The notes beneath the pieces were generated by a model. That model searched no databases. It saw nothing but the letters and a program-made list of their open reading frames with translations, and had not been told where the DNA came from. From the IMG/VR virus record IMGVR_UViG_3300045988_023748: a stretch of DNA of 64,000 nt. The stretch is one strand, 5' to 3'. A program made the translations under genes and the position numbers. The stretch comes from a virus. Below, one piece after another: positions 1 through 64,000 of this stretch; within the stretch, counting starts at the first letter, position 1, and each line of letters begins with the position of its first letter.

Positions 1-24
1 CCAGTAATCATGTAACAGTGATGT

Positions 25-49
25 GTGGGTTGGAGTCCCACTGCTTCCT
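25..49 (+). pseudogene. tRNA 3' fragment (T-arm gtggg/ttggagt/cccac plus acceptor 3' strand) at window edge
   Basis: T-stem/loop/T-stem plus 7-nt acceptor-like tail ending cttcctc. The 5' partner would lie upstream of the window, if it exists. Confidence 0.25.
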
Positions 50-75
50 CAAAACTGTTGGTCGTGTAACAGCGA

Positions 76-103
76 TCCCAGGGTTCGAATCCCTGTCCTT
101 CCT
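76..103 (+). pseudogene. second tandem tRNA 3' fragment (T-arm cagggttcgaatccctg plus tccttcc)
   Basis: Canonical TTCGAAT T-loop with a 5-bp stem. No complementary 5' acceptor within 90 nt upstream. It is a near-duplicate of the fragment at 25-49, and both are preceded by tgtaacag(t/c)g. Confidence 0.3.
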
Positions 104-128
104 CTTATTAATTTATTAATGAAAGATT

Positions 129-455
129 ATGAAATTGAAATTTAAACACGTTGATCAGCTCAGTAACAATAAGAAAGCAAGAGTAGCTTACAGAGTCATA
201 AGATTGTTACCAGAGGAACCTGTATTGAACGCATTCTTTGATTCCGAAGATGTCCCTGAGAACTTAGAACTTGCTGTTAGAGCCAGACATAAAGAAGCTG
301 AAGAGCTTATGAATGTTAATCTTCCAAAACTTCCTAGGAAGATGAAGAAGAGACTTAAACGTCTTATTGGGACATTATACAATGGTTATAGTCTAGCTGT
401 TGCTATATTAGACAATGAACGTGACACTATATCCAACGAAGTACAGCAAGGATAA
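129..455 (+). CDS. hypothetical protein (lysine-rich, 108 aa)
   Basis: ORF track. Follows the tRNA-like fragments. Confidence 0.4.
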   Translation: MKLKFKHVDQLSNNKKARVAYRVIRLLPEEPVLNAFFDSEDVPENLELAVRARHKEAEELMNVNLPKLPRKMKKRLKRLIGTLYNGYSLAVAILDNERDTISNEVQQG

Positions 456-702
456 CAGCCGTTTGCATGCTATTCTAATTAATAAGTTTAAGGGAAAGCG
501 CACACCTATATTATACGGGTATTTCTCATTTGTTAAAGAACAATTCTACATATCTAATACAGCACCTGGTGTGCGTCTCACGTATGAAATACGAACAGAA
601 CTTATTAAGGAGCTGAGAAGGTTTCACTGGAATTATTCCTATAACATGGATGCTAAAGCTTATAGAGATTGGCTAAAGTATCACAGTGTATTTAACTATT
701 AA
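415..702 (+). CDS. hypothetical protein (95 aa)
   Basis: ORF track. Overlaps the previous ORF in another frame. Confidence 0.3.
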   Translation: MNVTLYPTKYSKDNSRLHAILINKFKGKRTPILYGYFSFVKEQFYISNTAPGVRLTYEIRTELIKELRRFHWNYSYNMDAKAYRDWLKYHSVFNY

Positions 703-759
703 AATTTAATTATCGTATGAAGACAATCAATTTATCGGGACTAGATATGAAGAAATTCA

Positions 760-1107
760 TTGGTACTGGTTACAATCCAAGTCAGGACATTGTTAATATT
801 AATGGACGAGACGATGGAAGAACTAAACATGAAAGAATCAAGAATTCACAGAAACAAATTGTGGAGGAACCTAAAGAAAGACCAGAAGTATATTACTAGG
901 ATTAAACGGTCATTTCCGCATTGGTATATCTGTAGCAGTAATAAGTGGCGTAAAGCAATAAGCTGGACTGAACTTTATAATGCTAAGAATACCTTTAGGT
1001 TTAAAACCATGAGTACTCCCTGTAGTTGTGCAATATGTAAGGGAGAAAGATATAACAGATTGCAATATAAAAGGACTACTAAAGAACTGATAGCTTTATG
1101 TTCATAA
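760..1107 (+). CDS. hypothetical protein (115 aa, Cys-containing C-terminus)
   Basis: ORF track. Overlaps 717..899. Confidence 0.3.
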   Translation: MVLVTIQVRTLLILMDETMEELNMKESRIHRNKLWRNLKKDQKYITRIKRSFPHWYICSSNKWRKAISWTELYNAKNTFRFKTMSTPCSCAICKGERYNRLQYKRTTKELIALCS

Positions 1108-1120
1108 AATAGTATCGCCT

Positions 1121-1169
1121 AAGAAGACATACAGCAGGTGTCATGTTACATATGATTACAATGTCTTCT
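1121..1169 (+). repeat. conserved hairpin element (AAGAAGAC stem with ACAGCAG-containing loop) directly upstream of a tRNA 5' end
   Basis: Inverted repeat aagaagacat...atgtcttct. The same stem and loop motif recur at 6155-6196 and 7489-7528, each time ending 5-7 nt before a tRNA(-like) 5' acceptor. Confidence 0.6.
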
Positions 1170-1175
1170 GTTAAT

Positions 1176-1209
1176 GCCTCGATAGTTTAAGGGATAGAAC
1201 AGTGGCCTT
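1176..1209 (+). tRNA. 5' half of split tRNA-Arg(UCU)-like gene (acceptor, D-arm, 5' anticodon stem)
   Basis: gcctcga ta gttt aagggata gaac a gtggc ctt folds as acceptor plus D-arm plus anticodon-stem 5' strand. The acceptor is complementary (2 G-U) to tcggggt at 1986-1992, and gtggc is the exact complement of gccac at 1960-1964. Confidence 0.4.
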
Positions 1210-1955
1210 CATACGGCTGGTGAGTCCGCAACTCACTGTTATTAATTTCAACAAAACATCCATTTACTTGTTTAATTCGTAATAGATTCGTATCTTTGAG
1301 GTACGAATTTCTAATTTAGACGAATATGACAAGTAAATGGATTGACGAGAAAGCTCAGCTTGAGCATTTAATTTTGGTAGATAAGCTCAGTTATGAGGAA
1401 ATAGGAAGAAGATATGGTTGTTCAGGTACTAATATTAAAAATGTAGCGCGTAGACTTGGCATAGAGCTACCAGTTAAACGTAAAATTAATCCTAAAGAAA
1501 CATTCAATAGGAAGTACAAATACTGTTTAAACTGTGGTGCAGAACTTATTAGTTATAACGGAAGTTATGGCAAGTACTGCGGCCCTAAATGTCAATTTAA
1601 ACATGCTCATATGCTTGCTTACAAGAAGCTTTTGGACGGTGATGAAAGTATAATGAGAGCTAACTACTCTCCTAAGGCTTTCAAGAAAGATATTCTAAAG
1701 GAGCAAGGTGGAGTATGTGCTATATGTGGTATGAAGCCTATCTGGAATGGTAAAGAGCTGGTCTTTATCATTGATCATATAGACGGACATGCATCTAACA
1801 ATCGTAGAGATAATTTACGATGCATATGTCCTAACTGTGATTCACAGCTTGATACTTATAAGTCTAAGAACAAGTGTGGAGAACGTTCCTACTACCGTTA
1901 CCATAAAAATGAAATTAATAACAATAAGGATTAGGTTCGACTCCTAGTTCTTATA
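1210..1955 (+). mobile_element. ~745-nt insertion (candidate intron) in the tRNA anticodon loop carrying an HNH endonuclease gene and an internal TATCTTTG promoter box
   Basis: Lies between the two matching tRNA halves. Contains the HNH ORF 1326..1934, a TAnnTTTG -7 box at 1291-1298, and an extra T-arm-like piece at 1935-1958. Confidence 0.4.
1326..1934 (+). CDS. HNH homing endonuclease with N-terminal HTH
   Basis: HTH-like LSYEEIGRRYGCSGTNIKNVARRLGI, and an HNH/Zn motif CAICG...DHIDGHASNNRRDNLRCICPNCD. Confidence 0.7.
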   Translation: MTSKWIDEKAQLEHLILVDKLSYEEIGRRYGCSGTNIKNVARRLGIELPVKRKINPKETFNRKYKYCLNCGAELISYNGSYGKYCGPKCQFKHAHMLAYKKLLDGDESIMRANYSPKAFKKDILKEQGGVCAICGMKPIWNGKELVFIIDHIDGHASNNRRDNLRCICPNCDSQLDTYKSKNKCGERSYYRYHKNEINNNKD

Positions 1956-1993
1956 CTAAGCCACATATCTGCGTTCGAATCGCAGTCGGGGTA
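1956..1993 (+). tRNA. 3' half of split tRNA-Arg(UCU)-like gene (anticodon stem 3' strand, variable loop, T-arm, acceptor)
   Basis: ctaa gccac atat ctgcg ttcgaat cgcag tcggggt a. The T-arm is perfect, and both the acceptor and the anticodon stem pair with the 5' half at 1176-1209. A mature anticodon loop would read cttctaa (UCU). Confidence 0.4.
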
Positions 1994-2018
1994 CTTATTA
2001 ACTAATAATTAAAAATGT

Positions 2019-2228
2019 ATGATGCTGATTATTTATATTATCGGATGTGTAGTTGCTTTGATGGCTGTGTGTTTCTATGAATATCGTGACTATAAGAGAA
2101 ATTCTAATTACACTTACAACTTGTGTGACTTATTAATGGAATTAACTCTTGTAATAACTTCATGGATTGGTGTTATTGCAGTTATAGTATTTGTATCTCC
2201 AGGTATAGTGATGTTTAGAAAGAAGTAG
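2019..2228 (+). CDS. small membrane protein (tandem paralog 1)
   Basis: ORF track. Hydrophobic, with a SWIGVIAVIVFVS segment shared with the next ORF. Confidence 0.4.
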   Translation: MMLIIYIIGCVVALMAVCFYEYRDYKRNSNYTYNLCDLLMELTLVITSWIGVIAVIVFVSPGIVMFRKK

Positions 2229-2229
2229 T

Positions 2230-2457
2230 ATGTTGTTCTTATGGATTTATTCGGCTGGATGCATTGCTACTTTATTACGTACCATAATCGGATTAATTAT
2301 TGAGTACAAAGTAAGGCAAAGAAATAAAGAACGTTACGAGTTCGACTATGGAATGTTACTAGTTCTGACACTGTTTGTAATTAGCTCCTGGATAGGTGTA
2401 ATGATCGTAGTATCTAGTAGTAGCGAAGATGTGTACAGGTACTTAACTAAGAAGTAA
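2230..2457 (+). CDS. small membrane protein (tandem paralog 2)
   Basis: SSWIGVMIVVSSS is similar to the previous ORF. Tandem duplication. Confidence 0.4.
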   Translation: MLFLWIYSAGCIATLLRTIIGLIIEYKVRQRNKERYEFDYGMLLVLTLFVISSWIGVMIVVSSSSEDVYRYLTKK

Positions 2458-2646
2458 CAAAGCATATAAAATGAATAATAGGTTATTAGACCGGTAAATA
2501 ACCTTCCGTAAGCAATCGGACGTTGAGAGTTGATAGCCCTACGATAGTGTGGCTACATACGGGCTGTGTAGTGTAATCCGGGAGCACATCATCCTTGCAA
2601 GATGAAGGAGGAGTTCAAATCTCACACGGTCCACTATTAAACTAAA

Positions 2647-3153
2647 TTGAATAATATGAGTGAAGAACTACTTGAAGTATCATGTGAACAGTATGAAAAA
2701 GAATTGGAATCGCTTAACGAGGTAAAAGAAGAGGTTGATAATTTATTATCACACCGTAAAGCTCTCAAGTCTTTAAATTGGATGTTTTATGCTAATACAG
2801 TTGTATTAATTGCTACTGTAACTCACAGTATCTTATGTTATATAAATGAAGCATTCACTACTACTACACTTATATGTGCATTAGTAGTGTTATACTGTAA
2901 TTATTCAATCCATAAGTACTATAAGAGAAACAACGATAGGATAGCCATTATTAATAAAGTTGGGGAAAGCTACAATAGATGTCTTGAACTACTAGAATAC
3001 TTGATAGCGGTATTAAACGAACTTGACGAGACTGATAACCGAGACAAGTTTGTAGAAGACGTAGGAGAAGACTTAGCACTAGCCATTCTAGAATACGAGA
3101 TGTGTAAACAAGTATTTGCAAATGCAGTGCGCGAAGGTTACGAGAATGAGTAA
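2647..3153 (+). CDS. hypothetical membrane/coiled-coil protein (168 aa)
   Basis: ORF track. A central hydrophobic stretch with acidic termini. Confidence 0.45.
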   Translation: MNNMSEELLEVSCEQYEKELESLNEVKEEVDNLLSHRKALKSLNWMFYANTVVLIATVTHSILCYINEAFTTTTLICALVVLYCNYSIHKYYKRNNDRIAIINKVGESYNRCLELLEYLIAVLNELDETDNRDKFVEDVGEDLALAILEYEMCKQVFANAVREGYENE

Positions 3154-3162
3154 CTATATATG

Positions 3163-3236
3163 GTGTTATTAGCTCAGTTGGTTAGAGCACTTGATTGTGG
3201 TTCAAGAGGTCGTCAGTTCGATTCTGACATAACACC
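3163..3236 (+). tRNA. tRNA-His(GUG) with encoded G-1 at 3162
   Basis: Full cloverleaf: acceptor gtgttat/ataacac, D-arm gctc-agttggtta-gagc, anticodon arm cttga-ttGTGgt-tcaag, T-arm gtcag-ttcgatt-ctgac. An extra 5' G is opposite the C73 discriminator. Confidence 0.85.
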
Positions 3237-3319
3237 CTTAGTATCTTATAGACATAATATTAACTTTAAAATTAATTTCCAGTTTGTTTCATTGTTTATT
3301 ATTCACTAAGATACTATAA

Positions 3320-3511
3320 TGCCGAGGATGTGGTCTAGGTGAAAGTCCTAGAGGTGGATGTGGATACGTTGCGTGACACGGTAATGGGAGTAGGTGCGAT
3401 GGCAGTCTGTATGGCGCCTTTAAGATTGTACAGCACTGAAGGATTTGGGTTGTCCAAAGCAACTGGCGTAATAAAGCATAAAATCCAGTGAAGACGTATG
3501 TGTAGGCAGTA
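3320..3511 (+). ncRNA. GC-richer structured non-coding segment of unknown identity between tRNA-His and tRNA-Phe
   Basis: ~190 nt with no convincing + ORF and several local hairpins (ggtctaggtgaaagtcctagag). Preceded by a tataat box. The only track ORF here is on the minus strand and looks spurious. Confidence 0.3.
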
Positions 3512-3586
3512 TGGGACAGTAGCGCAGGTGGTCAGTTCGCGCTGGACTGAAAATCCAGAGATGATGGTTCGACTCCATCCTGTCCC
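3512..3586 (+). tRNA. tRNA-Phe(GAA)
   Basis: Acceptor gggacag/ctgtccc, anticodon arm ctgga-ctGAAaa-tccag, T-arm gatgg-ttcgact-ccatc. The D-arm is slightly atypical. Confidence 0.8.
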
Positions 3587-3619
3587 ACTATTTATTAACA
3601 AGATTAAATTATTAACAAG

Positions 3620-4138
3620 ATGAGTGATGTGTATTATATCATAGGTGGCGTTGCCTATGGTATCTTTATCTTGCAATTCATAATATCATGGGTTGCAGGT
3701 GAACTTGATGTTGATGTGGACTTCGATGGAGATGCCGATTTCGACATTGGTGATGTTGTTTCATTTAAAGGTCTTATTCACTTCCTGATGGGATTTGGAG
3801 GATGGACTTCTATTAAACAACTACTAGGTTATGAGATAACCTGGATTGATTGGTTAATAGGATTCTTTATAGGTCTTGTATTTGTGTTTATGCTGTATCA
3901 TTTATATAAATTCTGTATGAAATTACAGAACTTTCCAACCGACGAACCTCTTGTATACTTAGCAGGAAGACCAGCTAGAATATATGTTCGCTTAGATGAT
4001 AAACGCTATTTAGCTTTTATAAATATAAGTGGAGCATCTAGAGAAGTAGAACTCGTTTCTATTTCAGGTACTTCATATGCGGTTAATCAAGTAGTTACAA
4101 TTCGTGAGGTTATGGATAACACATTGTACATAGATTAA
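3620..4138 (+). CDS. NfeD-like membrane protein (N-terminal TM helices, C-terminal beta-barrel-like domain)
   Basis: Two or three hydrophobic segments, then an acidic linker and a soluble C-terminus. Sits immediately upstream of an SPFH gene, as in nfeD-stomatin and yuaF-floT operons. Confidence 0.5.
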   Translation: MSDVYYIIGGVAYGIFILQFIISWVAGELDVDVDFDGDADFDIGDVVSFKGLIHFLMGFGGWTSIKQLLGYEITWIDWLIGFFIGLVFVFMLYHLYKFCMKLQNFPTDEPLVYLAGRPARIYVRLDDKRYLAFINISGASREVELVSISGTSYAVNQVVTIREVMDNTLYID

Positions 4139-4149
4139 AGACTCATAAG

Positions 4150-6138
4150 ATGGAAATGACAACATTAATTATCGTAGGAGTAATTGTATTAATAGCAATT
4201 ATTACTATCATTGGGATTTTATCTCGTTATCGTAAATGTAAATCTGATGAACTATTAGTAGTTTATGGTAAAACTGGTTCTCACAAAGAGAAGGTAAATG
4301 AACTTGATGCCAAAGGGAACCAAGTTAGTAGGGAAGTAGAAATCAAAACTGCTAGAGTTTATCACGGTGGAGCTGCATTTGTATGGCCTATCATTCAGGG
4401 ATATGAAGTAATGTCAATGCGTCCTATTCAGTTGAATTTAACTCTCAAGGATGCATTATCAGCCCAGAATATTCGTGTTACTGTTCCTACTACAGTCACT
4501 GTAGCAATCAGCCAAGATCCATTAATTATGCAGAATGCTGCTAATAGATTGCTTGGCGTTGATGATACAGATAAAGAGAGTTTAATTTCAGACATTGTAT
4601 ATGGCCAAATGAGGCTTATTGTGGCTTCTATGGAAATTGAGGAACTTAATTCTAATAGAGATAAGTTCTTAACTCAAGCCAGAGACAATATTAATACTGA
4701 ATTAAACAAATTGGGTTTGTATCTGATTAATATCAATATTAGTGACATCAGAGATGCTGCTAATTATATTGAGAATTTGGGTCAGAAAGAAACTACTAAG
4801 GCTAGAGCACAGGCAGAAGCTGCTATTGCTGAAGAAGAGAAGAAAGGAGCAATTCAAATTGCCCTTACTACTAAGGAAAGGGAGACTAAAGTAGCTGAAA
4901 CTACTAGAGACCAGAAAGTAGCCATTGCTATTACTCTCAAGGATCAAGAGACTACTATTGCTGAAACTAATAAGGATAAAGCAATTAGATTAGCCGAAAC
5001 TACTAAGGAGCAGGAAGTTAAACTGTCAGAGCAGCAGAAGGAACAACGTATTGCTATTGCAGATCAACAGAAAGAGCAGGAAGTAGGAGTAGCTAAAGCT
5101 AACGCTGAGAAGCTTTCTAAGGTAGCAGAGCAGGAGTCTATTGCAATTTCTCAACAGACTGAATGGGATGCACAAGCTAAAGCTAATATGGCTAAATCTA
5201 AAGCGGAAGCAGCTGCTAAAGAACAAGAAGCTGAATCAGCTAAGCAAATTCGTATTGCTGCCGCCCAACAGAATCAGGAGGCTGAGACAATTAAAGCTGT
5301 TCAAGAGAAGGAGGCTAGGACTGCTGAATACGAGTCTGAAGCTCGTAAGAAGACAGCTGAAGCTAATAAGCAGGCTGGAGTAGCCGAGCATATGGCTACA
5401 ATTGAAGTGTCTAAGGCTAAAGGAGAAGCTGCAAAGGCTGCTGCTGATGCCGATAAGGTTGCAGGTATTTCTAAAGTGGATGCAGAAACTACTATTGCTA
5501 GAACCGAGCAAGAGAAGATTGCAGAAATTAAAGAAGCTGAAGCCAAAGCTAAAGAAGCTGAATTGAATGCAACAGTAATTGTACCCGCTAATAAGGCTAA
5601 GGAGAAAGCCATTATTGATGCTGAAGCTGTAAAGCAAGAAGCTATTCTTAAGGCAGAAGCTAAAGCTGCTGAAATTCTTAAGGAGGCAGAAGCTAAGGCA
5701 AATGCAACTCAGATGCAACTTGAAGCTGAAGCTGAAGGTACTAAGAGAAAGTTGCTTGCAGAGGCTGAAGGTAAGAGAGCATCTTTGATGGCAGAGGCAG
5801 ACAAGATTACTGCTGTTGAAATGGCTCCTGCAAAGGCAGTAGAGAAGATGATTGAATGTGGTATGACTCCACAAATGATTGTTCAATATAAGACAGTGGA
5901 TCAGCTTAAAGGCATTGCTGAAGCATCCGCAGAGATGTATGAACATATCCATCTTGGACAAGTTACTGTTTATGGTAACGAGAATACTGCTGGTAGTTTC
6001 ATGGCTAAAACAGCTGAGAATCTCAACCCAGCATTTGAACTTCTTAAGAGTATTCCTTTTAAGAAGACATTTAAAGAAATGTTTGTCGAGGATAAGAAGG
6101 ATAATCCAACCGAAGACAACTTTGAAGCTGTGAAGTAA
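4150..6138 (+). CDS. SPFH/band-7 (flotillin-like) protein with long Ala/Glu/Lys-rich coiled coil
   Basis: N-terminal TM helix, an SPFH-like core (VYHGGAAFVWPIIQGYEV...NIRVTVPTTVTVAIS), then ~350 aa of EA/KA heptad-like repeats. Confidence 0.75.
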   Translation: MEMTTLIIVGVIVLIAIITIIGILSRYRKCKSDELLVVYGKTGSHKEKVNELDAKGNQVSREVEIKTARVYHGGAAFVWPIIQGYEVMSMRPIQLNLTLKDALSAQNIRVTVPTTVTVAISQDPLIMQNAANRLLGVDDTDKESLISDIVYGQMRLIVASMEIEELNSNRDKFLTQARDNINTELNKLGLYLININISDIRDAANYIENLGQKETTKARAQAEAAIAEEEKKGAIQIALTTKERETKVAETTRDQKVAIAITLKDQETTIAETNKDKAIRLAETTKEQEVKLSEQQKEQRIAIADQQKEQEVGVAKANAEKLSKVAEQESIAISQQTEWDAQAKANMAKSKAEAAAKEQEAESAKQIRIAAAQQNQEAETIKAVQEKEARTAEYESEARKKTAEANKQAGVAEHMATIEVSKAKGEAAKAAADADKVAGISKVDAETTIARTEQEKIAEIKEAEAKAKEAELNATVIVPANKAKEKAIIDAEAVKQEAILKAEAKAAEILKEAEAKANATQMQLEAEAEGTKRKLLAEAEGKRASLMAEADKITAVEMAPAKAVEKMIECGMTPQMIVQYKTVDQLKGIAEASAEMYEHIHLGQVTVYGNENTAGSFMAKTAENLNPAFELLKSIPFKKTFKEMFVEDKKDNPTEDNFEAVK

Positions 6139-6154
6139 CAATCTTTTACAGCTT

Positions 6155-6196
6155 AAGAAGACGAACAGCATTAATAATGATACAGCAAGGTCTTCT
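6155..6196 (+). repeat. conserved hairpin element, copy 2
   Basis: aagaagac...acagca...gtcttct. Ends 6 nt before the tRNA-like 5' acceptor ggaggta at 6203. Confidence 0.55.
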
Positions 6197-6202
6197 GTAA
6201 TT

Positions 6203-6234
6203 GGAGGTATGGGTGAGTGGTCTATACCAGGGTT
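6203..6234 (+). tRNA. 5' part of a type-II tRNA-like gene (acceptor plus 3-bp D-stem with long D-loop)
   Basis: ggaggta tg ggt gagtggtctat acc a gggtt. The acceptor pairs with tgcctcc at 6805-6811 (one G-U). Its 3' end overlaps the GTG start of ORF 6217. Confidence 0.3.
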
Positions 6235-6240
6235 AAAAAT

Positions 6241-6672
6241 ATGGATACAAAAAGGTTAGGAAATATAGGTGAAGCTCTAACTCAAGCAGAGTTTGTTATG
6301 CGAGGGATTCCTTTGTATTTACCATTTGGAGAGAATGAAAAATCTGACATGATTATTGATTTAAATGGTAAATTAAAAAGAGTTCAATGTAAAACATCAG
6401 AGCAATTTATAGATAATAAAATAGTGTGGAAGTTATCAAGTAGAACAACATCAGGTTGTCATCAATACACTAAAGATGAAGTTGATTTCTTTGCACTATA
6501 TAATTTAGAATCTAAGATACACATCTTAATACCTATAGAAGATTTAAATGGAAGATATTCATTAAAAGTATCAGTTCCTTTTAAAGAATCTAAAAATCAG
6601 AGTGACCCGATTAACTGGGAAGATTATACATTTGATAAGGTATTAAAAATTCCTAAACTAGATTGTAATTAA
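6241..6672 (+). CDS. PD-(D/E)XK-fold endonuclease-like protein (Hjc/restriction-endonuclease-like)
   Basis: Motifs GNIGEA...SDMIIDL...KRVQCKTS. Probable start at ATG 6241 (the track ORF opens at GTG 6217). Lies between the two halves of a split tRNA-like gene. Confidence 0.4.
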   Translation: MDTKRLGNIGEALTQAEFVMRGIPLYLPFGENEKSDMIIDLNGKLKRVQCKTSEQFIDNKIVWKLSSRTTSGCHQYTKDEVDFFALYNLESKIHILIPIEDLNGRYSLKVSVPFKESKNQSDPINWEDYTFDKVLKIPKLDCN

Positions 6673-6758
6673 GGAGAGAGTAACCTGCAAGGAGCAGGGA
6701 TTGCCTGCTAAGCAAATCGTGCATTTCGGTGTATTGGGTTCGAAACCCAACCTCTCCG
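6673..6758 (+). tRNA. tRNA-Ser(GCU)-like (86 nt, type II), possibly degenerate
   Basis: Acceptor 6/7 bp, anticodon arm with loop cTGCTaa, T-arm ttggg-ttcgaaa-cccaa, long variable region. The D region has 4 linker nt and the variable arm pairs poorly. Confidence 0.35.
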
Positions 6759-6812
6759 CTAAGACTCCGAACCTCTAAAAGGGTTCCGCTGGTTCGAATC
6801 CAGCTGCCTCCG
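6759..6812 (+). tRNA. 3' part of split type-II tRNA-like gene (hairpin, T-arm gctgg-ttcgaat-ccagc, acceptor tgcctcc)
   Basis: Perfect T-arm and an acceptor complementary to 6203-6209. No 5' partner within 100 nt. Confidence 0.3.
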
Positions 6813-6862
6813 CGCTGATTAATGAGAGTTGTGAAATTATTATTAACCTAATTACTAAAATT

Positions 6863-7150
6863 ATGGTGAAAGTGTTAAATTCAAGGGAATTGATGAGTAG
6901 AGACTTTAAGTCTATACCCGATGCGGTTATCTTAGCTTTTAATACTTTAATAGTTAAGAATTGGAATGGTCTGGCTTCCGCGTTTAAACAATCAGATGTG
7001 ATCGCCTATATAGCATCTGATAACATAACAGAGGAAGAAGCTATTAAGAATCATTGGCTGGACGTAGAACCTATTTATAGAGCCAATGGATTCGGAGTAA
7101 AGTACGTAGGAAGAGGAAGTGATGCAGAATTCACTTTCTGGAAGGCATAA
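6863..7150 (+). CDS. hypothetical protein (95 aa)
   Basis: ORF track. Confidence 0.4.
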   Translation: MVKVLNSRELMSRDFKSIPDAVILAFNTLIVKNWNGLASAFKQSDVIAYIASDNITEEEAIKNHWLDVEPIYRANGFGVKYVGRGSDAEFTFWKA

Positions 7151-7154
7151 CGGA

Positions 7155-7228
7155 TGTCGGGTTCGTCTAATTGGATAGGACGCATGTCTCTCACACATGT
7201 AATACGGGTTCAAATCCCGTTGGGAATA
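7155..7228 (+). pseudogene. tRNA-like fragment (D-stem, anticodon arm catgt-ctCTCac-acatg, T-arm acggg-ttcaaat-cccgt) without a pairing acceptor stem
   Basis: Three arms fold, but the 3' tail tgggaat has no complementary 5' strand. The tail TTGGGAATAC recurs at 7298-7307. Confidence 0.3.
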
Positions 7229-7338
7229 CTATTAATGATTTATGCTTGTCTCATTGGCATACCAAGTTATTTGAAGAGATGGACACCTATCAATAACATT
7301 GGGAATACCTCAGCTGGCGGGAAGAGACAATACACTTA

Positions 7339-7377
7339 GGAACGGAAGTTGAATCCTGTGTCCGGGAACGGAAGTTA
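7339..7377 (+). repeat. direct repeat ggaacggaagtt x2 upstream of tRNA-Asp-like gene
   Basis: The 12-mer occurs at 7339 and 7366, 27 nt apart. Confidence 0.4.
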
Positions 7378-7399
7378 AGTGTAGGTAAGCTAGCTCTAT

Positions 7400-7471
7400 G
7401 GTGCATTGGTCTAAAGGTTAGGATACTAGACTGTCTATCTTGGGGTACGGGTTCGATTCCCGTATGCACCG
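7400..7471 (+). tRNA. tRNA-Asp(GUC)-like
   Basis: Acceptor ggtgcat/atgcacc perfect; T-arm acggg-ttcgatt-cccgt; anticodon arm ctaga-ctGTCta-tcttg with one mismatch; 72 nt. Confidence 0.55.
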
Positions 7472-7488
7472 CAATCTTTGATTTGCAT

Positions 7489-7528
7489 AAGAAGACTACA
7501 GCAGTATAGTTTTATATCAAAGTCTTCT
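7489..7528 (+). repeat. conserved hairpin element, copy 3
   Basis: aagaagac tacagcag...a gtcttct. Ends 7 nt before tRNA-Thr. Confidence 0.55.
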
Positions 7529-7534
7529 GAAATT

Positions 7535-7607
7535 GCCTCCTTAGCTCAACTGGCAGAGCAATCGTCTTGTAAGCGATAGGTTATCGGTTCGATTCCGGTA
7601 GGAGGCT
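7535..7607 (+). tRNA. tRNA-Thr(UGU)
   Basis: gcctcct...aggaggc acceptor, D-arm gctc-aactggca-gagc, anticodon loop ctTGTaa, T-arm atcgg-ttcgatt-ccggt. Confidence 0.85.
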
Positions 7608-7689
7608 CGATGATAGTCTTAGGCTATTGTTAGATTATTTTTAACACACAGAGATGCTTATGAAGTTAACATGTTAATGCGAAATGTAA

Positions 7690-8070
7690 ATGAGCAGTTT
7701 TAAAGAGAAATTGAGTAAGAGTGGTCAGAGTGTACTTGATGCAAGAGCACAGAATCTGTATGAATTGACTAAAATTGAAGAAGACAGATTCGTTCAGGAC
7801 TGCAAGTTGAAAGTACTCCGTATTCAGGGAGAAATCAATAAGCATAATGATCTTGCCGTTAAATCAAGAGACTCTTTGAATCCGGGAGAGAATCTGAATC
7901 CGGCTGAATGGGTAAAAACAAGACACGAATTGGCACGTAAACTGCGTGTTGCAAAGATTGAACTTGCTCTAGCCATGCAGGTAGACGAAGAAGAATTTCC
8001 TGCTGATGCAACAGAATCCATTAATTTGGATGATGTAAAAGGAGACATTACTAACCCATTAGATAATTAA
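7690..8070 (+). CDS. hypothetical protein (126 aa)
   Basis: ORF track. Stop is 2 nt before the vWA gene. Confidence 0.45.
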   Translation: MSSFKEKLSKSGQSVLDARAQNLYELTKIEEDRFVQDCKLKVLRIQGEINKHNDLAVKSRDSLNPGENLNPAEWVKTRHELARKLRVAKIELALAMQVDEEEFPADATESINLDDVKGDITNPLDN

Positions 8071-8072
8071 TT

Positions 8073-8993
8073 ATGGGAAGTGGTGTTTACAGTAGTATTG
8101 CTTATAGCACTTTATCTGATGATAGAGGATATGCTAAAGCATCGCGTGACCAGCTCTTTAAGAACATTTCAGTAAATGCTAGTAATACAGCAGCGTCATT
8201 TAATGTAAATGCACGTAGCTTTAATACTCAAGTTAAAGCTGAAATGGTCAATGTTGGAGTTCGTGAGTGTCGTGACTCTCAAGAACATCCATACTCTACT
8301 CCGATAATCATTGCACTAGATGTTACTGGTTCAATGATGAATACTCCTTATGAAATGATTAAGAACCATTTACCTAAGATTATGGATTCTGTCATGCAAA
8401 TGGGAGTACGTGATCCTCAATTGTTGTTTATGGCAGTTGGAGACCACGAATACGATAGATATCCTATTCAGGTTGGACAGTTTGAATCTGATACTGAGAA
8501 GATTCTAAATTCATTAGAGTCCTTAGTAATAGAAGGTGGAGGTGGTGGTAATGCAGGTGAGAGCTATTTATTAGCTCACATAGTTGCAGGATATCACACT
8601 GAAACCGATTCTTGGTTCAAAAGACACACTAAAGGATTCTTGTTTACTATTGGTGATGAACCTAATCTACAAGGAATCCCAGGTAACAGTTTGACTGAAA
8701 TTCTAGGGTATCAAAAAGGTGCTGGTTCTATTAGTGCTAATGAAGCAATTCTGAAAGCACAAGAGCAGTACCATGTATTCCACATTCACATTACTAATGC
8801 CAGTTATGGCACAAGGGTGGCTGAATCTTGGAAGAATCTACTTGGACAGAATGTACTAATGTGCAAATCTGATGAAGTGGATAAAGTAATTGCTAAAGCA
8901 ATTAAAGACAATTACGAGGAGCCTGTGTATGCAGAAACTCCTAGTGATGCTTCTAGTAGTACAACTACCGAAGACAAACAAAATTTCTATTAA
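8073..8993 (+). CDS. von Willebrand factor A (vWA) domain protein
   Basis: MIDAS-like IIIALDVTGSM (DxTGS), with later T and D positions. C-terminal Ser/Thr-rich tail. Confidence 0.6.
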   Translation: MGSGVYSSIAYSTLSDDRGYAKASRDQLFKNISVNASNTAASFNVNARSFNTQVKAEMVNVGVRECRDSQEHPYSTPIIIALDVTGSMMNTPYEMIKNHLPKIMDSVMQMGVRDPQLLFMAVGDHEYDRYPIQVGQFESDTEKILNSLESLVIEGGGGGNAGESYLLAHIVAGYHTETDSWFKRHTKGFLFTIGDEPNLQGIPGNSLTEILGYQKGAGSISANEAILKAQEQYHVFHIHITNASYGTRVAESWKNLLGQNVLMCKSDEVDKVIAKAIKDNYEEPVYAETPSDASSSTTTEDKQNFY

Positions 8994-8997
8994 AATC

Positions 8998-10044
8998 ATG
9001 ATTAGTATAGTGTTAGGCTCATTTATGGGCGATGAAGGTAAGGGACAGACGGTACATAATATATGTGCTAAGAATCCAGAGAACTCACTTGTAATAAGGT
9101 TTAGTGGTGGACATCAAGTTGGCCATACTGTTAAATACGGAGACCTTATGCACACATTTAGTAACTTTGGAAGTGGAACCTTGCTAGGAGTGCCTACATA
9201 TTGGTCTGAATACTGTACTGTAGACCCAGTAACCTCTACACTTGAAGCAATGGATTTAAAGAAATTAGGTATTACTCCTAAAATTATTTATAATCCATTA
9301 TGTCAAGTCATAGTACCATTCGACGTCTATTCCCAAGTAAGTGACGTAGTAAATCTACGTCATGGTACTGTAGGGACTGGTTTTAAAACGTGTTTAGACC
9401 GAGTGAAGTCGGGGTATAATCTTATGGTTATAGATTGCTTGAATATACATATTCTTAGGGAGAAAGTTAATGCAATAGCAGACAACTATTATCACATGAA
9501 TAGTGTATATCCATCAATTGACTTGGATAATTGGTGCAGAACTGTGAATGCATATTTCAACACTGTCCAAGTAAGTACCTTAGAAGCTATATGGGAAGAT
9601 TACGACAATCTTATCTTTGAAGGTTCCCAAGGTATATTACTAGACCAAAGATTCGGAATAATGCCCCATTGCACTCCATCTAATACAACATCACAGAATG
9701 CTCATCGAATACTAAAACAAATTGGATGTAATGACACCGTTACGGTTAATTACGTTACTAGACCATACATAACGCGTCATGGTAACGGTCCGTTTCCTTC
9801 TGATAAGCCAGTTAGATCTGTTGTAGACCCCAACAACCAATTTAACGACTTTCAGAAATCTTTCCGGGCTATAGAGTTTGATCCAGTTTTGTTTAGGCAT
9901 AGTCTCAATATTGATTCTATGTTTAGCCATAACGTTCGCAAGAAGGTTATAGTTACTCATTGGGACGAAGCTACAGACAAAGATATGTTTATAAGACCTA
10001 ACTTTGAACTGTATATTTATGAAGAGTATGTAAGGGAGTCATAG
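8998..10044 (+). CDS. short adenylosuccinate-synthetase (PurA) family protein; PurZ-like candidate
   Basis: P-loop GDEGKGQ, GGHQVGHTV (cf. PurA GGHNAGHT), GTVGTGFK. About 348 aa from ATG 8998 (the track ORF opens earlier and overlaps the vWA gene). This is shorter than bacterial PurA and closer to archaeal or viral PurZ sizes. Confidence 0.55.
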   Translation: MISIVLGSFMGDEGKGQTVHNICAKNPENSLVIRFSGGHQVGHTVKYGDLMHTFSNFGSGTLLGVPTYWSEYCTVDPVTSTLEAMDLKKLGITPKIIYNPLCQVIVPFDVYSQVSDVVNLRHGTVGTGFKTCLDRVKSGYNLMVIDCLNIHILREKVNAIADNYYHMNSVYPSIDLDNWCRTVNAYFNTVQVSTLEAIWEDYDNLIFEGSQGILLDQRFGIMPHCTPSNTTSQNAHRILKQIGCNDTVTVNYVTRPYITRHGNGPFPSDKPVRSVVDPNNQFNDFQKSFRAIEFDPVLFRHSLNIDSMFSHNVRKKVIVTHWDEATDKDMFIRPNFELYIYEEYVRES

Positions 10045-10059
10045 TATTCCCTTAGTAAT

Positions 10060-10130
10060 TGGACTATGGTGTAACGGCAGCACAACAGGTTTTGGTTCTG
10101 TTTGTCCAGGTTCGAATCCTGGTGGTCCAA
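10060..10130 (+). tRNA. tRNA-Gln(UUG)
   Basis: U1-A72 acceptor tggacta/tggtcca, anticodon arm acagg-ttTTGgt-tctgt, T-arm ccagg-ttcgaat-cctgg. Confidence 0.8.
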
Positions 10131-10212
10131 CTACTAATTATGATTTTAATATGTTAATGAGTTTGTTATTAATAAGACCTTACTATTAATTGTGTTAGTC
10201 TTAAAGAATTAA

Positions 10213-10286
10213 GGGCTCATAGCTCAATTGGTTAGAGCAAAACACTCATAATGTTGAGGTTGTCAGTTCAAGTCTGGCTGGGCCCA
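10213..10286 (+). tRNA. tRNA with CAU anticodon (elongator Met or Ile2-type)
   Basis: gggctca/tgggccc acceptor, gctc-aattggtta-gagc, loop ctCATaa, T-arm gtcag-ttcaagt-ctggc. Confidence 0.8.
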
Positions 10287-10310
10287 CACAATTGATGATA
10301 AGAATCTTTT

Positions 10311-10577
10311 ATGAGGAAGGTAGTAGGTAGCATTGACGGCTACGATGTCATTTATGTGGAAGGCAAGAATGTAATATTCTGTAAGAATACTGCATTACCC
10401 TACCCATTGATTAAAAGTATTATTAGGGGAAGTGAATGTAGAACCACAATTGATGATAAGAATCTTACCATCACTCAAGATGGTTCAATCATTCAATTAG
10501 GTTGTTTAACTACAACCAGAGAGAATTGCGAGGCAATTATTAAGGAAGTAAATAAGATTAATAAACCTAACAAGTAA
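10311..10577 (+). CDS. hypothetical protein (88 aa)
   Basis: ORF track. Its stop overlaps the next start (TAATG). Confidence 0.4.
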   Translation: MRKVVGSIDGYDVIYVEGKNVIFCKNTALPYPLIKSIIRGSECRTTIDDKNLTITQDGSIIQLGCLTTTRENCEAIIKEVNKINKPNK

Positions 10578-12016
10578 TGGCGAAGAACATTATTCCGCAA
10601 GGAACCACCGCTGCTATAGCAGCTAGAGTTAACAAGTACGAGGAATCTCAGAAACAGAGAATCATCGAAGTGTGCCAAAGTAATATGAAGTATGCAGACG
10701 TTCTGGGCTTCATTGAAGGCGAAATCAAGCAGTCTAAGAAGATGGCATCATTCAAGTACACACTCCTATGTTGGAAACCAGATGGCGTGTATCAGCTGAA
10801 TAGAGCTATCAATGAAGTGTTTGGTTCTGCTGTTAGTAAGGAGGATAAGAGTCCTTCCGGCAACAGTAATATTGACACCGTAGATGTTATCTTAGCTGAT
10901 GGCTCTCGTACTAAAGTACCTTTTGGTAAAATCTCTTTGGAAGAACTTGGTGAGGATTCTGAAATCAATATTAACTATGACAACGACCGTCATTTACTAT
11001 TGGTTAAAGGTCAGTGCCAATTCAAGTACCAATCTCTTATTGATGATATTGTTGAAAGAACTAAAGAATTGCTCGCAACTGAATCTATCTATAAGAACCA
11101 GGCACTTGAAATTACCAATCTGAGTGAACCGAAGATTATGACTCTAGCCGGTATCGATAAGCAGTTTATGGTTCTGTCAAAGAAGACAGAATTTGAGCTG
11201 CAACCGCTTCGTTCAAGAATCTTGTACCCAGAGAAATGTATTGCAAAGGGTATTCCTTTGAAGTATGGCTGCTTACTGGAAGGTAAATATGGTACTGGTA
11301 AGACCCTACTGGCATTTAAACTGGCCAAAGATGCGGTAAACAACGGATGGTCATTCGTATATCTAAAAGACCCTTCTCTGTTGGCTGAAACTCTCCGTAT
11401 GTGTAAAGTGGTAGACCGTTCAGGTCATGGTGTTATTGTCTTTGTAGAGGATATTGACCAGGTAACTAGAGGTAACAGAGATTCTGCAATGCAGGATATT
11501 CTGAATACTTTGGATGGTGGCGATACCAAAGATATGAACGTAATCACTTTATTTACTACTAATCATATTGAGCTGATTGAACCTACCTTCTTAAGAGGTA
11601 AAAGAATTGGTTCTGTGATTACTATGGATTGTCTTGATGCTGAGACAGCTGAAAGGTTTATTCGTGAAACATTCTCCGAAGCTGAAGGTTATAGCGTAGA
11701 CGACGACTTGTCAGATGTATGTAACTACATTGCTAAGGCACAGATTGCTCCGGCATTTATGGCTGAAATTGTAGAATCTACTAAGTCTAAGCTTATCTTT
11801 ACTGAGGAGACCCATGTAACATCGTTCCATATTAAAACCAGTGTTGAATCCTATCAACGTCAAGTTGGTCTTGCTTCTAAGAAAGCTATTATCGAAACTC
11901 CTGCTGATAAATTAGCCGCTGGGTTAATAGGATTGCTCGGAGCTGATAAGATTGAAACGACGTTAAAGATGTGTGAAACTTATTTCGAATATAGTCGTAA
12001 CGACTTTAAGGATTAA
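10577..12016 (+). CDS. classic AAA ATPase (Cdc48/FtsH-type P-loop) with ~230-aa N-terminal domain
   Basis: Walker A GKYGTGKTLLAFKLA, Walker B IVFVEDID, sensor/arginine-finger-like region TNHIELIEPTFLRGKRIG. Confidence 0.6.
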   Translation: MAKNIIPQGTTAAIAARVNKYEESQKQRIIEVCQSNMKYADVLGFIEGEIKQSKKMASFKYTLLCWKPDGVYQLNRAINEVFGSAVSKEDKSPSGNSNIDTVDVILADGSRTKVPFGKISLEELGEDSEININYDNDRHLLLVKGQCQFKYQSLIDDIVERTKELLATESIYKNQALEITNLSEPKIMTLAGIDKQFMVLSKKTEFELQPLRSRILYPEKCIAKGIPLKYGCLLEGKYGTGKTLLAFKLAKDAVNNGWSFVYLKDPSLLAETLRMCKVVDRSGHGVIVFVEDIDQVTRGNRDSAMQDILNTLDGGDTKDMNVITLFTTNHIELIEPTFLRGKRIGSVITMDCLDAETAERFIRETFSEAEGYSVDDDLSDVCNYIAKAQIAPAFMAEIVESTKSKLIFTEETHVTSFHIKTSVESYQRQVGLASKKAIIETPADKLAAGLIGLLGADKIETTLKMCETYFEYSRNDFKD

Positions 12017-12046
12017 CACTGACTTTGGGTTAAAACTAGAAAGGGA

Positions 12047-12289
12047 GTGGCAACACTCCTCTTTCTTTTATTTATAATGAAGTATCTAATAGTTATTTTA
12101 TTTATGTTGCTATGTAGTCCTAGTAATGATGCTAGAGACTTTCATGTTAGCGTAGTTGGAGAAGAGAGAGTAATTGAGTTTGAGAATAAATTCCCTCAAA
12201 TAGTTAAGAATGAAGCTGTATATATAGCATATCTTCAGCAATACTACAAGGGGAATGAAGATGAGTTCATTAAATTATTAAAACGGTAA
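12047..12289 (+). CDS. small secreted/membrane protein (80 aa)
   Basis: N-terminal hydrophobic signal-like segment. Confidence 0.4.
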   Translation: MATLLFLLFIMKYLIVILFMLLCSPSNDARDFHVSVVGEERVIEFENKFPQIVKNEAVYIAYLQQYYKGNEDEFIKLLKR

Positions 12290-12290
12290 T

Positions 12291-12371
12291 GGGGTAGTGG
12301 TGGAATGGTAGACACGTCAGTTTTAGGCACTGATGCCTTCGGGTGTGAGAGTTCGAGTCTCTCCTACCCTA
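12291..12371 (+). tRNA. tRNA-Leu(UAG), type II
   Basis: 81 nt. 3-bp D-stem gtg/cac with long D-loop, anticodon arm tcagt-ttTAGgc-actga, variable hairpin gcc-ttcg-ggt, T-arm gagag-ttcgagt-ctctc. Confidence 0.8.
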
Positions 12372-12402
12372 CTAGAGTAGTAACTTTAAAACTTATTTAA
12401 TT

Positions 12403-12570
12403 ATGGCAGATAATTTGAAAGAAATCTTTGAAGAAGCAGGTGAGTTTGCTGAAGCAAATAATAACAAGCTTACATTAGCCGATGCAGTGGTATTGATTGC
12501 TGAAGCATATGAATTAGGACTGAATACAGCAACGCAATTATTAAGTGTAAAAGATGCCAACAATAATTGA
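12403..12570 (+). CDS. small acidic protein (55 aa), not in ORF track
   Basis: ATG 12403 to TGA 12568-70, read directly from the sequence. The overlapping minus-strand track ORF looks like an antisense artefact. Confidence 0.35.
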   Translation: MADNLKEIFEEAGEFAEANNNKLTLADAVVLIAEAYELGLNTATQLLSVKDANNN

Positions 12571-13027
12571 CTTAAGACCTGAAATTGAAAAGGTTTCAGG
12601 AAGGATTGCAATAGTAGCTTTGTTAATACTATGTTTATGTATTAAAGTATATACTACTCAGTTCTGGCATGATATGAATGTTGACCACAGAGTTAAATGC
12701 AAAGTCATAGACAGAATAGTAGAGGATGAAACTATTACACAAGATGGTAATTCTACTACTAAGAAGGTAAATAAACTTGTATTACAAGCTGAAGGGTTTA
12801 ATAACACATTTAAGCTAGCCGTAGACACTCCAACCTGGAATAGGGCTATTATTAATGGTGTTAAGAATACATTCTATTTTAATATATCTAGAACCGAGTA
12901 CGGACCTTGGCACAATCAGCTTATATGTGTACTCTTACTCTTAGTAACTGGAAGTAGTGGCTGTTCGTTCATAGTGTATAGTGTGCGTTATATAACTAGT
13001 ATAATAAGTCATAACAATGGTAAATAA
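12554..13027 (+). CDS. membrane protein (157 aa)
   Basis: Two hydrophobic segments. Confidence 0.4.
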   Translation: MPTIIDLRPEIEKVSGRIAIVALLILCLCIKVYTTQFWHDMNVDHRVKCKVIDRIVEDETITQDGNSTTKKVNKLVLQAEGFNNTFKLAVDTPTWNRAIINGVKNTFYFNISRTEYGPWHNQLICVLLLLVTGSSGCSFIVYSVRYITSIISHNNGK

Positions 13028-13820
13028 TTTGAATGCGGAAGCTCTACGTAATGCCCTAGTAGTTGCTTCTATGGAGTATTGTAAGAAATACTTGGAAGGG
13101 CAGAATGTCGATAAGACAGAAGATATTAAAGCTCAGATTGCTAAGCTGGAAGCTAATGGATTAGGTAGAACTAAGAATGCTGAAGTACTTCGTACTCTAT
13201 TAACTGCTAAAGGTTCTAGTAAATCTAGAGATGAAATTGCCTCTCTTATTGACAGAATCAAGAAAGTTAGTCCCTCTTGTATGATAGTTCCTTATGATGA
13301 TTTCTTTAAAGTATTGAAGAAGTACAACTTAGCTTGTGGTCCCATTTCAACTTATAAGGGAGTTATCCCTGAAGAGAACATTGAAGCTATTGTAAAGGCC
13401 GGAGAGGAATTGCGTAAAATAAGGAATATTAATAACATGCAATGGGTTCCTAGAATAGATATAGATTCCGATATGCCAAAGAGTATAGTAAATGAAATCG
13501 TTGAATACTTCTCAAGATTCCCGTTTGTAGTGGACGATATCTCTTCTGGATGGCAATATATGCGTGCTATAGGACACCCAGAAGTTGAGGACAGTGTAAG
13601 CTTCAGTCCACTTACCTTAAATGACAGTGACTGGTGTATAGCAGCTCCCTATGATACTATGACAGATAATATAACTATCAGAATGTATTCAGGTAAAGAA
13701 GAGGCTAGAAAACGTCAGCTTGAGGATCCAATTGTCTTTAAGGCAAATGAAATAGGAGCAATTATTGCTACTATGTGGGATACTGAAGCTAAGGATAGCA
13801 TCTTTGATAAATATCGTTAA
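13017..13820 (+). CDS. hypothetical protein, paralog A (267 aa)
   Basis: Shares blocks with 17543..18364 (DDFFKVLKKYNLACGPISTYKGVIPEENIEAI vs EEDFINLNVKYGLVSGPLSYYKGDIPEDNLDEI; tails ...W..EA.D.IFD). Confidence 0.5.
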   Translation: MVNNLNAEALRNALVVASMEYCKKYLEGQNVDKTEDIKAQIAKLEANGLGRTKNAEVLRTLLTAKGSSKSRDEIASLIDRIKKVSPSCMIVPYDDFFKVLKKYNLACGPISTYKGVIPEENIEAIVKAGEELRKIRNINNMQWVPRIDIDSDMPKSIVNEIVEYFSRFPFVVDDISSGWQYMRAIGHPEVEDSVSFSPLTLNDSDWCIAAPYDTMTDNITIRMYSGKEEARKRQLEDPIVFKANEIGAIIATMWDTEAKDSIFDKYR

Positions 13821-13831
13821 CTTATGAATCC

Positions 13832-13939
13832 ATAAGAACATAAAGAGACAAAGCCAGACTAGCTAGCAACGAGGCGAACGGGAGGTATTAAGGTTACATC
13901 AGTGATGATGTAGACACGATGAGCTTTATGTTCTTATTA
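13832..13939 (+). ncRNA. long-range inverted repeat (14-bp stem ataagaacataaag / ctttatgttcttat) enclosing ~80 nt, immediately upstream of a tRNA
   Basis: Perfect 14-bp complementarity between 13832-13845 and 13926-13939. No ORF. Confidence 0.4.
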
Positions 13940-13941
13940 AT

Positions 13942-14016
13942 GGCGACATAGCTCATTTTGGTTAGAGCGTGATACTCATAATATCAAGGTTGGGTGTTCG
14001 AGTCACCTTCTCGCCA
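13942..14016 (+). tRNA. second CAU-anticodon tRNA (Met/Ile2)
   Basis: ggcgaca/tctcgcc acceptor (one C-C mismatch), anticodon arm tgata-ctCATaa-tatca, T-arm gggtg-ttcgagt-cacct. Confidence 0.75.
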
Positions 14017-14041
14017 CATTACTAATTAATACTTAAAGATT

Positions 14042-14443
14042 ATGTACGTAAAGTTTGTAAAAGACGATAAGACAATAGAGGAAGTATCAATCTCATCAGA
14101 GATGATTCCATTCCCTACAGACACAGTGGTGCTAGAAGCTGGCAAATTTACTGTAGAATCCAGAGAGTATGATATACTTGATGGAACTTGTACAGTTATC
14201 CTGGACCAGCAAATCACTTGGACAGAACATCCTCAAGAGTATAATGATGCAATGCTTGCATACAAGAAGCGTTGGAATAATACAATTGATTTGTCATGTG
14301 AAGACTTTTTTAAGATGAAGCAGCTTGTGCAGAGGGGTACCAAACTACAAGCAGTTAAGCATGTAAAGGAGTCTACCAAATGCGGTTTGAAAGAAGCCAA
14401 AGATTTTGTTGATACTTATTGTGATTATGTATTAAATGACTAG
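14042..14443 (+). CDS. protein with ribosomal L7/L12 C-terminal-domain-like segment
   Basis: C-terminus QAVKHVKESTKCGLKEAKDFVDTY resembles the bL12 CTD motif (...GLGLKEAKDLVE...). Confidence 0.5.
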   Translation: MYVKFVKDDKTIEEVSISSEMIPFPTDTVVLEAGKFTVESREYDILDGTCTVILDQQITWTEHPQEYNDAMLAYKKRWNNTIDLSCEDFFKMKQLVQRGTKLQAVKHVKESTKCGLKEAKDFVDTYCDYVLND

Positions 14444-14705
14444 AAGTAGACGTAAAATTCCTATTGTTAAAGGACCTAAAGTTAAACGCAATTGGTATAA
14501 CCGAAGGGTTAAGAGACACCAAAGGCAACAGACTAGAGATATTCTAACACTTAAAGATATCCTAGACTATGAGATTTCTTCTAGTAGGGAGATTGTGAAC
14601 GATTATGATGTATGTGATTATAAATTCGATTATAGGTTTCTAACTCCGTTTATGAAGAGACATGGTTCCTATGGTGAATATGCAAAGAAAGTATTAAGGA
14701 AATGA
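14436..14705 (+). CDS. small highly basic protein (89 aa)
   Basis: N-terminus MTRSRRKIPIVKGPKVKRNWYNRRVKRHQRQQTRD. Start overlaps the previous stop. Confidence 0.45.
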   Translation: MTRSRRKIPIVKGPKVKRNWYNRRVKRHQRQQTRDILTLKDILDYEISSSREIVNDYDVCDYKFDYRFLTPFMKRHGSYGEYAKKVLRK

Positions 14706-14766
14706 AATGGTTGTATCGTCTATTAATCAATTGGATTGATAGATTAAATGAAGAGCAGTGTGAAAT

Positions 14767-14928
14767 ATGATGGTTTTAAGATGTGTATTGGTAACTTTAG
14801 CTGCAATGTCCCTAGGAAGTGCAGTTCTAGCAATGATATGGAATGCCAATGATAAATTCATTAAAGTAATGTTCTCCATATCAATGGTAACTACAATAAT
14901 GTTACTTCTTCTTGCATGTATTGTATAA
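14767..14928 (+). CDS. small membrane protein (~53 aa), not in ORF track
   Basis: ATGATGGTTTTAAGATGTGTA... encodes two hydrophobic helices, read manually. Confidence 0.3.
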   Translation: MMVLRCVLVTLAAMSLGSAVLAMIWNANDKFIKVMFSISMVTTIMLLLLACIV

Positions 14929-14935
14929 TAAGGAT

Positions 14936-15020
14936 GGCGCAGTGTCGGAACTGGTATACGAAACGCACTTAAAATGCGTTGCCCTTTATGGGATTGAGGG
15001 TTCGATTCCCTTCTGCGTCA
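14936..15020 (+). tRNA. tRNA-Leu(UAA), type II
   Basis: 85 nt. ggcgcag/ctgcgtc acceptor, anticodon arm acgca-ctTAAaa-tgcgt, variable hairpin ccc-tttat-ggg, T-arm gaggg-ttcgatt-ccctt. Confidence 0.75.
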
Positions 15021-15039
15021 CAGATGTATCTAAGCTCTG

Positions 15040-15082
15040 GTGGGCAGAAGTGCTCGTGCGGGTTCGACTCCCGTTCTGGCCA
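15040..15082 (+). pseudogene. tRNA 3' fragment (T-arm gcggg-ttcgact-cccgt plus acceptor tctggcc) lacking a 5' half
   Basis: Only ~45 nt separate it from the preceding tRNA, and there is no complementary acceptor strand. Confidence 0.35.
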
Positions 15083-15100
15083 CAATTAAAATTATGTTGT

Positions 15101-15259
15101 ATGCATCAGTGTGATTATTGTTGTTGGTATAATCCAGCAGGGTATTGTGATTGTCCGTTAGTAATGAGAAAGAAGGCTTGTAAGTCTGCTATCAAGACTA
15201 AAGAAAGGACTGAAAATAAGGTAGTAACGTCTAAAGCAGTTAATAATGAAGATTTATGA
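15101..15259 (+). CDS. small Cys-rich protein (52 aa); N-terminal part of track ORF 14912..15259 is spurious (covers tRNAs)
   Basis: MHQCDYCCWYNPAGYCDCPLVMRKKACK... Confidence 0.3.
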   Translation: MHQCDYCCWYNPAGYCDCPLVMRKKACKSAIKTKERTENKVVTSKAVNNEDL

Positions 15260-15743
15260 ATTTCTAAGAAAGGTTACTAAAATTGAATTGTCACAAGTCA
15301 AATATGTATTCGGTGACTGGGATTTAGCTTTAGAGGAATACGTCAATAAATGTGAAAGGCATCGTGCGCCCAATGTAATGGCATTATTAAAACTGTCATC
15401 TACATTGGGCGAACTTGTTGATTTATACAGAGGTCTTGAACTTAAGAGATATCCCATTCCAGAAGCCGAGCTAGAGGCTAAGAAACAACGATATGACACT
15501 TTAATGGAATATTGTTTATGTGGCAATGGAGGACATTTATCTATGTTTGAGAGAATAACTAACGGTTCTAGAATGGAACAGAGATTAAACTTTATTTACG
15601 AAATGCAATTAATGGCTAATGCTATACAAGGTAAAGATGTTGGCAGAAGGAAACTCCTTCGTAACTTCAGAGAAGGGAAATTCCATGACTCCTCTAATCA
15701 AATCGGGACAAAAGCATGTCTTAAGTCCAGTAACCCTAGATAA
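15246..15743 (+). CDS. hypothetical protein (165 aa)
   Basis: ORF track. Overlaps the next ORF by ~125 nt in another frame. Confidence 0.4.
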   Translation: MKIYEFLRKVTKIELSQVKYVFGDWDLALEEYVNKCERHRAPNVMALLKLSSTLGELVDLYRGLELKRYPIPEAELEAKKQRYDTLMEYCLCGNGGHLSMFERITNGSRMEQRLNFIYEMQLMANAIQGKDVGRRKLLRNFREGKFHDSSNQIGTKACLKSSNPR

Positions 15744-15903
15744 AGTAGAAGTGGGAGATATTGTCTTTTGTAAAGTTAAAGGTAGATACTATACTCACTT
15801 AGTCAAAGCTAAGGGAGATAGAGGAGTCCTTATAGGCAACAATCATGGTAAGATTAATGGATGGACTAAATCCGTGTTTGGCAAAGTGACTAAAATATTG
15901 TAA
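15619..15903 (+). CDS. S24 (LexA/UmuD)-like peptidase domain protein
   Basis: GNSMTPLIKSGQKHVLSPV...VGDIVFCKVKGRYYTHLVKAKG matches the S24 GDSM...GD...K architecture. Confidence 0.5.
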   Translation: MLYKVKMLAEGNSFVTSEKGNSMTPLIKSGQKHVLSPVTLDKVEVGDIVFCKVKGRYYTHLVKAKGDRGVLIGNNHGKINGWTKSVFGKVTKIL

Positions 15904-15905
15904 TA

Positions 15906-16079
15906 TGAAAGAGCTATTAAAGAATTGGATACTGAAACTAACGTGTCGGCATAATTGGAAGGAACTAAAGCACATGAATGTATACATGAATGATGAAGAA
16001 ATTCCTTATTCCCATGTATACCTTTTGGTATGCACTAAGTGTGGTAAGTTTAAGCAAGTGAAAATGAAACCAGGCTAGA
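15906..16079 (+). CDS. small Zn-ribbon-like protein (57 aa), not in track
   Basis: ...CRHNWKELKHMNVY...CTKCGKFKQVK, read manually. Confidence 0.3.
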
Positions 16080-16215
16080 GACTGGATTATAATTAACTCA
16101 GGCGATGACAACTAAAGTAGAGTTGAGCGTATGTAATAAGACGTGCTCCGAAGTACAAGGAGTGGGGTGGTTGCAGTATACCTCTTTAGGGACATAAGTC
16201 TTAATCACTGCTCCA

Positions 16216-16287
16216 ACGCCATTAACAATCGTTTTGATCGGGTCCACAGTACGCGTAGTGGCAGGGGTTCGAATCCTCTGATGGCGA
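16216..16287 (+). pseudogene. degenerate tRNA-like element (T-arm agggg-ttcgaat-cctct, acceptor cgccatt/gatggcg) in a GC-richer non-coding block
   Basis: The acceptor and T-arm pair, but the D and anticodon arms do not fold canonically. Confidence 0.25.
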
Positions 16288-16319
16288 CATCCCTTAAGTC
16301 TTGTAACTAAATAACTCTT

Positions 16320-16562
16320 ATGATAATAGGTAAGAAAGTAAATAAGATTACTAGTTCTTCTCTGGCAGAAGAATCCTCCAAGATTATTGATGCATTTCAG
16401 TCTACTGTTAATAAGTTACGTGATGTAGCTAAAAGAGCAGATGATGAGAAAGCAGCTAAAGAACAAGAGATTATTTCATTACAAACTGAGACAGCTAATC
16501 TTAGCGAAGTCTCTAATAAAGCAACTTCCATGGCCGATAAGATTGGAAGTTTACTTCAATAA
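16320..16562 (+). CDS. hypothetical protein (80 aa)
   Basis: ORF track. Confidence 0.4.
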   Translation: MIIGKKVNKITSSSLAEESSKIIDAFQSTVNKLRDVAKRADDEKAAKEQEIISLQTETANLSEVSNKATSMADKIGSLLQ

Positions 16563-16566
16563 TCAA

Positions 16567-17019
16567 ATGGGTAAATTAATAGACATTAAAGACATCGAAT
16601 TTGAATTAGACGAGTTTCTTAATGCTGAGTCTTTCTTAGATTTAGCTAAAGGAGACATAACTAGAGCCTTTGCATTAGGATATCTTAGAGATGAGTTACA
16701 AGAACCTCTTCATGCAGCTATAGATGCTGGTGATAAGGGTTTGCGACTATCTAAGTCATTTGATATGGCTATACAGAAAGTTAGACCTTATGTAAATGAT
16801 ATGACTAAGATATCTGATGAAGAAATGTCTAAGGATGATTTCTCATTGATGGAAGTATGTAATGCTGTATTAGATCAGCTTACATATGAAGAGCCTGAGG
16901 ATGAACTGTATGTTGCATTCGTATTAGGAATGTGGACATTACATTTACTTCACAAAGCAACAGAAGCTGAAACAGATTCCGACGAAGATTTTGTTGAAGA
17001 TCCTACAGCTGATGCATAA
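16567..17019 (+). CDS. acidic hypothetical protein (~150 aa)
   Basis: Probable start at ATG 16567 within track ORF 16441..17019. Confidence 0.4.
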   Translation: MGKLIDIKDIEFELDEFLNAESFLDLAKGDITRAFALGYLRDELQEPLHAAIDAGDKGLRLSKSFDMAIQKVRPYVNDMTKISDEEMSKDDFSLMEVCNAVLDQLTYEEPEDELYVAFVLGMWTLHLLHKATEAETDSDEDFVEDPTADA

Positions 17020-17452
17020 GTATACAATATTTACTGATGGAGCATACTCTCCTGCTAGAAATCAAGGTGGAATAGGATTCGTTATCGTGGAAGATGGAAA
17101 GGAAGTATTCTCCTACAGTAAAATGTATGTAAATAGTACTAATCAAAGAATGGAACTAATGGCAGTTATAGTCGCATTAGAATCCATTAAAACTAGCTCA
17201 GAAGTCATTATAGTTACTGATTCCATGTATATAGTAGGTACTCTTACTAAGAACTGGAAAAGGAAAGCTAATACTGACTTATGGGCTAGACTTGATAGGG
17301 CTATTGAACGTCATAAGCTTATAGACGTGAGATGGGTCAAAGGACATAATGGTTCTGAGTATAATGAGAAAGCTGATAAGCTTGCTTATAATGCTAGCAA
17401 TGAATTAAACTTAAATATGTATGAAATACAAGAAGAAACAACAACGTCTTAG
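16991..17452 (+). CDS. rnh: ribonuclease H
   Basis: FTDGAYSPARNQGGIGFVI ... ELMAVIVALE ... VKGHNGSEYNEKADKLA: RNase HI catalytic D/E/D/H/D architecture. Confidence 0.8.
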   Translation: MLKILQLMHKYTIFTDGAYSPARNQGGIGFVIVEDGKEVFSYSKMYVNSTNQRMELMAVIVALESIKTSSEVIIVTDSMYIVGTLTKNWKRKANTDLWARLDRAIERHKLIDVRWVKGHNGSEYNEKADKLAYNASNELNLNMYEIQEETTTS

Positions 17453-17542
17453 AGACCGTCAAGCATGGTGGGATAAGCAGTCTGATACATTCAAAAGGGC
17501 TACTACAAGACCAGGTTCTATTAAAAAGAAAGCATAAAGATT

Positions 17543-18364
17543 ATGGACACACAAATTGGTACTAGACCCCAAATAGGAGCTCTAGAGATTCATCAAGCTT
17601 ATATATTAGCTAGCTTAAACTGGTTGCAACAAACCAGAAGCTTAGAGATGAATCATGTTGCAATTGAGAAAGCTGAGAAAGCTAAGTTACTAGGATTTGA
17701 TCACTCTTCAGTTATTACAGATGCTGAGAAGTATATGAATAACTTAGAGACTTTTAAATGCTATAACTTCTTCTCGCAGAACTTCCCTGGATGCATTATA
17801 CTCAAAGAGGAAGATTTTATTAATCTGAATGTTAAGTATGGATTGGTATCCGGGCCACTATCGTATTATAAAGGTGATATACCAGAAGATAATCTGGATG
17901 AAATCTTGGCTACTAAGACTACACTAGACTCGTTAACGGATAATAAATACTCTAATCGTGATAATGCTCTTATTACTAACGTAAAAGTCAATGTCAGAAG
18001 GAGTAGTACTTCAAATCCATACTCTCACTATAACTTTTATCGTGAAGAGCCTGTTTCCGAAGGTCTAATATTCTTACAATACCACAAGAAAGAACTTCTA
18101 GCGTATCCATTTGCCAAGTATTGGAATGGAAGAACTGAGGGAGTAACTATGTCTCATACTGCCTGTAAATCTACAGACTTATTTATAGCTGCGCCAGTAG
18201 ACGATATGCAACAACTGGTATCTTTTACTGAAACTGAGATAAGAGTAATGCCGCGAAGTATTGATCCATTTGTATTCCAAGTGACCCCAATAGGTGTTGT
18301 TATCTATTCTAAATGGGGAGAAGAAGCCAGTGATGCTATCTTTGATAATGTAAAACCTTTATAA
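17543..18364 (+). CDS. hypothetical protein, paralog B of 13017..13820
   Basis: Shared sequence blocks (see 13017). Confidence 0.5.
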   Translation: MDTQIGTRPQIGALEIHQAYILASLNWLQQTRSLEMNHVAIEKAEKAKLLGFDHSSVITDAEKYMNNLETFKCYNFFSQNFPGCIILKEEDFINLNVKYGLVSGPLSYYKGDIPEDNLDEILATKTTLDSLTDNKYSNRDNALITNVKVNVRRSSTSNPYSHYNFYREEPVSEGLIFLQYHKKELLAYPFAKYWNGRTEGVTMSHTACKSTDLFIAAPVDDMQQLVSFTETEIRVMPRSIDPFVFQVTPIGVVIYSKWGEEASDAIFDNVKPL

Positions 18365-18376
18365 AATTTAATTATC

Positions 18377-20389
18377 GTGGAATTTATTGATTTTAAACGA
18401 GCAGTTTATAAGCAATTTGATGCCTTAGCTAATAATGCTGATAGATTGTATTTAACTAATGTTAATAAGGATGAGCTGTGGGATTGTTACATAGATTCTT
18501 ATCCAGAAGACGAGAGACAATCACATACATGTAATTGCTGTCGTCAATTTATCAAACCTTATGGCAATGTAGTTGCAATAGTTAATAACAAGTTAGTAAG
18601 TATTTGGGATTCCTTAGTGTTAGATGAACCTTATGCTACAGTAGCCAGAAACTTAGCCCAACTTGTTAAATCTAAACCAGTATGTGACGTATTTGTTAGT
18701 AAGGTGGTTAAACTGGGTACAGATAAGAACAATGTGTGGATAGAAACTCCTACGAGACACGTACATACATGGAATCATTTATTTTACAAGCTTCCTAATC
18801 ATTTACTTTGTGCAGTATCTGATTCTGAAGAAGCAGTAAGAGGAGCACTTCGTACCAATAAAACAGTATTGAAGCGGGCTTTGGATGAGTTATCCATGGA
18901 TGCTTTTGACATTGTTCTGGATTTGATTTCACAAGGTTCTTTGTATCGTGGAGACCAGTACAAATCCGATCTAGAGGCATTTGTTGCACTTAAGAAGAAA
19001 TATGAAGTAGTACCCCGTGAGGAACGTGATAATTTCTGCTGGGTTGAATCTGCTAAAGTTGGATATGTAGGACGTATTAGGAATACTGCTATAGGCACTT
19101 TGCTTGTAGACATCTCCAATGGACGTGAACTTGATGAAAGTGTAAGAGCTTACGAGAGAATAGTAGCTCCTGCTAATTATCAAAGACCTAAGACAATAGC
19201 TACTAAGAAGATGATTCAAGCTGCTGAAGCTAGGGTTATTGAACTAGGGCTAATGGATGCACTTCCAAGGCGACATGCAGAAATTACTGACATTACAGTT
19301 AATGATGTAATCTTTGCTGATAGAAATGCTAAGAAGTCAATGCTTGGGAATAGTGTATTCCAAGATTTAGCGGAAGATATTCCAGTTAATCCTAAGAAAT
19401 TAGGTACTGTTGCTGAAATATCAATTGAGGACTTTATTAAGGATGTTGTTCCCAATGCTACCAGTATAGAAGTTCTATTAGAAAGTAGACATATAAACAA
19501 CCTTATGACTCTAACAGCTCCATCTAATAAAGATGCAAAGAATCTATTTAAATGGCCAAACAATTTCGCTTGGACATACAATGGAGACCTTGCAGATTCT
19601 TCTATTAAGGATAAGGTGCAGGCTGCTGGAGGTAAGGTGAATGGATATCTAAGGTGTTCTCTTGCATGGTATAATGGTGATGATTTAGACATCCATATCA
19701 TACAACCTTGGGGTAGTGAAATCAATTACTCGTGTAGAGCTGGAGCCTCTGGTGGGGTGCTAGATGTCGACATGAATGCTGGTGGTATACATTCTCGTAA
19801 ACCAGTAGAGAACGTTATCTGGGAGGATGAACCGCGTATGGAAGGTATGTATACCGTATATGTACACAATTTCTGCAAAAGAGATTATCACGATGTTGGA
19901 TTTACTGTTGAAATTGAATGTAACGGAGAAGTACGTGAGTATACCTACACAACAGATCTTCGAGGTCGTGATAAAGTGACAGTAGCCAGATTTGAGTATT
20001 CTAAGGCCAAGGGAATTGTCATACATGATGTCCTTCCGAGTAATTCAAGTGATAAAGAGACGTGGAACTTGTCTACTAACAAATTCCATAAGGTATCGTT
20101 ACTCACTCTGTCTCCAAATTATTGGAACGGTGCAGAAGTAGGCAATAAACACTATTTCTTTATCTTAGATGGGTGCAAGAATCCATCTCCAGTAAGAGGA
20201 TTCTTTAACGAATATCTTAGGAGTGAACTATCTCAGGATCGTAAGACATTTGAGATGTTAGCTAATAAGATGAAGGCTCCTTATTCTGATAATCAGTTGA
20301 GTGGTTTAGGATTCTCATCTACCATCCGCAATAGTGTTATCTGTAAAGTTACTGGCAGCTTTACAAGAACCATTAAAGTTAACTTTTAA
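18377..20389 (+). CDS. large hypothetical protein (670 aa)
   Basis: Long ORF with an N-terminal Cys cluster HTCNCCRQF. No domain recognisable by eye. Confidence 0.55.
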   Translation: MEFIDFKRAVYKQFDALANNADRLYLTNVNKDELWDCYIDSYPEDERQSHTCNCCRQFIKPYGNVVAIVNNKLVSIWDSLVLDEPYATVARNLAQLVKSKPVCDVFVSKVVKLGTDKNNVWIETPTRHVHTWNHLFYKLPNHLLCAVSDSEEAVRGALRTNKTVLKRALDELSMDAFDIVLDLISQGSLYRGDQYKSDLEAFVALKKKYEVVPREERDNFCWVESAKVGYVGRIRNTAIGTLLVDISNGRELDESVRAYERIVAPANYQRPKTIATKKMIQAAEARVIELGLMDALPRRHAEITDITVNDVIFADRNAKKSMLGNSVFQDLAEDIPVNPKKLGTVAEISIEDFIKDVVPNATSIEVLLESRHINNLMTLTAPSNKDAKNLFKWPNNFAWTYNGDLADSSIKDKVQAAGGKVNGYLRCSLAWYNGDDLDIHIIQPWGSEINYSCRAGASGGVLDVDMNAGGIHSRKPVENVIWEDEPRMEGMYTVYVHNFCKRDYHDVGFTVEIECNGEVREYTYTTDLRGRDKVTVARFEYSKAKGIVIHDVLPSNSSDKETWNLSTNKFHKVSLLTLSPNYWNGAEVGNKHYFFILDGCKNPSPVRGFFNEYLRSELSQDRKTFEMLANKMKAPYSDNQLSGLGFSSTIRNSVICKVTGSFTRTIKVNF

Positions 20390-20400
20390 ATGAAAATGTT

Positions 20401-20775
20401 ATGTTTGAGAAAGCATCAAGGGTAAAATTACGTTATTCCACTAATCGTGGAGTATTATCTGTTGAAGATTTGTGGGATTTATCTCTGGAACAACTTGATC
20501 CTATTGCTATTAATCTTAATAAGAGGCTAAAGGAATCACAAACCGAAAGTTTCATTAAGATTCGTACTAAAGACACCACTGAACTTGAACTGAAATTCAA
20601 TATTGTAAAACACATTATTGACGTTAAGTTACAGGAACAGGAAGAACGCATTGTAGCTGCTGAGAAGAAAGCTAAGCGTCAAAAGATTCTTGATCTCATG
20701 GCTAAGAAACAGGATGCAGAGCTTGAGAGTAAATCTTATGAAGAATTGGCTAAAGAGCTTGAAGCATTGTCTTGA
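20401..20775 (+). CDS. coiled-coil hypothetical protein
   Basis: ORF track. KE-rich. Confidence 0.45.
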   Translation: MFEKASRVKLRYSTNRGVLSVEDLWDLSLEQLDPIAINLNKRLKESQTESFIKIRTKDTTELELKFNIVKHIIDVKLQEQEERIVAAEKKAKRQKILDLMAKKQDAELESKSYEELAKELEALS

Positions 20776-20778
20776 GTT

Positions 20779-21039
20779 ATGAATTCTGAGAGAGAATTAG
20801 AGAAGTGGCAAAAGGTAAATAGTGCAGAGACCAAAGAACAGTTATTTGAAGCTGTAGATTTTATTTGCGCTGATGAACCTAATGGACTAATTGGTACTAC
20901 TGGTAAATTATTTACTGCCGACAAATTGAAAAGAAGCATTAATGCAGCCATAACTGGAAGGTTTAATGCCAATGTTGTTACACGTAGATACGGTTTAAGG
21001 CAGCAAGTATTGTACTTAATGTACTATGGTATAGAATAA
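20779..21039 (+). CDS. hypothetical protein (86 aa)
   Basis: ORF track. Confidence 0.4.
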   Translation: MNSERELEKWQKVNSAETKEQLFEAVDFICADEPNGLIGTTGKLFTADKLKRSINAAITGRFNANVVTRRYGLRQQVLYLMYYGIE

Positions 21040-21271
21040 TTATAATAGAGGGGATGTAGGCTTAAAAGCGGCCATCATTTAAAGAGTTGCGAGTAGGTTT
21101 CTATTGAAGTATAATTAGGCAGCATCCTTACTGATAGCCTCGAATCAAGAATGTAATAATGTCGTTTAGAATACTCATGTTGAAACTGCCTATATAGACG
21201 GAGGAAGGTAAACGAGATAAGAGTGAAACTCAGTCAGAGCATTTGGCGTAACAGCACACCCTCTATTCTTT

Positions 21272-21343
21272 AGTCTTATAGTTTAACGGATAGAATACCA
21301 TACTACGGATATGGAGGTTTCAGTTCGATTCTGAATAAGACTA
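21272..21343 (+). tRNA. tRNA-Arg(ACG)
   Basis: agtctta/taagact perfect acceptor, anticodon arm ccata-ctACGga-tatgg, T-arm ttcag-ttcgatt-ctgaa. Confidence 0.8.
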
Positions 21344-21518
21344 CTAATTTAATAAATATGGAAAGAGAATTGTATAACTGGTTGGAAAGAGAGTTCTATA
21401 AAAGTAATCACACTAAATATCATAGATATTTTAAAGAATGGATTACTAATATATGTCCCCATCAAGTTGAGGGCTTTAGAAATCAAATGATTGGCCAACT
21501 AACTAAATCTAAAGTGAA

Positions 21519-21827
21519 ATGACAGATGTTGTAAGTGTTCTTAAAAAAGCTAAAGAATTATTTGTAACCCACCCTGAATACTGGGGAATGTGTTTCTGTA
21601 TAGAACACGCTATGGCAGGAACCGAACGTGGAATCACTATTTATAGCCAACGTGATATAATTACCATGATTCCAGAATTTAACAGGAAGTTTCTAAATGC
21701 TCCTAAAGACAGGTATGGTAAAGCTTATTGGTGGACCCCTGATAGTGAGGAAGGACATAATGCTAGAGTTAAAGCATTTGATAAACTTATTAAGTACTAT
21801 GAACTGGATAAGAAGAATCATGAATAA
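21519..21827 (+). CDS. hypothetical protein (102 aa)
   Basis: ORF track. Confidence 0.4.
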   Translation: MTDVVSVLKKAKELFVTHPEYWGMCFCIEHAMAGTERGITIYSQRDIITMIPEFNRKFLNAPKDRYGKAYWWTPDSEEGHNARVKAFDKLIKYYELDKKNHE

Positions 21828-22164
21828 ACTGTTTATTGACAATGAATCGTTTGATATTGATGAAGATGATATTACCCTGTCACAAATAAAGAATAGAATT
21901 TATGTGAATGGTAAATTAATATCTGAAGTCAATAATGATAGTGTACATATCAGTTTTACTGGTAATGTAAAGGAGCTTAACTGTAATACATGTGACATTG
22001 ATGGAAACGCTCTTACTGTACATGGTAATAGTGTCAAAGTTAAAGGTAATGTAGGAGGTAGTATAGAAGCTAACAGCATCGAAGTAGGTGGTGATGTAGA
22101 GGGAGATATTACTGCTAACTCTGTTAAAGTAAGAGGTAAACATACCGGATCTATTAGTATGTAA
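21821..22164 (+). CDS. bactofilin-like beta-helical repeat protein
   Basis: Repeats NSVKVKGNVGGSIEANSIEVGGDVEGDITANSVKVRG follow the bactofilin GxVxGxI pattern. Probable start at ATG 21821 within track ORF 21697..22164. Confidence 0.4.
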
Positions 22165-22171
22165 CCGTCAA

Positions 22172-22245
22172 GGCTTGATAGCTCAATAGTATAGAGCATC
22201 TCCGTCCTAAGGAGCAGGTTGTGGGTTAGAGTCCCACTCAAGTCA
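22172..22245 (+). tRNA. tRNA-Arg(CCU) with unusual T-loop (ttagagt) and G32
   Basis: ggcttga/tcaagtc acceptor, gctc-aatagtata-gagc, loop gtCCTaa, T-arm gtggg-ttagagt-cccac. Confidence 0.6.
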
Positions 22246-22273
22246 CTAAAAGGAGGCTTAAATTAATTAGATT

Positions 22274-22597
22274 ATGAGAAAGTTATTTGATTTCAGCAAA
22301 CTGTTAGAAGGAAGTTCAATGAATGCGGAGGAAGCATATTCGGTTGCAACGTACAATGAAGTAGTAACTCAAGAAATTATACTTAAGAGGTTCATTAGTA
22401 CTACTGACAGCTTTATTAAGGCTAAAAGTGAGAATAATTACTTTAGTCTAGTAATGGATTTAAATGATGACGAACTAAAATCTATTGATGACATTCTTAA
22501 ATATTACGAAGAGAAGCAATTCTTTGTAAAAGTAATTAATAAGGAAGGTTATCCCGGATTGGTAGGTAATTACTTGTTTATATCCTGGAAGAGGTAA
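22274..22597 (+). CDS. hypothetical protein
   Basis: ORF track. Confidence 0.4.
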   Translation: MRKLFDFSKLLEGSSMNAEEAYSVATYNEVVTQEIILKRFISTTDSFIKAKSENNYFSLVMDLNDDELKSIDDILKYYEEKQFFVKVINKEGYPGLVGNYLFISWKR

Positions 22598-22768
22598 ATT
22601 CTTTATTCTAATATAACTAGTGGATGTATATGAGAGGATATATCTACTTTAGGCATTACGAATGCCGTGAAATTCAATACTATTGAATTATATCATTACG
22701 TATTAGTAATAACTTCTTACGAAGTGCGTGTTAGCTGTTGCTAGCATTTGTAATTATCATATACGCAT

Positions 22769-23278
22769 ATGAACTTTAAAGAACAATCACAATTGGTCAC
22801 TGTACTTAGGGATAAATTTAAAGAACCTATCAGTGATGATGTTATCAAAGAGTTATTCGATAAGAAGAATGAGATTGCTGCCTCTGATGTAGGTACTTCT
22901 CTTGAGTTCGATGATTTCTTTGTAGAAGTTATAGTCAGCTGGATTGATACTGATTTAACTTCCCAGAAAGCAAACCTTCTTATTGAATTGATTAACTCCG
23001 ATAATGGTGCAGTGGACGATTCAGAGGACGCACTTCTGGAGGAACTGGCGGTTTGTGAGGATTTGGATGGTAGTTACTTTGAAATAGCTGAACCAGTTAA
23101 TTCTAATACTTCGTGTAAACATTGCTACTTTAGAGGTGAGCACAACGAATGTAAGTTATATTGTTGTCCATTAACTGGTGCTCAGGTATTTCTGAAGACA
23201 TTGAAGAATAATAAACAAGATGAGAGGGGTGAGCAAGCTAAGAGCATGGTTGAGGAGAAAGGGATTTACTTCTACTGA
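22769..23278 (+). CDS. hypothetical acidic protein
   Basis: ORF track. Confidence 0.45.
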   Translation: MNFKEQSQLVTVLRDKFKEPISDDVIKELFDKKNEIAASDVGTSLEFDDFFVEVIVSWIDTDLTSQKANLLIELINSDNGAVDDSEDALLEELAVCEDLDGSYFEIAEPVNSNTSCKHCYFRGEHNECKLYCCPLTGAQVFLKTLKNNKQDERGEQAKSMVEEKGIYFY

Positions 23279-23687
23279 TTATGTAGGAACCTCAGAATAT
23301 TTTACTATTGAAGGATTTCCGCCTGTAATAAGAATCTCTGACCATGTAGGGAGAAAGGGTACGGAGACTGATAAATATGTAAATATAATACCAGATGGAG
23401 TTGACACATATATATTTGTATATGACAGAGTTACTAAAGCTATGACTTATAAGGAACTCACTAAAACTCTGGATGCATTATTACATTTATATATTACCAT
23501 TCCGACCTTCCTAGCTAATAGAGCTTCTATGAAGAAGGGTTATGATGATTCTGTTAATGCAGTTAAATTAGAATATGCTAGTAAAATAGCCGACCAGAGA
23601 GCAGCCCTTGTTAAAGGCGCTGGTACGTTAGTCCCCATTATAGCAGACTTACAGAGACTCTGTAATATATTAAACAGAGAGAAATGA
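23220..23687 (+). CDS. hypothetical protein
   Basis: ORF track. Its start is probably later, since it overlaps the previous ORF. Confidence 0.4.
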   Translation: MRGVSKLRAWLRRKGFTSTDYVGTSEYFTIEGFPPVIRISDHVGRKGTETDKYVNIIPDGVDTYIFVYDRVTKAMTYKELTKTLDALLHLYITIPTFLANRASMKKGYDDSVNAVKLEYASKIADQRAALVKGAGTLVPIIADLQRLCNILNREK

Positions 23688-23899
23688 CAGTCGTAATTAT
23701 AGCATTGGTAATGTATGGAGTATCTTTCCTATTGTCTACATTGGCTGATTACTTAATAAATAGTCACTGTGAAGACCCAGATACCTTTTATGAATCTCTA
23801 AGTGATGAGTTTTATACTATGTCTCTGTGTCCATTCATATCACCGTTTGTATTTATTTGGCTAATCCATAAGATACTCAAGGAAATGGAGATTAACTAA
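23684..23899 (+). CDS. small membrane protein
   Basis: Two hydrophobic helices. Confidence 0.4.
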   Translation: MTVVIIALVMYGVSFLLSTLADYLINSHCEDPDTFYESLSDEFYTMSLCPFISPFVFIWLIHKILKEMEIN

Positions 23900-23921
23900 T
23901 TTATAAATTAACATTACAAAG

Positions 23922-24197
23922 TTGATGGTAATAGAAGAAGCTGATTTCAGAATGGAATCTGTAGGTGATAGTTCACACTTCTGGGATTTGTCAGTGCTAA
24001 GAACTGTCAAATCCAAGGAAGGAGAACGGCAAGAATTAAAGATAGCAGCGTATGGGGTGCCGTTGCTTACATGTCTTAAGATTATTGCCAATTATCGTGT
24101 TGAAATGAAACATCCAGAATCCATGTCTTTGGCAACTTATATTGCAGATTATAGAGAAGCAATACAGAGATTAGAAGAACTGACTAAAGGTATTTAA
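23922..24197 (+). CDS. hypothetical protein
   Basis: ORF track. Confidence 0.4.
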   Translation: MMVIEEADFRMESVGDSSHFWDLSVLRTVKSKEGERQELKIAAYGVPLLTCLKIIANYRVEMKHPESMSLATYIADYREAIQRLEELTKGI

Positions 24198-24198
24198 C

Positions 24199-24366
24199 TA
24201 TGACTTCAACTGTAGGGGTGACTCCCAAGAAAAGGTCAAGGAGAGTATATGAATCTGTAAAAGTTATGAATTGTACTAGGTGTGGTAGACTTACTAATCA
24301 CACGCTGTATGATTATGAGAAAGGTATCTATAAGTGTAATACTTGTGGTACTATTCATACGAAGTA
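24199..24366 (+). CDS. small Zn-ribbon protein (55 aa), not in track
   Basis: CTRCG...CNTCG, a four-Cys pattern, read manually. Confidence 0.35.
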
Positions 24367-24391
24367 ATTAACATTTAATCTTATCAGTAAA

Positions 24392-24856
24392 ATGGAGAAG
24401 AAGACTTTTAAGGAGAAAGAAAGTCCAGAGGACAGAGTTAAGAGACTTAGAATTAGAGACTGGAATGATGATGCTTTCCTAGTAGCTGAGCATCTGAGAC
24501 AGCCTAGTGTTAAACCTCGCGACCCTAATGTTTGGACTAAAACTCCAAAGGAGCGTAAGCTGTGGAAGAAATTTAGAAGAGTTCCTGCTCCTAATTACAA
24601 TTGGTCTGAGCCGGTTAAAATCATAGACATACCTGGAACTTTGGTAGTCTATGTAAAGGGTGGTAATTTTACTACAGGTAAGCTTAACCCGAAGACCAAG
24701 AAACCTATACCTAAGACTACGTTTAGTCATAAGTGTATCCAGTCTGACATTCCTTATATTTTAGGGAAGTATAAGACGCCCAAATCGGAAGTACTAAAGT
24801 ATTCCTGGAATGGTAAAACGTACAGCCCAGACAATCTACCATTCTGGGGACGTTAA
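24392..24856 (+). CDS. hypothetical basic protein
   Basis: ORF track. Confidence 0.45.
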   Translation: MEKKTFKEKESPEDRVKRLRIRDWNDDAFLVAEHLRQPSVKPRDPNVWTKTPKERKLWKKFRRVPAPNYNWSEPVKIIDIPGTLVVYVKGGNFTTGKLNPKTKKPIPKTTFSHKCIQSDIPYILGKYKTPKSEVLKYSWNGKTYSPDNLPFWGR

Positions 24857-25080
24857 ACTAACAGAATATCCCACCTTTCTATATGAAGTGCAATTATATC
24901 TCATTAGAAAGGATGGGGCAGAATGTGTAGGTACCAAATTCTTCTCTTCTGATAAACCTTTAAGAGTTAAAGAGTCGCAGTTCATCAAGATGGATAAGGA
25001 GATTACCTGTGCTAAGTACATTACTTGGATAGGAGCACCATTAGATTATTTGCGAAATAATAACTTTAAAGTATTTAACA

Positions 25081-25722
25081 GTGAGAAAGCTAGACAAAGA
25101 CGGAAATCCAATACAAGAAGTAACAAGTGATGGAGTTCAAACAGTGGGTGCAGAACCTACTATGAAATATACTGAGAGAGTTATTGATACTACAAGACGT
25201 AAATGTCCTTTATCGTCGGTAATGATTGAAATGTTAGTAAAGCAAATGTCTGCTGAACTAGCTAATCATGCTTTGTATATGACATTCGCTAATTACTTTG
25301 AAGTAGAAGGACTTCCTAAACTTGGCATCTACTGGAGAGGTAGAGCTAAAGAAGAGTACCTACATCATTCGTGGATATTTGAATATCTAACCGAGAATGA
25401 TGCCTTGTTCCAGTATCCCCCAGTTCCTCCTATTAAAGTAGATATCGTAGATAGAATCATGCCTTTTGCTGCTACGGTAGACAGGGAAATTGAGACTACT
25501 ATGAGTATCAACAAGATTGTAGACCAGGCTCAGAAAGAAGGAGATTGGGCTACATTCCAGTGGCTAAACGGAGATGATGAAGATACTGGTATGCTAGTTA
25601 AAGAACAAGTAGAAGAAGAGTCCATTAGTAGAACTATTCTTGATATGGCTAGAGAACAAGCTACATGGCTTCGTAAAGAGAATGCCATACTTGACTTCTA
25701 TAATGGTTTAGGTAGGAAATAA
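25081..25722 (+). CDS. hypothetical protein, possibly ferritin-like four-helix
   Basis: Weak E...EEYLHH pattern. Low certainty. Confidence 0.4.
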   Translation: MRKLDKDGNPIQEVTSDGVQTVGAEPTMKYTERVIDTTRRKCPLSSVMIEMLVKQMSAELANHALYMTFANYFEVEGLPKLGIYWRGRAKEEYLHHSWIFEYLTENDALFQYPPVPPIKVDIVDRIMPFAATVDREIETTMSINKIVDQAQKEGDWATFQWLNGDDEDTGMLVKEQVEEESISRTILDMAREQATWLRKENAILDFYNGLGRK

Positions 25723-25785
25723 TATCTAAATAGAAGATTAGACCATCTAAAGAGATAAGACTTATTATCTTATAAAGTTAATCTT

Positions 25786-26307
25786 ATGAAAGAGAGAGTA
25801 GAATATAGAATTGATTCCTTTACTGATTACGCAAACATTGAACGTAAATTCATTATGGCAGCAGTGTCACAAGAAGTAGACGCTGTTATTACTGATTATA
25901 GTGATTCTGATGCAGTTCATTGTGATGGTGTAAAGAAACTATCAATAGGAGTTGCAATATGTAACCCCGAAGATGAGTTTAACGAGGAAGTAGGTAAAAC
26001 AATTGCCTTAGGTAAAGCTCGCAAAGGAAACAAACATGCTTTCTACAGTACAGATTCAGGTTTAATCAATCGTGGTGTGGTAAATGCACTCTTAGATCAA
26101 GAAGTTGCATTCTTTAAACAATGCCCAGGGAAGTATATTGCTGGTTATAATACAGCAAAAGAGGTATATGAATTAGATTCCCGAATGGTAGAAGTTGAAC
26201 TTAATCTGAATGACAAGGAAAGAGAATGTTTAGACACATTGCTCACAGCCTCACCAGAGAAAGTGAATGATATTGTAGATTTGTATAATCATTACTATCT
26301 GCAATGA
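25786..26307 (+). CDS. hypothetical protein
   Basis: ORF track. Confidence 0.45.
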   Translation: MKERVEYRIDSFTDYANIERKFIMAAVSQEVDAVITDYSDSDAVHCDGVKKLSIGVAICNPEDEFNEEVGKTIALGKARKGNKHAFYSTDSGLINRGVVNALLDQEVAFFKQCPGKYIAGYNTAKEVYELDSRMVEVELNLNDKERECLDTLLTASPEKVNDIVDLYNHYYLQ

Positions 26308-26612
26308 GTAAACCATTTATAATAGGAGCTACTATAGCCATTATAATAGTTGTAGTTGGTTTATTACTAAAGGAAGATCCTGTAGTAATGCCAGATACCA
26401 ACAAATATGAAATGACTATTGATTCGCTTAATAAGGAAATAAGAGATTTAGCAAATACTAATGATAGTATTCTTAGTGTTATCGCTACTAGTAACGGTAA
26501 AATAGATACTATAAAGTATACATATGAGAAGGAGTTTATTAATATTACTAATCAGCCTATTGCCAACGATGTGGTGTTCTTCACAGAATATCTATCCGAA
26601 GTTGGTAAATGA
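26304..26612 (+). CDS. single-pass membrane protein
   Basis: N-terminal TM helix IIGATIAIIIVVVGLLL. Confidence 0.4.
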   Translation: MSKPFIIGATIAIIIVVVGLLLKEDPVVMPDTNKYEMTIDSLNKEIRDLANTNDSILSVIATSNGKIDTIKYTYEKEFINITNQPIANDVVFFTEYLSEVGK

Positions 26613-26937
26613 CTCATTAATAGTTATAACTCCTAAACAGCTAAAGTCGACTAATCTTATATTCCTGGAGCATAAGAAGTTAAAACTTGAGAAGGTAGAA
26701 CTTATAAAGCAAGTAGATTCTTATGCCTTACTAACTGCAAACTTGGCTAAAGCTGATAGTCTACGTAAACTTCAACTGGAAAGAGCTAACATGCACATTA
26801 AGTTGCAAGATACAGCTATTCAAACACAGCAAGAGCAGTTACGTAAAATAACTAAGAAGAATAAAAGATTAACCACTTTATCAACAAGTCTAGGAGTAGT
26901 TACTGTAGGAGTAATAATGGCCTTATTATTCAAGTAA
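26524..26937 (+). CDS. signal-peptide/coiled-coil/C-terminal-TM protein
   Basis: N-terminal hydrophobic signal, central coiled coil, C-terminal TM helix. Confidence 0.4.
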   Translation: MRRSLLILLISLLPTMWCSSQNIYPKLVNDSLIVITPKQLKSTNLIFLEHKKLKLEKVELIKQVDSYALLTANLAKADSLRKLQLERANMHIKLQDTAIQTQQEQLRKITKKNKRLTTLSTSLGVVTVGVIMALLFK

Positions 26938-27737
26938 TTTACTAAGACACAACTAACTCAGAGGCGCATGGCTAAGAAGCAATCCGAAGACTGTGACAAA
27001 GACAGAGATGGAGTTAAATACAAGTATCCTGAGCGCACCTGTAAAGAATGTGCTAAATATCCCTGTTTCAGAGGTATTGAGAAGAGTGTATGTGACTTCG
27101 CTAAATACGGTTGTGTAACTTATAAAGATGGTAAAATTAACACTAACGAATCAGAAGAATGACTGAGTACAACATTTATGCAGGGTTGAAGGGTAATATT
27201 ACCTATCAAGAAACAGAAGAATTCGAAACACAACAGGAAGCTCTAGATAGAGGTAGAGATATTGCCCACGCAGATGCAGAAGCATTTGGATGGAATCCAG
27301 ACGATCTAGAATGGAAAGCAGTTCCATTTGAAGAAGATAACATTCCTGAAGATATGCGTGTAGGCTCAAGATATCTATGATAATAGAGACCTTACGTGTG
27401 CGGCTTGTAGCTGCACAAGAGAACGTAGGTGGCTATATTCAATATGTGTTTGAAGACTTAAAAACTGGTGCATATAAAGCGTGTACGCGATGTCCCAATT
27501 GGGATAGTCCATTCCTAGTAGTTGGGGACATCGGATTCTTAAAATATAGGGAAGTAGTAGCTGGTAAGGATACTTGGTACGATTCTGAGAATAATATTCA
27601 AGTTCCTTATAAGAATACTGACTTTTATTTTGAGACTTTTATTTACGAGAAGCCACCAGAAGGTGAGATTATACTGTAAAAGATTATCTAAATTAAAGAG
27701 ATTAGACCATTACATCAAATTAATATGATATATCTGT

Positions 27738-28565
27738 ATGTTTAAAGAGAAATTGGCAGCTGCTATGAATAATATTAACTCCTTCGTATGGAAGGGTCGT
27801 AAACAAGAAGTTAATGGAGAATTAGTACAAGAGGAGAAGCGTTTGGTTGATTGTACTGAGGAAGAACTTCGTAGTTTCTACGCCCATTGTGAATCTATGC
27901 TTCACAATACTAGCAAGGAGTATCCTGGTCGTTATGTTTTATTGGACATTATTAATGACCAGAAGCAGCGTTGTAATGCTGAGCTATTCTTAAGATGGCT
28001 AGAGCAAGAGCAACATCTGCCTAGATTTAAATTCTTAGAGGCCCTAGTATCTTTCCTAGACATTAATAAGGATGCTATAGACCCTAAGGATTATCCGATT
28101 GACGGAACCATGAATAATTGTCCGGAGGAATTCAAAGATATTCCTACTGAACTTGTTCGTGAAGGTTGTTTGGACAGACTGGGAAAGTTCAACAAGCAAC
28201 ATATTACACTCACATTCATTCTCAAGCAAGGTCTCTGGTTTACTGCTCAAGAGAGCAAGGACTTGGTAGAGAAAGACTCTGATGGTCAGCTGAGAGACAA
28301 GCTTGTAGTGGCTAGAGAGAGATTAGGTCTTAAACCTACCGCTCCCATCTATATTACTCCCAAAGGATTGAATTATACTCAATTAAGAGCTATGGTTAAT
28401 CTGAAGAGTAAGAAATATACAGAGTTAACTACAGACCAACTTAAGGTTCTCAGAAATAGAATACTCTATTCTTTGGCTGAAGAAGTTAAGTTCCACATCT
28501 CTCAATGGGAAACTCGTAAGGAACAAATTAAAATGGTATGTGATGCTAAAGGATTTACTCTGTAA
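27738..28565 (+). CDS. hypothetical protein (275 aa)
   Basis: ORF track. Confidence 0.5.
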   Translation: MFKEKLAAAMNNINSFVWKGRKQEVNGELVQEEKRLVDCTEEELRSFYAHCESMLHNTSKEYPGRYVLLDIINDQKQRCNAELFLRWLEQEQHLPRFKFLEALVSFLDINKDAIDPKDYPIDGTMNNCPEEFKDIPTELVREGCLDRLGKFNKQHITLTFILKQGLWFTAQESKDLVEKDSDGQLRDKLVVARERLGLKPTAPIYITPKGLNYTQLRAMVNLKSKKYTELTTDQLKVLRNRILYSLAEEVKFHISQWETRKEQIKMVCDAKGFTL

Positions 28566-28716
28566 ATTATATCTGAATTGTAATTGGTTGACAGTTATTA
28601 ATCCAGATTATTATGTAATAGCTATGCATTACTTAATTTAATTTCATTATAGTCATATCACAAGACTTAAGGGATAGATGATTTAATTTAAGGTGTAATA
28701 GCTCTTTACATAACAA

Positions 28717-29030
28717 ATGGCAGACTTATTTGGAAATATTACCAGAAGTGAACGTCAAGCTTTAGGTGTTCAACGATGGGTTAATAACAGATTATGTGGA
28801 AGTCTAGTCTATTGTACCGGTTTCGGTAAGACTAGAACTGCCATTATGTGTATGAAGAGATTCTTGGCTAAGAATCCTGGAAAGAGTGTTATAATAGTAG
28901 TACCTACAGATGCTTTGCAAAGACAATGGTTAGCAGATTTAGCTGAGCAAAAAGTACCTAAAGTTTATCAGGTGCTTATCATTAATACTGTAGTAAGAAA
29001 GGAATGGAATTGTGATCTATTAATACTGGA
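28717..29030 (+). CDS. SF2 DExH helicase, exon 1 (Walker A to the aspartate of motif II)
   Basis: GFGKTRTA P-loop. The ORF ends ...LLILD then intron-encoded R-stop. It joins exon 2 to make LLILD-ECH, the DECH box. Confidence 0.7.
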
Positions 29031-29303
29031 TAGGTGACATTTGTCCAGTATAAACTCCTCTAATTGCCGGAAGTCCCTTAGAGCTTTAAGTACTGTAATC
29101 TAGTGGTAACATTAGAGGTCACTCAAGTTAACGCTTGAGGTGTAGTAATAATCTTAAAGATTGGGTAATCACATTAAAAGGCAGCCAAGCATCCTACTTT
29201 AGGATGAAGGTTCATCGACTATCTCGAAAGAGAGTACAGACGTATTACATATTTATGACTGTAATAAATAAGCAATATGTTTGGAAACGGGGAGAGCTTG
29301 TAG

Positions 29304-29311
29304 TATCTTTG
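29304..29311 (+). promoter_or_regulatory. Bacteroidetes-type -7 box TATCTTTG upstream of intron GIY-YIG gene
   Basis: TAnnTTTG 24 nt before ATG 29335. The same box precedes other endonuclease genes at 1291, 45586 and 62831, with variants at 41677 and 47237. Confidence 0.5.
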
Positions 29312-29334
29312 CATAGAAACTAATAAAGTATTAC

Positions 29335-30084
29335 ATGAGTAAAACTTATCAATTCTATGCGTTATTTAATGAGGAATTTCCTCAAGAATGGAGATACATT
29401 GGAGTAACTAGTAAACAGATCAATGAAAGATTCTCTCATCATAAATATTGTGCGACTCATGATTCCCATAGAGCCTTACCAGTGCATAAATGGATGTATT
29501 CCGTTTACAGCAAAGGAGGTAAGATAGGGTGGGTGAAGATTCATGAATGTAGTGAATCTGAATGGGAGTATGAAGAACAAAGGCTAATCTCTGAAAATTC
29601 TAAAGTACATGAACTTCTTAATTTAGACAAAGGTGGTAAAGGAGTTATTACTAAAGATAAGAGAGATAGGTCTGGTATCGAGAGAAGTGTAGAAGCTCAT
29701 AAGAAGAGTATAATACAATTAGACAAGAACGGGAATTTTGTTCAGGAGTTTGATGCAGTAACATCTGCATCAGAATTAACAGGAATTTCTAGAACTAGTA
29801 TAGGTAATTGTCTAAGGGAGAGGTCTAAAACAGCAGGTGGATATGTATGGGTATATAAGGAACATTATTCTAAAGCAGAAGTTGCTGATATTCCTCCTAG
29901 TAAAGGAAGGAACATTAGAGTATTTAAATATTCACCTGATATGGAACTTATATGTGAATACAATTCTATATCTAAAGCTGTTAGTGGTGTGTGTAAATCT
30001 GGACATACATTAACAAGACATCTGGATACTAATGAGTTATACAAAGGATTTTACTGGTTTACGTCCAAGCAAGTTAAGATATAG
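29335..30084 (+). CDS. GIY-YIG homing endonuclease
   Basis: YQFYALFNEE...WRYIGVTSKQINERFSHH GIY-YIG motifs, with C-terminal DNA-binding repeats. Confidence 0.7.
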   Translation: MSKTYQFYALFNEEFPQEWRYIGVTSKQINERFSHHKYCATHDSHRALPVHKWMYSVYSKGGKIGWVKIHECSESEWEYEEQRLISENSKVHELLNLDKGGKGVITKDKRDRSGIERSVEAHKKSIIQLDKNGNFVQEFDAVTSASELTGISRTSIGNCLRERSKTAGGYVWVYKEHYSKAEVADIPPSKGRNIRVFKYSPDMELICEYNSISKAVSGVCKSGHTLTRHLDTNELYKGFYWFTSKQVKI

Positions 30085-30115
30085 TCAGGCTGTTAGGGAA
30101 ACCTAATAGGTTTTG

Positions 30116-31075
30116 GAGTGTCATAAATATGCCTCCGATTTATTTGGAAAGGTGTTCGAAGTAGTTAAGTATAAAATAATTCTAGGCTTAACAGCAACTA
30201 TGGAAAGGCTTGATGGTAAAGACAGTTACATCAAGAAGTATTGTCCTGTAGTTGATAGAGTAGATGTTAGTGAAGCTACTGCCAGAGGCTGGTTGTCTCC
30301 TTATAGGGAGTACAAAGTCTTAATAGAAGTAGATGATCTAAGCAAGTATCTAGAATTAAATAGAGAGTTTTACGATCATTTCTCTTTCTTTAACCATGAT
30401 TTTACCTTAGCTATGGCATGTGCTTCTAAATGGCAGAAACGCATTGAATTAGCTAAGAGAATGTGTCCTGATTATGCTAATAAGCCTGACGAATTTAAGG
30501 CTATTAATAAACAGATTCTAATACATGCAATGGGGTTTAACAGAGCCCTGCAAGGAAGGAAGCAGTTTATATATAACCATCCTAAGAAGATAGAACTTAC
30601 TGATTTAATATTGAAGCACCGTCAAGACAAGAAATGTATTACGTTTAGTAAGACAATTAAGGTCGCGGAGAAGATTGGATATGGTAAAGTGTTATCTAGT
30701 AAGGAAACTAAGAAGAAAGGGCGTATGACCTTGGAGGAATTCAAGGAAGCTAAAGTGGGAGTACTTAATACCTCTAAAATGTTGGACGAAGGTGCTGACA
30801 TTCCGGGATTGTCTGTAGCTGTTATTCTTGGATTTGATTCTAGTCCTACTACTAAGACACAAAGAATTGGCAGAGTTATTAGGAAGGCGGAGAACAAAGT
30901 GGCAGAAGTATTTACCTTTGTAATTAAAGGAACTGTTGAAGAAGAATGGTTTCGTAAAAGTACTAGTGGTAAAGATTTCATAACCATAGACAGCTCTAAT
31001 CTGCTAGATGTCTTAGAAGGAAGAGAATTTACTCCTAAGAAGAACAAAGAAACTAAAATGATATTTAGATTCTGA
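30116..31075 (+). CDS. SF2 DExH helicase, exon 2
   Basis: Begins ECHKYAS (rest of DECH). TAT motif LGLTATM, motif VI QRIGRVIR. The track start at 30113 is a TTG, so there is no independent ATG. Confidence 0.7.
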   Translation, partial: ECHKYASDLFGKVFEVVKYKIILGLTATMERLDGKDSYIKKYCPVVDRVDVSEATARGWLSPYREYKVLIEVDDLSKYLELNREFYDHFSFFNHDFTLAMACASKWQKRIELAKRMCPDYANKPDEFKAINKQILIHAMGFNRALQGRKQFIYNHPKKIELTDLILKHRQDKKCITFSKTIKVAEKIGYGKVLSSKETKKKGRMTLEEFKEAKVGVLNTSKMLDEGADIPGLSVAVILGFDSSPTTKTQRIGRVIRKAENKVAEVFTFVIKGTVEEEWFRKSTSGKDFITIDSSNLLDVLEGREFTPKKNKETKMIFRF

Positions 31076-31304
31076 TGTATACCGTGAACTATTATGACGT
31101 AATAGACCAAGAAGTTGTGTTACCTTTGCCAGATACTACTGCGAATGTAGACATATTTGGTCTGTTACACCTATTAGAAAGACATTCTAAGGCTAGCATT
31201 TGCATTGTCTCTGCTTCTATAGGGAATAAGATGTTAGATGTACCAAGCCTTATGAGAAGCCTCAAATTTAGGTAGATTCAGTTGGTAGTATAAATAGATT
31301 TGAT

Positions 31305-31312
31305 TATCTTTG
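31305..31312 (+). promoter_or_regulatory. TATCTTTG -7 box upstream of 31335 gene
   Basis: Same motif as the endonuclease-gene promoters. Confidence 0.4.
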
Positions 31313-31334
31313 TAACTCATATCGAGAATTTGAA

Positions 31335-31556
31335 ATGACAGTTGAACGTATAGTTGAACTATTTACTCTTACTTCCGTATTTGATGCTGTTGTTACTAAT
31401 GGCATAAATGGGAAGGGAGAATTTACCTTTAATGGTAAAGTATATGATTCTAAGGCTATGGCTAAAAGACAGGAAGAACTCATTGAGGATTTCTTATCTC
31501 CATTTGAAGTAGCTGAGGATGCTTATGTAATTGAGGACACTGAGAAATCAGAATAA
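31335..31556 (+). CDS. hypothetical protein (73 aa)
   Basis: ORF track. Confidence 0.4.
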   Translation: MTVERIVELFTLTSVFDAVVTNGINGKGEFTFNGKVYDSKAMAKRQEELIEDFLSPFEVAEDAYVIEDTEKSE

Positions 31557-31607
31557 CACTATTGCAGCATAATAGATTGGTAAGTTACTAACTTATTAAT
31601 CATTAGC

Positions 31608-32231
31608 TTGGATAAATTAAAGACGTCTTTGGACAATCAATTGTTAATGATGGAGCAGTATAGACTTACTGCTGAGGAGTTGTTAATGATTGAGTTATTA
31701 TTTATAGCGCAACCAGAAGAAGGTCATGGAGAATTCCTTACTAAATATCTTGGATTGCCTATTACTAAAACTGGATTGAGGACTATCTTACTGAGTCTTC
31801 AAACTAAGGGAATTATTACTAAGAAGTATAAAGTCCCTGAAGCGGGTCAGAAGTTTGACCCCGAAACTGTAATCTTTAATGAGAATTTCATGAGAAATTA
31901 CAGAAAGTACTCAGGAGAACTGGGTCAAGAATTATGGGATGCTTATCCTCCAATAGGTATTATTAACGGTAAAGAATATGATATGCGGAATTTCGCCAAA
32001 CGATTCTTTACTGAAGATGAAATGTTCTTCCGATATGGTAAGAATATCGGATGGAGTAAAGATAAGCATAAAGAAGTACTAGAGTTAATCGACTGGGCTA
32101 AGAAGAATAAATGTAATCTGCTTAATAAGAATATAGCTGATTTCATTATATCCAAATCTTGGGAATCCATTAAAGCATTTAAGGAAGGTCACTTTGATGA
32201 AATGGTATTTGATACTATAACAGAATTATGA
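31608..32231 (+). CDS. hypothetical protein, possible helicase-loader/replication accessory
   Basis: Position immediately upstream of the DnaB-like gene. No motif. Confidence 0.4.
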   Translation: MDKLKTSLDNQLLMMEQYRLTAEELLMIELLFIAQPEEGHGEFLTKYLGLPITKTGLRTILLSLQTKGIITKKYKVPEAGQKFDPETVIFNENFMRNYRKYSGELGQELWDAYPPIGIINGKEYDMRNFAKRFFTEDEMFFRYGKNIGWSKDKHKEVLELIDWAKKNKCNLLNKNIADFIISKSWESIKAFKEGHFDEMVFDTITEL

Positions 32232-33310
32232 CACATACTAGTAGCTTGTTAAATCTAATCGAAAGAGGTAGAAGAGGTGACAATCAAGGATTATCACTAG
32301 GTCTGCCCAAATTAGAACAGATTATTGATGGATTAACTCAAGAAACATATTACTTAGTAGCAGCAGGAACTGGTAATGGTAAAACCAGTTTAGTACTTCA
32401 CTCTTTTATTTATAAAGCACTTCTTGATACAAGTCAAGATAGAGATTTACAGTTTATTATATTCTCATTAGAAATGAGTGCAGAGCAATTATTAGCTAAA
32501 CTGCTTTCTATTCACATTTATGAGACTTATGGTAAACAGATATCTTTTAAAGAATTGCTTTCTAGAGGTAAGGGGGTGACATTATCTGATGAGGATTATG
32601 ATTTAGTTCAGGAATGTATTCCATGGCTGGAATCAATAGAAGACAGACTTATAATACATGATGGAACTTTAAATTCAGAGAAGTATAAAGAAATGGTTAT
32701 AGCAGACTTGAAGAAGTTTGGAACCTTTGTTGATGAAGACACTTATGTACTTAATAATCCTAATCAGATCATAGCTATAATTACTGACCATTTGGGCTTA
32801 GTAAGACCGTTGCCAGGTCGTAGTAAGAAAGAAGAGATTGATACTATTTCTGCATATGGGGTATCATTTAGAAATAAATGTAAAGTATCTCCAATTAATA
32901 TTATGCAGTTTAATAGAAATTCTAATAATTCTGAAAGACTAAAGCAAGGGTTACAGGAGCCAGATTTGTCCGATTTGAAGGAAAGTGGTTCTCCTAGCGA
33001 GGATGCTAATGTTGTATTAGTATTGTATAATCCATTTAGGAACAAATTGTCTTCTTATAGAGGATATGACATAAAGGAACTAAAGGATGGATTCAGGTCA
33101 TTACTGGTTCTTAAGAATAGATTTGGTTCGTCTGACATAGCTATTGGTACAGGATTTTATGGTAGATGTGGTATCTTTAAAGAATTACCTATTCCATCTG
33201 AAATCAATGACTATGAGAGGTATAAACATCCAGATTGGACTATCATCGACTTTCCAGAAGATGAAGCTAAAGCTAAACGAGATGATTTACGCGTAACCAT
33301 AACATTATAA
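32228..33310 (+). CDS. DnaB-like/RecA-fold replicative helicase
   Basis: Walker A AAGTGNGKTS, Walker B-like IIAIITDHLGL, arginine-rich C-terminus. Confidence 0.5.
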   Translation: MTHTSSLLNLIERGRRGDNQGLSLGLPKLEQIIDGLTQETYYLVAAGTGNGKTSLVLHSFIYKALLDTSQDRDLQFIIFSLEMSAEQLLAKLLSIHIYETYGKQISFKELLSRGKGVTLSDEDYDLVQECIPWLESIEDRLIIHDGTLNSEKYKEMVIADLKKFGTFVDEDTYVLNNPNQIIAIITDHLGLVRPLPGRSKKEEIDTISAYGVSFRNKCKVSPINIMQFNRNSNNSERLKQGLQEPDLSDLKESGSPSEDANVVLVLYNPFRNKLSSYRGYDIKELKDGFRSLLVLKNRFGSSDIAIGTGFYGRCGIFKELPIPSEINDYERYKHPDWTIIDFPEDEAKAKRDDLRVTITL

Positions 33311-33314
33311 CTTA

Positions 33315-34007
33315 ATGAGCCAAATTATAGGACTTGGAGGATTTTCAGGTAGTGGTAAGTCTAGTTCGCTGCAATATCTGAATCCTAAAGAAACGTTTAT
33401 TATTAGTTGTACTCCAAAACAATTATCTATTCCAGGATTTAGAAAGAATTATAAGAAGTTAACTCAGGATAAGGACAAGAATTACGTTGGTAACTGGTAT
33501 TTTAGTAATGAATTTGCTAAGGTAATGAATATCATGAACGTAGTTAATGTTAAACTGCCGGAGATTAAAGTCTTAGCTATTGATGATAGTAATTATCTTC
33601 TCTCTCAAGAAGTAATGTCTAGAAGTGCCGAGAAAGGATATGATAAGCATATTGACTTTGCAAAGCATTATTATGACTTAATTCTTAAGGCAATGACTCT
33701 TCGAGACGATTTAATCGTAATCTTCATATCACATATTGTGAATGATGGTAACGATTATGATCCTAAATATAAACTCTTCACCACCGGTAAGATGTTGGAC
33801 AGAAGTGTTAATATTGATGGACTGTTTAATTATTTGCTCTATGCGGAGAAGATAGTTAATGATGAGGAAGTTACGTATAAATTCAGAACTAAATCCTTAG
33901 GTCCTGATACTTGTAGAAGTACTGCTGGATGTTTCTCTGACTTATATATCGAACCTAATATGAAGATGGTTATTGATACAATTAATAAGTTTGAATTAGG
34001 AGAATGA
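33315..34007 (+). CDS. P-loop ATPase (Sak4/helicase-loader-like)
   Basis: GLGGFSGSGKSSS Walker A and hhhhDD Walker B. Confidence 0.45.
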   Translation: MSQIIGLGGFSGSGKSSSLQYLNPKETFIISCTPKQLSIPGFRKNYKKLTQDKDKNYVGNWYFSNEFAKVMNIMNVVNVKLPEIKVLAIDDSNYLLSQEVMSRSAEKGYDKHIDFAKHYYDLILKAMTLRDDLIVIFISHIVNDGNDYDPKYKLFTTGKMLDRSVNIDGLFNYLLYAEKIVNDEEVTYKFRTKSLGPDTCRSTAGCFSDLYIEPNMKMVIDTINKFELGE

Positions 34008-34558
34008 TAGTTAAAATGCTATTAACCCTAGACTTTGATCCTGCTACTGGAGAATATAAATCTCTGAAGCAGGAGATAGTCAAGGAGGAACCTACCAAGA
34101 AGGTTACGGTAGAGGTTGAAGATACAGCGGAACCTCAAGTAACATTAGATTCCAATAAGTATATACTTAATAAGGCAGCTGCTGCTATGATAGGTGCTGC
34201 CTGGGGAGATAGAATTAGTATTAATTACCAGAAGATTGAAGGAGTAACATTCCCAATTATTGGTACTGATGAAGCTTTTGGTACCAAAGGTGGTAATAAG
34301 CTTACTAAAGGTCTATCTGTAAGCTGTAGAGGTAAATCCAATGAGTTATTAAGACAGTATGGAGATACATTTACAGTAACTAAAATGAAGGGCTATGATG
34401 ATTTGTTTGTATTAGTTGGTAATGCTGACAGACCTATAGAACCTGAAGTAGATAACATAGAAGTTAAGGAAGATTTTGACAATGTAGATTTGCCACTAGA
34501 CACAGAGATTGAAGATGAGTCAGCTAAAGAGATTGACCCATTAACTTTCGAACTTTAA
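34004..34558 (+). CDS. acidic hypothetical protein
   Basis: ORF track. Confidence 0.4.
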   Translation: MIVKMLLTLDFDPATGEYKSLKQEIVKEEPTKKVTVEVEDTAEPQVTLDSNKYILNKAAAAMIGAAWGDRISINYQKIEGVTFPIIGTDEAFGTKGGNKLTKGLSVSCRGKSNELLRQYGDTFTVTKMKGYDDLFVLVGNADRPIEPEVDNIEVKEDFDNVDLPLDTEIEDESAKEIDPLTFEL

Positions 34559-34573
34559 TATTCTATTAGAACT

Positions 34574-35257
34574 ATGTCAATGAATTTCAACTTATCCAAC
34601 ACTAACGGTACATCATCAATTAAACCTAGACTGAAACCTTGGGAAATCCATACTGTACTCTTTAAGGGTGTAACTTATAGCGAATTCGCTGGTAAGAAAG
34701 ACCCAAGTACTACTTGGAAGACCATGAAGATTTCGTTTGAGAATGAGAATGGAGTATATGAAGAAACTATATTCTGTCCTAAAGAAGGTGATGATGTGAG
34801 ACCAGTAACCTCTAATGGTGGGGTAGAACGTGAGAATCCGTCTAATTTGGAGAAGTTTAAGTTTATGTTAGCTCATGTTGGAGAACAACTATCTCCTAAG
34901 AAATATGAGAAGTTTAAATCTATGACCTTTGCGCTTCCCGATGAATTTGAGAAGCTAGCTAAGACTTTTATTGAGATTACCAAGGACGCTGTTAATAAGC
35001 AGACTAAACTGAAACTGATTGCTAATAAGAAGGGTGAACCTTGTTTGCCATACTTCGTTAATATTAGTAAAGCAGGTGATGCTTATATCTCTAATAACTG
35101 GTTGGGTGATAAGGTCTTCTTCTCTGATTACGAAACTAATCAGATGAATAAACAGAAGAGTAACGGTCCTACAGATATGCCGGGAACAAGTTCTGATGAT
35201 TTTGGGGTAGCAGGAGACGCTGCATCAGCTAATTCAGACCTTGACTTTGATGTATAA
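34574..35257 (+). CDS. hypothetical protein (possible ssDNA-binding/annealing)
   Basis: Located in the replication module. Acidic C-terminal tail DLDFDV. Confidence 0.4.
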   Translation: MSMNFNLSNTNGTSSIKPRLKPWEIHTVLFKGVTYSEFAGKKDPSTTWKTMKISFENENGVYEETIFCPKEGDDVRPVTSNGGVERENPSNLEKFKFMLAHVGEQLSPKKYEKFKSMTFALPDEFEKLAKTFIEITKDAVNKQTKLKLIANKKGEPCLPYFVNISKAGDAYISNNWLGDKVFFSDYETNQMNKQKSNGPTDMPGTSSDDFGVAGDAASANSDLDFDV

Positions 35258-35304
35258 GAAATAATTAGTAACTTTAAGGTTCTAACATTAAGTATCGAAT
35301 CAAT

Positions 35305-36306
35305 ATGGTATTAGAGTATGAACCTAAAATTACTAAGAAGTATTTACTTGAAAGGCAATCTCAGGAGACATATCTTGAGTATTATCTTGGTATCCCAGTA
35401 AAGAAGGGACTGTTTAAATCTCCGTTGAGAAATGATAACTCTCCTACGTGTTCCTTTTATAGGAATGCGTCTGGGGATATCATCTTCAATGATTTCAGTG
35501 GACAATTTTATGGCAATTTTATCAGTGTAGTAATGTATAAGTATAGCTGCTCTTATTATAAGGCTTTACAAATCGTTGCTAATGATTTTGGTTATATCAA
35601 ACACAAGACGTTGCCTAAAGGTAGTAAGCCAGTAATTAGTAGTACTGAGTTTAAAGACAAGGGACCTGCTGTTATACGGGCTGAAATACAGGAATTCACT
35701 GATAAAGAGCTGGAATGGTGGCATAGATATGGAATTACTAAGGATATTCTAAAGAAATTTAGAGTGTACTCATGTAAAACTGTATTCCTGAATGGGAATT
35801 ATTATGCTACTACTGGTTCTCAGAACCCCATATTCGGCTATTATCGAGGTAAAAACGACAAAGGCATTGAGTTATGGCGTATATACTTTCCATTTAGGGA
35901 CAAAGGAACTACAAGATTCCTTTCTAATTGGAAGGCTATCATGTTGCAAGGAGCTCATCAACTCCCAGCAGAAGGTAATCTGTTAGTAATTACTAAAAGT
36001 ATGAAGGATGTAATGTGCTTATATTCTTTAGGGATTACTGCAATAGCTCCTAATTCTGAGAATCTATTCATAACTGAATCTCAGTTTGAGAAACTCAGCA
36101 AGAGATTTAAGAAGATAGTAGTGTTCTATGACAATGACTTAGCTGGAATTCATAATATGAATCGGATAAGGAAGCAATTTGGAGTAGAATGCCTATGGAT
36201 TCCTAGATCCTATGGAGCTAAGGATATATCCGACTTTCATGCTAAATATGGTAGAGATGCAACACTTAACTTAATTAACGAAGCATGGAAGGTACTGAAG
36301 AAGTAA
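35305..36306 (+). CDS. DnaG-like primase (TOPRIM)
   Basis: N-terminal RNDNSPTCSF resembles a degenerate primase zinc-binding motif. TOPRIM VVFYDNDLAG. Confidence 0.55.
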   Translation: MVLEYEPKITKKYLLERQSQETYLEYYLGIPVKKGLFKSPLRNDNSPTCSFYRNASGDIIFNDFSGQFYGNFISVVMYKYSCSYYKALQIVANDFGYIKHKTLPKGSKPVISSTEFKDKGPAVIRAEIQEFTDKELEWWHRYGITKDILKKFRVYSCKTVFLNGNYYATTGSQNPIFGYYRGKNDKGIELWRIYFPFRDKGTTRFLSNWKAIMLQGAHQLPAEGNLLVITKSMKDVMCLYSLGITAIAPNSENLFITESQFEKLSKRFKKIVVFYDNDLAGIHNMNRIRKQFGVECLWIPRSYGAKDISDFHAKYGRDATLNLINEAWKVLKK

Positions 36307-36674
36307 AACCAAAGAAGAAACGTAACGGTGCTTATGCTAAACGTAAGGGTAATAATTATGAACTTAAAATTATTAAGGAATTAATTGAACTCGGTTATAA
36401 AGGATTGAAATCGTCTCGTAGTGAATCTAAGAATTTGGATGATGCTAAGATTGATATTGCAGAAACCGAGGACAAATTACCTTGTTATGTTCAATGCAAA
36501 TGTACTAAGAATACTCCATCTATTGCTGAAATCATCAAAACTTGTGGACGTAAAGACAGACCATTAGTAATAGTCTGGAATAAACAAGTTGATAAAGGTG
36601 TGAATATGGGCTCTGATGGAGAATACGTTATGATGAGTAAAGATTTCTTTTACGAACTTATTAAGAAGTCTTAG
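36285..36674 (+). CDS. basic hypothetical protein
   Basis: ORF track. Confidence 0.4.
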   Translation: MEGTEEVKPKKKRNGAYAKRKGNNYELKIIKELIELGYKGLKSSRSESKNLDDAKIDIAETEDKLPCYVQCKCTKNTPSIAEIIKTCGRKDRPLVIVWNKQVDKGVNMGSDGEYVMMSKDFFYELIKKS

Positions 36675-37027
36675 TAAGAGATGGTTGAAATTTATGAAGA
36701 CACTTTAACTGAAGTAAGACTTACCTACGGCTTTGATTTGTCTTATGAAGTTCTATATTGCCTTAAAATTTTAAACTAAATAAATGAGTACTTACATTCT
36801 ACCATGTTATGGTCTTAATAATGGAGACTTGTGGTTAGAGAAAGTGAGAGCTAGAAGCTTCACAGAAGCTGAAGACAAGTTCATAAACTTGTTCGTTGAA
36901 GATTATGATATTGATCTACCTGGAGATTATGAAGAACTAGGGGTAATCATGTCAAGAGACAGAGAGATAATTATTGGTGACATCTATGATATAGAAGAAT
37001 TCTAGAATCATAACAAGATGCTATTGA

Positions 37028-37531
37028 ATGTTCAGAATAGGATTAGATATAGATGATTGTTTGGCTGGGTTTTGGGATGCTTATTGTGAGCGTTTTGATA
37101 CAGCTAATAATCCTCACATGCTTAAAGACCATATAATTACTAGGAATGTACAACAGATCCTTAGTAAGGAGAGAGATTTCTGGTTAAATCTCCCAGTTAT
37201 TAATAGACCTGACTTTATTCCAGAGCTGTATTGTACTAAGAGAGTCAATAATAAGGCATGGACTAGAGAATGGCTCAGGAGGAATGGATTTCCTGACAGA
37301 CCAATTTATCAAATGGTATACCAGCATGGTAACAAAGCTGATATGATTAAAGGTAAAGTGGATGTCTTTATTGATGATTCTTTAAGTAATGTAATCAAAT
37401 GTCAACGTTCTGGGGTGCCAGCACTACTGTATCATACAGACAGAACTGTTGACTTCCCTATGTTCAAGGTATTCTCACTAAATAGAACTGAGATAATCGA
37501 TGCTTATCTATTTATGAAGCAATATGCTTGA
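37028..37531 (+). CDS. HAD-family 5'(3')-deoxyribonucleotidase-like protein
   Basis: N-terminal GLDIDDCLAGF (DxDx[TV]-type motif I) and later VFIDDS. Confidence 0.5.
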   Translation: MFRIGLDIDDCLAGFWDAYCERFDTANNPHMLKDHIITRNVQQILSKERDFWLNLPVINRPDFIPELYCTKRVNNKAWTREWLRRNGFPDRPIYQMVYQHGNKADMIKGKVDVFIDDSLSNVIKCQRSGVPALLYHTDRTVDFPMFKVFSLNRTEIIDAYLFMKQYA

Positions 37532-38561
37532 GGAAATTAAAATAACACCACTAATTGAAACCATAGAATATTTAGACATAAGTGATGAAGAATACTTCGG
37601 GGATGCTTATTCTGATTACATCAGTAACTCTAGATTGAAGCTAATAAATCCAGAGCAGGGTGGAAGTCCTGCTTTGTATAAAGCTGGTTTAGAAACGGAC
37701 TCTAGGTATTCTGACTCACTGTATTTTGGTTCAGCAGTGCATGAATTAATACTGCAACCAGAATCATTTATTCTTGTAGAAACAGTTAATAGACCTACAG
37801 CTAAAGCTGGATTCATGGCGGATGAATTATATCCTACATTTGTAGCTAATCATGTTGTTACTGCTGACGAAATTATAGCAGCATCAAATAAAATTAGCTA
37901 TTATAAGGGTAAAATGGATGCTGATAAGATGGAAGCTCTACGTATTAAATGCGAAGACTACTATGCTCAGCGTACAGCCTATGAATGGGGAAGTAAATAT
38001 GTTGCCGATAAGGTTCCTATTTATTTAGATCCTAAGTCTAGAGACAAGCTACGAGAATGTCTCACATCAGTTGAATGCAATAAGCAAATACAGTCATTAC
38101 TAAAACCAGAAGGTTTATTTGCAGAACCTGTTATAGCTAATGAAGCAGCCTTATTAATGTCTGTGTTAGTAGAACATGGTGGCAAGAATAAAGTATTAAA
38201 ACTTAAAGCTAAACTTGATAATTTCACATACTGTCCTGATAGCGATGAGTTAACACTCAATGACTTAAAGACAAGTGGGCATTATCTTACCAAGTTTGGC
38301 GAGAGTTTTGATAAGTATCATTATGCTAGACAAATGGCTATGTATATGTGGATGCTTAAACTGTATATTGAGAACACATATAAGGTCAAACCTTCTTTAA
38401 AGGCTAATATGCTGGTAGTATCTACAGTTCCTGATTTCAGGTCTGGAGTATACCCAGTTACTAATGGCCATATGAAAGAAGGATTCTTAGAGTTTACTAA
38501 GTTGTTACGTATGGTAGCATACTACGAATTGTATGGATACGATGCTGATGGAATACTATGA
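37524..38561 (+). CDS. PD-(D/E)XK recombination exonuclease (YqaJ/lambda-Exo-like)
   Basis: LTLNDLKTSGHY ... YHYARQMAMYMW (D..E.K then Q...Y). Confidence 0.5.
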   Translation: MLEEIKITPLIETIEYLDISDEEYFGDAYSDYISNSRLKLINPEQGGSPALYKAGLETDSRYSDSLYFGSAVHELILQPESFILVETVNRPTAKAGFMADELYPTFVANHVVTADEIIAASNKISYYKGKMDADKMEALRIKCEDYYAQRTAYEWGSKYVADKVPIYLDPKSRDKLRECLTSVECNKQIQSLLKPEGLFAEPVIANEAALLMSVLVEHGGKNKVLKLKAKLDNFTYCPDSDELTLNDLKTSGHYLTKFGESFDKYHYARQMAMYMWMLKLYIENTYKVKPSLKANMLVVSTVPDFRSGVYPVTNGHMKEGFLEFTKLLRMVAYYELYGYDADGIL

Positions 38562-38925
38562 ACCAACTCTGAATGACTTAAGGGAGTATTATAAGGATTA
38601 CTTCAGTTTGGGGTGTTTAGCTTGTGATATAGGAACTAAGTTTGCCTTAATCTCACTAATATGCTTCCTTACTAAGCAAGCCAGAAATAAGACTCCTAAT
38701 GCTACTACTTGGCAAGTAATTCAGAAAGTTCGTAAGGGTAAAGAGTCTCATAACTCTGAAAGGATTCTTAAAGGTCTTGCAGTTATTTGTGACGATTTTA
38801 TGAGAAATACTACAGAGTTCCTTACATTCGATATGAAGTCTTCTAAGGAAATGGTTGATAAAATCAATGAGATTCTCGATAAAGAATTACCCTGGGAAGA
38901 TTCAACTCCAGATTTACCATTTTAA
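38533..38925 (+). CDS. hypothetical protein
   Basis: ORF track. Confidence 0.4.
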   Translation: MDTMLMEYYEPTLNDLREYYKDYFSLGCLACDIGTKFALISLICFLTKQARNKTPNATTWQVIQKVRKGKESHNSERILKGLAVICDDFMRNTTEFLTFDMKSSKEMVDKINEILDKELPWEDSTPDLPF

Positions 38926-39182
38926 AGTGTATGAATAACACTAGATATGTAAACAACAAAGCTATTCTTAGTAAGCTATCCGATTTAATAGACAAGTATC
39001 CAGACATGAGATTTAATCAACTGTTATGGGCTACTGGGATAATCGCTAATGATGAGAATGGCATAATAGATAAATTCTATGAAGAGAGTGAAGCTACATG
39101 GCGTGGAATGTGCAATAATACATTTTGCTTTCCACCTAATGATAATAGTTAAAATAATTTATCGTATTATTTATTAGTCATT

Positions 39183-39215
39183 ACTTGTCCAATTGGAGAT
39201 AAAGTAGTACCTTTG
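39183..39215 (+). promoter_or_regulatory. Bacteroidetes-type promoter 1 (TTG ... 20 nt ... TACCTTTG)
   Basis: -33 TTG at 39185-87 and -7 TAccTTTG at 39208-15. Confidence 0.45.
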
Positions 39216-39280
39216 CAGCATCCTCCCTGAAAGAAGAGGTCAGATTGAGAATACAACATTAAGATTATTTTACATCAGTA

Positions 39281-39315
39281 TTGCTTGGTAATCCAATATT
39301 AAAGCAGTACCTTTG
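39281..39315 (+). promoter_or_regulatory. Bacteroidetes-type promoter 2 (TTG ... 21 nt ... TACCTTTG)
   Basis: Second copy of agTAccTTTG 100 nt downstream of the first, 37 nt before ATG 39352. Confidence 0.45.
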
Positions 39316-39351
39316 TAATACAATAACAAAGAGATTACACTCAATGGAATA

Positions 39352-39909
39352 ATGTTTAAAACTCAATTAATTATGACTAATCAAGTAAATTTTAAGAAAG
39401 TAGAAGTTAAAGGTTACACTAAACAAGAAGCAGTTGCACAAGCCCCATTCCAAGTAATTCGTGATGCTACTCAGGCATGGAAAGCTGCTGGTAAGCCCAT
39501 CACTGACAAAGCATTGAAGGAATTCTGCGCTGAATATCTTACTAAACATACTAAGATGGCTGCTGGTGTTGGATGTTCCATTACGTTTGAGGCAGGTTCT
39601 GCTGACACTCGCGAGCGTCCGTACACTATGATTGACATTAAGAATGAGAAGGGTAAGAGAAAGTATAAGACTGGTTATCAAGGTATTAATCCTGCAACTG
39701 GTGAAGTACTGTTTATCAATTTCGAGACTAAGACTAAGGCTAAAGAAGTAGCTAAGGAGCTGTACACTAAGAAAGACTACACTGGTGACGTATATTGCAA
39801 GTATATTAAGGCAGTAGTTGAAGGTGAGGATGGCGCTTTTGAAGTTAAGTACACTCCGTCTAAGTCAGCTAAGATGGGTACATATATCTGCTTTGGGGTT
39901 GAAGGATAA
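39352..39909 (+). CDS. lysine-rich protein of unknown function, probably highly expressed
   Basis: Preceded by tandem promoters and followed by a strong terminator hairpin. Confidence 0.5.
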   Translation: MFKTQLIMTNQVNFKKVEVKGYTKQEAVAQAPFQVIRDATQAWKAAGKPITDKALKEFCAEYLTKHTKMAAGVGCSITFEAGSADTRERPYTMIDIKNEKGKRKYKTGYQGINPATGEVLFINFETKTKAKEVAKELYTKKDYTGDVYCKYIKAVVEGEDGAFEVKYTPSKSAKMGTYICFGVEG

Positions 39910-39930
39910 GTTATAACTTCTATTGACCTT

Positions 39931-39985
39931 AAATATCAAGGGGATTATCTTATGTTTAATAAGGTAGTCCCCTTATTCTTTATAG
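39931..39985 (+). terminator. rho-independent terminator-like hairpin
   Basis: aaggggatta...tagtcccctt stem followed by attctttat. Confidence 0.5.
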
Positions 39986-40054
39986 ATACTTAGTAGCAAA
40001 GAGATTAGAAATTTTATATTAAGGCCGAAAGGCTATCTAATTTACATCAGTAAT

Positions 40055-41623
40055 ATGAGAAACGAAACTCTAGTCAAATTGATCAGTCACTTACATAACG
40101 TAATTAAAGATAATGTTAGTATGAATGCTTATGCTGAGAAGACAGGTCTTCCTCAGAATTATTTCTGCAATAAGCGTAAGCAACTGGAGTTTGACTATGA
40201 GGCTAACAAGGTATCTAATGAACAGTATTCTACTGTCATGGATTTGTTTAAACAGATTAAAGAACGAGGTTATGTTGGAACTACTAAATCCAAGGCTAAG
40301 AAGACCTCTGAAAAGACTAGTACTGGAACCATTCAGTATATAAGAGACACAGAAGGTAGGATTATTGCCTATGAATTTACTGTGCCTTTGCGTGATAAAG
40401 CTCCTTTAGCCGGAAGACTTACACGTGATGAAATGAATATGATTTATAGATTGTATTCATATTATGGCTCTTCTATCACGCAAAGAGAAGTTAGCCGTAG
40501 CTTCCCAGAATATTCATTGGAAGATTTCAAGAAGATTCTGAGAGTATTTAATATTACTAAGGCTTCAGCTCCGTTTGCTCCTCATATCATAGAGGAGAAT
40601 ACTCCTGAACAGCTTCAGGTTATGCAACTAAGAGAGAAGGAGAATGACTTTCTTAGAGGCATAGAAACTCAAAGGATAAAACAGAATGAATCCTTATTAA
40701 AGAAATATGCATTAGAGAATGCAGAATTAAAGTCTAAGATTGAAGATGGTAAACATATTCTAGAAGGTTTAGACATTAATAATTTGTATGATTGGGGCAA
40801 AGCACCTATGATAACCAATGGTAAAGACTTAATCATTTGGCTATCTGATATTCATACTGGAGCAGCTGTATCTCCACAATCTATTTATCAAAATCCTTAT
40901 AATGAGGAAGAGATGAAGAGAAGATTTGATATGATTCTTAAAAGAGTATATACAGAAGCCTATCATATAGGTGGAGGATTTGAGAATATTGTTATCTGTA
41001 ATCTTGGAGACTCTCTAGATGGATATAATGGTCAGACTACTAGAGGTGGACATGACCTAGCTCAAAATATGAGCAATAAGGAACAACTGCATACTTATAT
41101 AAAACTAATGACTAGTTTTATTAAGTCTATACAGGAAGAGATTAAGCATTCCAATTTATATTATTACTGCGTTGGGGAATCCAACCATGACGGTGATTTT
41201 GGATATGCTGCTAATATAGCATTGGCTGCTATACTTGAACAGTTCGATATTAAGTGTCAAGTATTTGATAAATTTATCGGAGAGTTCAAACTTGGTGACG
41301 TTACTTATGTAATGTGTCATGGTAAAGATAACAAGGATATGTTCAAGAATTTACCGCTAACCTTAGATGTAAAGACTGAGAATTTTATTAATGAGTATCT
41401 AGATAATAGGGGAATCTCCGGTAATGTAGTCTTTGTAAAAGGAGACTTGCATCAGTCCGCTACTACCTATGGTAGAAGATTTACTTATAAGTCTGTAGGC
41501 TCATTATTTGGAAGTTCTGAGTGGATACACAAGAACTTCGGTAATACATGTTGGAGCTGTGACTATTCTATTGTCGACGAAGCTGGTAATAGATTAGATG
41601 GATTAATCACAGCTAAGTCCTAA
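40055..41623 (+). CDS. calcineurin-like metallophosphoesterase (Mre11/SbcD-like) with N-terminal DNA-binding region
   Basis: Motifs LSDIHTG, CNLGDSLDG, VGESNHDGD (DxH, GDxxD, GNHD). Confidence 0.5.
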   Translation: MRNETLVKLISHLHNVIKDNVSMNAYAEKTGLPQNYFCNKRKQLEFDYEANKVSNEQYSTVMDLFKQIKERGYVGTTKSKAKKTSEKTSTGTIQYIRDTEGRIIAYEFTVPLRDKAPLAGRLTRDEMNMIYRLYSYYGSSITQREVSRSFPEYSLEDFKKILRVFNITKASAPFAPHIIEENTPEQLQVMQLREKENDFLRGIETQRIKQNESLLKKYALENAELKSKIEDGKHILEGLDINNLYDWGKAPMITNGKDLIIWLSDIHTGAAVSPQSIYQNPYNEEEMKRRFDMILKRVYTEAYHIGGGFENIVICNLGDSLDGYNGQTTRGGHDLAQNMSNKEQLHTYIKLMTSFIKSIQEEIKHSNLYYYCVGESNHDGDFGYAANIALAAILEQFDIKCQVFDKFIGEFKLGDVTYVMCHGKDNKDMFKNLPLTLDVKTENFINEYLDNRGISGNVVFVKGDLHQSATTYGRRFTYKSVGSLFGSSEWIHKNFGNTCWSCDYSIVDEAGNRLDGLITAKS

Positions 41624-41703
41624 GTTAGAAATTCTATAATTCCATACAAATAGTTTTGATTCGTCCATATTGTTTAGTAACTTTGTCAAAAAGTTATTAA
41701 TAT

Positions 41704-42483
41704 ATGGACGAACAAAATTTTAAATTTAATTATGTATTCCAGGGACAAGATTGTACCCTATCAACTGGAGTCTATAAGATTACTATCCAGAATCATGTTT
41801 ACATCGGTAGTGCAGCAATCTCTTTTAGAAAACGGTGGAGACAACACCAGTTAGACTTTATTAGAGATATACACCACTCTAGGTTCGCGCAGAACGCATT
41901 TAATAAATATGGCATTGCCACATTTGAGATAATGGAATTATGTCCTAGGGAACTATGCATAGAGAGGGAGCAATGGTGGATAGACACTTTGAAACCAGAC
42001 CTGAATATTCAAAAGATTGCTGATAGTGCTTTAGGAGTCAAGAGGACTGAGGAAACTAAGCGGAAATGTAGAGAGGCTCACTTGGGAAAGAGGTTGTCTG
42101 AGGAAGCTATAGCTAAGAGAACAGCAAAGCAAGTTAAGACAATCTATCAATATGATTTAGATGGAAATCTAATCAAGGAATGGGATAGTGTTAAACAAGC
42201 TGGAGAAGCTCTTGGAATTAATAGACCTTCTATTAGTAACTGTTTAAAAGGTAGATACAAGTCTGCTGGGGGATTCATTTGGAGGTATTCTGTGGAAGAG
42301 GTTTCTCCTGTGAAGAAAACCAAGTCTATAGAACAATATGATTTGGATGGAAATTTAATTAAAGTATGGGACAGTATAAATTCTATTGAAAATGGGACTG
42401 ATTACAAAAGGAAGACAATTTATGCTTGTGCAAATGGTCAAAATAGTACAGCGTATGGATATGTATGGAAGTATTGTAGATAA
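41704..42483 (+). CDS. GIY-YIG endonuclease with NUMOD-like repeats
   Basis: VYKITIQNHVYIGSAAISFRKRWRQH, and a C-terminal IEQYDLDGNLIK repeat. Confidence 0.7.
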   Translation: MDEQNFKFNYVFQGQDCTLSTGVYKITIQNHVYIGSAAISFRKRWRQHQLDFIRDIHHSRFAQNAFNKYGIATFEIMELCPRELCIEREQWWIDTLKPDLNIQKIADSALGVKRTEETKRKCREAHLGKRLSEEAIAKRTAKQVKTIYQYDLDGNLIKEWDSVKQAGEALGINRPSISNCLKGRYKSAGGFIWRYSVEEVSPVKKTKSIEQYDLDGNLIKVWDSINSIENGTDYKRKTIYACANGQNSTAYGYVWKYCR

Positions 42484-42489
42484 TAAACT

Positions 42490-43668
42490 ATGCTTAATGT
42501 CAGAATTATTACTATAATGCCTAAGAAACTTACTACTGAAGAATGGATTAATAAAGCTAGAATTAAACATGGAGATAAATATGATTATTCTAAATCTGTG
42601 TACACTGGAAGTAGAGATAGAATAATCATCACTTGTCCGAAACATGGCGACTTTACAGCTATATCCGGATTGCATATTTCTAGAGGGGATGGTTGTCCTG
42701 AGTGTGCTTCATTAGCTAAAAGTAGCAAGCTTTCATTATCTAATGAAGAATTTATTAACCGTTTACGTGACATGTTTGGGGATAATTATGATTACTCTAA
42801 AGTCAAATATAATGGCACTAGAGGGTATGTTACCATAGTATGTCCTAAACATGGTGAATTTAAGGCCCGTGTTGGCACTCTATCGAGAGGTGTAGGATGT
42901 CTGAAATGTAAAGAGGAAGAAAGACTTAAAAAGTTTAATGACCTTTACATAAAGAAATTTAAGGAGTACTACCCAGATTTAGATTATAGTAAAACTGTAT
43001 ATACTGGGTGGGATACTAGAATAGTTATAACATGCCCCAAACACGGTGACTTTGAAGTCCTTCCTAACCACTTTCTTAGGTATAAAGGGTGTCCAAAATG
43101 CTCTGCTGAAAGTCATGCAAAGTATATGCAGAAGTCCTTAGATGACTTTCTAAAGGATGCCAGACGCATTCATGGCACACGTTATGATTATTCTAGAGTA
43201 GAGTACAACGATAGTCGTACAAAGGTCTGTATTGTATGCCCTGAACATGGTGAATTTTGGCAGACTCCAAATAGCCATATACAAGGTAGTGGCTGCCCTA
43301 GCTGCTCAAGTTCAAAGGGCGAAGAAGAGGTATGTAACATTTTGTTAAGTAATGGAATTAAATTTATAAGGGAATACACTATCCAAGTGCCTAATGAGAT
43401 TAACACCTCTGGACACGCTTATATTGATTTTTACTTACCAGAATATAATACCTTTGTGGAATATAATGGCATTCAACATTATAATCCTAAAATGGCATTT
43501 GGCGGGTCTTTCAAATTTGAGCGACAACAAGCTCGTGACGAGTATGTTAGGCAATATTGTAAAGACAATAATATCAAATTAATAGAGATTCGTTATGATG
43601 AAGATGTGTGGGAAGTTTTGACCAGAGAACTTCTTGATAATCAAACAACAAACGAAGAATGCAAATAA
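42490..43668 (+). CDS. multi-zinc-ribbon protein with C-terminal DUF559/Vsr-like endonuclease domain
   Basis: Four copies of the unit CP(K/E)HG(D/E)F...GCPxC. C-terminus HAYIDFYLPEYNTFVEYNGIQH (DF...E.NG.H). Confidence 0.45.
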   Translation: MLNVRIITIMPKKLTTEEWINKARIKHGDKYDYSKSVYTGSRDRIIITCPKHGDFTAISGLHISRGDGCPECASLAKSSKLSLSNEEFINRLRDMFGDNYDYSKVKYNGTRGYVTIVCPKHGEFKARVGTLSRGVGCLKCKEEERLKKFNDLYIKKFKEYYPDLDYSKTVYTGWDTRIVITCPKHGDFEVLPNHFLRYKGCPKCSAESHAKYMQKSLDDFLKDARRIHGTRYDYSRVEYNDSRTKVCIVCPEHGEFWQTPNSHIQGSGCPSCSSSKGEEEVCNILLSNGIKFIREYTIQVPNEINTSGHAYIDFYLPEYNTFVEYNGIQHYNPKMAFGGSFKFERQQARDEYVRQYCKDNNIKLIEIRYDEDVWEVLTRELLDNQTTNEECK

Positions 43669-44438
43669 GTATTGACCAACTCATGAATGGTAAGGCTACT
43701 AGAATAGGTAAGAGAGCATATTTACCAACTGCTGCCTATGTAGAGCCTTTTATTGAAAGAATGTCCAAGTTTACTAAAGACTTTATAGTTGAAGTAGAAT
43801 TGCCTAAACAGGTCACTAGGACAGTCGATGGAGATGTTAATGCAGATGATATCACTTATAATCGTGTACTTATTCAAGCTGTAATGCCAGAGAATTGCAG
43901 AATAGATAATCACGATGAAGTTATTGGTATGGTATATGGATTAGACGTCCGTAAACCAGTAGCTAAGATTTATAGAGGTGCTCTTAATAGAGCATGTACA
44001 AACTTATGTGTCTTTGACCCAGAGTTCTTACAAGTTCAGAACTTAGAGTCTGAGAAGCCTATTAATTATAAAGCTGTTGAACACCTTTTATCACAAACCA
44101 GTGATATTAAATTGATGTTGGACACCTTACATAATACTACATGGGAAGGAACTCCAAGTAATATAGACTCTAATCTAGGTAGATGGGTTAGAAACGCTAT
44201 ATCTATGACCTATAATGGCGGGTATGGAGACGTAAAGATAGGAACAGACCTTGTTGTTAAGGCTTATGGTTCTATGTTTGAAGACCCTGATTCTAGCTAT
44301 TATATAGGAGAGGGTAATGAGGTGGATATGTTTACTGTGTATAATGCATTTACTCAGTTAATTAGTAATGACAAGGGCAAAGATTTGATGAATAGAGCAG
44401 AGAAGACTCTATTACTAAGAAACATATTAAACTTCTAA
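43659..44438 (+). CDS. hypothetical protein
   Basis: ORF track. Confidence 0.45.
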   Translation: MQISIDQLMNGKATRIGKRAYLPTAAYVEPFIERMSKFTKDFIVEVELPKQVTRTVDGDVNADDITYNRVLIQAVMPENCRIDNHDEVIGMVYGLDVRKPVAKIYRGALNRACTNLCVFDPEFLQVQNLESEKPINYKAVEHLLSQTSDIKLMLDTLHNTTWEGTPSNIDSNLGRWVRNAISMTYNGGYGDVKIGTDLVVKAYGSMFEDPDSSYYIGEGNEVDMFTVYNAFTQLISNDKGKDLMNRAEKTLLLRNILNF

Positions 44439-44443
44439 ATTGA

Positions 44444-45490
44444 ATGTTAGTAATTAAAAGAAATAAGAGAGTAGAACCTTTCGATATTAATAAGATTGAC
44501 GCGGCTATTACTAAGGCGTTCAATGCTGTTAACGAACCAATTGATTCCGATATTTTGGATGATATTAAAGATGAATTGTATATTAACAACATAGTATCAG
44601 TAGAAGAGCTTCAAGATCAAATTGAAAAGGCTTTGATGGCTTGTGATTACTATGATGTCGCTAAAGCATTCATTTTGTATCGACATAAACAAGCTGAACT
44701 TAGAGCATTAGCTGGGAAGAAGCAGTTTATTAAGGATTATGCCAAAGCATCTAATGCTGCTACAGGTAGTAAATATGATGCTAATGCCAATGTTACTGAG
44801 AAGAATATAGTAACTTTAAATGGAGAGTTGTTTAAGGGTGATGTAATTAAAGTTAATAGAGCAATCCTTACAGATAAAATTAGGCAGTTATATGGTGAAG
44901 ATTTAGCTAAGGAGTATATTAGACAACTGGAATCTCATGAACTTTACAAGCATGATGAAACATCAATTATGCCCTACTGCGTGGCTATCACTATGTATCC
45001 GTTCCTACTTGAAGGGCTACAGCCAATTGGAGGTTTGTCTGCCAAGCCTAAGAATCTGGACTCCTTCTGCGGTATGTTTGTTAATCTGGTATTTGCTATC
45101 AGCTCGCAATTCGCTGGAGCAGTAGCTACTGGTGAGTTCCTAATGTATTTCGATTATTTCGCTCGTAAAGAATGGGGTGATGATTATTGGAAACGTCCAG
45201 AAGAGATGGTTGATAAACATAGAAATATTGATAAGACTATTGAACAGAAGTTCCAACAGATTGTATATTCAATCAATCAACCAGCAGCTGCTCGTAACTT
45301 CCAATCAGTATTCTGGAATATCAGTTATTTTGATAAGAATTACTTTGAAGGTTTATTTGGTGAGTTTGTATTCCCCGATGGAACTAAGCCCATATGGGAT
45401 TCTTTGAACTGGTTACAGAAGAAGTTTATGACTTGGTTTAACGAGGAGAGGACTAAGTGCATATTAACGTTCCCTGTGAATTTCGCAGCT
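44444..45490 (+). CDS. nrdD: anaerobic ribonucleotide reductase NrdD, exon 1 (ATP-cone plus N-terminal catalytic region)
   Basis: ATP-cone VIKRNKRVEPFDINKIDAAITKA. Terminates at a TGA that is followed by intron core blocks. Confidence 0.65.
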
Positions 45491-46295
45491 TGATAGAGTA
45501 ATCTATCTCGAACAACTCCTCTAATTGCTGGGACATCTTAACATTAATTAATGGTAGAAAGTTAGGAAATGTAAGTAAATTACATTATCTTTGCACTAGA
45601 TAATTAGTATTAAGACAATCAGCAGCTAAGCATTATGGAAGAAATTTGGAAAGAAATCCCTAACTATGAAGGGTACTTTGAAGTAAGTACTTTAGGTAAC
45701 TTTAGAAGTAAAGATAGAATTATCAAGTATAAGCAATCTGGAACTCGTAATTATCCTGGCAAATCACTTAAAGTAGAGGTTATGCAAGATGGTTACAGTA
45801 GGATTGTGTTAATGAAAGAAGGTGTTAAGAAAAGATATATGTGTCATAGGCTTGTAGCTGAGACGTACATACCAAATCCTGACAACAAACCTTACGTTAA
45901 TCATATAGATGGCAATCGTTCTAATAACTGTGTAGAGAACCTAGAATGGTGCACACAGTCAGAGAATGAAAGACACTCTGTAGATGTACTTGGTAAGTCT
46001 ATGAAGGGGAAGACTGCTCCAAAGGCAGTCAGATGTATAGAGAATGATACTATATATAAATCTATGAGTGAAGCAGTACGCCTTATAGGTAAGCCATCTT
46101 GTGTGGAAGGGTTACATAAAGCTATCAATGCTAATAGGTTGTATCATGGATATACATTTGAGTTCTGTAATGAAAGTTCAACGACTATCTCGAAAGAGAG
46201 TACACTGTAAGCTATTGACAGTGGAAATGGGGAGAATCCTAATAGGATTGTGATATAGTCTGACCTGTATGGTGACATACAGCAGTTCATAAGAG
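45491..46295 (+). mobile_element. group I intron 1 in nrdD with HNH endonuclease (boundaries approximate)
   Basis: AACTCCTCTAATTGCTGGGA is shared with the helicase intron (29058), as are CGACTATCTCGAAAGAGAGTACA and CCTAATAGG. GATATAGTC motif plus a P9-like hairpin ctgtatggtgacatacag. Confidence 0.55.
45635..46210 (+). CDS. HNH homing endonuclease (NUMOD4 plus HNH)
   Basis: EIWKEIPNYEGYFEVSTLGNFRS, then VNHIDGNRSNNCVENLEWCTQSENERH. Confidence 0.8.
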   Translation: MEEIWKEIPNYEGYFEVSTLGNFRSKDRIIKYKQSGTRNYPGKSLKVEVMQDGYSRIVLMKEGVKKRYMCHRLVAETYIPNPDNKPYVNHIDGNRSNNCVENLEWCTQSENERHSVDVLGKSMKGKTAPKAVRCIENDTIYKSMSEAVRLIGKPSCVEGLHKAINANRLYHGYTFEFCNESSTTISKESTL

Positions 46296-47123
46296 AACGC
46301 ATATAGTGTAGCGAACTATATGGAACATATGTGGGAAACTGTAGCACTTCTTACTGATGGAGAGGATGTAGTAGATAAAGAATGGGCAGACTTTACAGCA
46401 GAGATGTATAGTAAGGGACACTCATTCTTTACTTATATGTCTGATTCAGCAGATAGTCTGTCAAGTTGTTGTAGACTTCGCAATGAAGTAACTGATAATC
46501 AATTTAGTTATTCTCTTGGAGCTGGTGGTATTGCTACTGGTAGCAAATCTGTAATGACTTTAAATATTAATAGATTAGTTCAAGATGCAGTTAATAACGG
46601 ATACGATATGATTGAGTATTTACGTGAAAACGTTCAGAAAGTTCATAAATATCAAACTGCATATAATGAATTACTCAAAGACTATTTAAATGATGGTTTA
46701 CTAACTGTCTATTCTGCTGGATTCATTCATATGAAGAAACAGTATTTGACTGTAGGTGTTAATGGAGTTATCGAAGCTGCTGAGTTCTTAGGAATTCCAG
46801 TTAATGATAATCCTACTTACAGAGAATTTATGCAATCTATCCTTAAAACTATTAGCGATGAAAATCGTAAAGCTAGAACTAAGGAGTTGATGTTTAACTG
46901 TGAGTTTGTCCCAGCGGAGAACCTGGGAGTTAAACATGCTATGTGGGACAGGAAGGCAGGTTACTTTGTACCAAGAGATTGCTATAATAGTTACTTCTAT
47001 GCTGTAGAAGATACTTCCTTGACTATACTTGATAAATTTAAACTACATGGTAAAGATTATATCAAGTATCTTGATGGTGAACAATCGCCTGTTATATCTT
47101 TGCGTTTAACCAGACGGGTATAG
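46296..47123 (+). CDS. nrdD: NrdD exon 2 (middle region)
   Basis: The in-frame reading opens at 46296 after the last upstream stop. The track ORF starts at ATG 46320. Confidence 0.55.
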   Translation, partial: NAYSVANYMEHMWETVALLTDGEDVVDKEWADFTAEMYSKGHSFFTYMSDSADSLSSCCRLRNEVTDNQFSYSLGAGGIATGSKSVMTLNINRLVQDAVNNGYDMIEYLRENVQKVHKYQTAYNELLKDYLNDGLLTVYSAGFIHMKKQYLTVGVNGVIEAAEFLGIPVNDNPTYREFMQSILKTISDENRKARTKELMFNCEFVPAENLGVKHAMWDRKAGYFVPRDCYNSYFYAVEDTSLTILDKFKLHGKDYIKYLDGEQSPVISLRLTRRV

Positions 47124-48140
47124 TAATTAACTATGCTAACGGGGAAGCCTGAAGCTTGAGTCGTGAGACTAGATGTATGGTAATCCCGTGGGAAATTAAT
47201 TATGATGTATGAGTTGCACATCTCCATTTAAATTAGTAAATTTGTAGAAATTATTAATATAATGATCATCTATAAAATTACTAACAGTATTAACGGCAAG
47301 GTGTATATAGGTTTAACTACAGTTACACTAGAAGCAAGATGGAGAGGTCACATAAGAGACAGTAGAGTGTGTGATAGACACTTATATAGGTCTATGCGTA
47401 AATACGGTCTTGAGAACTTTACTATAGAAGAGATAGATAATACTGACGACTTTAAGAAGCTTGGGGAATTAGAGAGGTACTATATAAAGACCTTTGATTC
47501 CAGGAATCCTGATAAAGGATATAATATTACTGGGGGAGGTGAATCTAACCAGTTAGACGGAAACCCTAGAGCTAAACTTAAAGTGGAAGATGTAATTCAA
47601 ATTCGAGAGATTTACTCTTATGGAGACTTGAGATGTAAGGAATGTTGGGAGATGTTTAAGGATAGAATCTCCTACTCAGCATTTCAGAAGATTTGGGAAG
47701 GAATTACTTGGCAATCTGTTATGCCGGAAGTTTATACTGAATCTAATAAAGTACATCATAGTTCTCAAAAGAGTAATCCAGGAAGTTTGAATGGTAATGC
47801 AATATACTCTGACGAAGAAGTCTTAGAGATACGTAAGTATTATACTAATCATACCTTAACAGAAACATATGAGAAGTATGGTAGCAGAAGTAAATCTAAA
47901 GATAGCTTTAGAGGTTTAATTGCTAATTCATATAAACATCTTCCAATCTACAGTAAAGTTAAATCTGCCTGGCTACTTAATGGTCAGGAGATAAACATTG
48001 ATAATTATAATCCTGTATCGACTATCCTCGGATCGGAGGAGTAAGGCAGCTATTGGTACGCTGCTTGAAATGGATATTGCGGAAGTACTTCCGTTAAGAT
48101 ATAGTCAGTGCTAATGGAAACATTAGATAAACACGGGTAG
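47124..48140 (+). mobile_element. group I intron 2 in nrdD with GIY-YIG endonuclease (different intron family; boundaries approximate)
   Basis: GAGACTAGATG (P7 5'-like) at 47170 and TTAAGATATAGTCAG (P7 3'-like) at 48083. A TAAATTTG box precedes the ORF. Confidence 0.5.
47262..48044 (+). CDS. GIY-YIG homing endonuclease
   Basis: IIYKITNSINGKVYIGLTTVTLEARWRGH. Confidence 0.7.
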   Translation: MIIYKITNSINGKVYIGLTTVTLEARWRGHIRDSRVCDRHLYRSMRKYGLENFTIEEIDNTDDFKKLGELERYYIKTFDSRNPDKGYNITGGGESNQLDGNPRAKLKVEDVIQIREIYSYGDLRCKECWEMFKDRISYSAFQKIWEGITWQSVMPEVYTESNKVHHSSQKSNPGSLNGNAIYSDEEVLEIRKYYTNHTLTETYEKYGSRSKSKDSFRGLIANSYKHLPIYSKVKSAWLLNGQEINIDNYNPVSTILGSEE

Positions 48141-48150
48141 CGCCCTCCAC

Positions 48151-48423
48151 ATGAATCTAGATGAACATCTTAGTAAGGAACAGTATCGTAACTTGTTGAA
48201 AGTGGCAGCTGTCAATGGTACTAACTATTTCACATTTAATATTCCAAATACTATTTGTAATGATTGTGGACATATTGATAAAAGATATCTCAAAGAATGT
48301 CCTAAGTGTGGTAGTAAGAACATTGATTATGCTACTAGAGTTATCGGTTATTTAAAACGTGTTAGCAACTTCAGTCAAGCAAGACAAGAAGAAGCTAGCA
48401 GAAGATTCTACGCACATGCTTAA
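48151..48423 (+). CDS. nrdD: NrdD exon 3 (Zn-ribbon and glycyl-radical motif)
   Basis: CNDCGH...CPKCG four-Cys ribbon, followed by TRVIGYLKRV (RVxGY glycyl-radical signature). The true exon start is a few codons upstream of the ATG. Confidence 0.6.
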   Translation: MNLDEHLSKEQYRNLLKVAAVNGTNYFTFNIPNTICNDCGHIDKRYLKECPKCGSKNIDYATRVIGYLKRVSNFSQARQEEASRRFYAHA

Positions 48424-48991
48424 ATATGTAGGATATGATATAGTATTCAGGGAAATTCCTGATGAAACCACTCTTGCCATTAATATATCCAATTGTCCCT
48501 GCCATTGTCCAGGCTGTCATAGCTCTTACTTGGCAGAGGATATTGGAGAACCTCTAACAATTACTAGGATAGAGAAACTCATTAATGAGAATAAAGGTAT
48601 TACTGCTATCTGTTTTATGGGTGGCGATAATGACCCTAAACTCATTAATCACTATGCTGGTTTAGTAAGGGCATTAACTACTACTAAGATAGTAGATTCC
48701 TTTACTATTCATAAAGAGGTAAAGTTTCCTAAGATAACAATTCCGGCTGAAACTGAGATGCAATGGCAGGAGACAGTACCACTTAACATAAAGATTGGGT
48801 GGTATAGTGGTAGAGCTACATTAGCAGAGGAAATTGATCTGAAGAACTTTAATTACGTTAAGCTCGGCCCTTACATTGAAGAATGTGGACCACTTAATAA
48901 TCCAAACACTAACCAAAGGCTTTATAAGGTTATAGTTGAGGATGGAGAGTACAAGTTAACAAACATAACTTATAAATTTTGGGATAAATAG
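48416..48991 (+). CDS. nrdG: anaerobic RNR activating protein NrdG
   Basis: Cys cluster NCPCHCPGCHS near the N-terminus. Start overlaps the nrdD stop (ATGCTTAA). Confidence 0.7.
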   Translation: MLKYVGYDIVFREIPDETTLAINISNCPCHCPGCHSSYLAEDIGEPLTITRIEKLINENKGITAICFMGGDNDPKLINHYAGLVRALTTTKIVDSFTIHKEVKFPKITIPAETEMQWQETVPLNIKIGWYSGRATLAEEIDLKNFNYVKLGPYIEECGPLNNPNTNQRLYKVIVEDGEYKLTNITYKFWDK

Positions 48992-48993
48992 TT

Positions 48994-50358
48994 ATGAATA
49001 AGATAGCTTGGTCAGATGAGCAGTTGTATGCTATTGATAAGATGATTAAGTTCTTAGATAGTCCGGAAAGAATATTAGTTCTTACTGGATATGCTGGAGT
49101 AGGTAAAACAGCAGTTATGAATGAATTCGTACAGTATTTAGATAGTACCAAAGGAACAGAATTCTTTAAGTTGTGTGCTCCTACTCACAAAGCTAAAGCA
49201 GTCCTAGAGATGGCTACAGGCTATACAGCTACTACATTACATAAACTATTAGCATTATCTCCCAAGCTAGATATATTTAACTTAGACTACAAGGATTTGA
49301 AGTTCTATTCTGAAGGTATGGGTAACATTCCTAACAAGGGATTAATTATCATAGATGAAGCCTCTATGGTTAGTGATGAACTTTACGATCTACTTGTAGA
49401 CTATTGTGAATTTTATCAGTGTAAGATTCTGTTTATAGGGGACATTGCCCAAATAGCTCCCGTGAATAATGGAGGTCTTAGTAAGGTGTTCGAACATGAG
49501 AATGTAATACGTCTTACTAAGATATTCAGACAAGATGAAGACACTGCCCTAGCACCCATATTATTAACATTAAGAGAGAATCCTATAGCTAGATTTGAAA
49601 CACGAATCGGAGAGAAGGGTTCTCTCTTTTGCTATAATAATGCTAAAGAGTTTATGCTAGATGCCTTACCAGAAATTAAGTATGGTATGACACATAATAA
49701 TGTAAACCATACTAAACTTATAGCATATACTAATAAGCGCGTAAAAGGTTTTAATGATTGTGTCAGAAGATTATTATTTACAGACAATGAGCCATATCAT
49801 AAATCAGAGTTTCTAACTGGGTGTGAGAACTTTGAATACGATGGCGACATGTTCTTTAATTCTTCTGACTATATTATTATTAACATACGCAGAACCTCTA
49901 GAAACATTCCTCATTTTATGAGACTTTCGGGGTTCGAGCTGGGCCTATATGATAGCGTTGATAAGAGATTAATGAACGTATTCATAATAGACCCAGATAA
50001 TATAAATCCTGACTATTTACATACACTTGCTCAGAAGATAGAATCTGTAAGGCTTGATGCAATACAAGCTAAAAAGTGGAGTAATAGGACTAAATCTAAG
50101 TATTTATGGGGTATATATTTCGATATGGTAAAATCGTTTGCTACTCCAGTTCCTCTGTTATTTGATAATAGAGTTATTAAGCCACAGACGTTCGACTATG
50201 GTTATGCCATAACTGCACACAGAAGTCAAGGGAGTTCCTATAACAATGTGTTCGTAGACATGGGTAATCTAAAGTTGGATAGAGATATTAATGAACTTAG
50301 ACAGCTTCAATATGTATCTTTATCAAGAACCAAAACTAATGCTTATATATTAAGTTAA
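48994..50358 (+). CDS. Dda-like SF1B DNA helicase
   Basis: LTGYAGVGKT, IIIDEASMV, ITAHRSQGSSY. Confidence 0.75.
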   Translation: MNKIAWSDEQLYAIDKMIKFLDSPERILVLTGYAGVGKTAVMNEFVQYLDSTKGTEFFKLCAPTHKAKAVLEMATGYTATTLHKLLALSPKLDIFNLDYKDLKFYSEGMGNIPNKGLIIIDEASMVSDELYDLLVDYCEFYQCKILFIGDIAQIAPVNNGGLSKVFEHENVIRLTKIFRQDEDTALAPILLTLRENPIARFETRIGEKGSLFCYNNAKEFMLDALPEIKYGMTHNNVNHTKLIAYTNKRVKGFNDCVRRLLFTDNEPYHKSEFLTGCENFEYDGDMFFNSSDYIIINIRRTSRNIPHFMRLSGFELGLYDSVDKRLMNVFIIDPDNINPDYLHTLAQKIESVRLDAIQAKKWSNRTKSKYLWGIYFDMVKSFATPVPLLFDNRVIKPQTFDYGYAITAHRSQGSSYNNVFVDMGNLKLDRDINELRQLQYVSLSRTKTNAYILS

Positions 50359-50363
50359 TTACT

Positions 50364-50780
50364 ATGCACTACACAGATTTTATTAAATTAGCAAGATTAA
50401 AGGGATTTGAAAATCCAGGGCAGTTATATATGACTGCTTATCATTTAGGACTCAATACTGCCACTGAAGCAGAGTTAGAACCATTTCTAAATACATGTTC
50501 CGAAGAAGAGAGTATATGGAATGGCATCTATGAATACAGAATTAACGGTAAAGTTATTCTTATTCTAGATGATGGCGATGCTAATAGGGTAGTTAACAAC
50601 TATAGAGACTCACTTAAACAAACAATGGAGGGTCAGTCTAATCAACCATCTGTAGTGACATGTAAAGAGATGGCTGATGCTTACTATGACAGTATATTTG
50701 ATGTGTTTGATACTGTTCAGGAAGTAGAACTAGAAATAGATGGAATTATATTTCCTAAATATTATATAGTTGAATGCTAA
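50364..50780 (+). CDS. hypothetical protein
   Basis: ORF track. Confidence 0.4.
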   Translation: MHYTDFIKLARLKGFENPGQLYMTAYHLGLNTATEAELEPFLNTCSEEESIWNGIYEYRINGKVILILDDGDANRVVNNYRDSLKQTMEGQSNQPSVVTCKEMADAYYDSIFDVFDTVQEVELEIDGIIFPKYYIVEC

Positions 50781-51295
50781 CGTTTAAATATGTTTATGAT
50801 AGCCAGTCTTCCACTAAGTTGAGAGATCAATTAACAGAAATGGCTGGGTATTGCTTCAATTTAGAAACCTTCGATATAAACCATTACAAGGAGCGTAAGA
50901 AGGCATTTAAGATTAAAGGGAGTTGTAGTGCCAGAGAGAATCCATTCCTAGCAGTCTATGATAATGATTTATTAGTAAAGGCATTTTATACCGAAGCTGA
51001 TGAATGTAAATTTGAAGTTATTATCAAATGGTTCAAAGAGTACTCTTTAGAACATGCTAAAAAAGGATATATGACTATCACTAAGATTGAGGGAATTAAT
51101 AATGCTAGACAAAAGGTAGGGTTTACAGAATCAGGTACAACTCCTGCCTTTACAGAAGGTCTACCATTAGTCCTTGATAACACTGATAGGTGGTATACTA
51201 CTTCCAATATAATGTCTATAGATTGGAATAAAAAGATATTTAAAACTAAGAATTCAATTTATTCGTTTACACTCAATGAAAGTACAAGTAATTAA
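50774..51295 (+). CDS. hypothetical protein
   Basis: ORF track. Confidence 0.4.
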
Positions 51296-51806
51296 TTTAT
51301 CCAACAACAAACTTCCTCGGTATGAAACTCCCATGTCAGCAGGCATGGATGTGCGTGCAGACTTTAGTAGAGTGACAGTTGATAATCCTATTAAAGCCTT
51401 TGGTGACTGCGAGGTCGTATTTGCATCACCTAAAATGGACGGTAATAAAGTAACTATGCTAAGATTGGATCCAGGAGCTAGAGCACTTATTCCGACTGGA
51501 CTGAGAATTGCTCTTCCAGAGCCTACAGATGGATTTGTGGCAGAATGTCAAGTAAGACCTAGGAGTGGACTAGCTCTGAAAAAAGGAATTACTGTACTTA
51601 ACACGCCTGGCACTGTAGATGCAGATTTTAGAGATGAAATACATGTCATTCTTATCAATAATGGGCATGAAGCAGTATGGATTGAAGACAAGGAACGCAT
51701 TGCACAGTTAGTCTTCGGCTGGGCTGCTAAGGTTGAATGGGAAGAGGTAGCCAGATTAAATGAAACAGATCGTAAAGGTGGATTTGGACACACTGGAACT
51801 AATTAA
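51276..51806 (+). CDS. dut: dUTPase (trimeric dUTPase/dCTP-deaminase fold)
   Basis: [26 protein letters not shown] motifs. Confidence 0.7.
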
Positions 51807-52058
51807 TTATTGTTTAAATTTATATGTTAAACTCAGAAGAAGTAATAACTAGAAGTAAGCAGATTACGGAATTAGGCGTAGAAATCCAAAAAGCCTATGC
51901 GATGCAATTTGAATATCGTGCAAAGGCGGAGGAAGCAGAGGAGATAGCTAAGAAGTTAACTACAGAGCGTGCTGAATTAGTAAACTCGCTCATCAAAGAT
52001 TGTAATGAATCTGTAACTATTGACGATCTTGATTAATTGCATAAGAGTGTAAATTAAT

Positions 52059-53261
52059 ATGGACATATTAGTAACTAAAGACAACAAGGGTAAAACTAGA
52101 GTAGTTGAGATTAGTTACGAATGGGATGATGCTCAACATGGGTTTGTTATTAGAAGAAAGACATATCAATATGGTGGTAAAGTAACTGTACAGCCAGAGA
52201 TATGGATTTATAAAGGTAAGGTTAAAAGAACCGTATCTGAACAGGCTCGATTAGAGTATAACTCTCATTTAAAGAAATACACAGATAAAGGGTATAAACT
52301 GCTACCATCTTCAATTAAAATTAATAATGCTGTAGCAGTTGAGGCATTTGTTGAGGAACACTTAGGTAATGGTGTTACTGATTCAAATGGATTTAAGAAG
52401 CATATGTTAGCTAAACAAGCTGACAAAGTTGCTACTAGTGTGTTTGATAAAATCAAATATTGGTACGGTAGCAGAAAGATAGATGGAGTTAGATGCTCCT
52501 TCTATTGGAAGGATGGGGAAGTAAGAACTGCCTCTAGAGGAGGTGGTGATTACGATGCTTCAACTTCCTTCATGCGTCATAATCCAAAACTTATTCAATT
52601 CTTTGAAGAACATCCTGATATTGTATTAGATGGTGAACTATATAAACATGGTAAATCTCTACAGCAAATTAGCGGTGCAGCAAGATTGGAGAAAGATACA
52701 GCTGGAATGGATTGGCTTGAATATTATATTTACGATGTAATGGATAGTACCAAAACATTTGAGGAACGACTAGATATTCTTCATGACATTACTGATGAAT
52801 TGAATTTAGGTTTCAATCCAGAAAGAGAATGGGATGATGGAGAATTGAAGTTCCAAATAGTTCCTCAAGAAACAGTTGTTGGTTGGGCTAATATACAGAA
52901 ACTACATGACAAGTATGTAGGTGAAGGCTTTGAGGGAATAGTTATTCGTGATCCTTCTAAGGTATATAACTTTGGAGGAAGAACTAATGCTATGATTAAA
53001 GTCAAAATGTATAAGGACGCAGAATTTGAAATTGTTGGTTATAGTGAAGGATTACGTCCCGAAGACATGGTATTTGTATGTAAAACTAAAGAGGGTAAAG
53101 AGTTTGAAGCCAAACCTATGGGTCCTCGTGAGTTAAAATGGGAATATCTTGACAGAATGGATGAAATTATTGGTAAGATGGCTACTGTGAAGTACTTCTA
53201 TCTTAGCGATGAAGGTTGTCCTCTACAGCCAGTTCTAAAATGTATTAGGGATTATGAATAA
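52059..53261 (+). CDS. ATP-dependent DNA ligase
   Basis: KIDGVRC (KxDG motif I), followed by OB-domain-like region. Confidence 0.7.
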   Translation: MDILVTKDNKGKTRVVEISYEWDDAQHGFVIRRKTYQYGGKVTVQPEIWIYKGKVKRTVSEQARLEYNSHLKKYTDKGYKLLPSSIKINNAVAVEAFVEEHLGNGVTDSNGFKKHMLAKQADKVATSVFDKIKYWYGSRKIDGVRCSFYWKDGEVRTASRGGGDYDASTSFMRHNPKLIQFFEEHPDIVLDGELYKHGKSLQQISGAARLEKDTAGMDWLEYYIYDVMDSTKTFEERLDILHDITDELNLGFNPEREWDDGELKFQIVPQETVVGWANIQKLHDKYVGEGFEGIVIRDPSKVYNFGGRTNAMIKVKMYKDAEFEIVGYSEGLRPEDMVFVCKTKEGKEFEAKPMGPRELKWEYLDRMDEIIGKMATVKYFYLSDEGCPLQPVLKCIRDYE

Positions 53262-53562
53262 ATATGACATCCCTAGTAAGGTTAGAATAGCCAATCATTG
53301 GTATAAAGTCACTTTGTGCGATTTTATAGATGATGGTGATACCTTTGGTTCTCATTGTAATCTAACATTAGAAATAAAGGTAGCAGAATGCATGAAGACT
53401 GATGATGGAAAGGTAATTAATCTGACTGAAGAACAGATTAAGAATTCTTTCTGGCATGAAGTGTTTCATGCATTCAATTATTACTATAACAACAAACAAG
53501 ATGAATCGTTGGCACAAGTATTTGCTAACTTTATGCGTGAATTTGAACTTACACGAGAATGA
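53254..53562 (+). CDS. hypothetical protein
   Basis: ORF track. Confidence 0.4.
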   Translation: MNKYDIPSKVRIANHWYKVTLCDFIDDGDTFGSHCNLTLEIKVAECMKTDDGKVINLTEEQIKNSFWHEVFHAFNYYYNNKQDESLAQVFANFMREFELTRE

Positions 53563-53813
53563 ATTATATAGTAGCATATAGAAGGGAAGGTAAGCCCAAA
53601 ATCCAGTTCTTTAAATACAGGGACGATATAGCTTATGATGAAGATACTTTAATCAGAGATGTAGATGATGTCATTAGAGTTATGAGAACTCATTATCGCC
53701 CAGATAATGATGTGTTCTCAATTCGAGAAACATTACTAACTATCAATGATATGAGTGATAAAAAGATACTGGACATACTGGCTACTTTATTTGTAACGTT
53801 AGATGATAAATAA
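53559..53813 (+). CDS. hypothetical protein
   Basis: ORF track. Confidence 0.4.
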   Translation: MNYIVAYRREGKPKIQFFKYRDDIAYDEDTLIRDVDDVIRVMRTHYRPDNDVFSIRETLLTINDMSDKKILDILATLFVTLDDK

Positions 53814-53993
53814 AACATCTGTATTATTAAGCTCTAATATAGCTGATTTAATGGTGTCCCTTGCTGGCAACTCCCTTACTGATGCTGAAAAGGATGATTT
53901 GTACCAATCTATATTTGATTATTATCTTGCTTTATTAAAACACTATGATTCGGCTACAATTCAAACTATGAGCGATAACTTCGATAAAATAGT

Positions 53994-54296
53994 ATGGTAA
54001 AGACTACATTCCTACATGCAATTCACTCTCTTACTAATATTGTAGAGCAAATGAGAAAGCTTTACAATATGGGCATTGATATAATGGAAAGTCCACTAGT
54101 AACCAATGCTGAGGATTTAGCAATGTTACTTCTGTCTGAGTATTATAACGAAGAAGGTATGGACTGGATTCAATGGTGGGTGTATGAGAAATCAGAAAAT
54201 CCACATATAGTTGCTACAGACGAGCAAGGTAATGAGATTCTAAAGAACATAGATGAACTCTATGATTATTTAGAAGCTAATTGTAAAACCAAATAA
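53994..54296 (+). CDS. hypothetical protein
   Basis: ORF track. Confidence 0.4.
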   Translation: MVKTTFLHAIHSLTNIVEQMRKLYNMGIDIMESPLVTNAEDLAMLLLSEYYNEEGMDWIQWWVYEKSENPHIVATDEQGNEILKNIDELYDYLEANCKTK

Positions 54297-54544
54297 ATTT
54301 TTAAGATTATGGAGAAACAAGTATTTGACTTTGGAGAAGCATTATCTATGATGCATATAGGCGAGACAGTTACTAATCCTTCTGGTAGAAGGTATACTAT
54401 GCTTAAGGGCAGTATAGTATGTTATCCAAAGCCTAACTCTAATCAGTATTACAAGGTAACTAAGTGGTTCCCTGATGCTGTAGAGCGTACTGATTGGACA
54501 CTTGTATAGATTATCTATTTACAGACGGAAATTATCCGTAATAC

Positions 54545-55933
54545 ATGCGTATAAATCAATCTTCTAAGTTTAATGTTAATTATGCAGCTAAGATAATTCA
54601 AGTAAAAGATTTCACACCACACCCTAATCCTAAATGTGAAAGGATGAAATGTGTTCATGTAGATGGTTATATGATATCCGTATCTAAGGATACTCAACCA
54701 GGGCAATATATATATTTCCCTGTAGGATGTCAGATTGCTAATAAATATTTGGCAGCTAATAATCTATTTAGACACAATGAATTCAATGCTAACAAGGAAG
54801 CTTCTCCAGGTTTCTTTGAGGATAATGGTAGGGTAAAGCCTATTAAGTTGCAGGGAGTTCCTTCAGAGGGATTTATAATGCCTATAGATTCGTTATATAA
54901 ATGGCTGGATTTTATAGGAGAATCTCATGAAGTAGTTACCAATTTGAAAGAAGGAACAGAATTTGATAGTTTGGATAAACATATACTTTGTAAGAAGTAT
55001 GTAGTGAATCCTCCTAAAACTTCTGGAAATTCTTCTAGGCAAGCTAAGCAGCCTAAAGGCATTAGTAAATTAGTAGAGAATCAGTTTAGATTTCACTATG
55101 ATACTGTTCTCATTAAGAAATGTCCTTGGGTTATTAAACCTAATGATATTATTAGTATTACTTCCAAAGTACATGGAACATCAGGTATTTCTGCCGATGT
55201 ACTATGTAAAAGACCATTAAGATGGAAAGACAAGGTGGCTAGCTGGTTCACAGATGTTCCAGACACTAAGTATGACTACTTATGGTCTTCTAGAAAGGTA
55301 GTTAAAAATCAGTATTACAATAAAGAAGCAAGTGCAGGATATTATGGTTGTGATATTTGGGGTGAAGCTCATTCTAAATTGTCTCCGTATCTTACTAAAG
55401 GACTTACTCTTTATTATGAAATCATAGGATGGCTGCCTACAGGTCAGGCTATTCAAGCAATGAATGGTAAAGCTTATGACTATGGTTATGAGAGACCTAT
55501 ATGGGATCCTACTACTCAGACTACACCGTATGAATATGGTAAGAATTTCGGTATCCAAATTTACCGTATTACTTATACAAATCCAGATGGTGTGGTATTT
55601 GAATTCTCTGCTAGACAAGTACAACAGTGGTGTAAAGATAAAGGACTTACTCCGGTAGAACAGTTATATTACGGATATGCTAAGGATTTATATCCAGAGC
55701 TTGATGAGACTGAGCATTGGAATGAGAATTTTATCCAAAAGCTAGCTAATGATAAAAGGTTCTACATGGAAGAACTTTCACCTACATGTCACAATGATGT
55801 ACCACATGAAGGTATAGTGATTCGCATTGAGAATGGTTTATCTGAAGCTTACAAACTTAAATGCTTTAGATTCTTAGGAGAGGAGTCTAAGTCATTAGAT
55901 AAAGGAGAAATTGATATAGAAGCAGACCAGTAA
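54545..55933 (+). CDS. RNA ligase-like nucleotidyltransferase (Rnl2-type motif I)
   Basis: ITSKVHGTSG resembles KxHG motif I of Rnl2 ligases. It is the second ligase-superfamily gene, besides the DNA ligase. Confidence 0.5.
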   Translation: MRINQSSKFNVNYAAKIIQVKDFTPHPNPKCERMKCVHVDGYMISVSKDTQPGQYIYFPVGCQIANKYLAANNLFRHNEFNANKEASPGFFEDNGRVKPIKLQGVPSEGFIMPIDSLYKWLDFIGESHEVVTNLKEGTEFDSLDKHILCKKYVVNPPKTSGNSSRQAKQPKGISKLVENQFRFHYDTVLIKKCPWVIKPNDIISITSKVHGTSGISADVLCKRPLRWKDKVASWFTDVPDTKYDYLWSSRKVVKNQYYNKEASAGYYGCDIWGEAHSKLSPYLTKGLTLYYEIIGWLPTGQAIQAMNGKAYDYGYERPIWDPTTQTTPYEYGKNFGIQIYRITYTNPDGVVFEFSARQVQQWCKDKGLTPVEQLYYGYAKDLYPELDETEHWNENFIQKLANDKRFYMEELSPTCHNDVPHEGIVIRIENGLSEAYKLKCFRFLGEESKSLDKGEIDIEADQ

Positions 55934-56230
55934 TGAATAGGTATTTAATTGAGTGCATAAACGACTGCAAGAATGAATTTGTGGTCGCTTATGCACCTTC
56001 TATGTATGATGATAACATGTCTAAAGCTGCTGATGATTATGCTTACGAATTAGCCGTCAGCATAGTTGACGATGAATTTATAGTAACAGCAGAAGGATAT
56101 GATTACGAGTATATGACAGACGAAGATGTCCTTAAAGTACTAAATAGCATAGATTGGGATGAATATTATAACTATAATATCACTCCATTTGAAGGTACTG
56201 ATGAGGAGTTTAACAAATATCCACTTATAT

Positions 56231-56617
56231 ATGACGGAAGAAGTATCTAGTAAGCTAAGTTTATTAACCCGTAAGCTAGCAGAAGTAGGACAGCTTAAAG
56301 GCGAAATAGCTGATAAACTGTTTGAGGAAGCTGATGCAGGAATTATTACTAAAGAACAGGCGTTAGAAATTCTAGACACATATAACTTATTGCCTACTGA
56401 TGGCTATGTAAGTCTTCCTCCCTATCTGGATAGCTATGAATACTTTGAACGATATTCTAAGGTTAATTATATGGACTATACTGTCCCTGAGAACTTTGAG
56501 GAAGGCCAAAATCTATGCTGCCCACTCTTTACAGGCATAACATATGAGGAAGCCATTGATCAATTGTATGGATTCGTTAAGAAGAACAGAATAATAGGAT
56601 GCGTCTATGACTGGTAA
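56231..56617 (+). CDS. hypothetical protein
   Basis: ATG 56231 within track ORF 56159..56617. Confidence 0.4.
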   Translation: MTEEVSSKLSLLTRKLAEVGQLKGEIADKLFEEADAGIITKEQALEILDTYNLLPTDGYVSLPPYLDSYEYFERYSKVNYMDYTVPENFEEGQNLCCPLFTGITYEEAIDQLYGFVKKNRIIGCVYDW

Positions 56618-56669
56618 GAAGGGTTAATACAGTCATTTGATAAAATGGAAGAATAATATTTTTATTAAA

Positions 56670-57431
56670 ATGGAAGATTTTAAATTCTACGAAGTTGGTG
56701 GTAAGATACGCGATGAGCTATTAGGTCTTACTAATAAGGATGTTGATTATGTAGCTGTGCCTACAGAGGCAGTCTATAGTAAAATTCACCCATGTGAAGC
56801 TCAGCTTAGTCCAGCTCAACTAATGTTTAAAGCATTAAAAAGCTACTTGGAAGAACAGAAGTTCGAAATCTTCTTAGTAACTCCAGAATGTTACACTATA
56901 CGTGCTAAATTCCCAGAAGGATATAAGTATCAAGGTGTAGCAGACTTTGTGATGGCAAGAAAGGAAGTAGGGTACGTTCCAGGTACTAGGATTCCTATTG
57001 TAGAGCCAGGAAATCTGTATGATGATTTATCACGCAGAGATTTCACTATTAATGCTTTGGCTAAAGACCCTGATACTGGAGAAATAATTGATTACTTTGG
57101 TGGTTTGGAAGACATTAAGGAGAAACTTCTTAGGACTCCATTACCTCCTATTGTAACTTTCGATGATGACCCTTTAAGGATTCTCAGAGGTATAAGGTTC
57201 TCTATTACCAAGAGACTACGGGTATCTGAAGATATGTGGCAGGCTATGAAGGCTTATGACTATTTCGACAAAATGCCAGTAGTATCTGAGGAGAGAATAA
57301 GGGAAGAGCTGACAAAGTGCTTTAAGTGTAACTCATCTTTAACTCTAGGGTGGTTATCTGAACTTACTGATTTAAGAGATTACATTTTTAAGAACACTAA
57401 TTTATGGCTTAAGCCAACTAACGAGAAATGA
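56670..57431 (+). CDS. tRNA nucleotidyltransferase (CCA-adding enzyme head domain)
   Basis: YEVGGKIRDELLGLTNKDVDYVAV (GGxVRD, DxD) and RRDFTINALA motifs. Confidence 0.65.
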   Translation: MEDFKFYEVGGKIRDELLGLTNKDVDYVAVPTEAVYSKIHPCEAQLSPAQLMFKALKSYLEEQKFEIFLVTPECYTIRAKFPEGYKYQGVADFVMARKEVGYVPGTRIPIVEPGNLYDDLSRRDFTINALAKDPDTGEIIDYFGGLEDIKEKLLRTPLPPIVTFDDDPLRILRGIRFSITKRLRVSEDMWQAMKAYDYFDKMPVVSEERIREELTKCFKCNSSLTLGWLSELTDLRDYIFKNTNLWLKPTNEK

Positions 57432-57826
57432 GTAGTTATTTATCATTTTATTTAGTGCCTAAAGCACATCCAGAGGAGAGGTTACTACTTCAATCATTCA
57501 GTAGGTCTAATGAGGTGTATCAAAGATTCTTTGATAATCTTAGTATAGCATATGCTGGTAATGAAGAGAAGTATACTAAACTCACTGTTAGTGATGTTGG
57601 ATCAGTAATTCGAGACCTTGATGATGACATTGCTAAAGCAGAAGCGAGGCGAGTAGAGTACGAGAAATTCTGTCATGGCAATTCGGAACTTATAGAGGAG
57701 ATGATATCCACTAAGGAATATATACGGGATTTACAAAGTACTAGAGATTACATATCGTTTATACGAGACATTTTAGCTGACTTAGATTATAGCGGATTTA
57801 GTGATGTTTTATGTAATATTGATTAA
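57428..57826 (+). CDS. hypothetical protein
   Basis: ORF track. Lies between the CCA enzyme and Pnk genes. Confidence 0.4.
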   Translation: MSSYLSFYLVPKAHPEERLLLQSFSRSNEVYQRFFDNLSIAYAGNEEKYTKLTVSDVGSVIRDLDDDIAKAEARRVEYEKFCHGNSELIEEMISTKEYIRDLQSTRDYISFIRDILADLDYSGFSDVLCNID

Positions 57827-58752
57827 TGGAAACTAGAGTATTAGTAATCTGTAGAGGAATTCAGGGAAGTGGCAAAACTAGTTTTGCTAAGCAGTGGTGT
57901 CATGAAGACCCGGAGCACAGAGTAAGATTTAACAATGACGATATTCGTAACATGCTGGGAGACTATTGGGTTCCTAGTAGAGAGGATGTTGTCACTGCAA
58001 CTTATAACACTGTACTAGCTTATAGTATGGAGAAAGGTTATAACATCATAGTTGATAATATGAACCTCAACCCTAAAACTTGTGCAGAGTTAGAGAAGAT
58101 GGTTAAGGACTTTAACGAGAATTATACCTACGATTGGAAGTATGAGATTGAATACAAAGATTTCTGGACTCCCGTAGATGAGTGTGTTCGTCGTGATGCT
58201 AAAAGAGAACATCCTATAGGTGAGAAAGTTATTAGACAGACTTGGAGACGCTATAGAGACTTCATAATTCATGAGGAAATTATGGCTGCTAAGGCTAAAG
58301 CATTAGTTCAAGACACTAACCTACCAGCAGCAATTATAGTAGATATGGATGCAACTGTGTGTCTGAATACTAGTGGTCGTCCGTTCTATGGAGAAGGTGC
58401 AGCTGAAGGTATGCTTACTGATGAGCCTATTACTCCTATTCTTGAACTTATTAGAAACTTCTGTGATAATTATCCTGCCAAGTTAATAATACTAACTGGT
58501 AGGGAAGATACTCCTGAAGTTCGTAAAGCTACAGAACAGTGGTTGGAGAATAACTTCCTACATCCAGATATGATTCTTATGCGTCCCGCTAATAGCTTCG
58601 TAGCTGGTCCTATATGTAAGAAGAAACTGTATGAGGACAATATCAAAGGCAAATTCTACATACCTTTCGTGCTTGAAGACAATTGTAAGTGTGTAGAGAT
58701 GTGGAGAAATGAAGGCTTAATTTGTTTACAACCAAACGAAGGTAAATTCTAA
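57826..58752 (+). CDS. pnk: polynucleotide 5'-kinase/3'-phosphatase (T4 Pnk-like)
   Basis: N-terminal P-loop ICRGIQGSGKTSFAK and a C-terminal HAD DxDxT motif IIVDMDATVC. Confidence 0.7.
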   Translation: METRVLVICRGIQGSGKTSFAKQWCHEDPEHRVRFNNDDIRNMLGDYWVPSREDVVTATYNTVLAYSMEKGYNIIVDNMNLNPKTCAELEKMVKDFNENYTYDWKYEIEYKDFWTPVDECVRRDAKREHPIGEKVIRQTWRRYRDFIIHEEIMAAKAKALVQDTNLPAAIIVDMDATVCLNTSGRPFYGEGAAEGMLTDEPITPILELIRNFCDNYPAKLIILTGREDTPEVRKATEQWLENNFLHPDMILMRPANSFVAGPICKKKLYEDNIKGKFYIPFVLEDNCKCVEMWRNEGLICLQPNEGKF

Positions 58753-58753
58753 A

Positions 58754-59128
58754 ATGAAACTGTTACAAAGACTAAAGAACTTGTTCCTGCCTGAAGGTGA
58801 GGTTTCAGACGGATTCCATACCTTTGATGAACTCTATCATTACAGAATGCTATATAATGCAGCATTCTTTAATGGTTTAGGGGGAAGATATGAAGTCCAT
58901 AAATCTTACAGACATGCAGATGGTGAACTATGCTTTGGAGGAGGATGGTTTATTGTTATGGCTAACCTTCCTACTGGTCAAGTAAGTAACCATTACAGAG
59001 TTGAAGAGTGGAATCTGTTCAATGTTCCTGAAAGATGGAAAGCTGATGAATGGGATGGTCATACTCCAGTTGAGGCTGCAAACAGATTATACAGATTCTC
59101 TTTATATTATGACAAATGGCATTACTAG
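58754..59128 (+). CDS. hypothetical protein
   Basis: ORF track. Confidence 0.4.
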   Translation: MKLLQRLKNLFLPEGEVSDGFHTFDELYHYRMLYNAAFFNGLGGRYEVHKSYRHADGELCFGGGWFIVMANLPTGQVSNHYRVEEWNLFNVPERWKADEWDGHTPVEAANRLYRFSLYYDKWHY

Positions 59129-59292
59129 TAGGTCAATTGATTGAAATTCTCCAAAGGTATGATCGAGACAGGGAAGTTATGATACATACTCTCAAGGGAG
59201 AGACTGTAGATGTTAACGGATACTTCGTACAGAGAGACCTAGATGATAACGGATTCTATTTAACAAATTTAGATGTAATTCCAAGTGACTGA
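59116..59292 (+). CDS. small protein (58 aa), not in track
   Basis: ATG 59116 overlaps the previous stop, read manually. Confidence 0.3.
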   Translation: MALLVGQLIEILQRYDRDREVMIHTLKGETVDVNGYFVQRDLDDNGFYLTNLDVIPSD

Positions 59293-59823
59293 TATGAAAC
59301 AAGAAATATGACGGATTTTGACAATAATAGCATACTAAATCTATTTATATGGGGAGTTCCTTGGCTAATACTAGGAGCTGTACTTGGGTTCATAACTCTA
59401 TTTATAGTTCCAGCTGCTCCTTTATGGGCATTTAGTATTGGATTGCTCCTTGTAACTACAGATAGACTAATTGAAGTAAATAAGTATAATAATGAGCGAA
59501 GAAGAATTTCACAAGAAGCGTAAACCATTTTATTTGGAGTCTGACACACTACTAGTTAAGTTTCCAACTAGTAAGCATATGGATTGCTCACATGCTAAAT
59601 GGTTTAGTGAGATTGGTTACCCGTTTGTACACACAGTCAGAGGTTATTATATAGAGGATGAGTATATAATGCTGTACTGGAATGATTTTGAAATTCCTAA
59701 TGTAAATGCTAGTGTATTCTCTTATTTATTTGACTTCTTTCCAACTATTAAGTGGATAGGTCTAGGATGTAACAAAGGAGCATTAGGAGAAGTATGGACA
59801 CCTAAACTTAAAATAACAAGAGG

Positions 59824-60447
59824 ATGATAGTAGATAATTTTGATCAGATATTAGATATATTAGAGTTTAATGACCCTAATGAATTCTACTTCTTACAAAT
59901 TATCCAGCGTAAGAAGGACGGTTGTGTAACTGACACAGGTAATAATGGCTACAGAACTGTTAAGACTTATTATATATTCAGCAGAGAGCAGCTAGAACGT
60001 AAAAGAGCAAAGATTACAGAATTATGTCAGAGTAATCATGCAAGAGCATATATAACTTTGAATAAGCGTAATGCTGAGCAAGTTGCTTGTACTGCAATTC
60101 AAGAATATGCTAAATTAATTCAGGAAGGCAATTGTTATCAAGGATATAGGATTTGGGATTCTTCATGTGGACATACTAGAGCTAGAGGTTATAAACCTCT
60201 TTGGATTGTTGATGTTGACAGTAAGAATGAAAATTATCTCAACAATATTATTAACATAGTTAATAATTGTAGAGGTTCTCAAGACGTAAAAGTAAAGCAT
60301 ATTATTCCTACAGTCCACGGATACCATCTTATAACAATAGGATTTGATACTAATCAGTTTGCTCAACAGCTTGCTATTAGGAACTTAGATTCTATTGATA
60401 TTCAAAAGGATAATCCCACATTACTATACTTTGATACCGGAAATTAA
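59824..60447 (+). CDS. hypothetical protein (207 aa)
   Basis: ORF track. Confidence 0.45.
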   Translation: MIVDNFDQILDILEFNDPNEFYFLQIIQRKKDGCVTDTGNNGYRTVKTYYIFSREQLERKRAKITELCQSNHARAYITLNKRNAEQVACTAIQEYAKLIQEGNCYQGYRIWDSSCGHTRARGYKPLWIVDVDSKNENYLNNIINIVNNCRGSQDVKVKHIIPTVHGYHLITIGFDTNQFAQQLAIRNLDSIDIQKDNPTLLYFDTGN

Positions 60448-60726
60448 GACTCGGTAACGAGATCTGTTAATAGATTACTTATTATTAATTTATGATTATT
60501 AATTAATGAGTAATTTACCTTTAGGGGCAGATTTGGATCCATTTGCTCCATATAACATAGAAGAGAAAGTCTTTAAGATTGATATTAACGCTAAAGGATT
60601 AGCATGGTATGAATATTATGGACATCTAGATGTAAATGAAGCTGTAGAAGCTATTAAGAGTAGAATACAAGCCGCACTTAGTAGTTTAGGAGATGTTGAT
60701 ATTAGTAATATTGACATAGAGGTTTC

Positions 60727-62627
60727 ATGATATATCTAGTAAGTAATCAGAAATCACTATTTGAAACTGATGCTTATAAAGAACTGTCTCTGTCTGACGC
60801 TATAGACATGATAATGCCTCATAGTTGGATAGAATATGATAGTGAAACTGCTGGTCTTGATCCATATACAAAACCTCTATTGTGTACTCAATATGGTTTA
60901 GGAGAGGATCAGATAGTTATTGATAATGTAACCATTCCAATTGAAAAGCTTAGATGTGTGCTTGAAGATCCTACTAAAACATTTCTAGGTTGGAATATTG
61001 CGTTTGATTTAAGGTTTCTATATCATCATAGAATAGTTCCTTATAATGTATGGGATGGAATGATTGCTGAGAAGATACTCTATCTAGGGTATCCTCCTCA
61101 GTTTCATAGTCTTGCTTTAAAAGCTGCCGCTGACTTCTATCTTGGTATAGATATTGATAAAACAGTTCGAGGACAAATTATCACACAAGGTTTAACAATA
61201 CCAGTAGTACAATATGCTGCTGGTGATGTTATGTATCTTACTAAGATTAAAGAGAAGCAAGATGCAGAGCTAGAGAAGAAAGAATTAACTAAGGCTGCTG
61301 AATTTGAAATGAAGTTTACTCCAGTAATTGCTTATATGGAATATTGTGGAGCTAAACTTGATCCAATCAAATGGAAGCAAAAGATGTCGAGGGATAAAGA
61401 AGAAGTTAATAAAGCAGAAGCTGCTCTTAATAAGTGGGTAGAGGATTATTATGAAGAACATAAATCTTCTACTGAGGGATATATTAGAGTATCTACCGAA
61501 GAAGTTCCCATTATGGAAGAGTTTAAACTATTTGATTCCCTAAACAATAATATGAGTAATGTAAAGAGAGTTCAGAATCCTCAAACTGGACTTATTCATT
61601 ATGAGTATGATAAAGCATTTCCATATGTAACACGTAATCTACAGGGAGATTTGTTCTCTGGATTTGATACTTGTGCTAAATGTAATGTAAACTGGTCTAG
61701 TAGCCAACAAGTAGTGCCTTTATTTGAACATCTAGGTCTTAACTGTACTACTATAGACCCAAAGACTAAAGTTAAGAAGAAATCTGCTGATATAAAGCTT
61801 ATTAAGCCACAAGCCAATAAGTGTACTATAGTTCCATTATATGTAGAGTATAAGAAGGCTAAAATACTTGTTGATACTTTTGGGCAGAAGTTTATAGATA
61901 AGATTAATCCAGTTAGTGGACGTATTCATCCAGATTATTTCCAATTAGGAGCCGATACTGGTCGATTGTCTGCAACCAACCCGTCCCTAATGAATCTTCC
62001 ACATGATCCATTTACTAGAAGTTGTTTTATAGCAGATTCTGGATATAAATGGATCAGTTGTGATTATAAAGGACAGGAATCCTTCTTAATGGCGTCTATT
62101 GCTAATGATGTGGCCATGTTGGACGAATTAGTAAATGGAAGTGGAGATTTACATAGTCTAACTGCTAGAATAGTATTCACTGATATTCCTGATGATACTC
62201 CATTATCTGAAGTTAAGGCTAAATATAAACCTCTTAGAGATGCTGCTAAAGGGTATGAGTTCTGTTTCAACTATGGAGGAGATTGGAACACTTTAATGAA
62301 GAACTATGGTCTTACTAAGAGAAGGGCTCAAGAAGTATATGATAATTATATGTCTGGTTTCTCTGGATTAAAGAGATATCAGGAATTTAGGAGGGAAGAC
62401 GTTCTAGATAAGGGATATATCCTTCTTAATCCTATTACTAAACATAAAGCATTCATATATGATTGGGATAATCTTTGTAAGATAGACAGCGAATTGGGTT
62501 CTCCAGAAGCTAAATATATGTTAGGATCTAACGGTGATAATTATTACAAAACAAGCTCTCAGCATTTGAGGAGAAGGTTATCTGATTCAATGAAACAATC
62601 TATTAACTATCCGATGAACTCACAAGT
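60727..62627 (+). CDS. polA: family-A DNA polymerase with 3'-5' exonuclease, exon 1 (through motif B)
   Basis: Exo motif YDSETAGLD; motif A SCDYKGQE; motif B RDAAKGYEFCFNYGG. Ends at PMNSQ(V), where Pol I has PMQGTAAD. Confidence 0.7.
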
Positions 62628-63626
62628 TGTGTCGGAGTAAAACTCCCTTAATTCGGTGAACCCTGGAGCACAAGTCGTGATGATTAACTGTATGGGAATA
62701 CCGAGCCAACCTAAACAGTAATGTTTAGAAGTGTGTAGAGACTAGAACACGGATTCCTTACTTTAGATGGTAAGGAAGGTAAAGTTCCACGAACAGGGAG
62801 AATATGTTATGTATTACACATAATATTAATTATCTTTGCAGGGTAATTAATAATTAAAAATTGTATTATGTGTAGTACTAAAATTTGCAAACGTTGTAAT
62901 AAAGAACAATCTATAGACAACTTCTATAAAGTCCCGTCTATGAAAGATGGACATGATAATACATGTAAGACTTGTAGGAAGGAGTTAAGAAGACTAAGAG
63001 ACGGAGTTAAAGTAACACCTATAGTTACTGAAGGTACACTAATCTGTCCTGTATGTAAACAAGAGTTACCAGTAGATAAGTTTGATACTTATGCTAAAAG
63101 TAAAACTGGTAGATATTGGATGTGTAGTGATTGCTATAAAGAGCATACATTAATTAATGGTGGACAAGATAAGAACTATTTCAGGAAGCTTAGAATTAAA
63201 CTATGTCCAGAATATAGAGAAGAAATTCAGCAGCAGAAGAAGGCGTCCAGAGAACGTAACATAGAACAAGCTATGTTAACCAGTGCCAAAAATCGTGCTG
63301 CCAGAAAGGGGTTAGAATTTAACTTGGAACTGTCTGATATAGTAATTCCAGAGAAATGTCCGCTGTTGGAAGTTCCATTCCATTTTGGAACTAAAGAATG
63401 CTATGATTACTCTCCATCTATTGATAGAATTGACAATTCTAAAGGATACGTTAAGGGAAATATTCAAATCATCAGTATGAAAGCTAACGCTATGAAGAAC
63501 TCTGCGTCTCTTGAGGAGTTATACACGTTTTGTAAAAACATATTAAGATATAGTCCGAACTGCACCGAACAGGTACAGAATTAGAGGATAAAGAGCCTCT
63601 AAGATAACAGAATGACAACATGCTGG
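62628..63626 (+). mobile_element. group I intron in polA carrying an HNH endonuclease (boundaries approximate)
   Basis: GAGACTAGAAC and TAAGATAACAG P7-like elements, plus a TATCTTTG box at 62831. Exon 2 has no need for its own start codon if spliced. Confidence 0.5.
62868..63584 (+). CDS. HNH-family homing endonuclease with N-terminal zinc fingers
   Basis: CxxC pairs ICPVCK/CSDC. C-terminal ...IDRIDNSKGYVKGNIQIIS..AN.MK HNH-like motif. Confidence 0.6.
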   Translation: MCSTKICKRCNKEQSIDNFYKVPSMKDGHDNTCKTCRKELRRLRDGVKVTPIVTEGTLICPVCKQELPVDKFDTYAKSKTGRYWMCSDCYKEHTLINGGQDKNYFRKLRIKLCPEYREEIQQQKKASRERNIEQAMLTSAKNRAARKGLEFNLELSDIVIPEKCPLLEVPFHFGTKECYDYSPSIDRIDNSKGYVKGNIQIISMKANAMKNSASLEELYTFCKNILRYSPNCTEQVQN

Positions 63627-63867
63627 TTCTATGTGTTTCAAATTATCTGCCATTAAATTCTTTAATTGGCTAAGGAAGAACAATTTGTTATTCACAGTTA
63701 GATACTGTGTACCTGTTCATGACGAGCACAATGTCGAAGCACCTGAAAATATTGCTGAAGAGGTAGGTAAGATACTTGTGAAGTGTATGGAAAGTGGAGG
63801 TGAGCCATTCTGTACTAGAGCACATTTAGGTGCAGATATATCTATTGAAGACTATTGGGTACATTAA
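63627..63867 (+). CDS. polA: polA exon 2 (motif C)
   Basis: FKLSAIKFFNWL aligns with Pol I IKRAMIAVDAWL. VPVHDE is motif C (QVHDE). Confidence 0.65.
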
Positions 63868-63868
63868 T

Positions 63869-64000
63869 TATGACAGAAATTGAAAGAAAGTATTTAGTAA
63901 AGAATAATAGCTATAAAGTACAGGCTCAGAAAGCAGGATTAATAATTCAAGGATATCTTGGAGATAATCCTCTATCTGAGACTAGAATAGCTATTAGGGA
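63869..64000 (+). CDS. hypothetical protein, partial (runs off window)
   Basis: ATG 63869, open to the window end. Confidence 0.35.

What the first reader, a model, noticed from the sequence alone, without database searches (positions are those of the whole stretch)
1..16287. tRNA region littered with 3'-half tRNA fragments and degenerate tRNA-like elements
Besides about 12 foldable tRNAs, there are at least six orphan or degenerate pieces. Two tandem fragments lie at 25-49 and 76-103, sharing tgtaacag(t/c)g and the cttcctc tail. There is a T-arm at 1935-1958, a three-arm fragment at 7155-7228 whose tail TTGGGAATAC recurs at 7298-7307, a fragment at 15040-15082, and a degenerate element at 16216-16287. 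Such scars are what repeated homing-endonuclease-driven gene conversion or illegitimate recombination in a tRNA array would leave. They could also be processed tRNA-like regulatory elements.
Basis: seen in the sequence. Interest (0 to 1): 0.55.

Follow-up and report, generated by a model that had tools for sequence, protein, structure and literature searches.

The report
Homing-endonuclease scars in phage tRNA array
The stray tRNA pieces in this gut-phage tRNA cluster are real, and most are leftovers of selfish nuclease genes that jumped into tRNA genes, sometimes bringing a spare tRNA or a miniature tRNA-like hairpin.

Summary
The pieces exist, but they are not six equivalent fragments. Bases 1-50 are the end of a complete tRNA-Ser(UGA) cut by the window edge. 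Bases 51-103, 1956-1993, 6759-6812 and 15036-15082 are true 3' remnants of tRNA genes that are intact in close relatives.

A homing-endonuclease gene lies between each pair, inserted in the anticodon loop:
- an HNH gene (1326-1934) in tRNA-Arg(UCU);
- an I-Ssp6803I-family PD-(D/E)XK gene (6241-6672) in tRNA-Ser(GCU).

No group I ribozyme is present. The PD-(D/E)XK cassette carries its own atypical replacement tRNA-Ser(GCU) at 6673-6758. That minihelix abuts C35 of the 3' half and covaries across relatives.

Bases 7156-7228 are a chimera of two tRNA-Glu genes, made by a 1.2-kb deletion through their T-arms. Bases 16218-16287 are a conserved tRNA-shaped element of unknown role.

The intron-less cassette architecture is a new variant of a known kind.

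The parts
1..50 (+). 3' end of a complete tRNA-Ser(UGA), cut by the window start. In relatives this is the replacement copy that follows a PD-(D/E)XK endonuclease gene.
   Evidence: Window 1-110 is 100% identical to L001 6602-6711. ARAGORN calls tRNA-Ser(tga) at L001 6559-6651. L001 6165-6557 encodes a PDDEXK-like ORF, preceded by the 5' half of the resident tRNA-Ser.
51..103 (+). 3' remnant of the resident tRNA-Ser(UGA), running from the anticodon loop (AAA) through the variable arm, the T-arm (79-95) and the acceptor strand to the discriminator.
   Evidence: It matches the 3' part of the intact tRNA-Ser(tga) in L002 (6609-6699), L003, L004 and L030. It also gives an antisense plastid trnS-like Rfam hit at 50-103.
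1120..1170 (+). Hairpin TAAGAAGAC...GTCTTCTG ending 5 nt upstream of the tRNA-Arg 5' half. One of three copies in the window.
   Evidence: 3 matches against 0 expected. The arms differ in L015 but still pair (AAGAAGGCA..TGCCTTCT).
1176..1210 (+). 5' half of tRNA-Arg(UCU), positions 1-35: acceptor GCCTCGA, D-arm, anticodon stem strand GTGGC, loop CTTC.
   Evidence: It pairs 7/7 with the acceptor strand at 1986-1992. The same tRNA is contiguous in L001, L002, L003, L030 and L031. ARAGORN in intron mode rebuilds tRNA-Arg(tct) at 1176-1994 with a 746-nt insert.
1211..1325 (+). Leader of the HNH cassette. It holds the hairpin GGTGAGT..ACTCAC(T) and a long stem (1254-1345) that buries the HNH start codon.
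   Evidence: Fold energy -46.7 kcal/mol, z = -6.7. The leader start A[T/C]ACGG[C/T]TGGTGAG is conserved in L015, L069 and L070.
1326..1934 (+). HNH homing-endonuclease gene (202 aa) inserted in the anticodon loop of tRNA-Arg(UCU).
   Evidence: Pfam HNH_3 and Endonuclease_7. It is absent from the intact alleles and deleted in L027 and L004. A 57% identical homolog lies 8 nt upstream of an intact tRNA-Arg(tct) in crAss-like phage cr116_1, and there is a 27% match to T5 hegA/F-TflIV.
1924..1955 (+). Acceptor+T-arm minihelix (ATAAGGA TTAGG TTCGACT CCTAG TTCTTAT) plus discriminator A. It overlaps the HNH stop codon and abuts the 3' half.
   Evidence: Folds as a 12-bp helix, z = -4.3. Across 5 variants 60/60 cells are paired and 5 of 12 pairs show changes on both sides; slid controls give 42-57%. 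No other perfect minihelix was found in the window plus 31 loci.
1956..1993 (+). 3' half of tRNA-Arg(UCU): CTAA, anticodon stem strand GCCAC, ATAT, T-arm (1969-1985), acceptor strand TCGGGGT, discriminator A.
   Evidence: The T-arm and acceptor are identical to the intact allele of L001.
6154..6197 (+). Second copy of the TAAGAAGAC...GTCTTCTG hairpin, upstream of the tRNA-Ser(GCU) 5' half.
6203..6234 (+). 5' half of the resident tRNA-Ser(GCU): acceptor GGAGGTA, D-arm, anticodon stem strand GGGTT. Loop bases 32-34 are missing.
   Evidence: It pairs 7/7 with 6805-6811. The tRNA is contiguous in L004 (7693-7782), L002, L021 and most of the more distant relatives.
6241..6672 (+). PD-(D/E)XK homing-endonuclease gene of the I-Ssp6803I family (143 aa).
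   Evidence: Pfam PF11645, E = 4e-20. A profile of five such ORFs hits PDB 2OST at E = 5.6e-6. It is absent from the intact alleles, and other relatives carry different endonuclease genes at the same site.
6673..6758 (+). Cassette-borne replacement tRNA-Ser(GCU), atypical in having a 5-bp D stem with a 5-nt loop. It starts right after the endonuclease stop codon, and its discriminator G abuts the 3' half.
   Evidence: ARAGORN calls tRNA-Ser(gct) at 6673-6759 at a relaxed threshold. The fold is a cloverleaf with a variable arm, z = -3.1. A stand-alone homolog at L023 3245-3333 has compensatory changes in the D hairpin and the anticodon stem.
6759..6812 (+). 3' half of the resident tRNA-Ser(GCU): CTAA, GACTC, variable arm, T-arm (6788-6804), acceptor strand TGCCTCC, discriminator G.
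7156..7228 (+). Chimeric, probably dead tRNA. The 5' acceptor strand, D-arm, anticodon arm (CUC) and T-loop come from tRNA-Glu(CUC). They are joined within the T-stem to the 3' acceptor strand of tRNA-Glu(UUC).
   Evidence: Relatives have both Glu genes about 1.2 kb apart with a 295-aa ORF between them (L002 12485-12558 and 13707-13780). The acceptor GTCGGGT/TGGGAAT does not pair. Rfam tRNA score 41.8 bits.
7299..7308 (+). Second copy of TTGGGAATAC, the 3' end of tRNA-Glu(UUC). Probably an older 3'-end scar.
   Evidence: 2 matches against 0.1 expected. It is conserved in relatives, and L001 has about 200 nt more between the two copies.
14936..15021 (+). Complete tRNA-Leu(UAA), allele A.
15036..15082 (+). 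3' remnant of tRNA-Leu(UAA) allele B, from the 3' strand of the anticodon stem to the discriminator.
   Evidence: 98% identical to the 3' part of the complete tRNA-Leu(taa) of L030, L033 and L027. L032 and L035 carry allele A only, without the remnant.
16218..16287 (+). Conserved tRNA-shaped element: 7-bp acceptor CGCCATT/GATGGCG, canonical T-arm (16263-16279), short D-like hairpin, and a stem with a 10-nt loop holding the palindrome TACGCGTA. Its function is unknown.
   Evidence: 94-100% identical in L027 and L032-L035, with wobble-preserving changes. It is not a tRNA by ARAGORN or Rfam. Its positional ortholog in L011 is called tRNA-Val(cac) with a 13-nt insert.

Best explanation
The window opens inside the ~25-gene tRNA array of an uncultivated crAss-like phage from the human gut. 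The orphan tRNA pieces are footprints of two processes.

(A) Homing-endonuclease cassettes have inserted into the DNA that encodes the anticodon loop of resident tRNA genes.
- Each insertion leaves a 5' half and a 3' half flanking the cassette.
- This happened in tRNA-Arg(UCU) (HNH cassette) and tRNA-Ser(GCU) (PD-(D/E)XK cassette).
- It also happened in tRNA-Ser(UGA), just upstream of the window.
- The cassettes hold no ribozyme. They are an endonuclease ORF that runs straight into a tRNA-type structure.
- That structure is either a complete, sequence-divergent replacement tRNA (6673-6758, and the tRNA ending at base 50) or a bare acceptor/T-arm minihelix (1924-1955).

(B) Recombination between similar tRNA sequences made the other pieces.
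- It deleted 1.2 kb between two tRNA-Glu genes, giving the chimera at 7156-7228.
- It joined two tRNA-Leu(UAA) alleles, leaving the remnant at 15036-15082.

What is shown: the anatomy, the intact 'empty-site' alleles in relatives, the endonuclease family assignments, the absence of a group I core, and the covariation of the minihelix.

What is inferred:
- The endonucleases cut the uninterrupted tRNA gene, and the cassette is copied in by break repair during co-infection.
- The split tRNA-Arg is non-functional.
- The tRNA or minihelix at the cassette's 3' end serves the cassette, most likely as an RNase P / RNase Z processing handle for the endonuclease mRNA inside a tRNA precursor transcript.
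For: Halves match:
- The 5' and 3' halves pair 7/7 in the acceptor stem.
- ARAGORN in intron mode rebuilds tRNA-Arg(tct) at 1176-1994.

Empty sites exist in relatives:
- tRNA-Arg(tct) is contiguous in 27 of the related loci.
- tRNA-Ser(gct) is contiguous in L002, L004, L021 and others.
- tRNA-Ser(tga) is contiguous in L002, L004 and L030.
- Flanking DNA is 95-100% identical between split and intact genomes.

Endonuclease identity:
- Pfam HNH_3 and PF11645; PDB 2OST hit.
- HNH homologs lie next to an intact tRNA-Arg(tct) in cr116_1 and L023.
- In L065 an HNH homolog lies between Arg halves together with its own tRNA-Arg copy.

Three different cassettes occupy the tRNA-Ser(gct) loop in relatives:
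- a PD-(D/E)XK gene with a replacement tRNA (as in the window);
- a second PD-(D/E)XK gene, 55% identical, with a minihelix;
- a different HNH gene with a replacement tRNA.

The minihelix belongs to the cassette, not to the tRNA:
- L069 has the HNH gene and an intact minihelix, but its 3' half has lost the acceptor strand.
- L027 and L004 keep the leader and minihelix after deletion of the ORF.
- L004 has in addition a 1-nt T-loop deletion in the 3' half.

Family-wide coupling in IMG/VR:
- Of 56 non-redundant PF11645-type loci, 21 have a tRNA starting within -40 to +10 nt of the ORF stop. Often the ORF stops at the tRNA's own U8-A9-G10.
- In 16 of 75 loci the endonuclease gene lies between two orphan halves of one tRNA.

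The Glu and Leu junctions are explained base by base.
Against: - No cleavage assay exists, so the target sites are inferred only from the insertion sites.
- The split Arg halves are undecayed in the window, L005, L029 and L015.
- Their anticodon-stem strands (GTGGC/GCCAC; GCACA/TGTGC in L015) differ from the local intact allele yet stay complementary. That could mean selection for a working RNA rather than co-conversion from a donor.
- The minihelix ends exactly one base before C35 of the loop in all six variants. This precision is not required by a simple 'mRNA handle' role.
- No endonuclease gene lies at the Leu junction or at 16218-16287, so those two are not directly tied to homing.
Confidence: 0.8

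Rival explanations
1. The interrupted tRNA genes are ordinary group I intron-containing tRNA genes, like cyanobacterial tRNA-fMet with I-Ssp6803I. The intron splices itself out and the tRNAs stay functional.
For: - The insertions lie in the anticodon loop and carry an I-Ssp6803I-family gene.
- Related phages do have real tRNA group I introns with such genes. L147 tRNA-Ser(UGA) scores 61 bits on Rfam Intron_gpI. tRNA-Asn in L089, L100, L102 and L104 shows sequence stretches that I recall as typical of the Azoarcus-type tRNA intron core; their inserts follow a U and end in G.
Against: - There was no Intron_gpI hit in the window, even at E <= 5-10 on short stretches. The same model does detect L147, which serves as a positive control.
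- The PD-(D/E)XK cassette leaves 6 nt before the ORF and 0 nt after it, ahead of the replacement tRNA.
- The HNH cassette leaves 115 nt plus the minihelix, and its ORF-less derivative is only about 112 nt.
- The insert ends in A or C, not G.
- The 5' half of tRNA-Ser(GCU) lacks loop bases 32-34.
Confidence: 0.02
2. The split tRNA-Arg is rejoined by proteins.
- The minihelix directs RNase Z (and RNase P) to cut exactly before C35.
- Another nuclease trims the 5' half.
- The phage kinase-phosphatase and a ligase seal the anticodon loop.

This would be ribozyme-free tRNA splicing in a phage.
For: - The minihelix discriminator is immediately followed by C35 in all six variants.
- The minihelix covaries.
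- The halves are undecayed and complementary.
- The phage tRNA genes lack an encoded CCA.
- The phage encodes a CCA-adding-type enzyme (56637-57431), a T4-like PNKP (57826-58752) and an ATP-dependent ligase (52059-53261).
Against: - No candidate exists for the 5' cut.
- L069 keeps the cassette and minihelix although its 3' half cannot form an acceptor stem.
- L004 has a T-loop deletion in the 3' half.
- Sister cassettes carry a whole replacement tRNA, which suggests the insertion does destroy the resident gene.
- The split tRNA-Ser(GCU) in the window lacks three loop bases.
- The ligase scores better as a DNA ligase.
Confidence: 0.06
3. The pieces are attL/attR-type duplications left by integrase-mediated insertion of mobile elements into tRNA genes.
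For: Duplicated 3' parts of tRNA genes are the classic signature of integrative elements (established knowledge).
Against: - No integrase was found among the neighbouring ORFs.
- The inserts are 0.45-0.75 kb, single-gene, and encode homing endonucleases.
- The tRNA-Arg and tRNA-Ser(GCU) cases are split genes with no duplicated segment.
Confidence: 0.01
4. The fragments are purpose-built tRNA-like RNAs, either regulatory or decoys against host anticodon nucleases, rather than scars.
For: - The minihelix (1924-1955) and the element at 16218-16287 are conserved, with pairing-preserving changes.
- The palindrome in the loop of 16218-16287 is kept as a palindrome in L034 (TACGCGTA becomes TACATGTA).
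Against: - The 3' remnants at 51-103, 1956-1993, 6759-6812 and 15036-15082 are simply the ends of genes that are intact in relatives. They are absent where no insertion or allele swap occurred.
- The Glu chimera is unique to the window.
Confidence: 0.1

Closest known systems
I-Ssp6803I and the Synechocystis tRNA-fMet group I intron (PDB 2OST)
   Same: - The same endonuclease family: PF11645 at 4e-20, and a profile hit to 2OST at 5.6e-6.
- The gene lies in the anticodon loop of a tRNA gene.
   Different: - There is no ribozyme around the ORF, so the RNA cannot splice itself.
- The cassette brings a replacement tRNA or a minihelix instead.
- Intron-borne versions do occur in related phages (L147; and L089, L100, L102, L104).
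Free-standing homing endonucleases of phage tRNA clusters: T4 SegB (PMC2330249) and T5 hegA/F-TflIV
   Same: - Endonuclease genes embedded in a phage tRNA array.
- They are present or absent among close relatives.
- SegB cuts inside tRNA genes and drives preferential inheritance of the region (PMC2330249).
- The window HNH protein is 27% identical to T5 hegA over 90% of its length.
   Different: - SegB and the T5 genes lie between tRNA genes. Here the gene lies inside a tRNA gene and splits it.
- SegB recognises T-arm DNA, whereas here the insertion site is the anticodon loop.
- The coupling to a replacement tRNA or a minihelix was not found in any of the paper searches.
Genes in pieces made by endonuclease insertion (the split nrdA of Aeromonas phage Aeh1, from memory; 'fractured genes', PMC2677866)
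   Same: - An intron-less endonuclease gene splits a host gene into two adjacent pieces.
- The same window has NrdD in pieces around an HNH gene and a GIY-YIG gene.
   Different: - The known cases are protein genes whose pieces still work as subunits or through split inteins.
- Here the split gene is a tRNA. No rejoining route is evident, and function is supplied, if at all, by a cassette-borne copy.
Split and intron-containing tRNA genes of Archaea (Nanoarchaeum; bulge-helix-bulge introns)
   Same: tRNA halves with complementary acceptor and anticodon stems, interrupted in the anticodon loop.
   Different: - No bulge-helix-bulge motif was noticed when the junction sequences were read. No dedicated search was run.
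- The context is a bacterial phage.
- The halves are adjacent and separated by a selfish gene, and intact alleles exist in close relatives.

Membership tests
Group I intron in a tRNA anticodon loop | The intervening sequence lies in the anticodon loop. | tested here: met
   The inserts fall at 35/36 in tRNA-Arg and between position 31 and C35 in tRNA-Ser(GCU).
Group I intron in a tRNA anticodon loop | A catalytic core is detectable (Rfam RF00028, or conserved core sequence stretches). | tested here: not met
   No hit at E <= 5-10. The positive control L147 scores 61 bits. The non-coding space is 6+0 nt in one cassette and 115+22 nt in the other.
Group I intron in a tRNA anticodon loop | The 5' exon ends in U and the intron ends in G. 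| tested here: not met
   The junctions are CTTC|ATACGG and TTCTTATA|CTAA. The tRNA-Asn inserts in L100 and L102 follow a U and end ...AAAG|.
Homing endonuclease gene (mobile, selfish) | Encodes a nuclease of a known homing-endonuclease family. | tested here: met
   HNH_3 and Endonuclease_7; PF11645; PDB 2OST.
Homing endonuclease gene (mobile, selfish) | Present or absent among otherwise near-identical genomes, with an uninterrupted target allele. | tested here: met
Homing endonuclease gene (mobile, selfish) | The protein cleaves the empty allele near the insertion site. | not testable with these tools
   This needs an in-vitro cleavage assay on the tRNA-Arg allele of L001 and the tRNA-Ser(GCU) allele of L004.
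Canonical tRNA | 7-bp acceptor, D-arm, anticodon arm with a 7-nt loop, and T-arm, in one contiguous gene. | tested here: not met
   - 51-103, 1956-1993, 6759-6812 and 15036-15082 lack the 5' parts.
- 7156-7228 has no acceptor pairing.
- 16218-16287 has a 10-nt loop and is called by neither ARAGORN nor Rfam.
- Exception: 6673-6758 passes at a relaxed threshold as tRNA-Ser(gct).
Integrase att-site duplication in a tRNA gene | An integrase gene plus a direct repeat of the tRNA 3' part flanking the element. | tested here: not met
   No integrase domain was found in the neighbouring ORFs. The tRNA-Arg and tRNA-Ser(GCU) cases are split genes, not duplications.

The most novel reading that the evidence does not exclude
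The split tRNA-Arg(UCU), and the split tRNA-Ser(GCU) of relatives that carry the minihelix cassette, are still expressed as working tRNAs.
- The minihelix acts as a built-in RNase Z / RNase P guide that frees the 3' half exactly at C35.
- The halves are then sealed by the phage kinase-phosphatase and a ligase.

This would be protein-only, ribozyme-free removal of a selfish gene from a bacterial-virus tRNA.
Probability: 0.06. Interest if true: 0.9.

Novelty: new variant of a known kind. Interest (0 to 1): 0.55.

Why it matters
- It shows how selfish nuclease genes reshape a phage's own tRNA set. They knock out some tRNAs, swap in divergent copies of others, and leave pieces that annotation tools either miss or miscount.
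- tRNA anticodon loops are also the targets of bacterial anti-phage nucleases. Cassette-driven replacement of tRNA alleles could therefore feed that arms race.
- The endonuclease-plus-tRNA module is common in uncultivated phages. Often the nuclease ORF ends at the tRNA's own U8-A9-G10.
- Its stripped-down minihelix form points to an undescribed link between tRNA processing and the expression of mobile nuclease genes.
- The enzymes are candidate site-specific nucleases for tRNA genes.

Tried and rejected
- **Group I intron.** Rfam searches of 1-23000 and of 1100-2050 found none. The same model detects a relative's tRNA intron.
- **Chance.** The 10-mer repeat, the hairpin motif and the minihelix all exceed their shuffled or slid controls. 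No other perfect minihelix was found in about 700 kb of related DNA.
- **15042-15082 as a second designed minihelix.** Rejected. It is simply the variable arm and 3' end of allele B of tRNA-Leu.
- **RNase P RNA for the conserved element at 3318-3512.** Rejected. The GAAAGUCC-like loop varies among relatives and Rfam gives no hit.
- **tmRNA or Y-RNA-like identity for 16100-16290.** No Rfam hit even at E <= 10.
- **Close annotated phage genome.** None at the DNA level in INPHARED for this region.
- **Single-protein search for HNH relatives.** It found only four loci. DNA patterns were more useful.
- **Literature.** Six of the seven paper searches looked for split phage tRNA genes, replacement-tRNA cassettes or minihelices; none found a description.

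Full report
**Setting**

All 12 tRNA genes that ARAGORN finds in the window are on the + strand; 10 of them lie in 1-16287. Rfam adds a weak tRNA at 7161-7228.

The region has no close annotated relative at the DNA level. The DNA polymerase I is 41-45% identical to those of crAss-like phages. IMG/VR holds 31 related contigs of about 95-170 kb from human gut samples. They carry about 25 tRNA genes each, including an amber suppressor. Nine of them (L001-L005, L027, L029-L031) are 93-100% identical to the window in the SPFH protein. The others are 57-74% identical.

These relatives settle most of the questions below.

Yes for the sequences, but only partly for their description.

- T-arm-type hairpins are concentrated in the array. 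Of the 25 + strand hits, 21 lie in 1-21335, and 18 of those have a TTCGA/TTCAA loop.
- Eight of those 18 belong to no ARAGORN tRNA. They start at 79, 1931, 1969, 6734, 6788, 7204, 15058 and 16263.
- The 10-mer TTGGGAATAC occurs twice, against 0.1 expected.
- Bases 1-50 are not a fragment. Window 1-110 is identical to L001 6602-6711, where a complete tRNA-Ser(UGA) ends at the position of window base 50.

**tRNA-Arg(UCU) is split by an HNH gene**

*The two halves.*
- The acceptor strand at 1986-1992 pairs 7/7 with GCCTCGA at 1176-1182.
- A D-arm, the stem strand GTGGC and the loop start CTTC follow the 5' acceptor strand.
- The 3' piece begins CTAA GCCAC.
- Joined, the halves give the loop CUUCUAA, and ARAGORN in intron mode calls tRNA-Arg(tct) at 1176-1994 with a 746-nt insert.

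*The insert.*
- It holds a 202-aa HNH endonuclease ORF at 1326-1934.
- The ORF's start codon is buried in a very stable stem (z = -6.7).

*Relatives.*
- L001, L002, L003, L030, L031 and most of the more distant loci carry the same tRNA uninterrupted.
- L005 and L029 share the insertion.
- L027 and L004 have it with the ORF deleted, leaving about 112 nt.
- Homologs of the HNH protein lie next to an intact tRNA-Arg(UCU) in crAss-like phage cr116_1 (57% identity) and in L023.
- In L065 a homolog lies between Arg halves together with a whole tRNA-Arg copy.
- The protein is also distantly related to T5 hegA/F-TflIV, the HNH endonuclease annotated in the T5 and Bf23 records; one T5 record lists a tRNA-Met under the same match.

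**The 'T-arm at 1935-1958' is a minihelix**

*Structure.*
- Bases 1924-1954 read ATAAGGA-TTAGG-TTCGACT-CCTAG-TTCTTAT: seven acceptor-like pairs stacked on a T-arm.
- A discriminator A follows, and then at once C35 of the 3' half.

*Other occurrences.*
- The same module ends a different cassette, a PD-(D/E)XK gene in the tRNA-Ser(GCU) of L001, L005, L029 and L027. That cassette is also followed by CTAA.
- The module recurs with altered but still pairing stems in L049 and L015.

*Covariation.*
- Over five variants all 60 cells pair.
- Five of 12 pairs change on both sides.
- Slid controls pair at 42-57%.

*Which unit it belongs to.* It belongs to the cassette rather than to the tRNA.
- L069 keeps the HNH gene and the minihelix, although its 3' half has lost the acceptor strand.
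- The ORF-less remnant in L027 and L004 also keeps the minihelix.

**tRNA-Ser(GCU) is split by a PD-(D/E)XK gene that carries its own tRNA**

*The halves and the gene between them.*
- GGAGGTA at 6203 pairs 7/7 with 6805-6811.
- Between the halves lies a 143-aa ORF of Pfam PF11645 (E = 4e-20).
- A profile of this ORF and its relatives hits PDB 2OST, which I recall to be I-Ssp6803I.
- The tRNA is uninterrupted in L004, L002, L021 and most of the more distant loci.

*The cassette-borne tRNA at 6673-6758.*
- It starts directly after the stop codon.
- It has the anticodon loop CUGCUAA, a long variable arm and an odd 5-bp D stem.
- It folds well (z = -3.1), and ARAGORN calls it tRNA-Ser(gct) at a relaxed threshold.
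- Its stand-alone homolog in L023 differs by compensatory changes in the D and anticodon stems.
- It is therefore a real, if atypical, tRNA.
- Its discriminator abuts CTAA of the resident 3' half.

*Other cassettes at the same loop in relatives.*
- L025 has a different HNH gene with its own tRNA-Ser.
- L001-type genomes have the second PD-(D/E)XK gene (55% identical) with the minihelix.

*The same layout explains 51-103.* In L001 the order is: 5' half of tRNA-Ser(UGA), a PD-(D/E)XK ORF, a replacement tRNA, then the 3' remnant.

**These are not group I introns**

- Rfam finds no Intron_gpI in the window, even with lax thresholds on short stretches.
- The same model scores 61 bits on the tRNA-Ser(UGA) intron of a related phage, L147.
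- tRNA-Asn genes of other phages (L089, L100, L102, L104) show stretches that I recall as typical of the Azoarcus-type tRNA intron core.
- In the window there is no room for a ribozyme, and the junctions lack the U...G rule.

**Recombination products**

*The Glu chimera.*
- Relatives have tRNA-Glu(CUC) and tRNA-Glu(UUC) 1.2 kb apart, with a 295-aa ORF between them.
- The window joins the first gene, up to the T-loop, to the CCCGT-TGGGAATA end of the second.
- The 5' strand GTCGGGT therefore has no partner.

*The second TTGGGAATAC.* It is conserved in relatives and probably marks an older 3' end.

*The tRNA-Leu junction.*
- At 14936-15082 the window has a complete tRNA-Leu(UAA) allele A.
- After 14 nt comes the 3' part of allele B.
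- Relatives carry one allele or the other.

**The element at 16218-16287**

- It is 94-100% conserved in five relatives, with changes that keep pairing.
- It has a good acceptor stem and T-arm.
- Its D-like hairpin is short, and its 10-nt loop holds a palindrome.
- ARAGORN and Rfam reject it.
- Its positional ortholog in the more distant L011 is called tRNA-Val(cac) with a 13-nt insert.
- None of these arrays has a tRNA-Val.
- It may be a decayed tRNA or a separate small RNA. I could not decide.

**Wider pattern**

A profile search of IMG/VR returned 75 loci with PF11645-type genes, and all but four have tRNA genes within 1.5 kb.

- In 16 loci the gene lies between two orphan halves of one tRNA. 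Seven more have a whole tRNA plus a remnant.
- Of 56 non-redundant loci, 21 have a tRNA starting within -40 to +10 nt of the ORF stop.
- That distance is very often exactly -10, because the ORF stops at the tRNA's own U8-A9-G10.
- The unit 'endonuclease ORF running into a tRNA' is thus general, and the minihelix looks like its minimal form.

**Mechanism**

*Shown:*
- the anatomy;
- the empty-site alleles;
- the endonuclease family assignments;
- the absence of a ribozyme;
- the covariation of the minihelix.

*Inferred:*
- The endonucleases cut the uninterrupted tRNA gene, and the cassette is copied in by repair during co-infection, as shown for T4 SegB (PMC2330249).
- The short changed tracts next to the cassette (anticodon stem GTGGC/GCCAC against TGGGA/CCCCA) are co-converted donor sequence.
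- The split tRNA-Arg is dead.
- The terminal tRNA or minihelix is cut by RNase P and RNase Z. This would release or limit the endonuclease mRNA, because the stop codon lies inside the structure.

*The unexcluded alternative.* The halves could be rejoined by proteins. The phage encodes a CCA-adding-type enzyme, a T4-like kinase-phosphatase and a ligase. I rate this at about 6%.

**Novelty**

Already known:
- endonuclease genes in phage tRNA clusters (SegB; the T5 enzymes);
- a PD-(D/E)XK homing endonuclease inside a tRNA group I intron (I-Ssp6803I).

Not found in any of six paper searches:
- intron-less insertion into the anticodon loop;
- the replacement-tRNA cassette;
- the covarying minihelix.

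I class this as a new variant of a known kind, of moderate interest.

Noticed in passing
window 3318-3512: A ~195-nt non-coding element lies directly upstream of tRNA-Phe. It is almost invariant across all 30 related loci that cover it, including those with only 57-74% protein identity in the neighbouring gene. It has no Rfam match, and an RNase P-like motif in it is not conserved. Similar conserved leaders precede tRNA-Ala (2478-2560) and tRNA-Met (13832-13940).
   Followed up: partly
window 1120-1170, 6154-6197, 7488-7529: The hairpin TAAGAAGAC...ACAGCA...GTCTTCTG occurs three times, against 0 expected. Each copy ends 5 nt before a tRNA 5' end. The arms differ in L015 but still pair.
   Followed up: partly
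window 44444-48044: The anaerobic ribonucleotide reductase NrdD appears to be in pieces (44444-45493 and 46320-47123). An HNH/NUMOD4 endonuclease gene (45635-46210) lies between the pieces, and a GIY-YIG gene (47262-48044) follows. More endonuclease-like ORFs lie at 29335-30084, 41704-42483 and 42490-43668.
   Followed up: no
window 52059-53261, 56637-57431, 57826-58752: The phage encodes an ATP-dependent ligase, a CCA-adding/poly(A)-polymerase-type nucleotidyltransferase and a T4-like polynucleotide kinase-phosphatase. Together these look like a tRNA maturation and repair set.
   Followed up: no
L106, L128, L130, L131, L134, L136 and other IMG/VR loci: Many phage PF11645-type endonuclease ORFs end inside the next tRNA gene. 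They use the tRNA's own U8-A9-G10 (TAG, sometimes TAA) as the stop codon, so the tRNA's 5' acceptor strand encodes the last residues.
   Followed up: partly
L147 1405-2108; L089, L100, L102 and L104, about 1350-2055: Other phages carry real group I introns with PD-(D/E)XK genes in tRNA-Ser(UGA) and tRNA-Asn(GUU). Rfam detects only the L147 intron, probably because the ORF splits the core in the others.
   Followed up: partly
L089 2179-2462; L147 1-128; L023 1805-2292: There are tmRNA-like genes in phage contigs next to tRNA arrays. L089 scores 61.5 bits on Rfam tmRNA, L147 has a cut-off match (44.2 bits, just under the 47-bit gathering score) at its locus end, and ARAGORN calls a tmRNA in L023.
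   Followed up: no
window and all related loci: The arrays cover every amino acid except valine. The only Val-like candidate is the aberrant element at 16218-16287 and its L011 ortholog.
   Followed up: partly
L001 14224-14430: L001 has about 200 extra, G+C-richer bases between the two TTGGGAATAC copies after tRNA-Glu(UUC). These bases are absent from the window.
   Followed up: no

What the first reader, a model, noticed from the sequence alone, without database searches (positions are those of the whole stretch)
1121..1993. tRNA-Arg(UCU)-like gene split in its anticodon loop by a ~745-nt HNH-endonuclease-bearing insertion (candidate tRNA intron)
The 5' piece (1176-1209) folds as acceptor plus D-arm plus anticodon-stem 5' strand. 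The 3' piece (1956-1993) supplies the complementary anticodon-stem strand, with gccac the exact complement of gtggc. It also supplies a 4-nt variable loop, a perfect TTCGAAT T-arm and an acceptor strand pairing 7/7 (2 G-U) with the 5' piece. Two independent stems matching across 780 nt is unlikely by chance. The intervening DNA carries an HTH-HNH endonuclease gene with its own TATCTTTG promoter box. Joining would give anticodon loop cttctaa (UCU), a useful isoacceptor for an AT-rich phage. The expected group-I omega-G is not obvious at the 3' junction, so this may instead be a disrupted gene or an unusual intron.
Basis: partly seen in the sequence, partly recalled or inferred. Interest (0 to 1): 0.8.

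Follow-up and report, generated by a model that had tools for sequence, protein, structure and literature searches.

The report
Mobile mini-intron splitting phage tRNA-Arg
A crAss-like gut phage has its only tRNA-Arg(UCU) gene cut in the anticodon loop by a mobile 746-base insert that carries an HNH homing endonuclease inside a small conserved RNA scaffold that is not a group I or II intron, so it may be a new kind of tRNA intron, although splicing has not been shown.

Summary
Window 1176-1209/10 and 1956/7-1993 are the two halves of a tRNA-Arg(UCU) gene, separated by 746 nt. Related phages carry the uninterrupted gene at the same position, so the match is not chance.

The insert holds an HNH endonuclease gene (1326-1934) with its own Bacteroidetes-type promoter. 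This gene sits in the loop of a long-range stem. That stem belongs to a conserved RNA scaffold with three parts:
- a 5' pseudoknotted hairpin;
- stem B;
- a 3' hairpin that copies a tRNA acceptor/T-arm minihelix (7+5 bp, T-loop, N73, C74) and ends exactly at the 3' junction.

I found the same architecture, with compensatory changes, in about 15 diverged sequence types. Three lineages have ORF-less forms of 81-108 nt.

It is not a group I intron, a group II intron, a BHB intron or any Rfam ribozyme.

My best reading (about 0.5) is an RNA-level intron. Homing would be driven by the HNH enzyme, excision by tRNA-end-processing-type cleavage, and sealing by the phage's own Pnkp and RNA ligase. The main rival (about 0.3) is a selfish endonuclease cassette that has simply killed the gene; clear cases of that exist in this same window. 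Splicing is untested.

The parts
1176..1209 (+). 5' exon of tRNA-Arg(UCU). It comprises the acceptor 5' strand (1176-1182), the D arm (1185-1200), A26 (1201), the anticodon-stem 5' strand GTGGC (1202-1206) and C32 U33 U34 (1207-1209). C1210 may instead be exon position 35.
   Evidence: Homology to intronless alleles.
1210..1955 (+). Intervening element of 746 nt. The alternative boundaries are 1211-1956, because the same C flanks both ends.
   Evidence: ARAGORN -i. Presence/absence polymorphism.
1212..1237 (+). 5' module. S1a is TACGG (1212-1216), which pairs with the loop CCGCA (1226-1230) of hairpin A. Hairpin A is GGTGAGT (1219-1225) paired with ACTCACT (1231-1237). Together they form a pseudoknot or two alternative hairpins.
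   Evidence: Folding. Covariation ACGG/CCGT <-> ACAG/CTGT, with hairpin A 100% paired in 15 sequence types.
1237..1248 (+). Stem B, 5' strand TGTTATTAATTT. It pairs with 1912-1923 across the ORF.
   Evidence: Cognate duplex energy -8.8 kcal/mol against -0.5 for non-cognate pairs.
1257..1343 (+). Expression module of the endonuclease gene. It contains a 15-bp stem (1257-1271 with 1329-1343) that encloses the palindrome ATTCGTA/TACGAAT (1286-1292 and 1302-1308), the -7 box TATCTTTG (1291-1298) and the ATG (1326). In read-through pre-tRNA transcripts the stem would cover codons 2-6. That last point is an inference.
   Evidence: Sequence. Hairpin picked up by chance miRNA models. The motif recurs in homologues.
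1326..1934 (+). HNH homing endonuclease gene, 202 aa. It has an N-terminal HTH-like region, Cys-rich zinc motifs and a C-terminal HNH domain.
   Evidence: 77 of 80 homologue loci lie next to or inside a tRNA(UCU) gene.
1912..1923 (+). Stem B, 3' strand AAATTAATAACA. It lies inside the last codons of the ORF.
1924..1956 (+). Hairpin C, a mimic of the tRNA acceptor/T-arm minihelix. It consists of ATAAGGA-TTAGG, the T-loop TTCGACT (1936-1942) and CCTAG-TTCTTAT, followed by A1955 (N73-like) and C1956 (C74-like). It overlaps the stop codon TAG (1932-1934).
   Evidence: (tRNA model aligns the acceptor and T arm, 16.6 bits). The 3' strand is always 12 nt and bulges occur only at the 7/5 junction. The same N73-C74-U/A signature is seen in the phage's own tRNAs.
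1956..1993 (+). 3' exon. It comprises (C35) U36 A37 A38 (1956-1959), the anticodon-stem 3' strand GCCAC (1960-1964), the variable loop ATAT, the T arm (1969-1985), the acceptor 3' strand (1986-1992) and the discriminator A1993.
54545..55933 (+). Phage RNA ligase. It is an inferred candidate for sealing the exons. It has not been shown to act on this RNA.
   Evidence: phrog_968, E=4.5e-45.
56637..57431 (+). Phage tRNA nucleotidyltransferase (CCA-adding enzyme). Listed as context only.
57826..58752 (+). Polynucleotide kinase-phosphatase of the T4 Pnkp / bacterial Pnkp1 type. It is an inferred candidate for healing the ends.
   Evidence: 4xrp E=1e-31; T4 Pnk 1ltq E=4e-14.

Best explanation
The only tRNA-Arg(UCU) gene of this crAss-like, Bacteroidetes-infecting phage is interrupted between anticodon positions 34/35 (or 35/36) by a mobile element with two layers.

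Layer 1 is a small structured RNA of about 80-110 nt. It has a 5' pseudoknotted hairpin that starts 2 nt after the junction. It has a long-range stem B. It has a 3' hairpin that is a strict copy of a tRNA acceptor/T-arm minihelix followed by N73 and C74, and this hairpin ends exactly at the 3' junction.

Layer 2 is an HNH homing endonuclease gene with its own promoter, looped out of stem B.

At the DNA level, the HNH enzyme cuts intronless tRNA(UCU) genes in the anticodon-loop region and the element is copied in by repair (homing). This step is inferred, though strongly supported.

At the RNA level, I propose that the element is removed from the pre-tRNA by proteins rather than by group I chemistry. 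The minihelix would direct a tRNA 3'-end-processing endonuclease (RNase Z type) to cut at the 3' junction. The 5' junction next to the pseudoknot would be cut by RNase P, another nuclease or a small self-cleaving fold. The two exons, held together by the tRNA body, would then be sealed by the phage's own RNA ligase, with Pnkp if the ends need healing.

What is shown: the anatomy, the polymorphism, the mobility, the covariation and the presence of the repair genes. What is inferred: splicing itself and every enzymatic step.

My confidence by level is as follows:
- about 0.9 that this is an HNH-driven mobile insert in tRNA-Arg(UCU) that is not group I;
- about 0.55 that it is removed at the RNA level;
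- about 0.25 for the specific RNase Z plus ligase route.
For: Intronless alleles sit at the same locus in related phages, and the differences are confined to about 20 nt around the insertion, as expected for co-conversion.

The same insertion site and architecture occur in about 15 sequence types with different exons. In every one the acceptor stem pairs 7/7 and the anticodon stem 5/5. All of them give tRNA-Arg(tct) when joined in silico.

The same intron type is found in different tRNA-Arg backbones (L023 versus L183, L021 versus L036, L018 versus L034), which indicates mobility.

The covariation is strong. Hairpin A is 100% paired, stem B 99%, hairpin C 98%, and S1 has a G-C <-> A-U switch. 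On an uncurated MAFFT alignment 80.9% of cells pair against 62% in shuffles (0/500 as high). The covariation score is 0.50 against 0.19 in shuffles and 0.12-0.15 for slid partners.

The 5' strand of stem B lies upstream of the endonuclease promoter. Its covariation therefore reports selection on the full pre-tRNA transcript, not on the endonuclease mRNA.

ORF-less forms with intact exons exist in three lineages and 11 contigs:
- L010, L011, L159, L167, L169, L178;
- L133, L162, L163, L176;
- L158.

These ORF-less genes diverge less than the flanking coding DNA: 0.7% against 2.6%, and 0% against 0.6-1.2%.

No other tRNA-Arg(UCU) is found in the window or in the 14-kb tRNA cluster of mini-intron genomes. 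AGA makes up 54% of Arg codons.

Hairpin C keeps a 12-nt 3' strand followed by N and C before UAA in all types. The phage's own tRNAs end N73-C74-U/A.

The window encodes an RNA ligase, Pnkp and a CCA-adding enzyme.
Against: There is no RNA evidence of a spliced product.

No nuclease for the 5' junction has been identified. The pseudoknot's stem S1 is short, and in the window lineage it would use the whole 5-nt hairpin loop, which is sterically awkward.

Matched halves are also expected shortly after homing into an intact gene, so they do not prove function.

The same window has two tRNA-Ser genes that were clearly destroyed by endonuclease-plus-tRNA cassettes, and these show the same 'tRNA 3' end abutting the anticodon-loop remnant' design. 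In L084/85 and L016 a full tRNA-Arg sits where hairpin C sits here. Hairpin C could therefore be a relic of such a tRNA.

Some alleles are decayed: L033, and the relics in L045 and L037.

Pnkp and RNA ligase are common in tRNA-rich phages for other reasons.

The sequences compared for the divergence test are not independent.
Confidence: 0.5

Rival explanations
1. This is a selfish endonuclease cassette that has inactivated the gene. The HNH enzyme cuts the anticodon-loop DNA of tRNA(UCU) genes and the cassette is copied in. The two halves are a recent pseudogene and nothing is spliced. The conserved hairpins either serve expression and processing of the endonuclease mRNA or are remnants of a replacement tRNA that once travelled with the cassette.
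For: Two tRNA-Ser genes in this window are split in just this way, each by a cassette that brings a replacement tRNA. L016, L024 and L084/85 show cassettes with a full tRNA, and L033, L037, L045 and the L062 group show relic halves. 69 of 80 homologues are free-standing next to an intact tRNA(UCU). The free-standing copy in L027 is also followed by a T-loop hairpin. Homing alone would explain the precise junctions and the matched halves.
Against: Here there is no replacement tRNA and no second tRNA-Arg(UCU). The 5' module and the 5' strand of stem B lie upstream of the endonuclease promoter, yet they covary with their partners. ORF-less forms have nothing to express, yet they keep all helices and intact exons and diverge less than the flanking genes. 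Hairpin C keeps an exact 7+5 geometry through many compensatory changes, which a relic would not.
Confidence: 0.3
2. This is a new small self-splicing or self-cleaving RNA. The roughly 80-110-nt scaffold would itself catalyse cleavage at one or both junctions and perhaps ligation, with the T-loop hairpin acting as a tertiary-contact module.
For: The fold is compact, conserved and pseudoknotted, and it sits right at the 5' junction. ORF-less forms persist. From my own knowledge, small HDV-like 'theta' ribozymes are known next to tRNAs in gut phages. Cleavage products with 2',3'-cyclic phosphate and 5'-OH ends would suit the phage Pnkp and ligase.
Against: No Rfam ribozyme model matches, even at E<=10 on the ORF-less forms. 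The order of helices does not fit the HDV-like fold, since there is no room for P3 or P4. Few unpaired nucleotides are conserved beyond CUUC-W-U-A and N-C-UAA. No natural ribozyme of this size is known to splice.
Confidence: 0.1
3. This is a highly diverged group I intron whose core is hidden in or around the ORF.
For: Group I introns with homing endonucleases are the only tRNA introns known in bacteria, and they sit in the anticodon loop. A U precedes the 5' junction if the exon ends at U34. A related phage (L016) has what looks like an ordinary group I intron in tRNA(CAU), and Rfam detects it only weakly, so the model's sensitivity is limited.
Against: There is no Intron_gpI signal at E<=10. 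The ORF-less forms are 81-108 nt, well below the smallest group I introns I know of (about 200 nt; my own knowledge). The last intron base is A, T or C, never G. I found no internal guide sequence. The non-coding part outside the scaffold is a promoter and hairpin.
Confidence: 0.03
4. This is a split tRNA. The two halves would be made as separate RNAs, the 3' half from the internal promoter, and would work after trans-joining or without being joined.
For: An internal promoter lies upstream of the ORF and the 3' half. The halves pair perfectly.
Against: A break in the anticodon loop inactivates tRNAs; this is established from the anticodon nucleases. There are no leader complementarities of the Nanoarchaeum type. 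The covariation of stem B argues for a single continuous transcript.
Confidence: 0.03

Closest known systems
Bacterial group I introns in tRNA anticodon loops: cyanobacterial tRNA-Leu(UAA) and tRNA-fMet (the latter with the PD-(D/E)XK endonuclease I-Ssp6803I), Agrobacterium tRNA-Arg(CCU), Azoarcus tRNA-Ile(CAU), and Patescibacteria tRNA-Asn/Asp (PMC13011429)
   Same: The insertion is in the anticodon loop of a bacterial-type tRNA gene. An optional homing endonuclease ORF is looped out of a peripheral stem. Presence/absence polymorphism and ORF-less derivatives both occur.
   Different: There is no group I core. The core here is 81-108 nt, against roughly 200 nt or more. There is no omega-G and no internal guide sequence. 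The 3' end is a tRNA minihelix mimic. The host is a phage.
Free-standing homing endonucleases in phage tRNA clusters (T4 SegB) and endonucleases that target intron insertion sites ('collaborative homing', cyanophage psbA). This comparison rests on my own knowledge.
   Same: The HNH family here is tied to tRNA(UCU) genes (77 of 80 loci). It is mostly free-standing next to its presumed target and occasionally sits inside an intron-like element.
   Different: The endonuclease here sits inside the tRNA gene, within a structured RNA scaffold. Its specificity for the anticodon-loop DNA is inferred and has not been measured.
Archaeal and eukaryal protein-spliced tRNA introns (BHB motif, EndA, RtcB/Trl1) and split tRNAs
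   Same: The proposed route is protein-dependent endonucleolytic excision followed by ligation, with the exons held together by the tRNA body.
   Different: The position is 34/35 or 35/36, not 37/38. No bulge-helix-bulge can be drawn. No EndA-like protein was found in the window. The recognition element would be a tRNA minihelix mimic.
T4 Pnkp + Rnl1 (and bacterial Pnkp1-Rnl-Hen1) repair of anticodon-loop breaks
   Same: The phage encodes homologues (Pnkp best matches 4xrp and 1ltq; an RNA ligase). The required reaction, sealing a nick in an anticodon loop, is exactly what these enzymes are known to do.
   Different: Their known role is to counter host anticodon nucleases. Any role in removing an intervening sequence is my hypothesis.
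tRNA-like minihelix substrates of RNase P, RNase Z and the CCA-adding enzyme (model minihelices, mascRNA, viral tRNA-like structures)
   Same: There is a 12-bp coaxial 7+5 helix, a T-loop UUCGAYU and an N73-like base, with the presumed cut site immediately 3' of it.
   Different: The element is embedded inside an intron within another tRNA. Cleavage has not been demonstrated.

Membership tests
Group I intron | Conserved catalytic core (P3-P9 with the P7 G-binding site), detectable by a covariance model and of sufficient size | tested here: not met
   No RF00028 hit at E<=10 on the window insert or on the ORF-less forms. ORF-less cores are 81-108 nt. As a control, a probable group I intron in L016 gives a weak hit.
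Group I intron | Omega-G as the last intron nucleotide | tested here: not met
   The last base is A, T or C (junction after U34) or C (junction after C35) in all types.
Group I intron | P1 helix: the 5' exon ends in U, paired with G of an internal guide sequence | tested here: inconclusive
   U34 can be the last exon base, but I found no guide sequence complementary to the variable exon ends by inspection.
Group I intron | GTP-dependent self-splicing | not testable with these tools
   This needs in-vitro transcription.
Group II intron | 5' GUGYG, domain V/VI, reverse transcriptase/maturase ORF | tested here: not met
   The intron begins C(A/U)UAC. No Rfam group II hit was found. The ORF is an HNH protein only.
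BHB (archaeal-type) tRNA intron | Bulge-helix-bulge at the splice sites, canonical position 37/38, EndA endonuclease | tested here: not met
   The junctions lie at 34/35 or 35/36 in single-stranded linkers of a four-way junction. No tRNA_int_endo hit was found among 71 window ORFs scanned; only 64 kb of an estimated ~150 kb genome was seen (the size is taken from a close relative's 151.5-kb contig).
Known small self-cleaving ribozymes (hammerhead, HDV-like, twister, twister-sister, pistol, hatchet, hairpin) | Match to the family covariance model | tested here: not met
   No such hit at E<=10 or E<=5 on L010, L158 or L163. Theta ribozymes may not be in Rfam.
HNH homing endonuclease | HNH (beta-beta-alpha-metal) motif | tested here: met
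   HNH_3 E=3e-5, 0.8 bit below Pfam's cut-off, and Endonuclease_7 E=9e-4. D150-H151, N163, N170 and the Cys pairs are invariant in 27 homologues. Weak hits to solved HNH domains.
HNH homing endonuclease | Presence/absence polymorphism at a fixed site, with co-conversion of the flanks | tested here: met
   The same intron is found in different backbones.
HNH homing endonuclease | Cleavage of the intronless allele | not testable with these tools
   This needs an enzyme assay. The association with tRNA(UCU) in 77 of 80 loci is indirect support.
tRNA-Arg(UCU) | Cloverleaf with UCU anticodon after joining | tested here: met
   ARAGORN calls the spliced sequences and the -i run as tRNA-Arg(tct). The Rfam tRNA model spans the split gene of L158 at 48.5 bits.
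tRNA acceptor/T-arm minihelix (RNase P / RNase Z substrate class) | 7+5 bp coaxial helix, 7-nt T-loop UUCRANY, unpaired N73 | tested here: met
   98% of positions paired, 12-nt 3' strand invariant in length, bulges only at the 7/5 junction. Partial tRNA-model alignment.
tRNA acceptor/T-arm minihelix (RNase P / RNase Z substrate class) | Actual cleavage by RNase Z or RNase P at the predicted bond | not testable with these tools
   This needs biochemistry.

The most novel reading that the evidence does not exclude
This would be a previously unrecognised class of tRNA intron in bacteriophages. It is a structured RNA of about 80-110 nt whose ends imitate tRNA processing sites: a pseudoknot at the 5' junction and an acceptor/T-arm minihelix plus N73-C74 at the 3' junction. 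Ordinary tRNA end-processing enzymes (or a new small ribozyme) would excise it, and a phage RNA-repair ligase would rejoin the anticodon loop. That would amount to a protein-dependent tRNA splicing pathway in the bacterial world, with an HNH homing endonuclease as a passenger.
Probability: 0.35. Interest if true: 0.9.

Novelty: new variant of a known kind. Interest (0 to 1): 0.72.

Why it matters
To my knowledge, every tRNA intron described so far in bacteria and their viruses is a self-splicing group I intron. Protein-dependent tRNA splicing is treated as a feature of archaea and eukaryotes.

A small non-group-I intron in a phage tRNA, removed through tRNA mimicry and RNA-repair enzymes, would break that rule. 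It would give phage Pnkp and RNA ligase a second role. It would also explain part of the 'unknown forms of gene fragmentation' noted for large crAss-like phages (PMC7886860).

There is a practical side too. Default tRNA finders miss these genes, so the tRNA repertoires and codon-supply estimates of abundant gut phages are incomplete.

If the gene is instead dead, the locus still documents a large family of HNH endonucleases (1709 homologues at E<=1e-5) specialised on one tRNA anticodon loop. It also shows a continuum from free-standing gene, through gene-killing cassette, to intron-like element.

Tried and rejected
- Group I, group II and known ribozymes. I scanned with Rfam at gathering threshold and at E<=10, on the window insert and on three ORF-less forms. 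Nothing matched.
- BHB motif. I tried to draw one by hand and it does not fit the junction geometry.
- HDV-like/theta fold. The helix order S1a-S2a-S1b-S2b leaves no room for P3 or P4.
- RNase P-type acceptor helix between the intron's 5' and 3' ends. Only 2-3 bp can form, they are not conserved and they conflict with hairpin C.
- Internal guide sequence pairing with the exon end. None is conserved.
- An allele with the intron-type exons but no intron (precise loss). Searching AGTGGCCTTCTAAGCCAC in viral contigs found only unrelated tRNA-Arg genes.
- ORF-less introns in 185,579 bacterial and archaeal genomes. All 8 pattern hits are ordinary tRNAs with a chance leader match.
- The same pattern in viral contigs and metagenomes. 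Most hits were chance, but L133, L158, L159, L162, L163, L167, L169, L176 and L178 were real.
- EndA, RNase Z or other candidate splicing nucleases among 71 window ORFs. None was found, and the small ORFs in the RNA-repair block have no informative Pfam match.
- PDB sequence search with the HNH protein and the RNA ligase. It gave no useful relatives.
- Literature searches. Four searches found no description of such an intron, and neither did Yutin et al. 2021.
- The resemblance of the intron start (cttcATACGGCTGGTGAGT) to the leader and 5' end of the neighbouring tRNA-Ala (ctacATACGGGCTGTGTAGT). I judged it a coincidence because other lineages do not share it.
Full report
**1. The observation**

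- The 5' piece reads GCCTCGA-TA-GTTT-AAGGGATA-GAAC-A-GTGGC-CTT(C).
- The 3' piece reads (C)TAA-GCCAC-ATAT-CTGCG-TTCGAAT-CGCAG-TCGGGGT-A.

Default ARAGORN and the Rfam tRNA model do not call the gene. ARAGORN with introns allowed reports tRNA-Arg(tct) with a 746-nt intron. The in-silico joined sequence is called tRNA-Arg(tct).

The decisive control is comparative. A scan of viral contigs with the 3' half found five related phage contigs (L002, L003, L004, L007, L009) with an uninterrupted tRNA-Arg(TCT) between the same flanking genes. It matches the joined halves at 61 of 72 positions. All differences lie in the anticodon arm and variable loop, which is the pattern expected for co-conversion around an insertion.

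The junction is ambiguous by one base, because a C flanks both ends (CTTC...CTAA).

**2. The genome and the ORF**

The window comes from a crAss-like gut phage.
- Its family A DNA polymerase is 92% identical to that of an unannotated human-faecal phage record.
- It is about 45% identical to those of Crassvirales phages.

ORF 1326-1934 is a weak but genuine HNH protein. It is 58% identical to the annotated HNH endonuclease of crAss-like phage cr116_1, where the gene stands free between tRNA-Leu and tRNA-Arg(TCT). It has 1709 homologues at E<=1e-5.

In 80 homologue loci from viral contigs, 69 have an intact tRNA with anticodon TCT within 600 nt and 8 have the split arrangement. This is therefore an endonuclease family specialised on tRNA(UCU) genes.

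TATCTTTG (1291-1298) matches the Bacteroidetes -7 promoter box TAnnTTTG (my own knowledge). It sits in a palindrome that recurs upstream of the homologues. A 15-bp stem (1257-1271 with 1329-1343) would cover the start of the ORF only in transcripts that begin upstream, that is, in the pre-tRNA. This point is an inference.

**3. It is not a group I intron**

- Rfam finds no group I, group II or ribozyme match in the insert, even at E<=10.
- Contigs L010 and L011 carry the same element with the ORF deleted, which leaves about 108 nt.
- A pattern scan found further ORF-less forms: the window type in L159, L167, L169 and L178; a different one of 93 nt in L133, L162, L163 and L176; and a third of 81 nt in L158.
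- These sizes are far below any group I core that I know of.
- The last base of the element is never G.
- Rfam finds nothing in these small forms either.
- As a control, a related phage (L016) has a 638-nt ORF-less insertion in tRNA(CAT) that ends in G and gives a weak Intron_gpI hit. Ordinary group I tRNA introns therefore do occur in this phage group, and they look different.
- No instance was found in 185,579 bacterial and archaeal genomes.

**4. Anatomy of the element**

The ORF-less pre-tRNAs of L010 and L133 fold with the tRNA cloverleaf intact, and three hairpins emerge from the anticodon stem. For L010 the z-score is -5.4.

Comparison of 15 sequence types from at least 8 clearly diverged groups gives the following:
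- **5' junction.** After CUUC-W-U come the bases ACRG, which pair with CYGU in the loop of hairpin A. There is a clean G-C <-> A-U switch (7 types against 8).
- **Hairpin A.** It has 4-9 bp of unrelated sequence and is 100% paired.
- **Stem B.** It has 6-12 bp, is 99% paired, and encloses the ORF or a short loop.
- **Hairpin C.** It has 12 bp and is 98% paired, with a T-loop UUCGAYU. Its 3' strand is always exactly 12 nt, and single bulges occur only in the 5' strand at the 7/5 junction. It is followed by one base (A, U or C), then C, then UAA and the anticodon stem.

The cognate strands of stem B and hairpin A pair far better than non-cognate ones (-8.8 against -0.5 and -4.9 against -0.3 kcal/mol).

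On an uncurated MAFFT alignment the structure scores as follows:
- 80.9% of cells are paired, against 62% in shuffles (0/500 as high).
- 41-47% are paired when the partners are slid.
- The covariation score is 0.50, against 0.19 in shuffles.

Hairpin C is thus a strict copy of a tRNA acceptor/T-arm minihelix with N73 and C74. The same N73-C74-U/A ending is found in 13 of the 14 tRNAs of the window, none of which encodes CCA.

**5. Is the gene alive?**

Arguments for function:
- Every intron-type allele except L033 has 7/7 acceptor pairs and 5/5 anticodon-stem pairs.
- There is no other tRNA-Arg(UCU) in the window, nor in the 14-kb tRNA cluster of a mini-intron genome.
- AGA is 54% of Arg codons.
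- The 5' module and the 5' strand of stem B lie upstream of the endonuclease promoter. Their covariation with downstream partners therefore reflects selection on the whole pre-tRNA transcript.
- ORF-less forms keep every helix. They also diverge less than the flanking coding DNA: 18 differences in 2595 compared sites against 174 in 6750 upstream for the window type, and 0 in 948 against 0.6-1.2% for the L133 type.

Arguments against:
- Homing into intact genes produces matched halves by itself.
- The same window contains two destroyed tRNA-Ser genes:
  - The resident tRNA-Ser(GCT), intact in L159, is split at 6203-6812 by a PD-(D/E)XK endonuclease gene plus a complete second tRNA-Ser(GCT). The 3' end of that second tRNA abuts the resident remnant at G|CTAA, again at anticodon position 34/35.
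  - The resident tRNA-Ser(TGA) at the window start is treated the same way.
- For tRNA-Arg, L016 and L084/85 have a complete replacement tRNA-Arg where hairpin C sits here. L037, L045 and the L062 group show orphan halves.
- Hairpin C may therefore descend from a cassette tRNA.

**6. Proposed mechanism**

These cassettes suggest how the element could work. When a full tRNA abuts the 3' remnant, normal 3' processing of that tRNA cuts exactly at the junction and releases a 3' half that begins at position 35.

The minihelix keeps just what RNase Z-type enzymes need, and the geometry that sets the cut site is conserved. That makes sense only if the cut matters.

I therefore propose the following steps:
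1. Excision by tRNA-end-processing-type cleavage at the 3' junction.
2. A second cut next to the 5' pseudoknot, by RNase P, another nuclease or self-cleavage.
3. Sealing of the anticodon loop by the phage RNA ligase (54545-55933), helped by Pnkp (57826-58752) if the ends carry a cyclic phosphate and a 5'-OH.

Both genes, plus a CCA-adding enzyme, lie in one block of the window. This chemistry is inferred, and none of it has been shown.

The HNH gene provides DNA-level mobility. Identical intron types occur in different tRNA-Arg backbones: L023 versus L183, L021 versus L036, and L018 versus L034.

**7. Comparison with known systems**

The element works like the homing-endonuclease-bearing group I introns of bacterial tRNA genes. 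However, it fails every testable group I criterion, and it also fails the BHB and group II criteria.

Four literature searches and the crAss-like phage survey (PMC7886860) did not turn up a description of it. That survey inferred introns from endonuclease domains and mentions 'unknown forms of gene fragmentation'.

**8. Verdict**

The interpretation as a candidate intron is reasonable but unproven, and the element is not group I.

My confidence by claim is:
- about 0.9 that it is an HNH-driven mobile insert;
- about 0.55 that it is removed at the RNA level;
- about 0.3 that the gene is simply dead.

A junction-read search in RNA data, or a one-day in-vitro assay on the 81-108-nt forms, would settle the question.

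Noticed in passing
window 6203-6812: The resident tRNA-Ser(GCT), intact in relatives L159 and L007, is split. The order is:
- a 5' piece (6203-6230);
- a PD-(D/E)XK endonuclease ORF of the I-Ssp6803I family, PF11645 (about 6242-6672);
- a complete second tRNA-Ser(GCT) (6673-6758);
- the resident 3' part starting at anticodon position 35 (CTAA..., 6759-6812).

Seven bases of the resident anticodon arm are lost, so that copy is dead. ARAGORN calls neither copy.
   Followed up: yes
window 1-110: The design is the same at the window edge. The 3' end of one tRNA (ending ...gcttcctc at position 50) abuts AAAACTGTT..., which is the 3' part of the resident tRNA-Ser(TGA) from its anticodon loop onward (compare L159 1637-1727).
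   Followed up: partly
window 44444-48044: The anaerobic ribonucleotide reductase gene nrdD is in two pieces (44444-45493 and 46320-47123). A NUMOD4/HNH_3 endonuclease ORF (45635-46210) lies between them and a GIY-YIG ORF (47262-48044) lies after. There is no Rfam group I hit at gathering threshold. I did not resolve whether this is an intron or an endonuclease-split gene.
   Followed up: no
window 54545-59128: This is an RNA-repair block: an RNA ligase (phrog_968), a CCA-adding enzyme, Pnkp (closest solved structure Capnocytophaga Pnkp1, 4xrp) and a WDGH-domain protein. Several small ORFs of unknown function lie among them.
   Followed up: partly
window tRNAs (2561-22246): Thirteen of the 14 tRNA genes have C at position 74 followed by T or A, and none encodes CCA. 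The tRNA at 7161-7228 is seen only by Rfam; by synteny with relatives it is probably tRNA-Glu(TTC).
   Followed up: partly
L016 427-1131: A related phage has a tRNA(CAT) gene with a 638-nt ORF-less insertion after T36. The insertion ends in G and gives a weak Intron_gpI hit, so it is probably an ordinary group I intron.
   Followed up: partly
L184 and L185 (around 560-1450): This is a divergent variant of the element. Both junction bases are T instead of C (CTTT...TTAA), so the joined anticodon would be UUU. Hairpin C has no T-loop. The paired C->T change at both ends looks like a 1-nt target duplication that is renewed at each homing event.
   Followed up: partly
L027-L030, L037, L041-L047, L062 group: Many free-standing HNH homologues sit beside a tRNA with anticodon loop CTTCTAA and a long variable arm (type II-like). 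ARAGORN calls it Arg, but its identity is unclear. Several of these phages have in-frame TAG codons in the HNH ORF, and related genomes carry a tRNA(CTA) suppressor.
   Followed up: no
window 1932-1934: The HNH ORF ends in TAG inside hairpin C. In a lineage with an amber suppressor tRNA (L007, L009, L011, L167), read-through would extend the protein across the 3' exon to the TAA near position 2010.
   Followed up: no
window 29335-30084 and 41704-42483: Two more NUMOD1-type endonuclease ORFs are present, so the early region of this genome is dense with homing endonuclease genes.
   Followed up: no

What the first reader, a model, noticed from the sequence alone, without database searches (positions are those of the whole stretch)
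1121..7528. Conserved ~45-nt hairpin element placed 5-7 nt upstream of three tRNA 5' ends
Copies sit at 1121-1169, 6155-6196 and 7489-7528. All have the stem AAGAAGAC(N)/(N)GTCTTCT, a loop containing ACAGCA(G), and a position immediately before a tRNA(-like) acceptor 5' end (1176, 6203, 7535). A conserved stem with a variable-length loop argues for an RNA-level function. Possibilities are a processing site for tRNA 5' maturation, a terminator-antiterminator, or a landmark recognised by an endonuclease.
Basis: seen in the sequence. Interest (0 to 1): 0.55.

Follow-up and report, generated by a model that had tools for sequence, protein, structure and literature searches.

The report
Hairpin RNA modules before phage tRNAs
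Three copies of a conserved small hairpin lie six bases in front of tRNA genes in a crAss-like gut phage. They belong to a widespread phage RNA family, apparently undescribed, whose layout matches the 'Class I' small RNAs reported only from social amoebae.

Summary
AAGAAGAC…GTCTTCT hairpins lie at 1121-1169, 6155-6196 and 7489-7528, each exactly 6 nt before a tRNA 5' end (0.01 expected by chance). The window is part of a crAss-like (Crassvirales) phage with a tRNA array of more than 30 genes. In relatives the same element precedes six tRNA species. Its stem covaries (AGAAGAC/GTCTTCT, AGAAGGC/GCCTTCT, AGAAGCC/GGCTTCT, AGAAGTC/GACTTCT, AGGAGA/TCTCCT), so the arms pair. The element always lies on the tRNA strand. 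It is one form of a much larger family in viral contigs: AAG, a 7-bp closing stem, (Y)UUACAGCA(A), a variable AU-rich loop, the 3' arm, then CUG(U). Family members occur 5-11 nt before many kinds of tRNA. They also form tandem arrays that end in a U-tract, or enclose anticodon-arm-like or YrlA-like tRNA mimics. This layout matches dictyostelid Class I RNAs feature for feature (Rfam RF01414 sub-threshold hits; Kjellin 2021). My best reading is a small-RNA unit of its own, co-transcribed with the tRNAs and freed by tRNA processing, that offers a protein-binding platform. It is probably not a mere processing signal, promoter or terminator. Expression and function are untested.

The parts
1121..1171 (+). 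Module A (51 nt): AAG start, 5' arm 1122-1130 (AGAAGACAU), ACAGCA 1131-1136, 24-nt variable loop remainder, 3' arm 1161-1169 (AUGUCUUCU), then GU
   Evidence: CM R1 scores it 49.6 bits. The independent CM R2 scores it 26.1 bits, E 0.006, the best hit in the window.
1170..1175 (+). 6-nt single-stranded spacer GUUAAU between module A and tRNA +1
1176..1994 (+). tRNA-Arg(tct) downstream of module A. It is interrupted in the anticodon loop by a 746-nt insertion carrying an HNH ORF (1326-1934). The exons join to give the loop CUUCUAA.
   Evidence: ARAGORN with introns allowed; Pfam HNH_3; intron-less allele in L002
6155..6198 (+). Module B (44 nt): AAG start, 5' arm 6156-6162, ACAGCA 6165-6170, variable loop, 3' arm 6190-6196, then GU
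   Evidence: R1 43.8 bits. R2 23.0 bits, E 0.025, the second-best hit in the window. Conserved at the same place in relatives whose SPFH protein is 69-74% identical.
6203..6813 (+). Ser-type tRNA downstream of module B. It is interrupted by a 531-nt insertion that holds a PD-(D/E)XK homing-endonuclease ORF (6241-6672) and a degenerate tRNA-Ser(GCU)-like sequence (6673-6760).
   Evidence: the uninterrupted tRNA-Ser(gct) allele is in L024 and L031
7489..7530 (+). Module C (42 nt): AAG start, 5' arm 7490-7497, ACAGCA 7498-7503, variable loop, 3' arm 7521-7528, then GA
   Evidence: R1 42.3 bits. R2 16.8 bits, E 0.46.
7535..7608 (+). tRNA-Thr(tgt), intact, 6 nt downstream of module C
7400..7472 (+). 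tRNA-Asp(gtc), whose 3' end lies 16 nt upstream of module C. Module C therefore sits between two tRNAs of the array.

Best explanation
Each element is a small structured RNA unit within the phage's polycistronic tRNA array. It consists of a 7-9 bp closing stem that joins an AAG 5' end to a CUG(U) 3' end, a single-stranded ACAGCA motif right after the 5' arm, and a freely evolving AU-rich loop. The following steps are inferred and not shown. The unit is transcribed together with the neighbouring tRNAs. RNase P cleavage at the +1 of the downstream tRNA leaves it as a hairpin RNA of about 42-51 nt with a 6-nt 3' tail. Processing of the upstream transcript defines its 5' side. The freed hairpin then acts in trans, with its stem and ACAGCA motif serving as a binding platform for a host or phage protein (a sponge or tether). 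This parallels dictyostelid Class I RNAs, which bind an RRM protein, and Y RNAs. The three window copies are the minimal, cargo-less form. In other phages the same frame displays anticodon-arm-like hairpins or YrlA-type tRNA mimics.
For: Pairing is supported by covariation. Copies found by their position upstream of tRNAs in relatives with 69-74% identical SPFH protein have stems AGAAGGC/GCCTTCT, AGAAGCC/GGCTTCT, AGAAGTC/GACTTCT, GGAAGTC/GACTTCC and AGGAGA/TCTCCT. On 32 diverse members, 96.9% of cells are paired, 6 of 8 pairs change on both sides, and the covariation score is 0.509 against 0.148 in shuffles and 0.17 or less when the partner is slid. The element is strand-specific: it is always co-oriented with the tRNAs and genes, and stem exceptions are 3 G.U against 0 A.C. 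The conserved unpaired nucleotides (A before the stem, ACAGCA, G after it) point to sequence-specific recognition. The module is autonomous. It occurs in tandem arrays with 2-6 nt spacers whose last unit is followed by a U-tract (L073, L117, L152, L337, L395). It also closes YrlA-like tRNA mimics (L315, L374, L386, L152). 18 of 36 CM hits lie 5-11 nt upstream of tRNAs of 14 different specificities, about the spacing seen between tRNAs in crAss001. The family is real and broad: 24 of 124 matches to AAGNNNNCTTACAGCAAA in viral contigs have the exact 7-nt complementary arm, against 1.2 in controls. A model built only from other lineages, without AGAAG stems, ranks window copies A and B first and second in the window. 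The layout equals that of Class I RNAs: AAG start, short terminal stem, motif next to the 5' arm, variable rest, CUGU end, T-run, 42-65 nt (PMC7919456). RF01414 gives 37.2, 33.2, 28.2 and 24 bits on phage members.
Against: There are no expression or end-mapping data, so a discrete stable RNA is an inference. Folding energies of the window copies are not significantly better than shuffles. Within the window's own lineage the stem is almost invariant in sequence (AGAAGNC). That could equally reflect recognition of DNA, or of the precursor in cis. The window copies carry no recognisable cargo and only 6 of the 11 motif positions. They did not reach E <= 5 against RF01414, and no phage member reaches its gathering score of 41.5 bits. 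The cultured crAss001 has no copy in its tRNA array, so the module is dispensable for crAss-like phages in general. No candidate binding protein was identified. Part of the covariation statistic is circular, because some members were collected by requiring complementarity.
Confidence: 0.4

Rival explanations
1. The element is a cis-acting leader or 'punctuation' hairpin. It would exist only in the precursor, where it insulates the folding of the next tRNA, fixes a 6-nt single-stranded leader for RNase P, or gives RNase E/III-type enzymes an entry site. It would have no role once cut off.
For: The spacing to tRNA +1 is strict: 6 nt in the window and 6-7 nt in relatives. N(-1) is U and N(-2) is mostly A, as expected for RNase P substrates. 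Half of the wider family lies directly upstream of a tRNA. Positions are kept before the same tRNA species across relatives with 69-74% identical SPFH protein.
Against: About 20 other tRNA species in the same arrays do without it. The same module forms tRNA-free tandem arrays and encloses tRNA mimics. A simple insulator would not need an invariant single-stranded ACAGCA, AAG/CUG flanks, or a 17-55 nt loop. crAss001 processes its array without it.
Confidence: 0.25
2. The element is a scaffolded tRNA-fragment decoy. The frame stabilises small RNAs whose loops imitate anticodon arms or tRNA elbows, in order to titrate host tRNA-directed defence nucleases or tRNA-binding proteins. The window copies would be degenerate or differently targeted members.
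For: 9 of 24 family loops hold a hairpin of 5 bp plus 7 nt with tRNA-like anticodon loops (CUUUUAA several times, CUUGUAA, CUGUUAA, CUGUAAC). Others hold YrlA-type T-arm/acceptor/D-arm mimics. Loop A can form GUCAU-GUUACAU-AUGAU (read). The phage encodes an RNA ligase. From general knowledge, phage tRNAs are known counter-defences against anticodon nucleases.
Against: Loops B and C show no anticodon-arm-like hairpin. The mimicked anticodon bears no consistent relation to the neighbouring tRNA. No defence or nuclease link was tested.
Confidence: 0.15
3. The element is a DNA-level signal. It could be a promoter (a host sigma-A type promoter inside the loop, or a hairpin promoter for a phage RNA polymerase as in N4), or a recombination or cassette boundary that drives the observed shuffling of tRNA alleles.
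For: The arms are nearly invariant in sequence within the lineage. The 3' arm lies where a -10 element would if transcription began at tRNA +1. tRNA bodies downstream of identical hairpins are polymorphic among close relatives.
Against: None of 32 modules contains the Bacteroidota -7 box TAnnTTTG, although such boxes are plain elsewhere in the window. The arm-to-arm distance varies from 17 to 55 nt, which rules out a two-box duplex promoter. Loops this long make cruciform extrusion implausible, whereas N4 hairpins have 3-nt loops (own knowledge). Tandem units 2-6 nt apart leave no room for separate promoters. G.U pairs occur but no A.C. The U(-1)/A(-2) preference implies that a leader is transcribed. 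Arms of 7-9 bp are too short for homologous recombination.
Confidence: 0.1
4. The element is an intrinsic terminator or attenuator for the upstream gene or tRNA.
For: Each copy follows the end of an upstream gene or tRNA by 13-16 nt. Terminal members of tandem arrays in other phages are followed by U-tracts.
Against: The window copies have AU-rich 7-9 bp stems and 24-33 nt loops, and are followed by GUUAAU, GUAAUU or GAAAUU with no U-tract. A terminator 6 nt before a tRNA with no room for a promoter would silence that tRNA. A separate conserved hairpin already overlaps the SPFH stop codon at 6127-6151.
Confidence: 0.05

Closest known systems
Dictyostelid Class I RNAs (Rfam RF01414, Dicty_Class_I_RNA; Kjellin et al. 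2021, PMC7919456)
   Same: The layout is the same piece by piece: a 5' AAG whose G pairs with the C of a 3' CUGU, a short stem (6 bp there, 7-9 bp here) joining the two ends with many compensatory changes, a conserved single-stranded motif directly after the 5' arm (Rfam consensus CUUACAGCAA; phage consensus (Y)UUACAGCA(A)), a variable AU-rich remainder, a length of 42-65 nt, and a T-run after stand-alone genes. RF01414 scores phage members at 24-37 bits.
   Different: The phage elements are found in crAss-like and other phage contigs of Bacteroidota-type hosts, not in amoebal nuclei. They are embedded in tRNA arrays rather than expressed from a DUSE promoter. No phage member reaches the gathering score of 41.5 bits. 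The window copies keep only ACAGCA of the 11-nt motif. Some phage members carry tRNA-mimic cargo, which is not reported for Class I RNAs. Whether the likeness reflects homology (for example gene transfer between bacteria or phages and bacterivorous amoebae) or convergence is open.
Bacterial/phage Y RNA-like YrlA (Rfam RF02553; Chen et al. 2014, PMC4201824)
   Same: Both are modular ncRNAs. The 5' and 3' ends pair into a protein-binding stem, and the distal part is variable or mimics tRNA (T arm, closed acceptor-like stem-loop, D arm). Several members of the phage family enclose exactly such a domain and hit RF02553 at 29-40 bits. Both are also found in phages.
   Different: The Ro/Rsr-binding motif GNCGAAN0-1G is replaced by the AAG/ACAGCA/CUG frame. 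The window copies have no tRNA-like domain. No TROVE/Ro60 gene was seen among the window proteins scanned (the scan was not exhaustive). The scores are below the gathering threshold of 69 bits.
Small RNAs made as by-products of tRNA processing (own knowledge: murine gammaherpesvirus 68 tRNA-miRNA units cut by tRNase Z; the E. coli 3'ETS-leuZ sponge)
   Same: A functional small RNA is physically fused to a tRNA, and tRNA-processing enzymes define one of its ends. Here RNase P would create the 3' end of the hairpin.
   Different: The order is reversed: the hairpin lies 5' of the tRNA. The context is bacterial and viral. Processing has not been shown.
Hairpin promoters of phage N4 virion RNA polymerase (own knowledge; reviews listed)
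   Same: Both are a conserved inverted repeat a few nucleotides upstream of the first transcribed or mature base, in a phage whose relatives carry unusual RNA polymerases.
   Different: N4 hairpins have 5-7 bp stems and 3-nt loops and act in DNA. Here the loops are 17-55 nt, the units are packed 2-6 nt apart in arrays, and G.U pairs occur.

Membership tests
Dictyostelid Class I RNA (RF01414) | Conserved ends: the RNA starts AAG and ends CUGU, with the 5' G pairing to the C of CUGU | tested here: met
   A is AAG...CUGU (1121-1171), B is AAG...CUGU (6155-6198), and C is AAG...CUGA (7489-7530). The definition is from PMC7919456. This is met at sequence level only, because the RNA ends have not been mapped.
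Dictyostelid Class I RNA (RF01414) | Short stem joining the 5' and 3' ends, kept by compensatory changes | tested here: met
   The stem is 7-9 bp. On alignment A1, 96.9% of cells are paired and 6 of 8 pairs change on both sides. Covarying stems were also found by position alone.
Dictyostelid Class I RNA (RF01414) | Conserved 11-nt motif adjacent to the 5' arm (Rfam consensus ..CUUACAGCAA) | tested here: inconclusive
   The window copies keep ACAGCA only (AUACAGCAG, GAACAGCAU, UACAGCAG). Other phage members carry CUUACAGCAA(A) in full.
Dictyostelid Class I RNA (RF01414) | Length 42-65 nt with a variable remainder | tested here: met
   The modules are 51, 44 and 42 nt from AAG to CUGN. Their loops cannot be aligned between relatives with 69-74% identical SPFH protein.
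Dictyostelid Class I RNA (RF01414) | Rfam gathering score (41.5 bits) | tested here: not met
   There was no RF01414 hit at E <= 5 on window 1-8000. The best phage members score 37.2, 33.2, 28.2 and 24 bits.
Dictyostelid Class I RNA (RF01414) | DUSE promoter about 60 nt upstream; expressed as an abundant discrete RNA in Dictyostelia | not testable with these tools
   The sequence is from a phage of a bacterial host, no expression data are available, and the DUSE sequence was not at hand.
Y RNA-like YrlA (RF02553) | tRNA-like domain (T arm, acceptor-like stem-loop, D arm) distal to the terminal stem | tested here: not met
   There was no YrlA or tRNA hit inside the three window modules. The domain is present in other members of the phage family (L315 4237-4306, L374 3981-4100, L386, L152).
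Y RNA-like YrlA (RF02553) | Ro/Rsr-binding module with the GNCGAAN0-1G motif in the terminal stem (PMC4201824) | tested here: not met
   The motif is absent from A and C. B has GACGAACA, which lacks the closing G.
Y RNA-like YrlA (RF02553) | Encoded next to an rsr (Ro60/TROVE) gene | not tested
   About 20 window proteins were scanned and none was TROVE. The scan was not exhaustive.
Intrinsic (rho-independent) terminator | G+C-rich hairpin with a short loop, followed at once by a U-tract | tested here: not met
   The stems are AU-rich, the loops are 24-33 nt, and the 3' flanks are GUUAAU, GUAAUU and GAAAUU.
Bacteroidota sigma-A promoter | -7 box TAnnTTTG (with a -33 TTTG) at a fixed distance from the start | tested here: not met
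   0 of 32 modules contain TAnnTTTG. Only near-matches lie upstream of copy C. Clear TTATCTTTG boxes occur elsewhere in the window.
Self-cleaving ribozymes / group I introns (Rfam) | Match to a curated covariance model | tested here: not met
   There were no such hits on window 1-8000 at E <= 5 or at gathering score on the whole window.

The most novel reading that the evidence does not exclude
Crassvirales-type phages encode a large, so far unrecognised class of small RNAs that are the counterpart, and perhaps relatives by horizontal transfer, of the dictyostelid Class I RNAs thought to be unique to social amoebae. The AAG-stem-ACAGCA...CUGU frame would be a portable protein-binding scaffold that is matured by the tRNA-processing machinery. 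In many phages it displays tRNA-fragment mimics (anticodon arms, YrlA-type elbows), which would act as tethers or decoys against host RRM proteins or tRNA-directed defences.
Probability: 0.2. Interest if true: 0.9.

Novelty: new variant of a known kind. Interest (0 to 1): 0.78.

Why it matters
If these modules are expressed as discrete RNAs, they define a widespread new class of phage non-coding RNA in the most abundant phage group of the human gut. The class would sit inside tRNA arrays, where annotation pipelines see only 'intergenic spacers'. Class I RNAs have no known function and have been called a dictyostelid invention linked to multicellularity. A bacterial-virus counterpart with the same frame would open that question to bacterial genetics and biochemistry, and would raise the possibility of transfer between prey and predator. 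The finding also links three themes that have been separate so far: Y-RNA-like tRNA mimicry, phage tRNA arrays, and the counter-defence roles of phage tRNAs. In practice, the covariance models built here give a direct way to annotate the family.

Tried and rejected
1. Specificity for ANN-decoding (t6A37) tRNAs. The first five partners (Ile, Lys, Arg-UCU, Ser-GCU, Thr) fitted, but Pro(tgg) also carries the element and the wider family precedes 14 tRNA types.
2. Internal host promoter. There is no TAnnTTTG in 32 modules, and the TGAT-like motifs in the loops lie at variable distances.
3. N4-type hairpin promoter or DNA cruciform. The loops are far too long.
4. Terminator. There is no U-tract in the window copies.
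5. Ribozyme or group I intron. Rfam gives no hits. CUGAUGA next to some copies is not conserved.
6. H-type pseudoknot ACAG/CUGU. The complementarity is there, but the compensatory A-U to G-C change of the first stem pair (AGG...CCG in L002 and L071) supports the plain stem and breaks the pseudoknot pair.
7. Remnant tRNA acceptor stems of the interrupted tRNAs. No complementarity fits.
8. Type IIS GAAGAC sites. Half-sites are common in coding sequence and uninformative.
9. About 14 loci from the first viral scan (L001, L007-L017, L022, L027, L030) and L029 are chance or coding matches from an unrelated phage. Most rows of the looser viral and genome scans are chance hits.
10. crAss001, which has published transcriptomes, has no copy, so existing data on that phage cannot help.
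11. The RbpB binding motif could not be retrieved from the paper's text, so the RRM-protein idea stays speculative.
12. Literature searches found no description of the motif or of permuted or Y-like tRNA mimics in crAss-like phages within the held library. This is not proof of absence.

Full report
OBSERVATION. AAGAAGAC-N-GTCTTCT matches at 1121-1169, 6155-6196 and 7489-7528 on the + strand, and shuffles give 0.01 matches on average. Searches with relaxed half-sites and two covariance-model searches of the whole window with filters off find no other copy. ACAGCA lies 1-2 nt after each 5' arm. Each 3' arm is followed by G plus five bases and then a tRNA 5' end, at 1176, 6203 and 7535. tRNA-Thr(tgt) at 7535-7608 is intact. 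The other two tRNA genes are split in the anticodon region. One carries a 746-nt insertion with an HNH ORF (1326-1934). The other carries a 531-nt insertion with a PDDEXK_5 (I-Ssp6803I-family) ORF at 6241-6672. Predicted folding energies alone are not remarkable, with z-scores of -1.1 to -1.7.

CONTEXT. The window is the replication and tRNA region of a phage. It encodes DNA polymerase A, a Dda-like helicase, a DNA ligase, an RNA ligase and an SPFH protein. The closest annotated relatives of the polymerase are Crassvirales (cr111_1, IAS virus, PhiCrAssBcn; 41-45% identity), and an unannotated 117-kb gut phage record is 92% identical. Genes lack Shine-Dalgarno sequences, and several intergenic regions carry the Bacteroidota -7 box TTATCTTTG. 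Related IMG/VR contigs of 93-185 kb carry an array of more than 30 tRNAs, including a suppressor tRNA(cta).

THE ELEMENT IN RELATIVES. An exact-pattern scan of viral contigs recovered the same three copies in close relatives, plus a fourth before tRNA-Ile. Fetching loci through the SPFH protein gave relatives at 69%, 74% and 57% protein identity. In the 69% and 74% groups the element sits at the same place after the SPFH gene, with an unalignable loop. Listing the 90 nt upstream of every tRNA in these loci shows the element before Ile(gat), Pro(tgg), Lys(ttt), Arg(tct), Ser(gct) and Thr(tgt), and before none of about 20 other tRNA species. These copies were found by position and not by pairing. 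Their stems read AGAAGGC/GCCTTCT, AGAAGCC/GGCTTCT, AGAAGTC/GACTTCT, GGAAGTC/GACTTCC and AGGAGA/TCTCCT, so all four base pairs occur at one stem position. The arms therefore pair. The consensus is U-A-[AGAAGNC]-N1-3-(A/U)CAGCA-loop(17-55 nt)-[GNCUUCU]-G-N5-6-tRNA.

A MUCH LARGER FAMILY. A looser scan returned mostly chance hits but also new lineages (L071/L138, L073, L117, L152). In these the stem sequence is different (GGUUACU/AGUAACC, GGAUUGC/GCAAUCC, GGGGACA/UGUCCCC and others), while three features persist: AAG at the start, (Y)UUACAGCAA right after the 5' arm, and CUG(U) at the end. Units stand in tandem 2-6 nt apart, and the last unit is followed by a U-tract. A covariance model (R1) built from 32 diverse members found 36 hits in 100 of these loci. 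18 of them lie 5-11 nt upstream of a tRNA. The tRNA types are Pro, Cys, Val, Asp, Lys, Ala, Thr, Ile, Trp, Arg, Gly, Glu, Tyr and Asn, and some loci are near-duplicates of one another. The remaining hits are followed by another unit or by a U-tract. On alignment A1, 96.9% of stem cells pair, 6 of 8 pairs change on both sides, and the covariation score is 0.509 against 0.148 for shuffles and at most 0.17 for slid partners. Part of this set was collected by requiring complementarity, so the number overstates independent support. Non-Watson-Crick stem cells are 3 G.U, 0 A.C and 3 other mismatches, the last probably false positives. A second model (R2) was built only from other lineages, with no AGAAG-stem member and no sequence from the window's lineage. 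It ranks copy A first (26.1 bits, E 0.006), copy B second (23.0 bits, E 0.025) and copy C fourth (16.8 bits) in the whole window. The window copies therefore belong to the wider family. In bacterial genome bins, the only genuine hits among the returned rows were three Bacteroidota contigs (an Alistipes bin, a Saprospiraceae MAG and a Bacteroidaceae MAG). The cultured crAss001 has none.

WHAT THE LOOPS CAN CARRY. In several members the loop is not empty. Nine of 24 hold a hairpin of 5 bp plus 7 nt with a tRNA-type anticodon loop (CUUUUAA, CUUGUAA, CUGUUAA, CUGUAAC and others). Others hold a T arm, a closed acceptor-like stem-loop and a D arm in that order. ARAGORN reads these as a permuted tRNA when the sequence is doubled. 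Rfam reads them as the tRNA-like domain of YrlA at 29-40 bits, below the gathering score. One member (L368) holds a D arm, an anticodon arm and a T arm, with the frame stem in the place of the acceptor stem. The frame is therefore a portable closing module. The window copies are its minimal form, although loop A can form GUCAU-GUUACAU-AUGAU.

COMPARISON WITH KNOWN FAMILIES. The only Rfam family that matches the frame itself is Dicty_Class_I_RNA (RF01414), at 37.2, 33.2, 28.2 and 24 bits on phage members against a gathering score of 41.5. Its consensus, GaUcuC-CUUACAGCAA-...-GagAuC-UG, has the same parts in the same order. Kjellin et al. 2021 define Class I RNAs by these features: an AAG start, a 6-bp stem joining the ends with many compensatory changes, an 11-nt motif next to the 5' arm, a variable remainder, a conserved CUGU end whose C pairs with the 5' G, a downstream T-run, and a length of 42-65 nt. 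They report finding none outside Dictyostelia, and the RNAs bind the RRM protein Rnp1A. The phage family meets every sequence-level feature. The window copies meet all but the full motif, and copy C ends CUGA. They are not members by Rfam's threshold, by promoter or by taxon. Whether the likeness is homology or convergence cannot be decided here. YrlA/Y RNAs share the modular logic, but their Ro-binding motif GNCGAAN0-1G is absent.

MECHANISM. The following is shown. The arms pair. The element is strand-specific. Conserved unpaired nucleotides flank and follow the stem. The unit is spaced from the next tRNA about as tRNAs are spaced from each other in crAss-like arrays (2-9 nt in crAss001). 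The unit also exists without tRNAs. The following is inferred. The unit is co-transcribed with the array. RNase P at the downstream tRNA generates its 3' end, which fits U(-1)/A(-2) in the spacer. The released hairpin of about 42-57 nt is a stable RNA that binds a protein through its stem and ACAGCA motif. I put this reading at 0.4. The cis-leader ('punctuation') reading is the main rival (0.25). The decoy reading is a specialised version suggested by the cargo (0.15). DNA-level promoter or recombination readings (0.1) and a terminator (0.05) fit the data poorly, for these reasons: no -7 box in 32 modules, variable arm spacing, tandem packing, G.U pairs, no U-tract in the window copies, and a separate conserved hairpin that already overlaps the SPFH stop codon.

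LIMITS. There are no transcript data. The literature library is partial.

Noticed in passing
window 1176-1994: tRNA-Arg(tct) is split in its anticodon loop by a 746-nt insertion with an HNH ORF (1326-1934). The exons join to give a canonical CUUCUAA loop, and close relatives (L002, L003, L004, L024, L034) have an uninterrupted allele. Rfam finds no group I intron, and there is no G before the 3' junction.
   Followed up: partly
window 6203-6813; L004 5285-5819: A Ser-type tRNA is split by a 531-nt insertion that holds a PD-(D/E)XK (I-Ssp6803I family) ORF and an odd nested tRNA-Ser(GCU)-like sequence (6673-6760). Relatives have different insertions (446 nt, 520 nt) or none. The Arg (window) and Ser (L004) insertions both end with the same T-arm-like hairpin ATTAGGTTCGAYTCCTART, 10-13 nt before the 3' junction. 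Rfam finds no group I model, so this may be an unusual kind of tRNA intron.
   Followed up: partly
window 2476-2560 and 3300-3512: A region of about 85 nt before tRNA-Ala and a GC-richer region of about 210 nt before tRNA-Phe are conserved in the 69% and 74% relatives (L041, L060). They look structured, and no Rfam family matches them.
   Followed up: no
window 6127-6151: A hairpin CUGUGAAG-UAACAAU-CUUUUACAG overlaps the SPFH stop codon. It is kept with compensatory changes in L041 and L060, and is a candidate terminator or stabiliser just upstream of module B.
   Followed up: partly
L018, L021, L024, L031, L034 (array just left of the window): Relatives carry a suppressor tRNA with anticodon CUA, which hints at TAG recoding in part of the genome. 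The window starts inside the tRNA-Trp/tRNA-Ser(tga) pair (1-103).
   Followed up: no
window 29276-29311, 31295-31312, 45586-45593, 62831-62838: Intergenic TTATCTTTG boxes match the Bacteroidota -7 promoter element TAnnTTTG, which indicates a Bacteroidota host and use of host RNA polymerase for some genes.
   Followed up: partly
window 15022-15100: A T-arm-like sequence (GGTTCGACTCC) with flanking pairing potential lies right after tRNA-Leu(taa). Neither ARAGORN nor Rfam calls it a tRNA.
   Followed up: no
L315 4200-4320, L374 (- strand) 3981-4100, L333, L387, L393, L201: In other phages the same AAG/ACAGCA/CUG frame encloses tRNA-like domains in YrlA order (T arm, closed acceptor-like stem, D arm). 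Some have an encoded CCA (L374, L387). These are either circularly permuted tRNA genes or Y-RNA-like mimics in phage tRNA arrays.
   Followed up: partly
L316 3293-3916; L071 3028-3358; L373 4845-5220; L073 1620-1705; L386 3462-3704: The tRNA-array loci that carry the module also hold a ROOL RNA, phage tmRNAs, a Hatchet ribozyme and a group I intron, all above Rfam gathering scores.
   Followed up: no
window 54545-55933: An RNA ligase gene (phrog_968) lies in the same genome as the split tRNAs and tRNA-linked hairpins. It is a possible tRNA repair or splicing enzyme.
   Followed up: no
L002/L018, L041/L044 (tRNAs after identical hairpins): Among closely related phages, the tRNA body downstream of an identical hairpin is often a different allele (Lys 76 nt against 73 nt, two Ile alleles, several Pro alleles). 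The breakpoints lie near the tRNA 5' end, so tRNA alleles appear to be exchanged rapidly.
   Followed up: no
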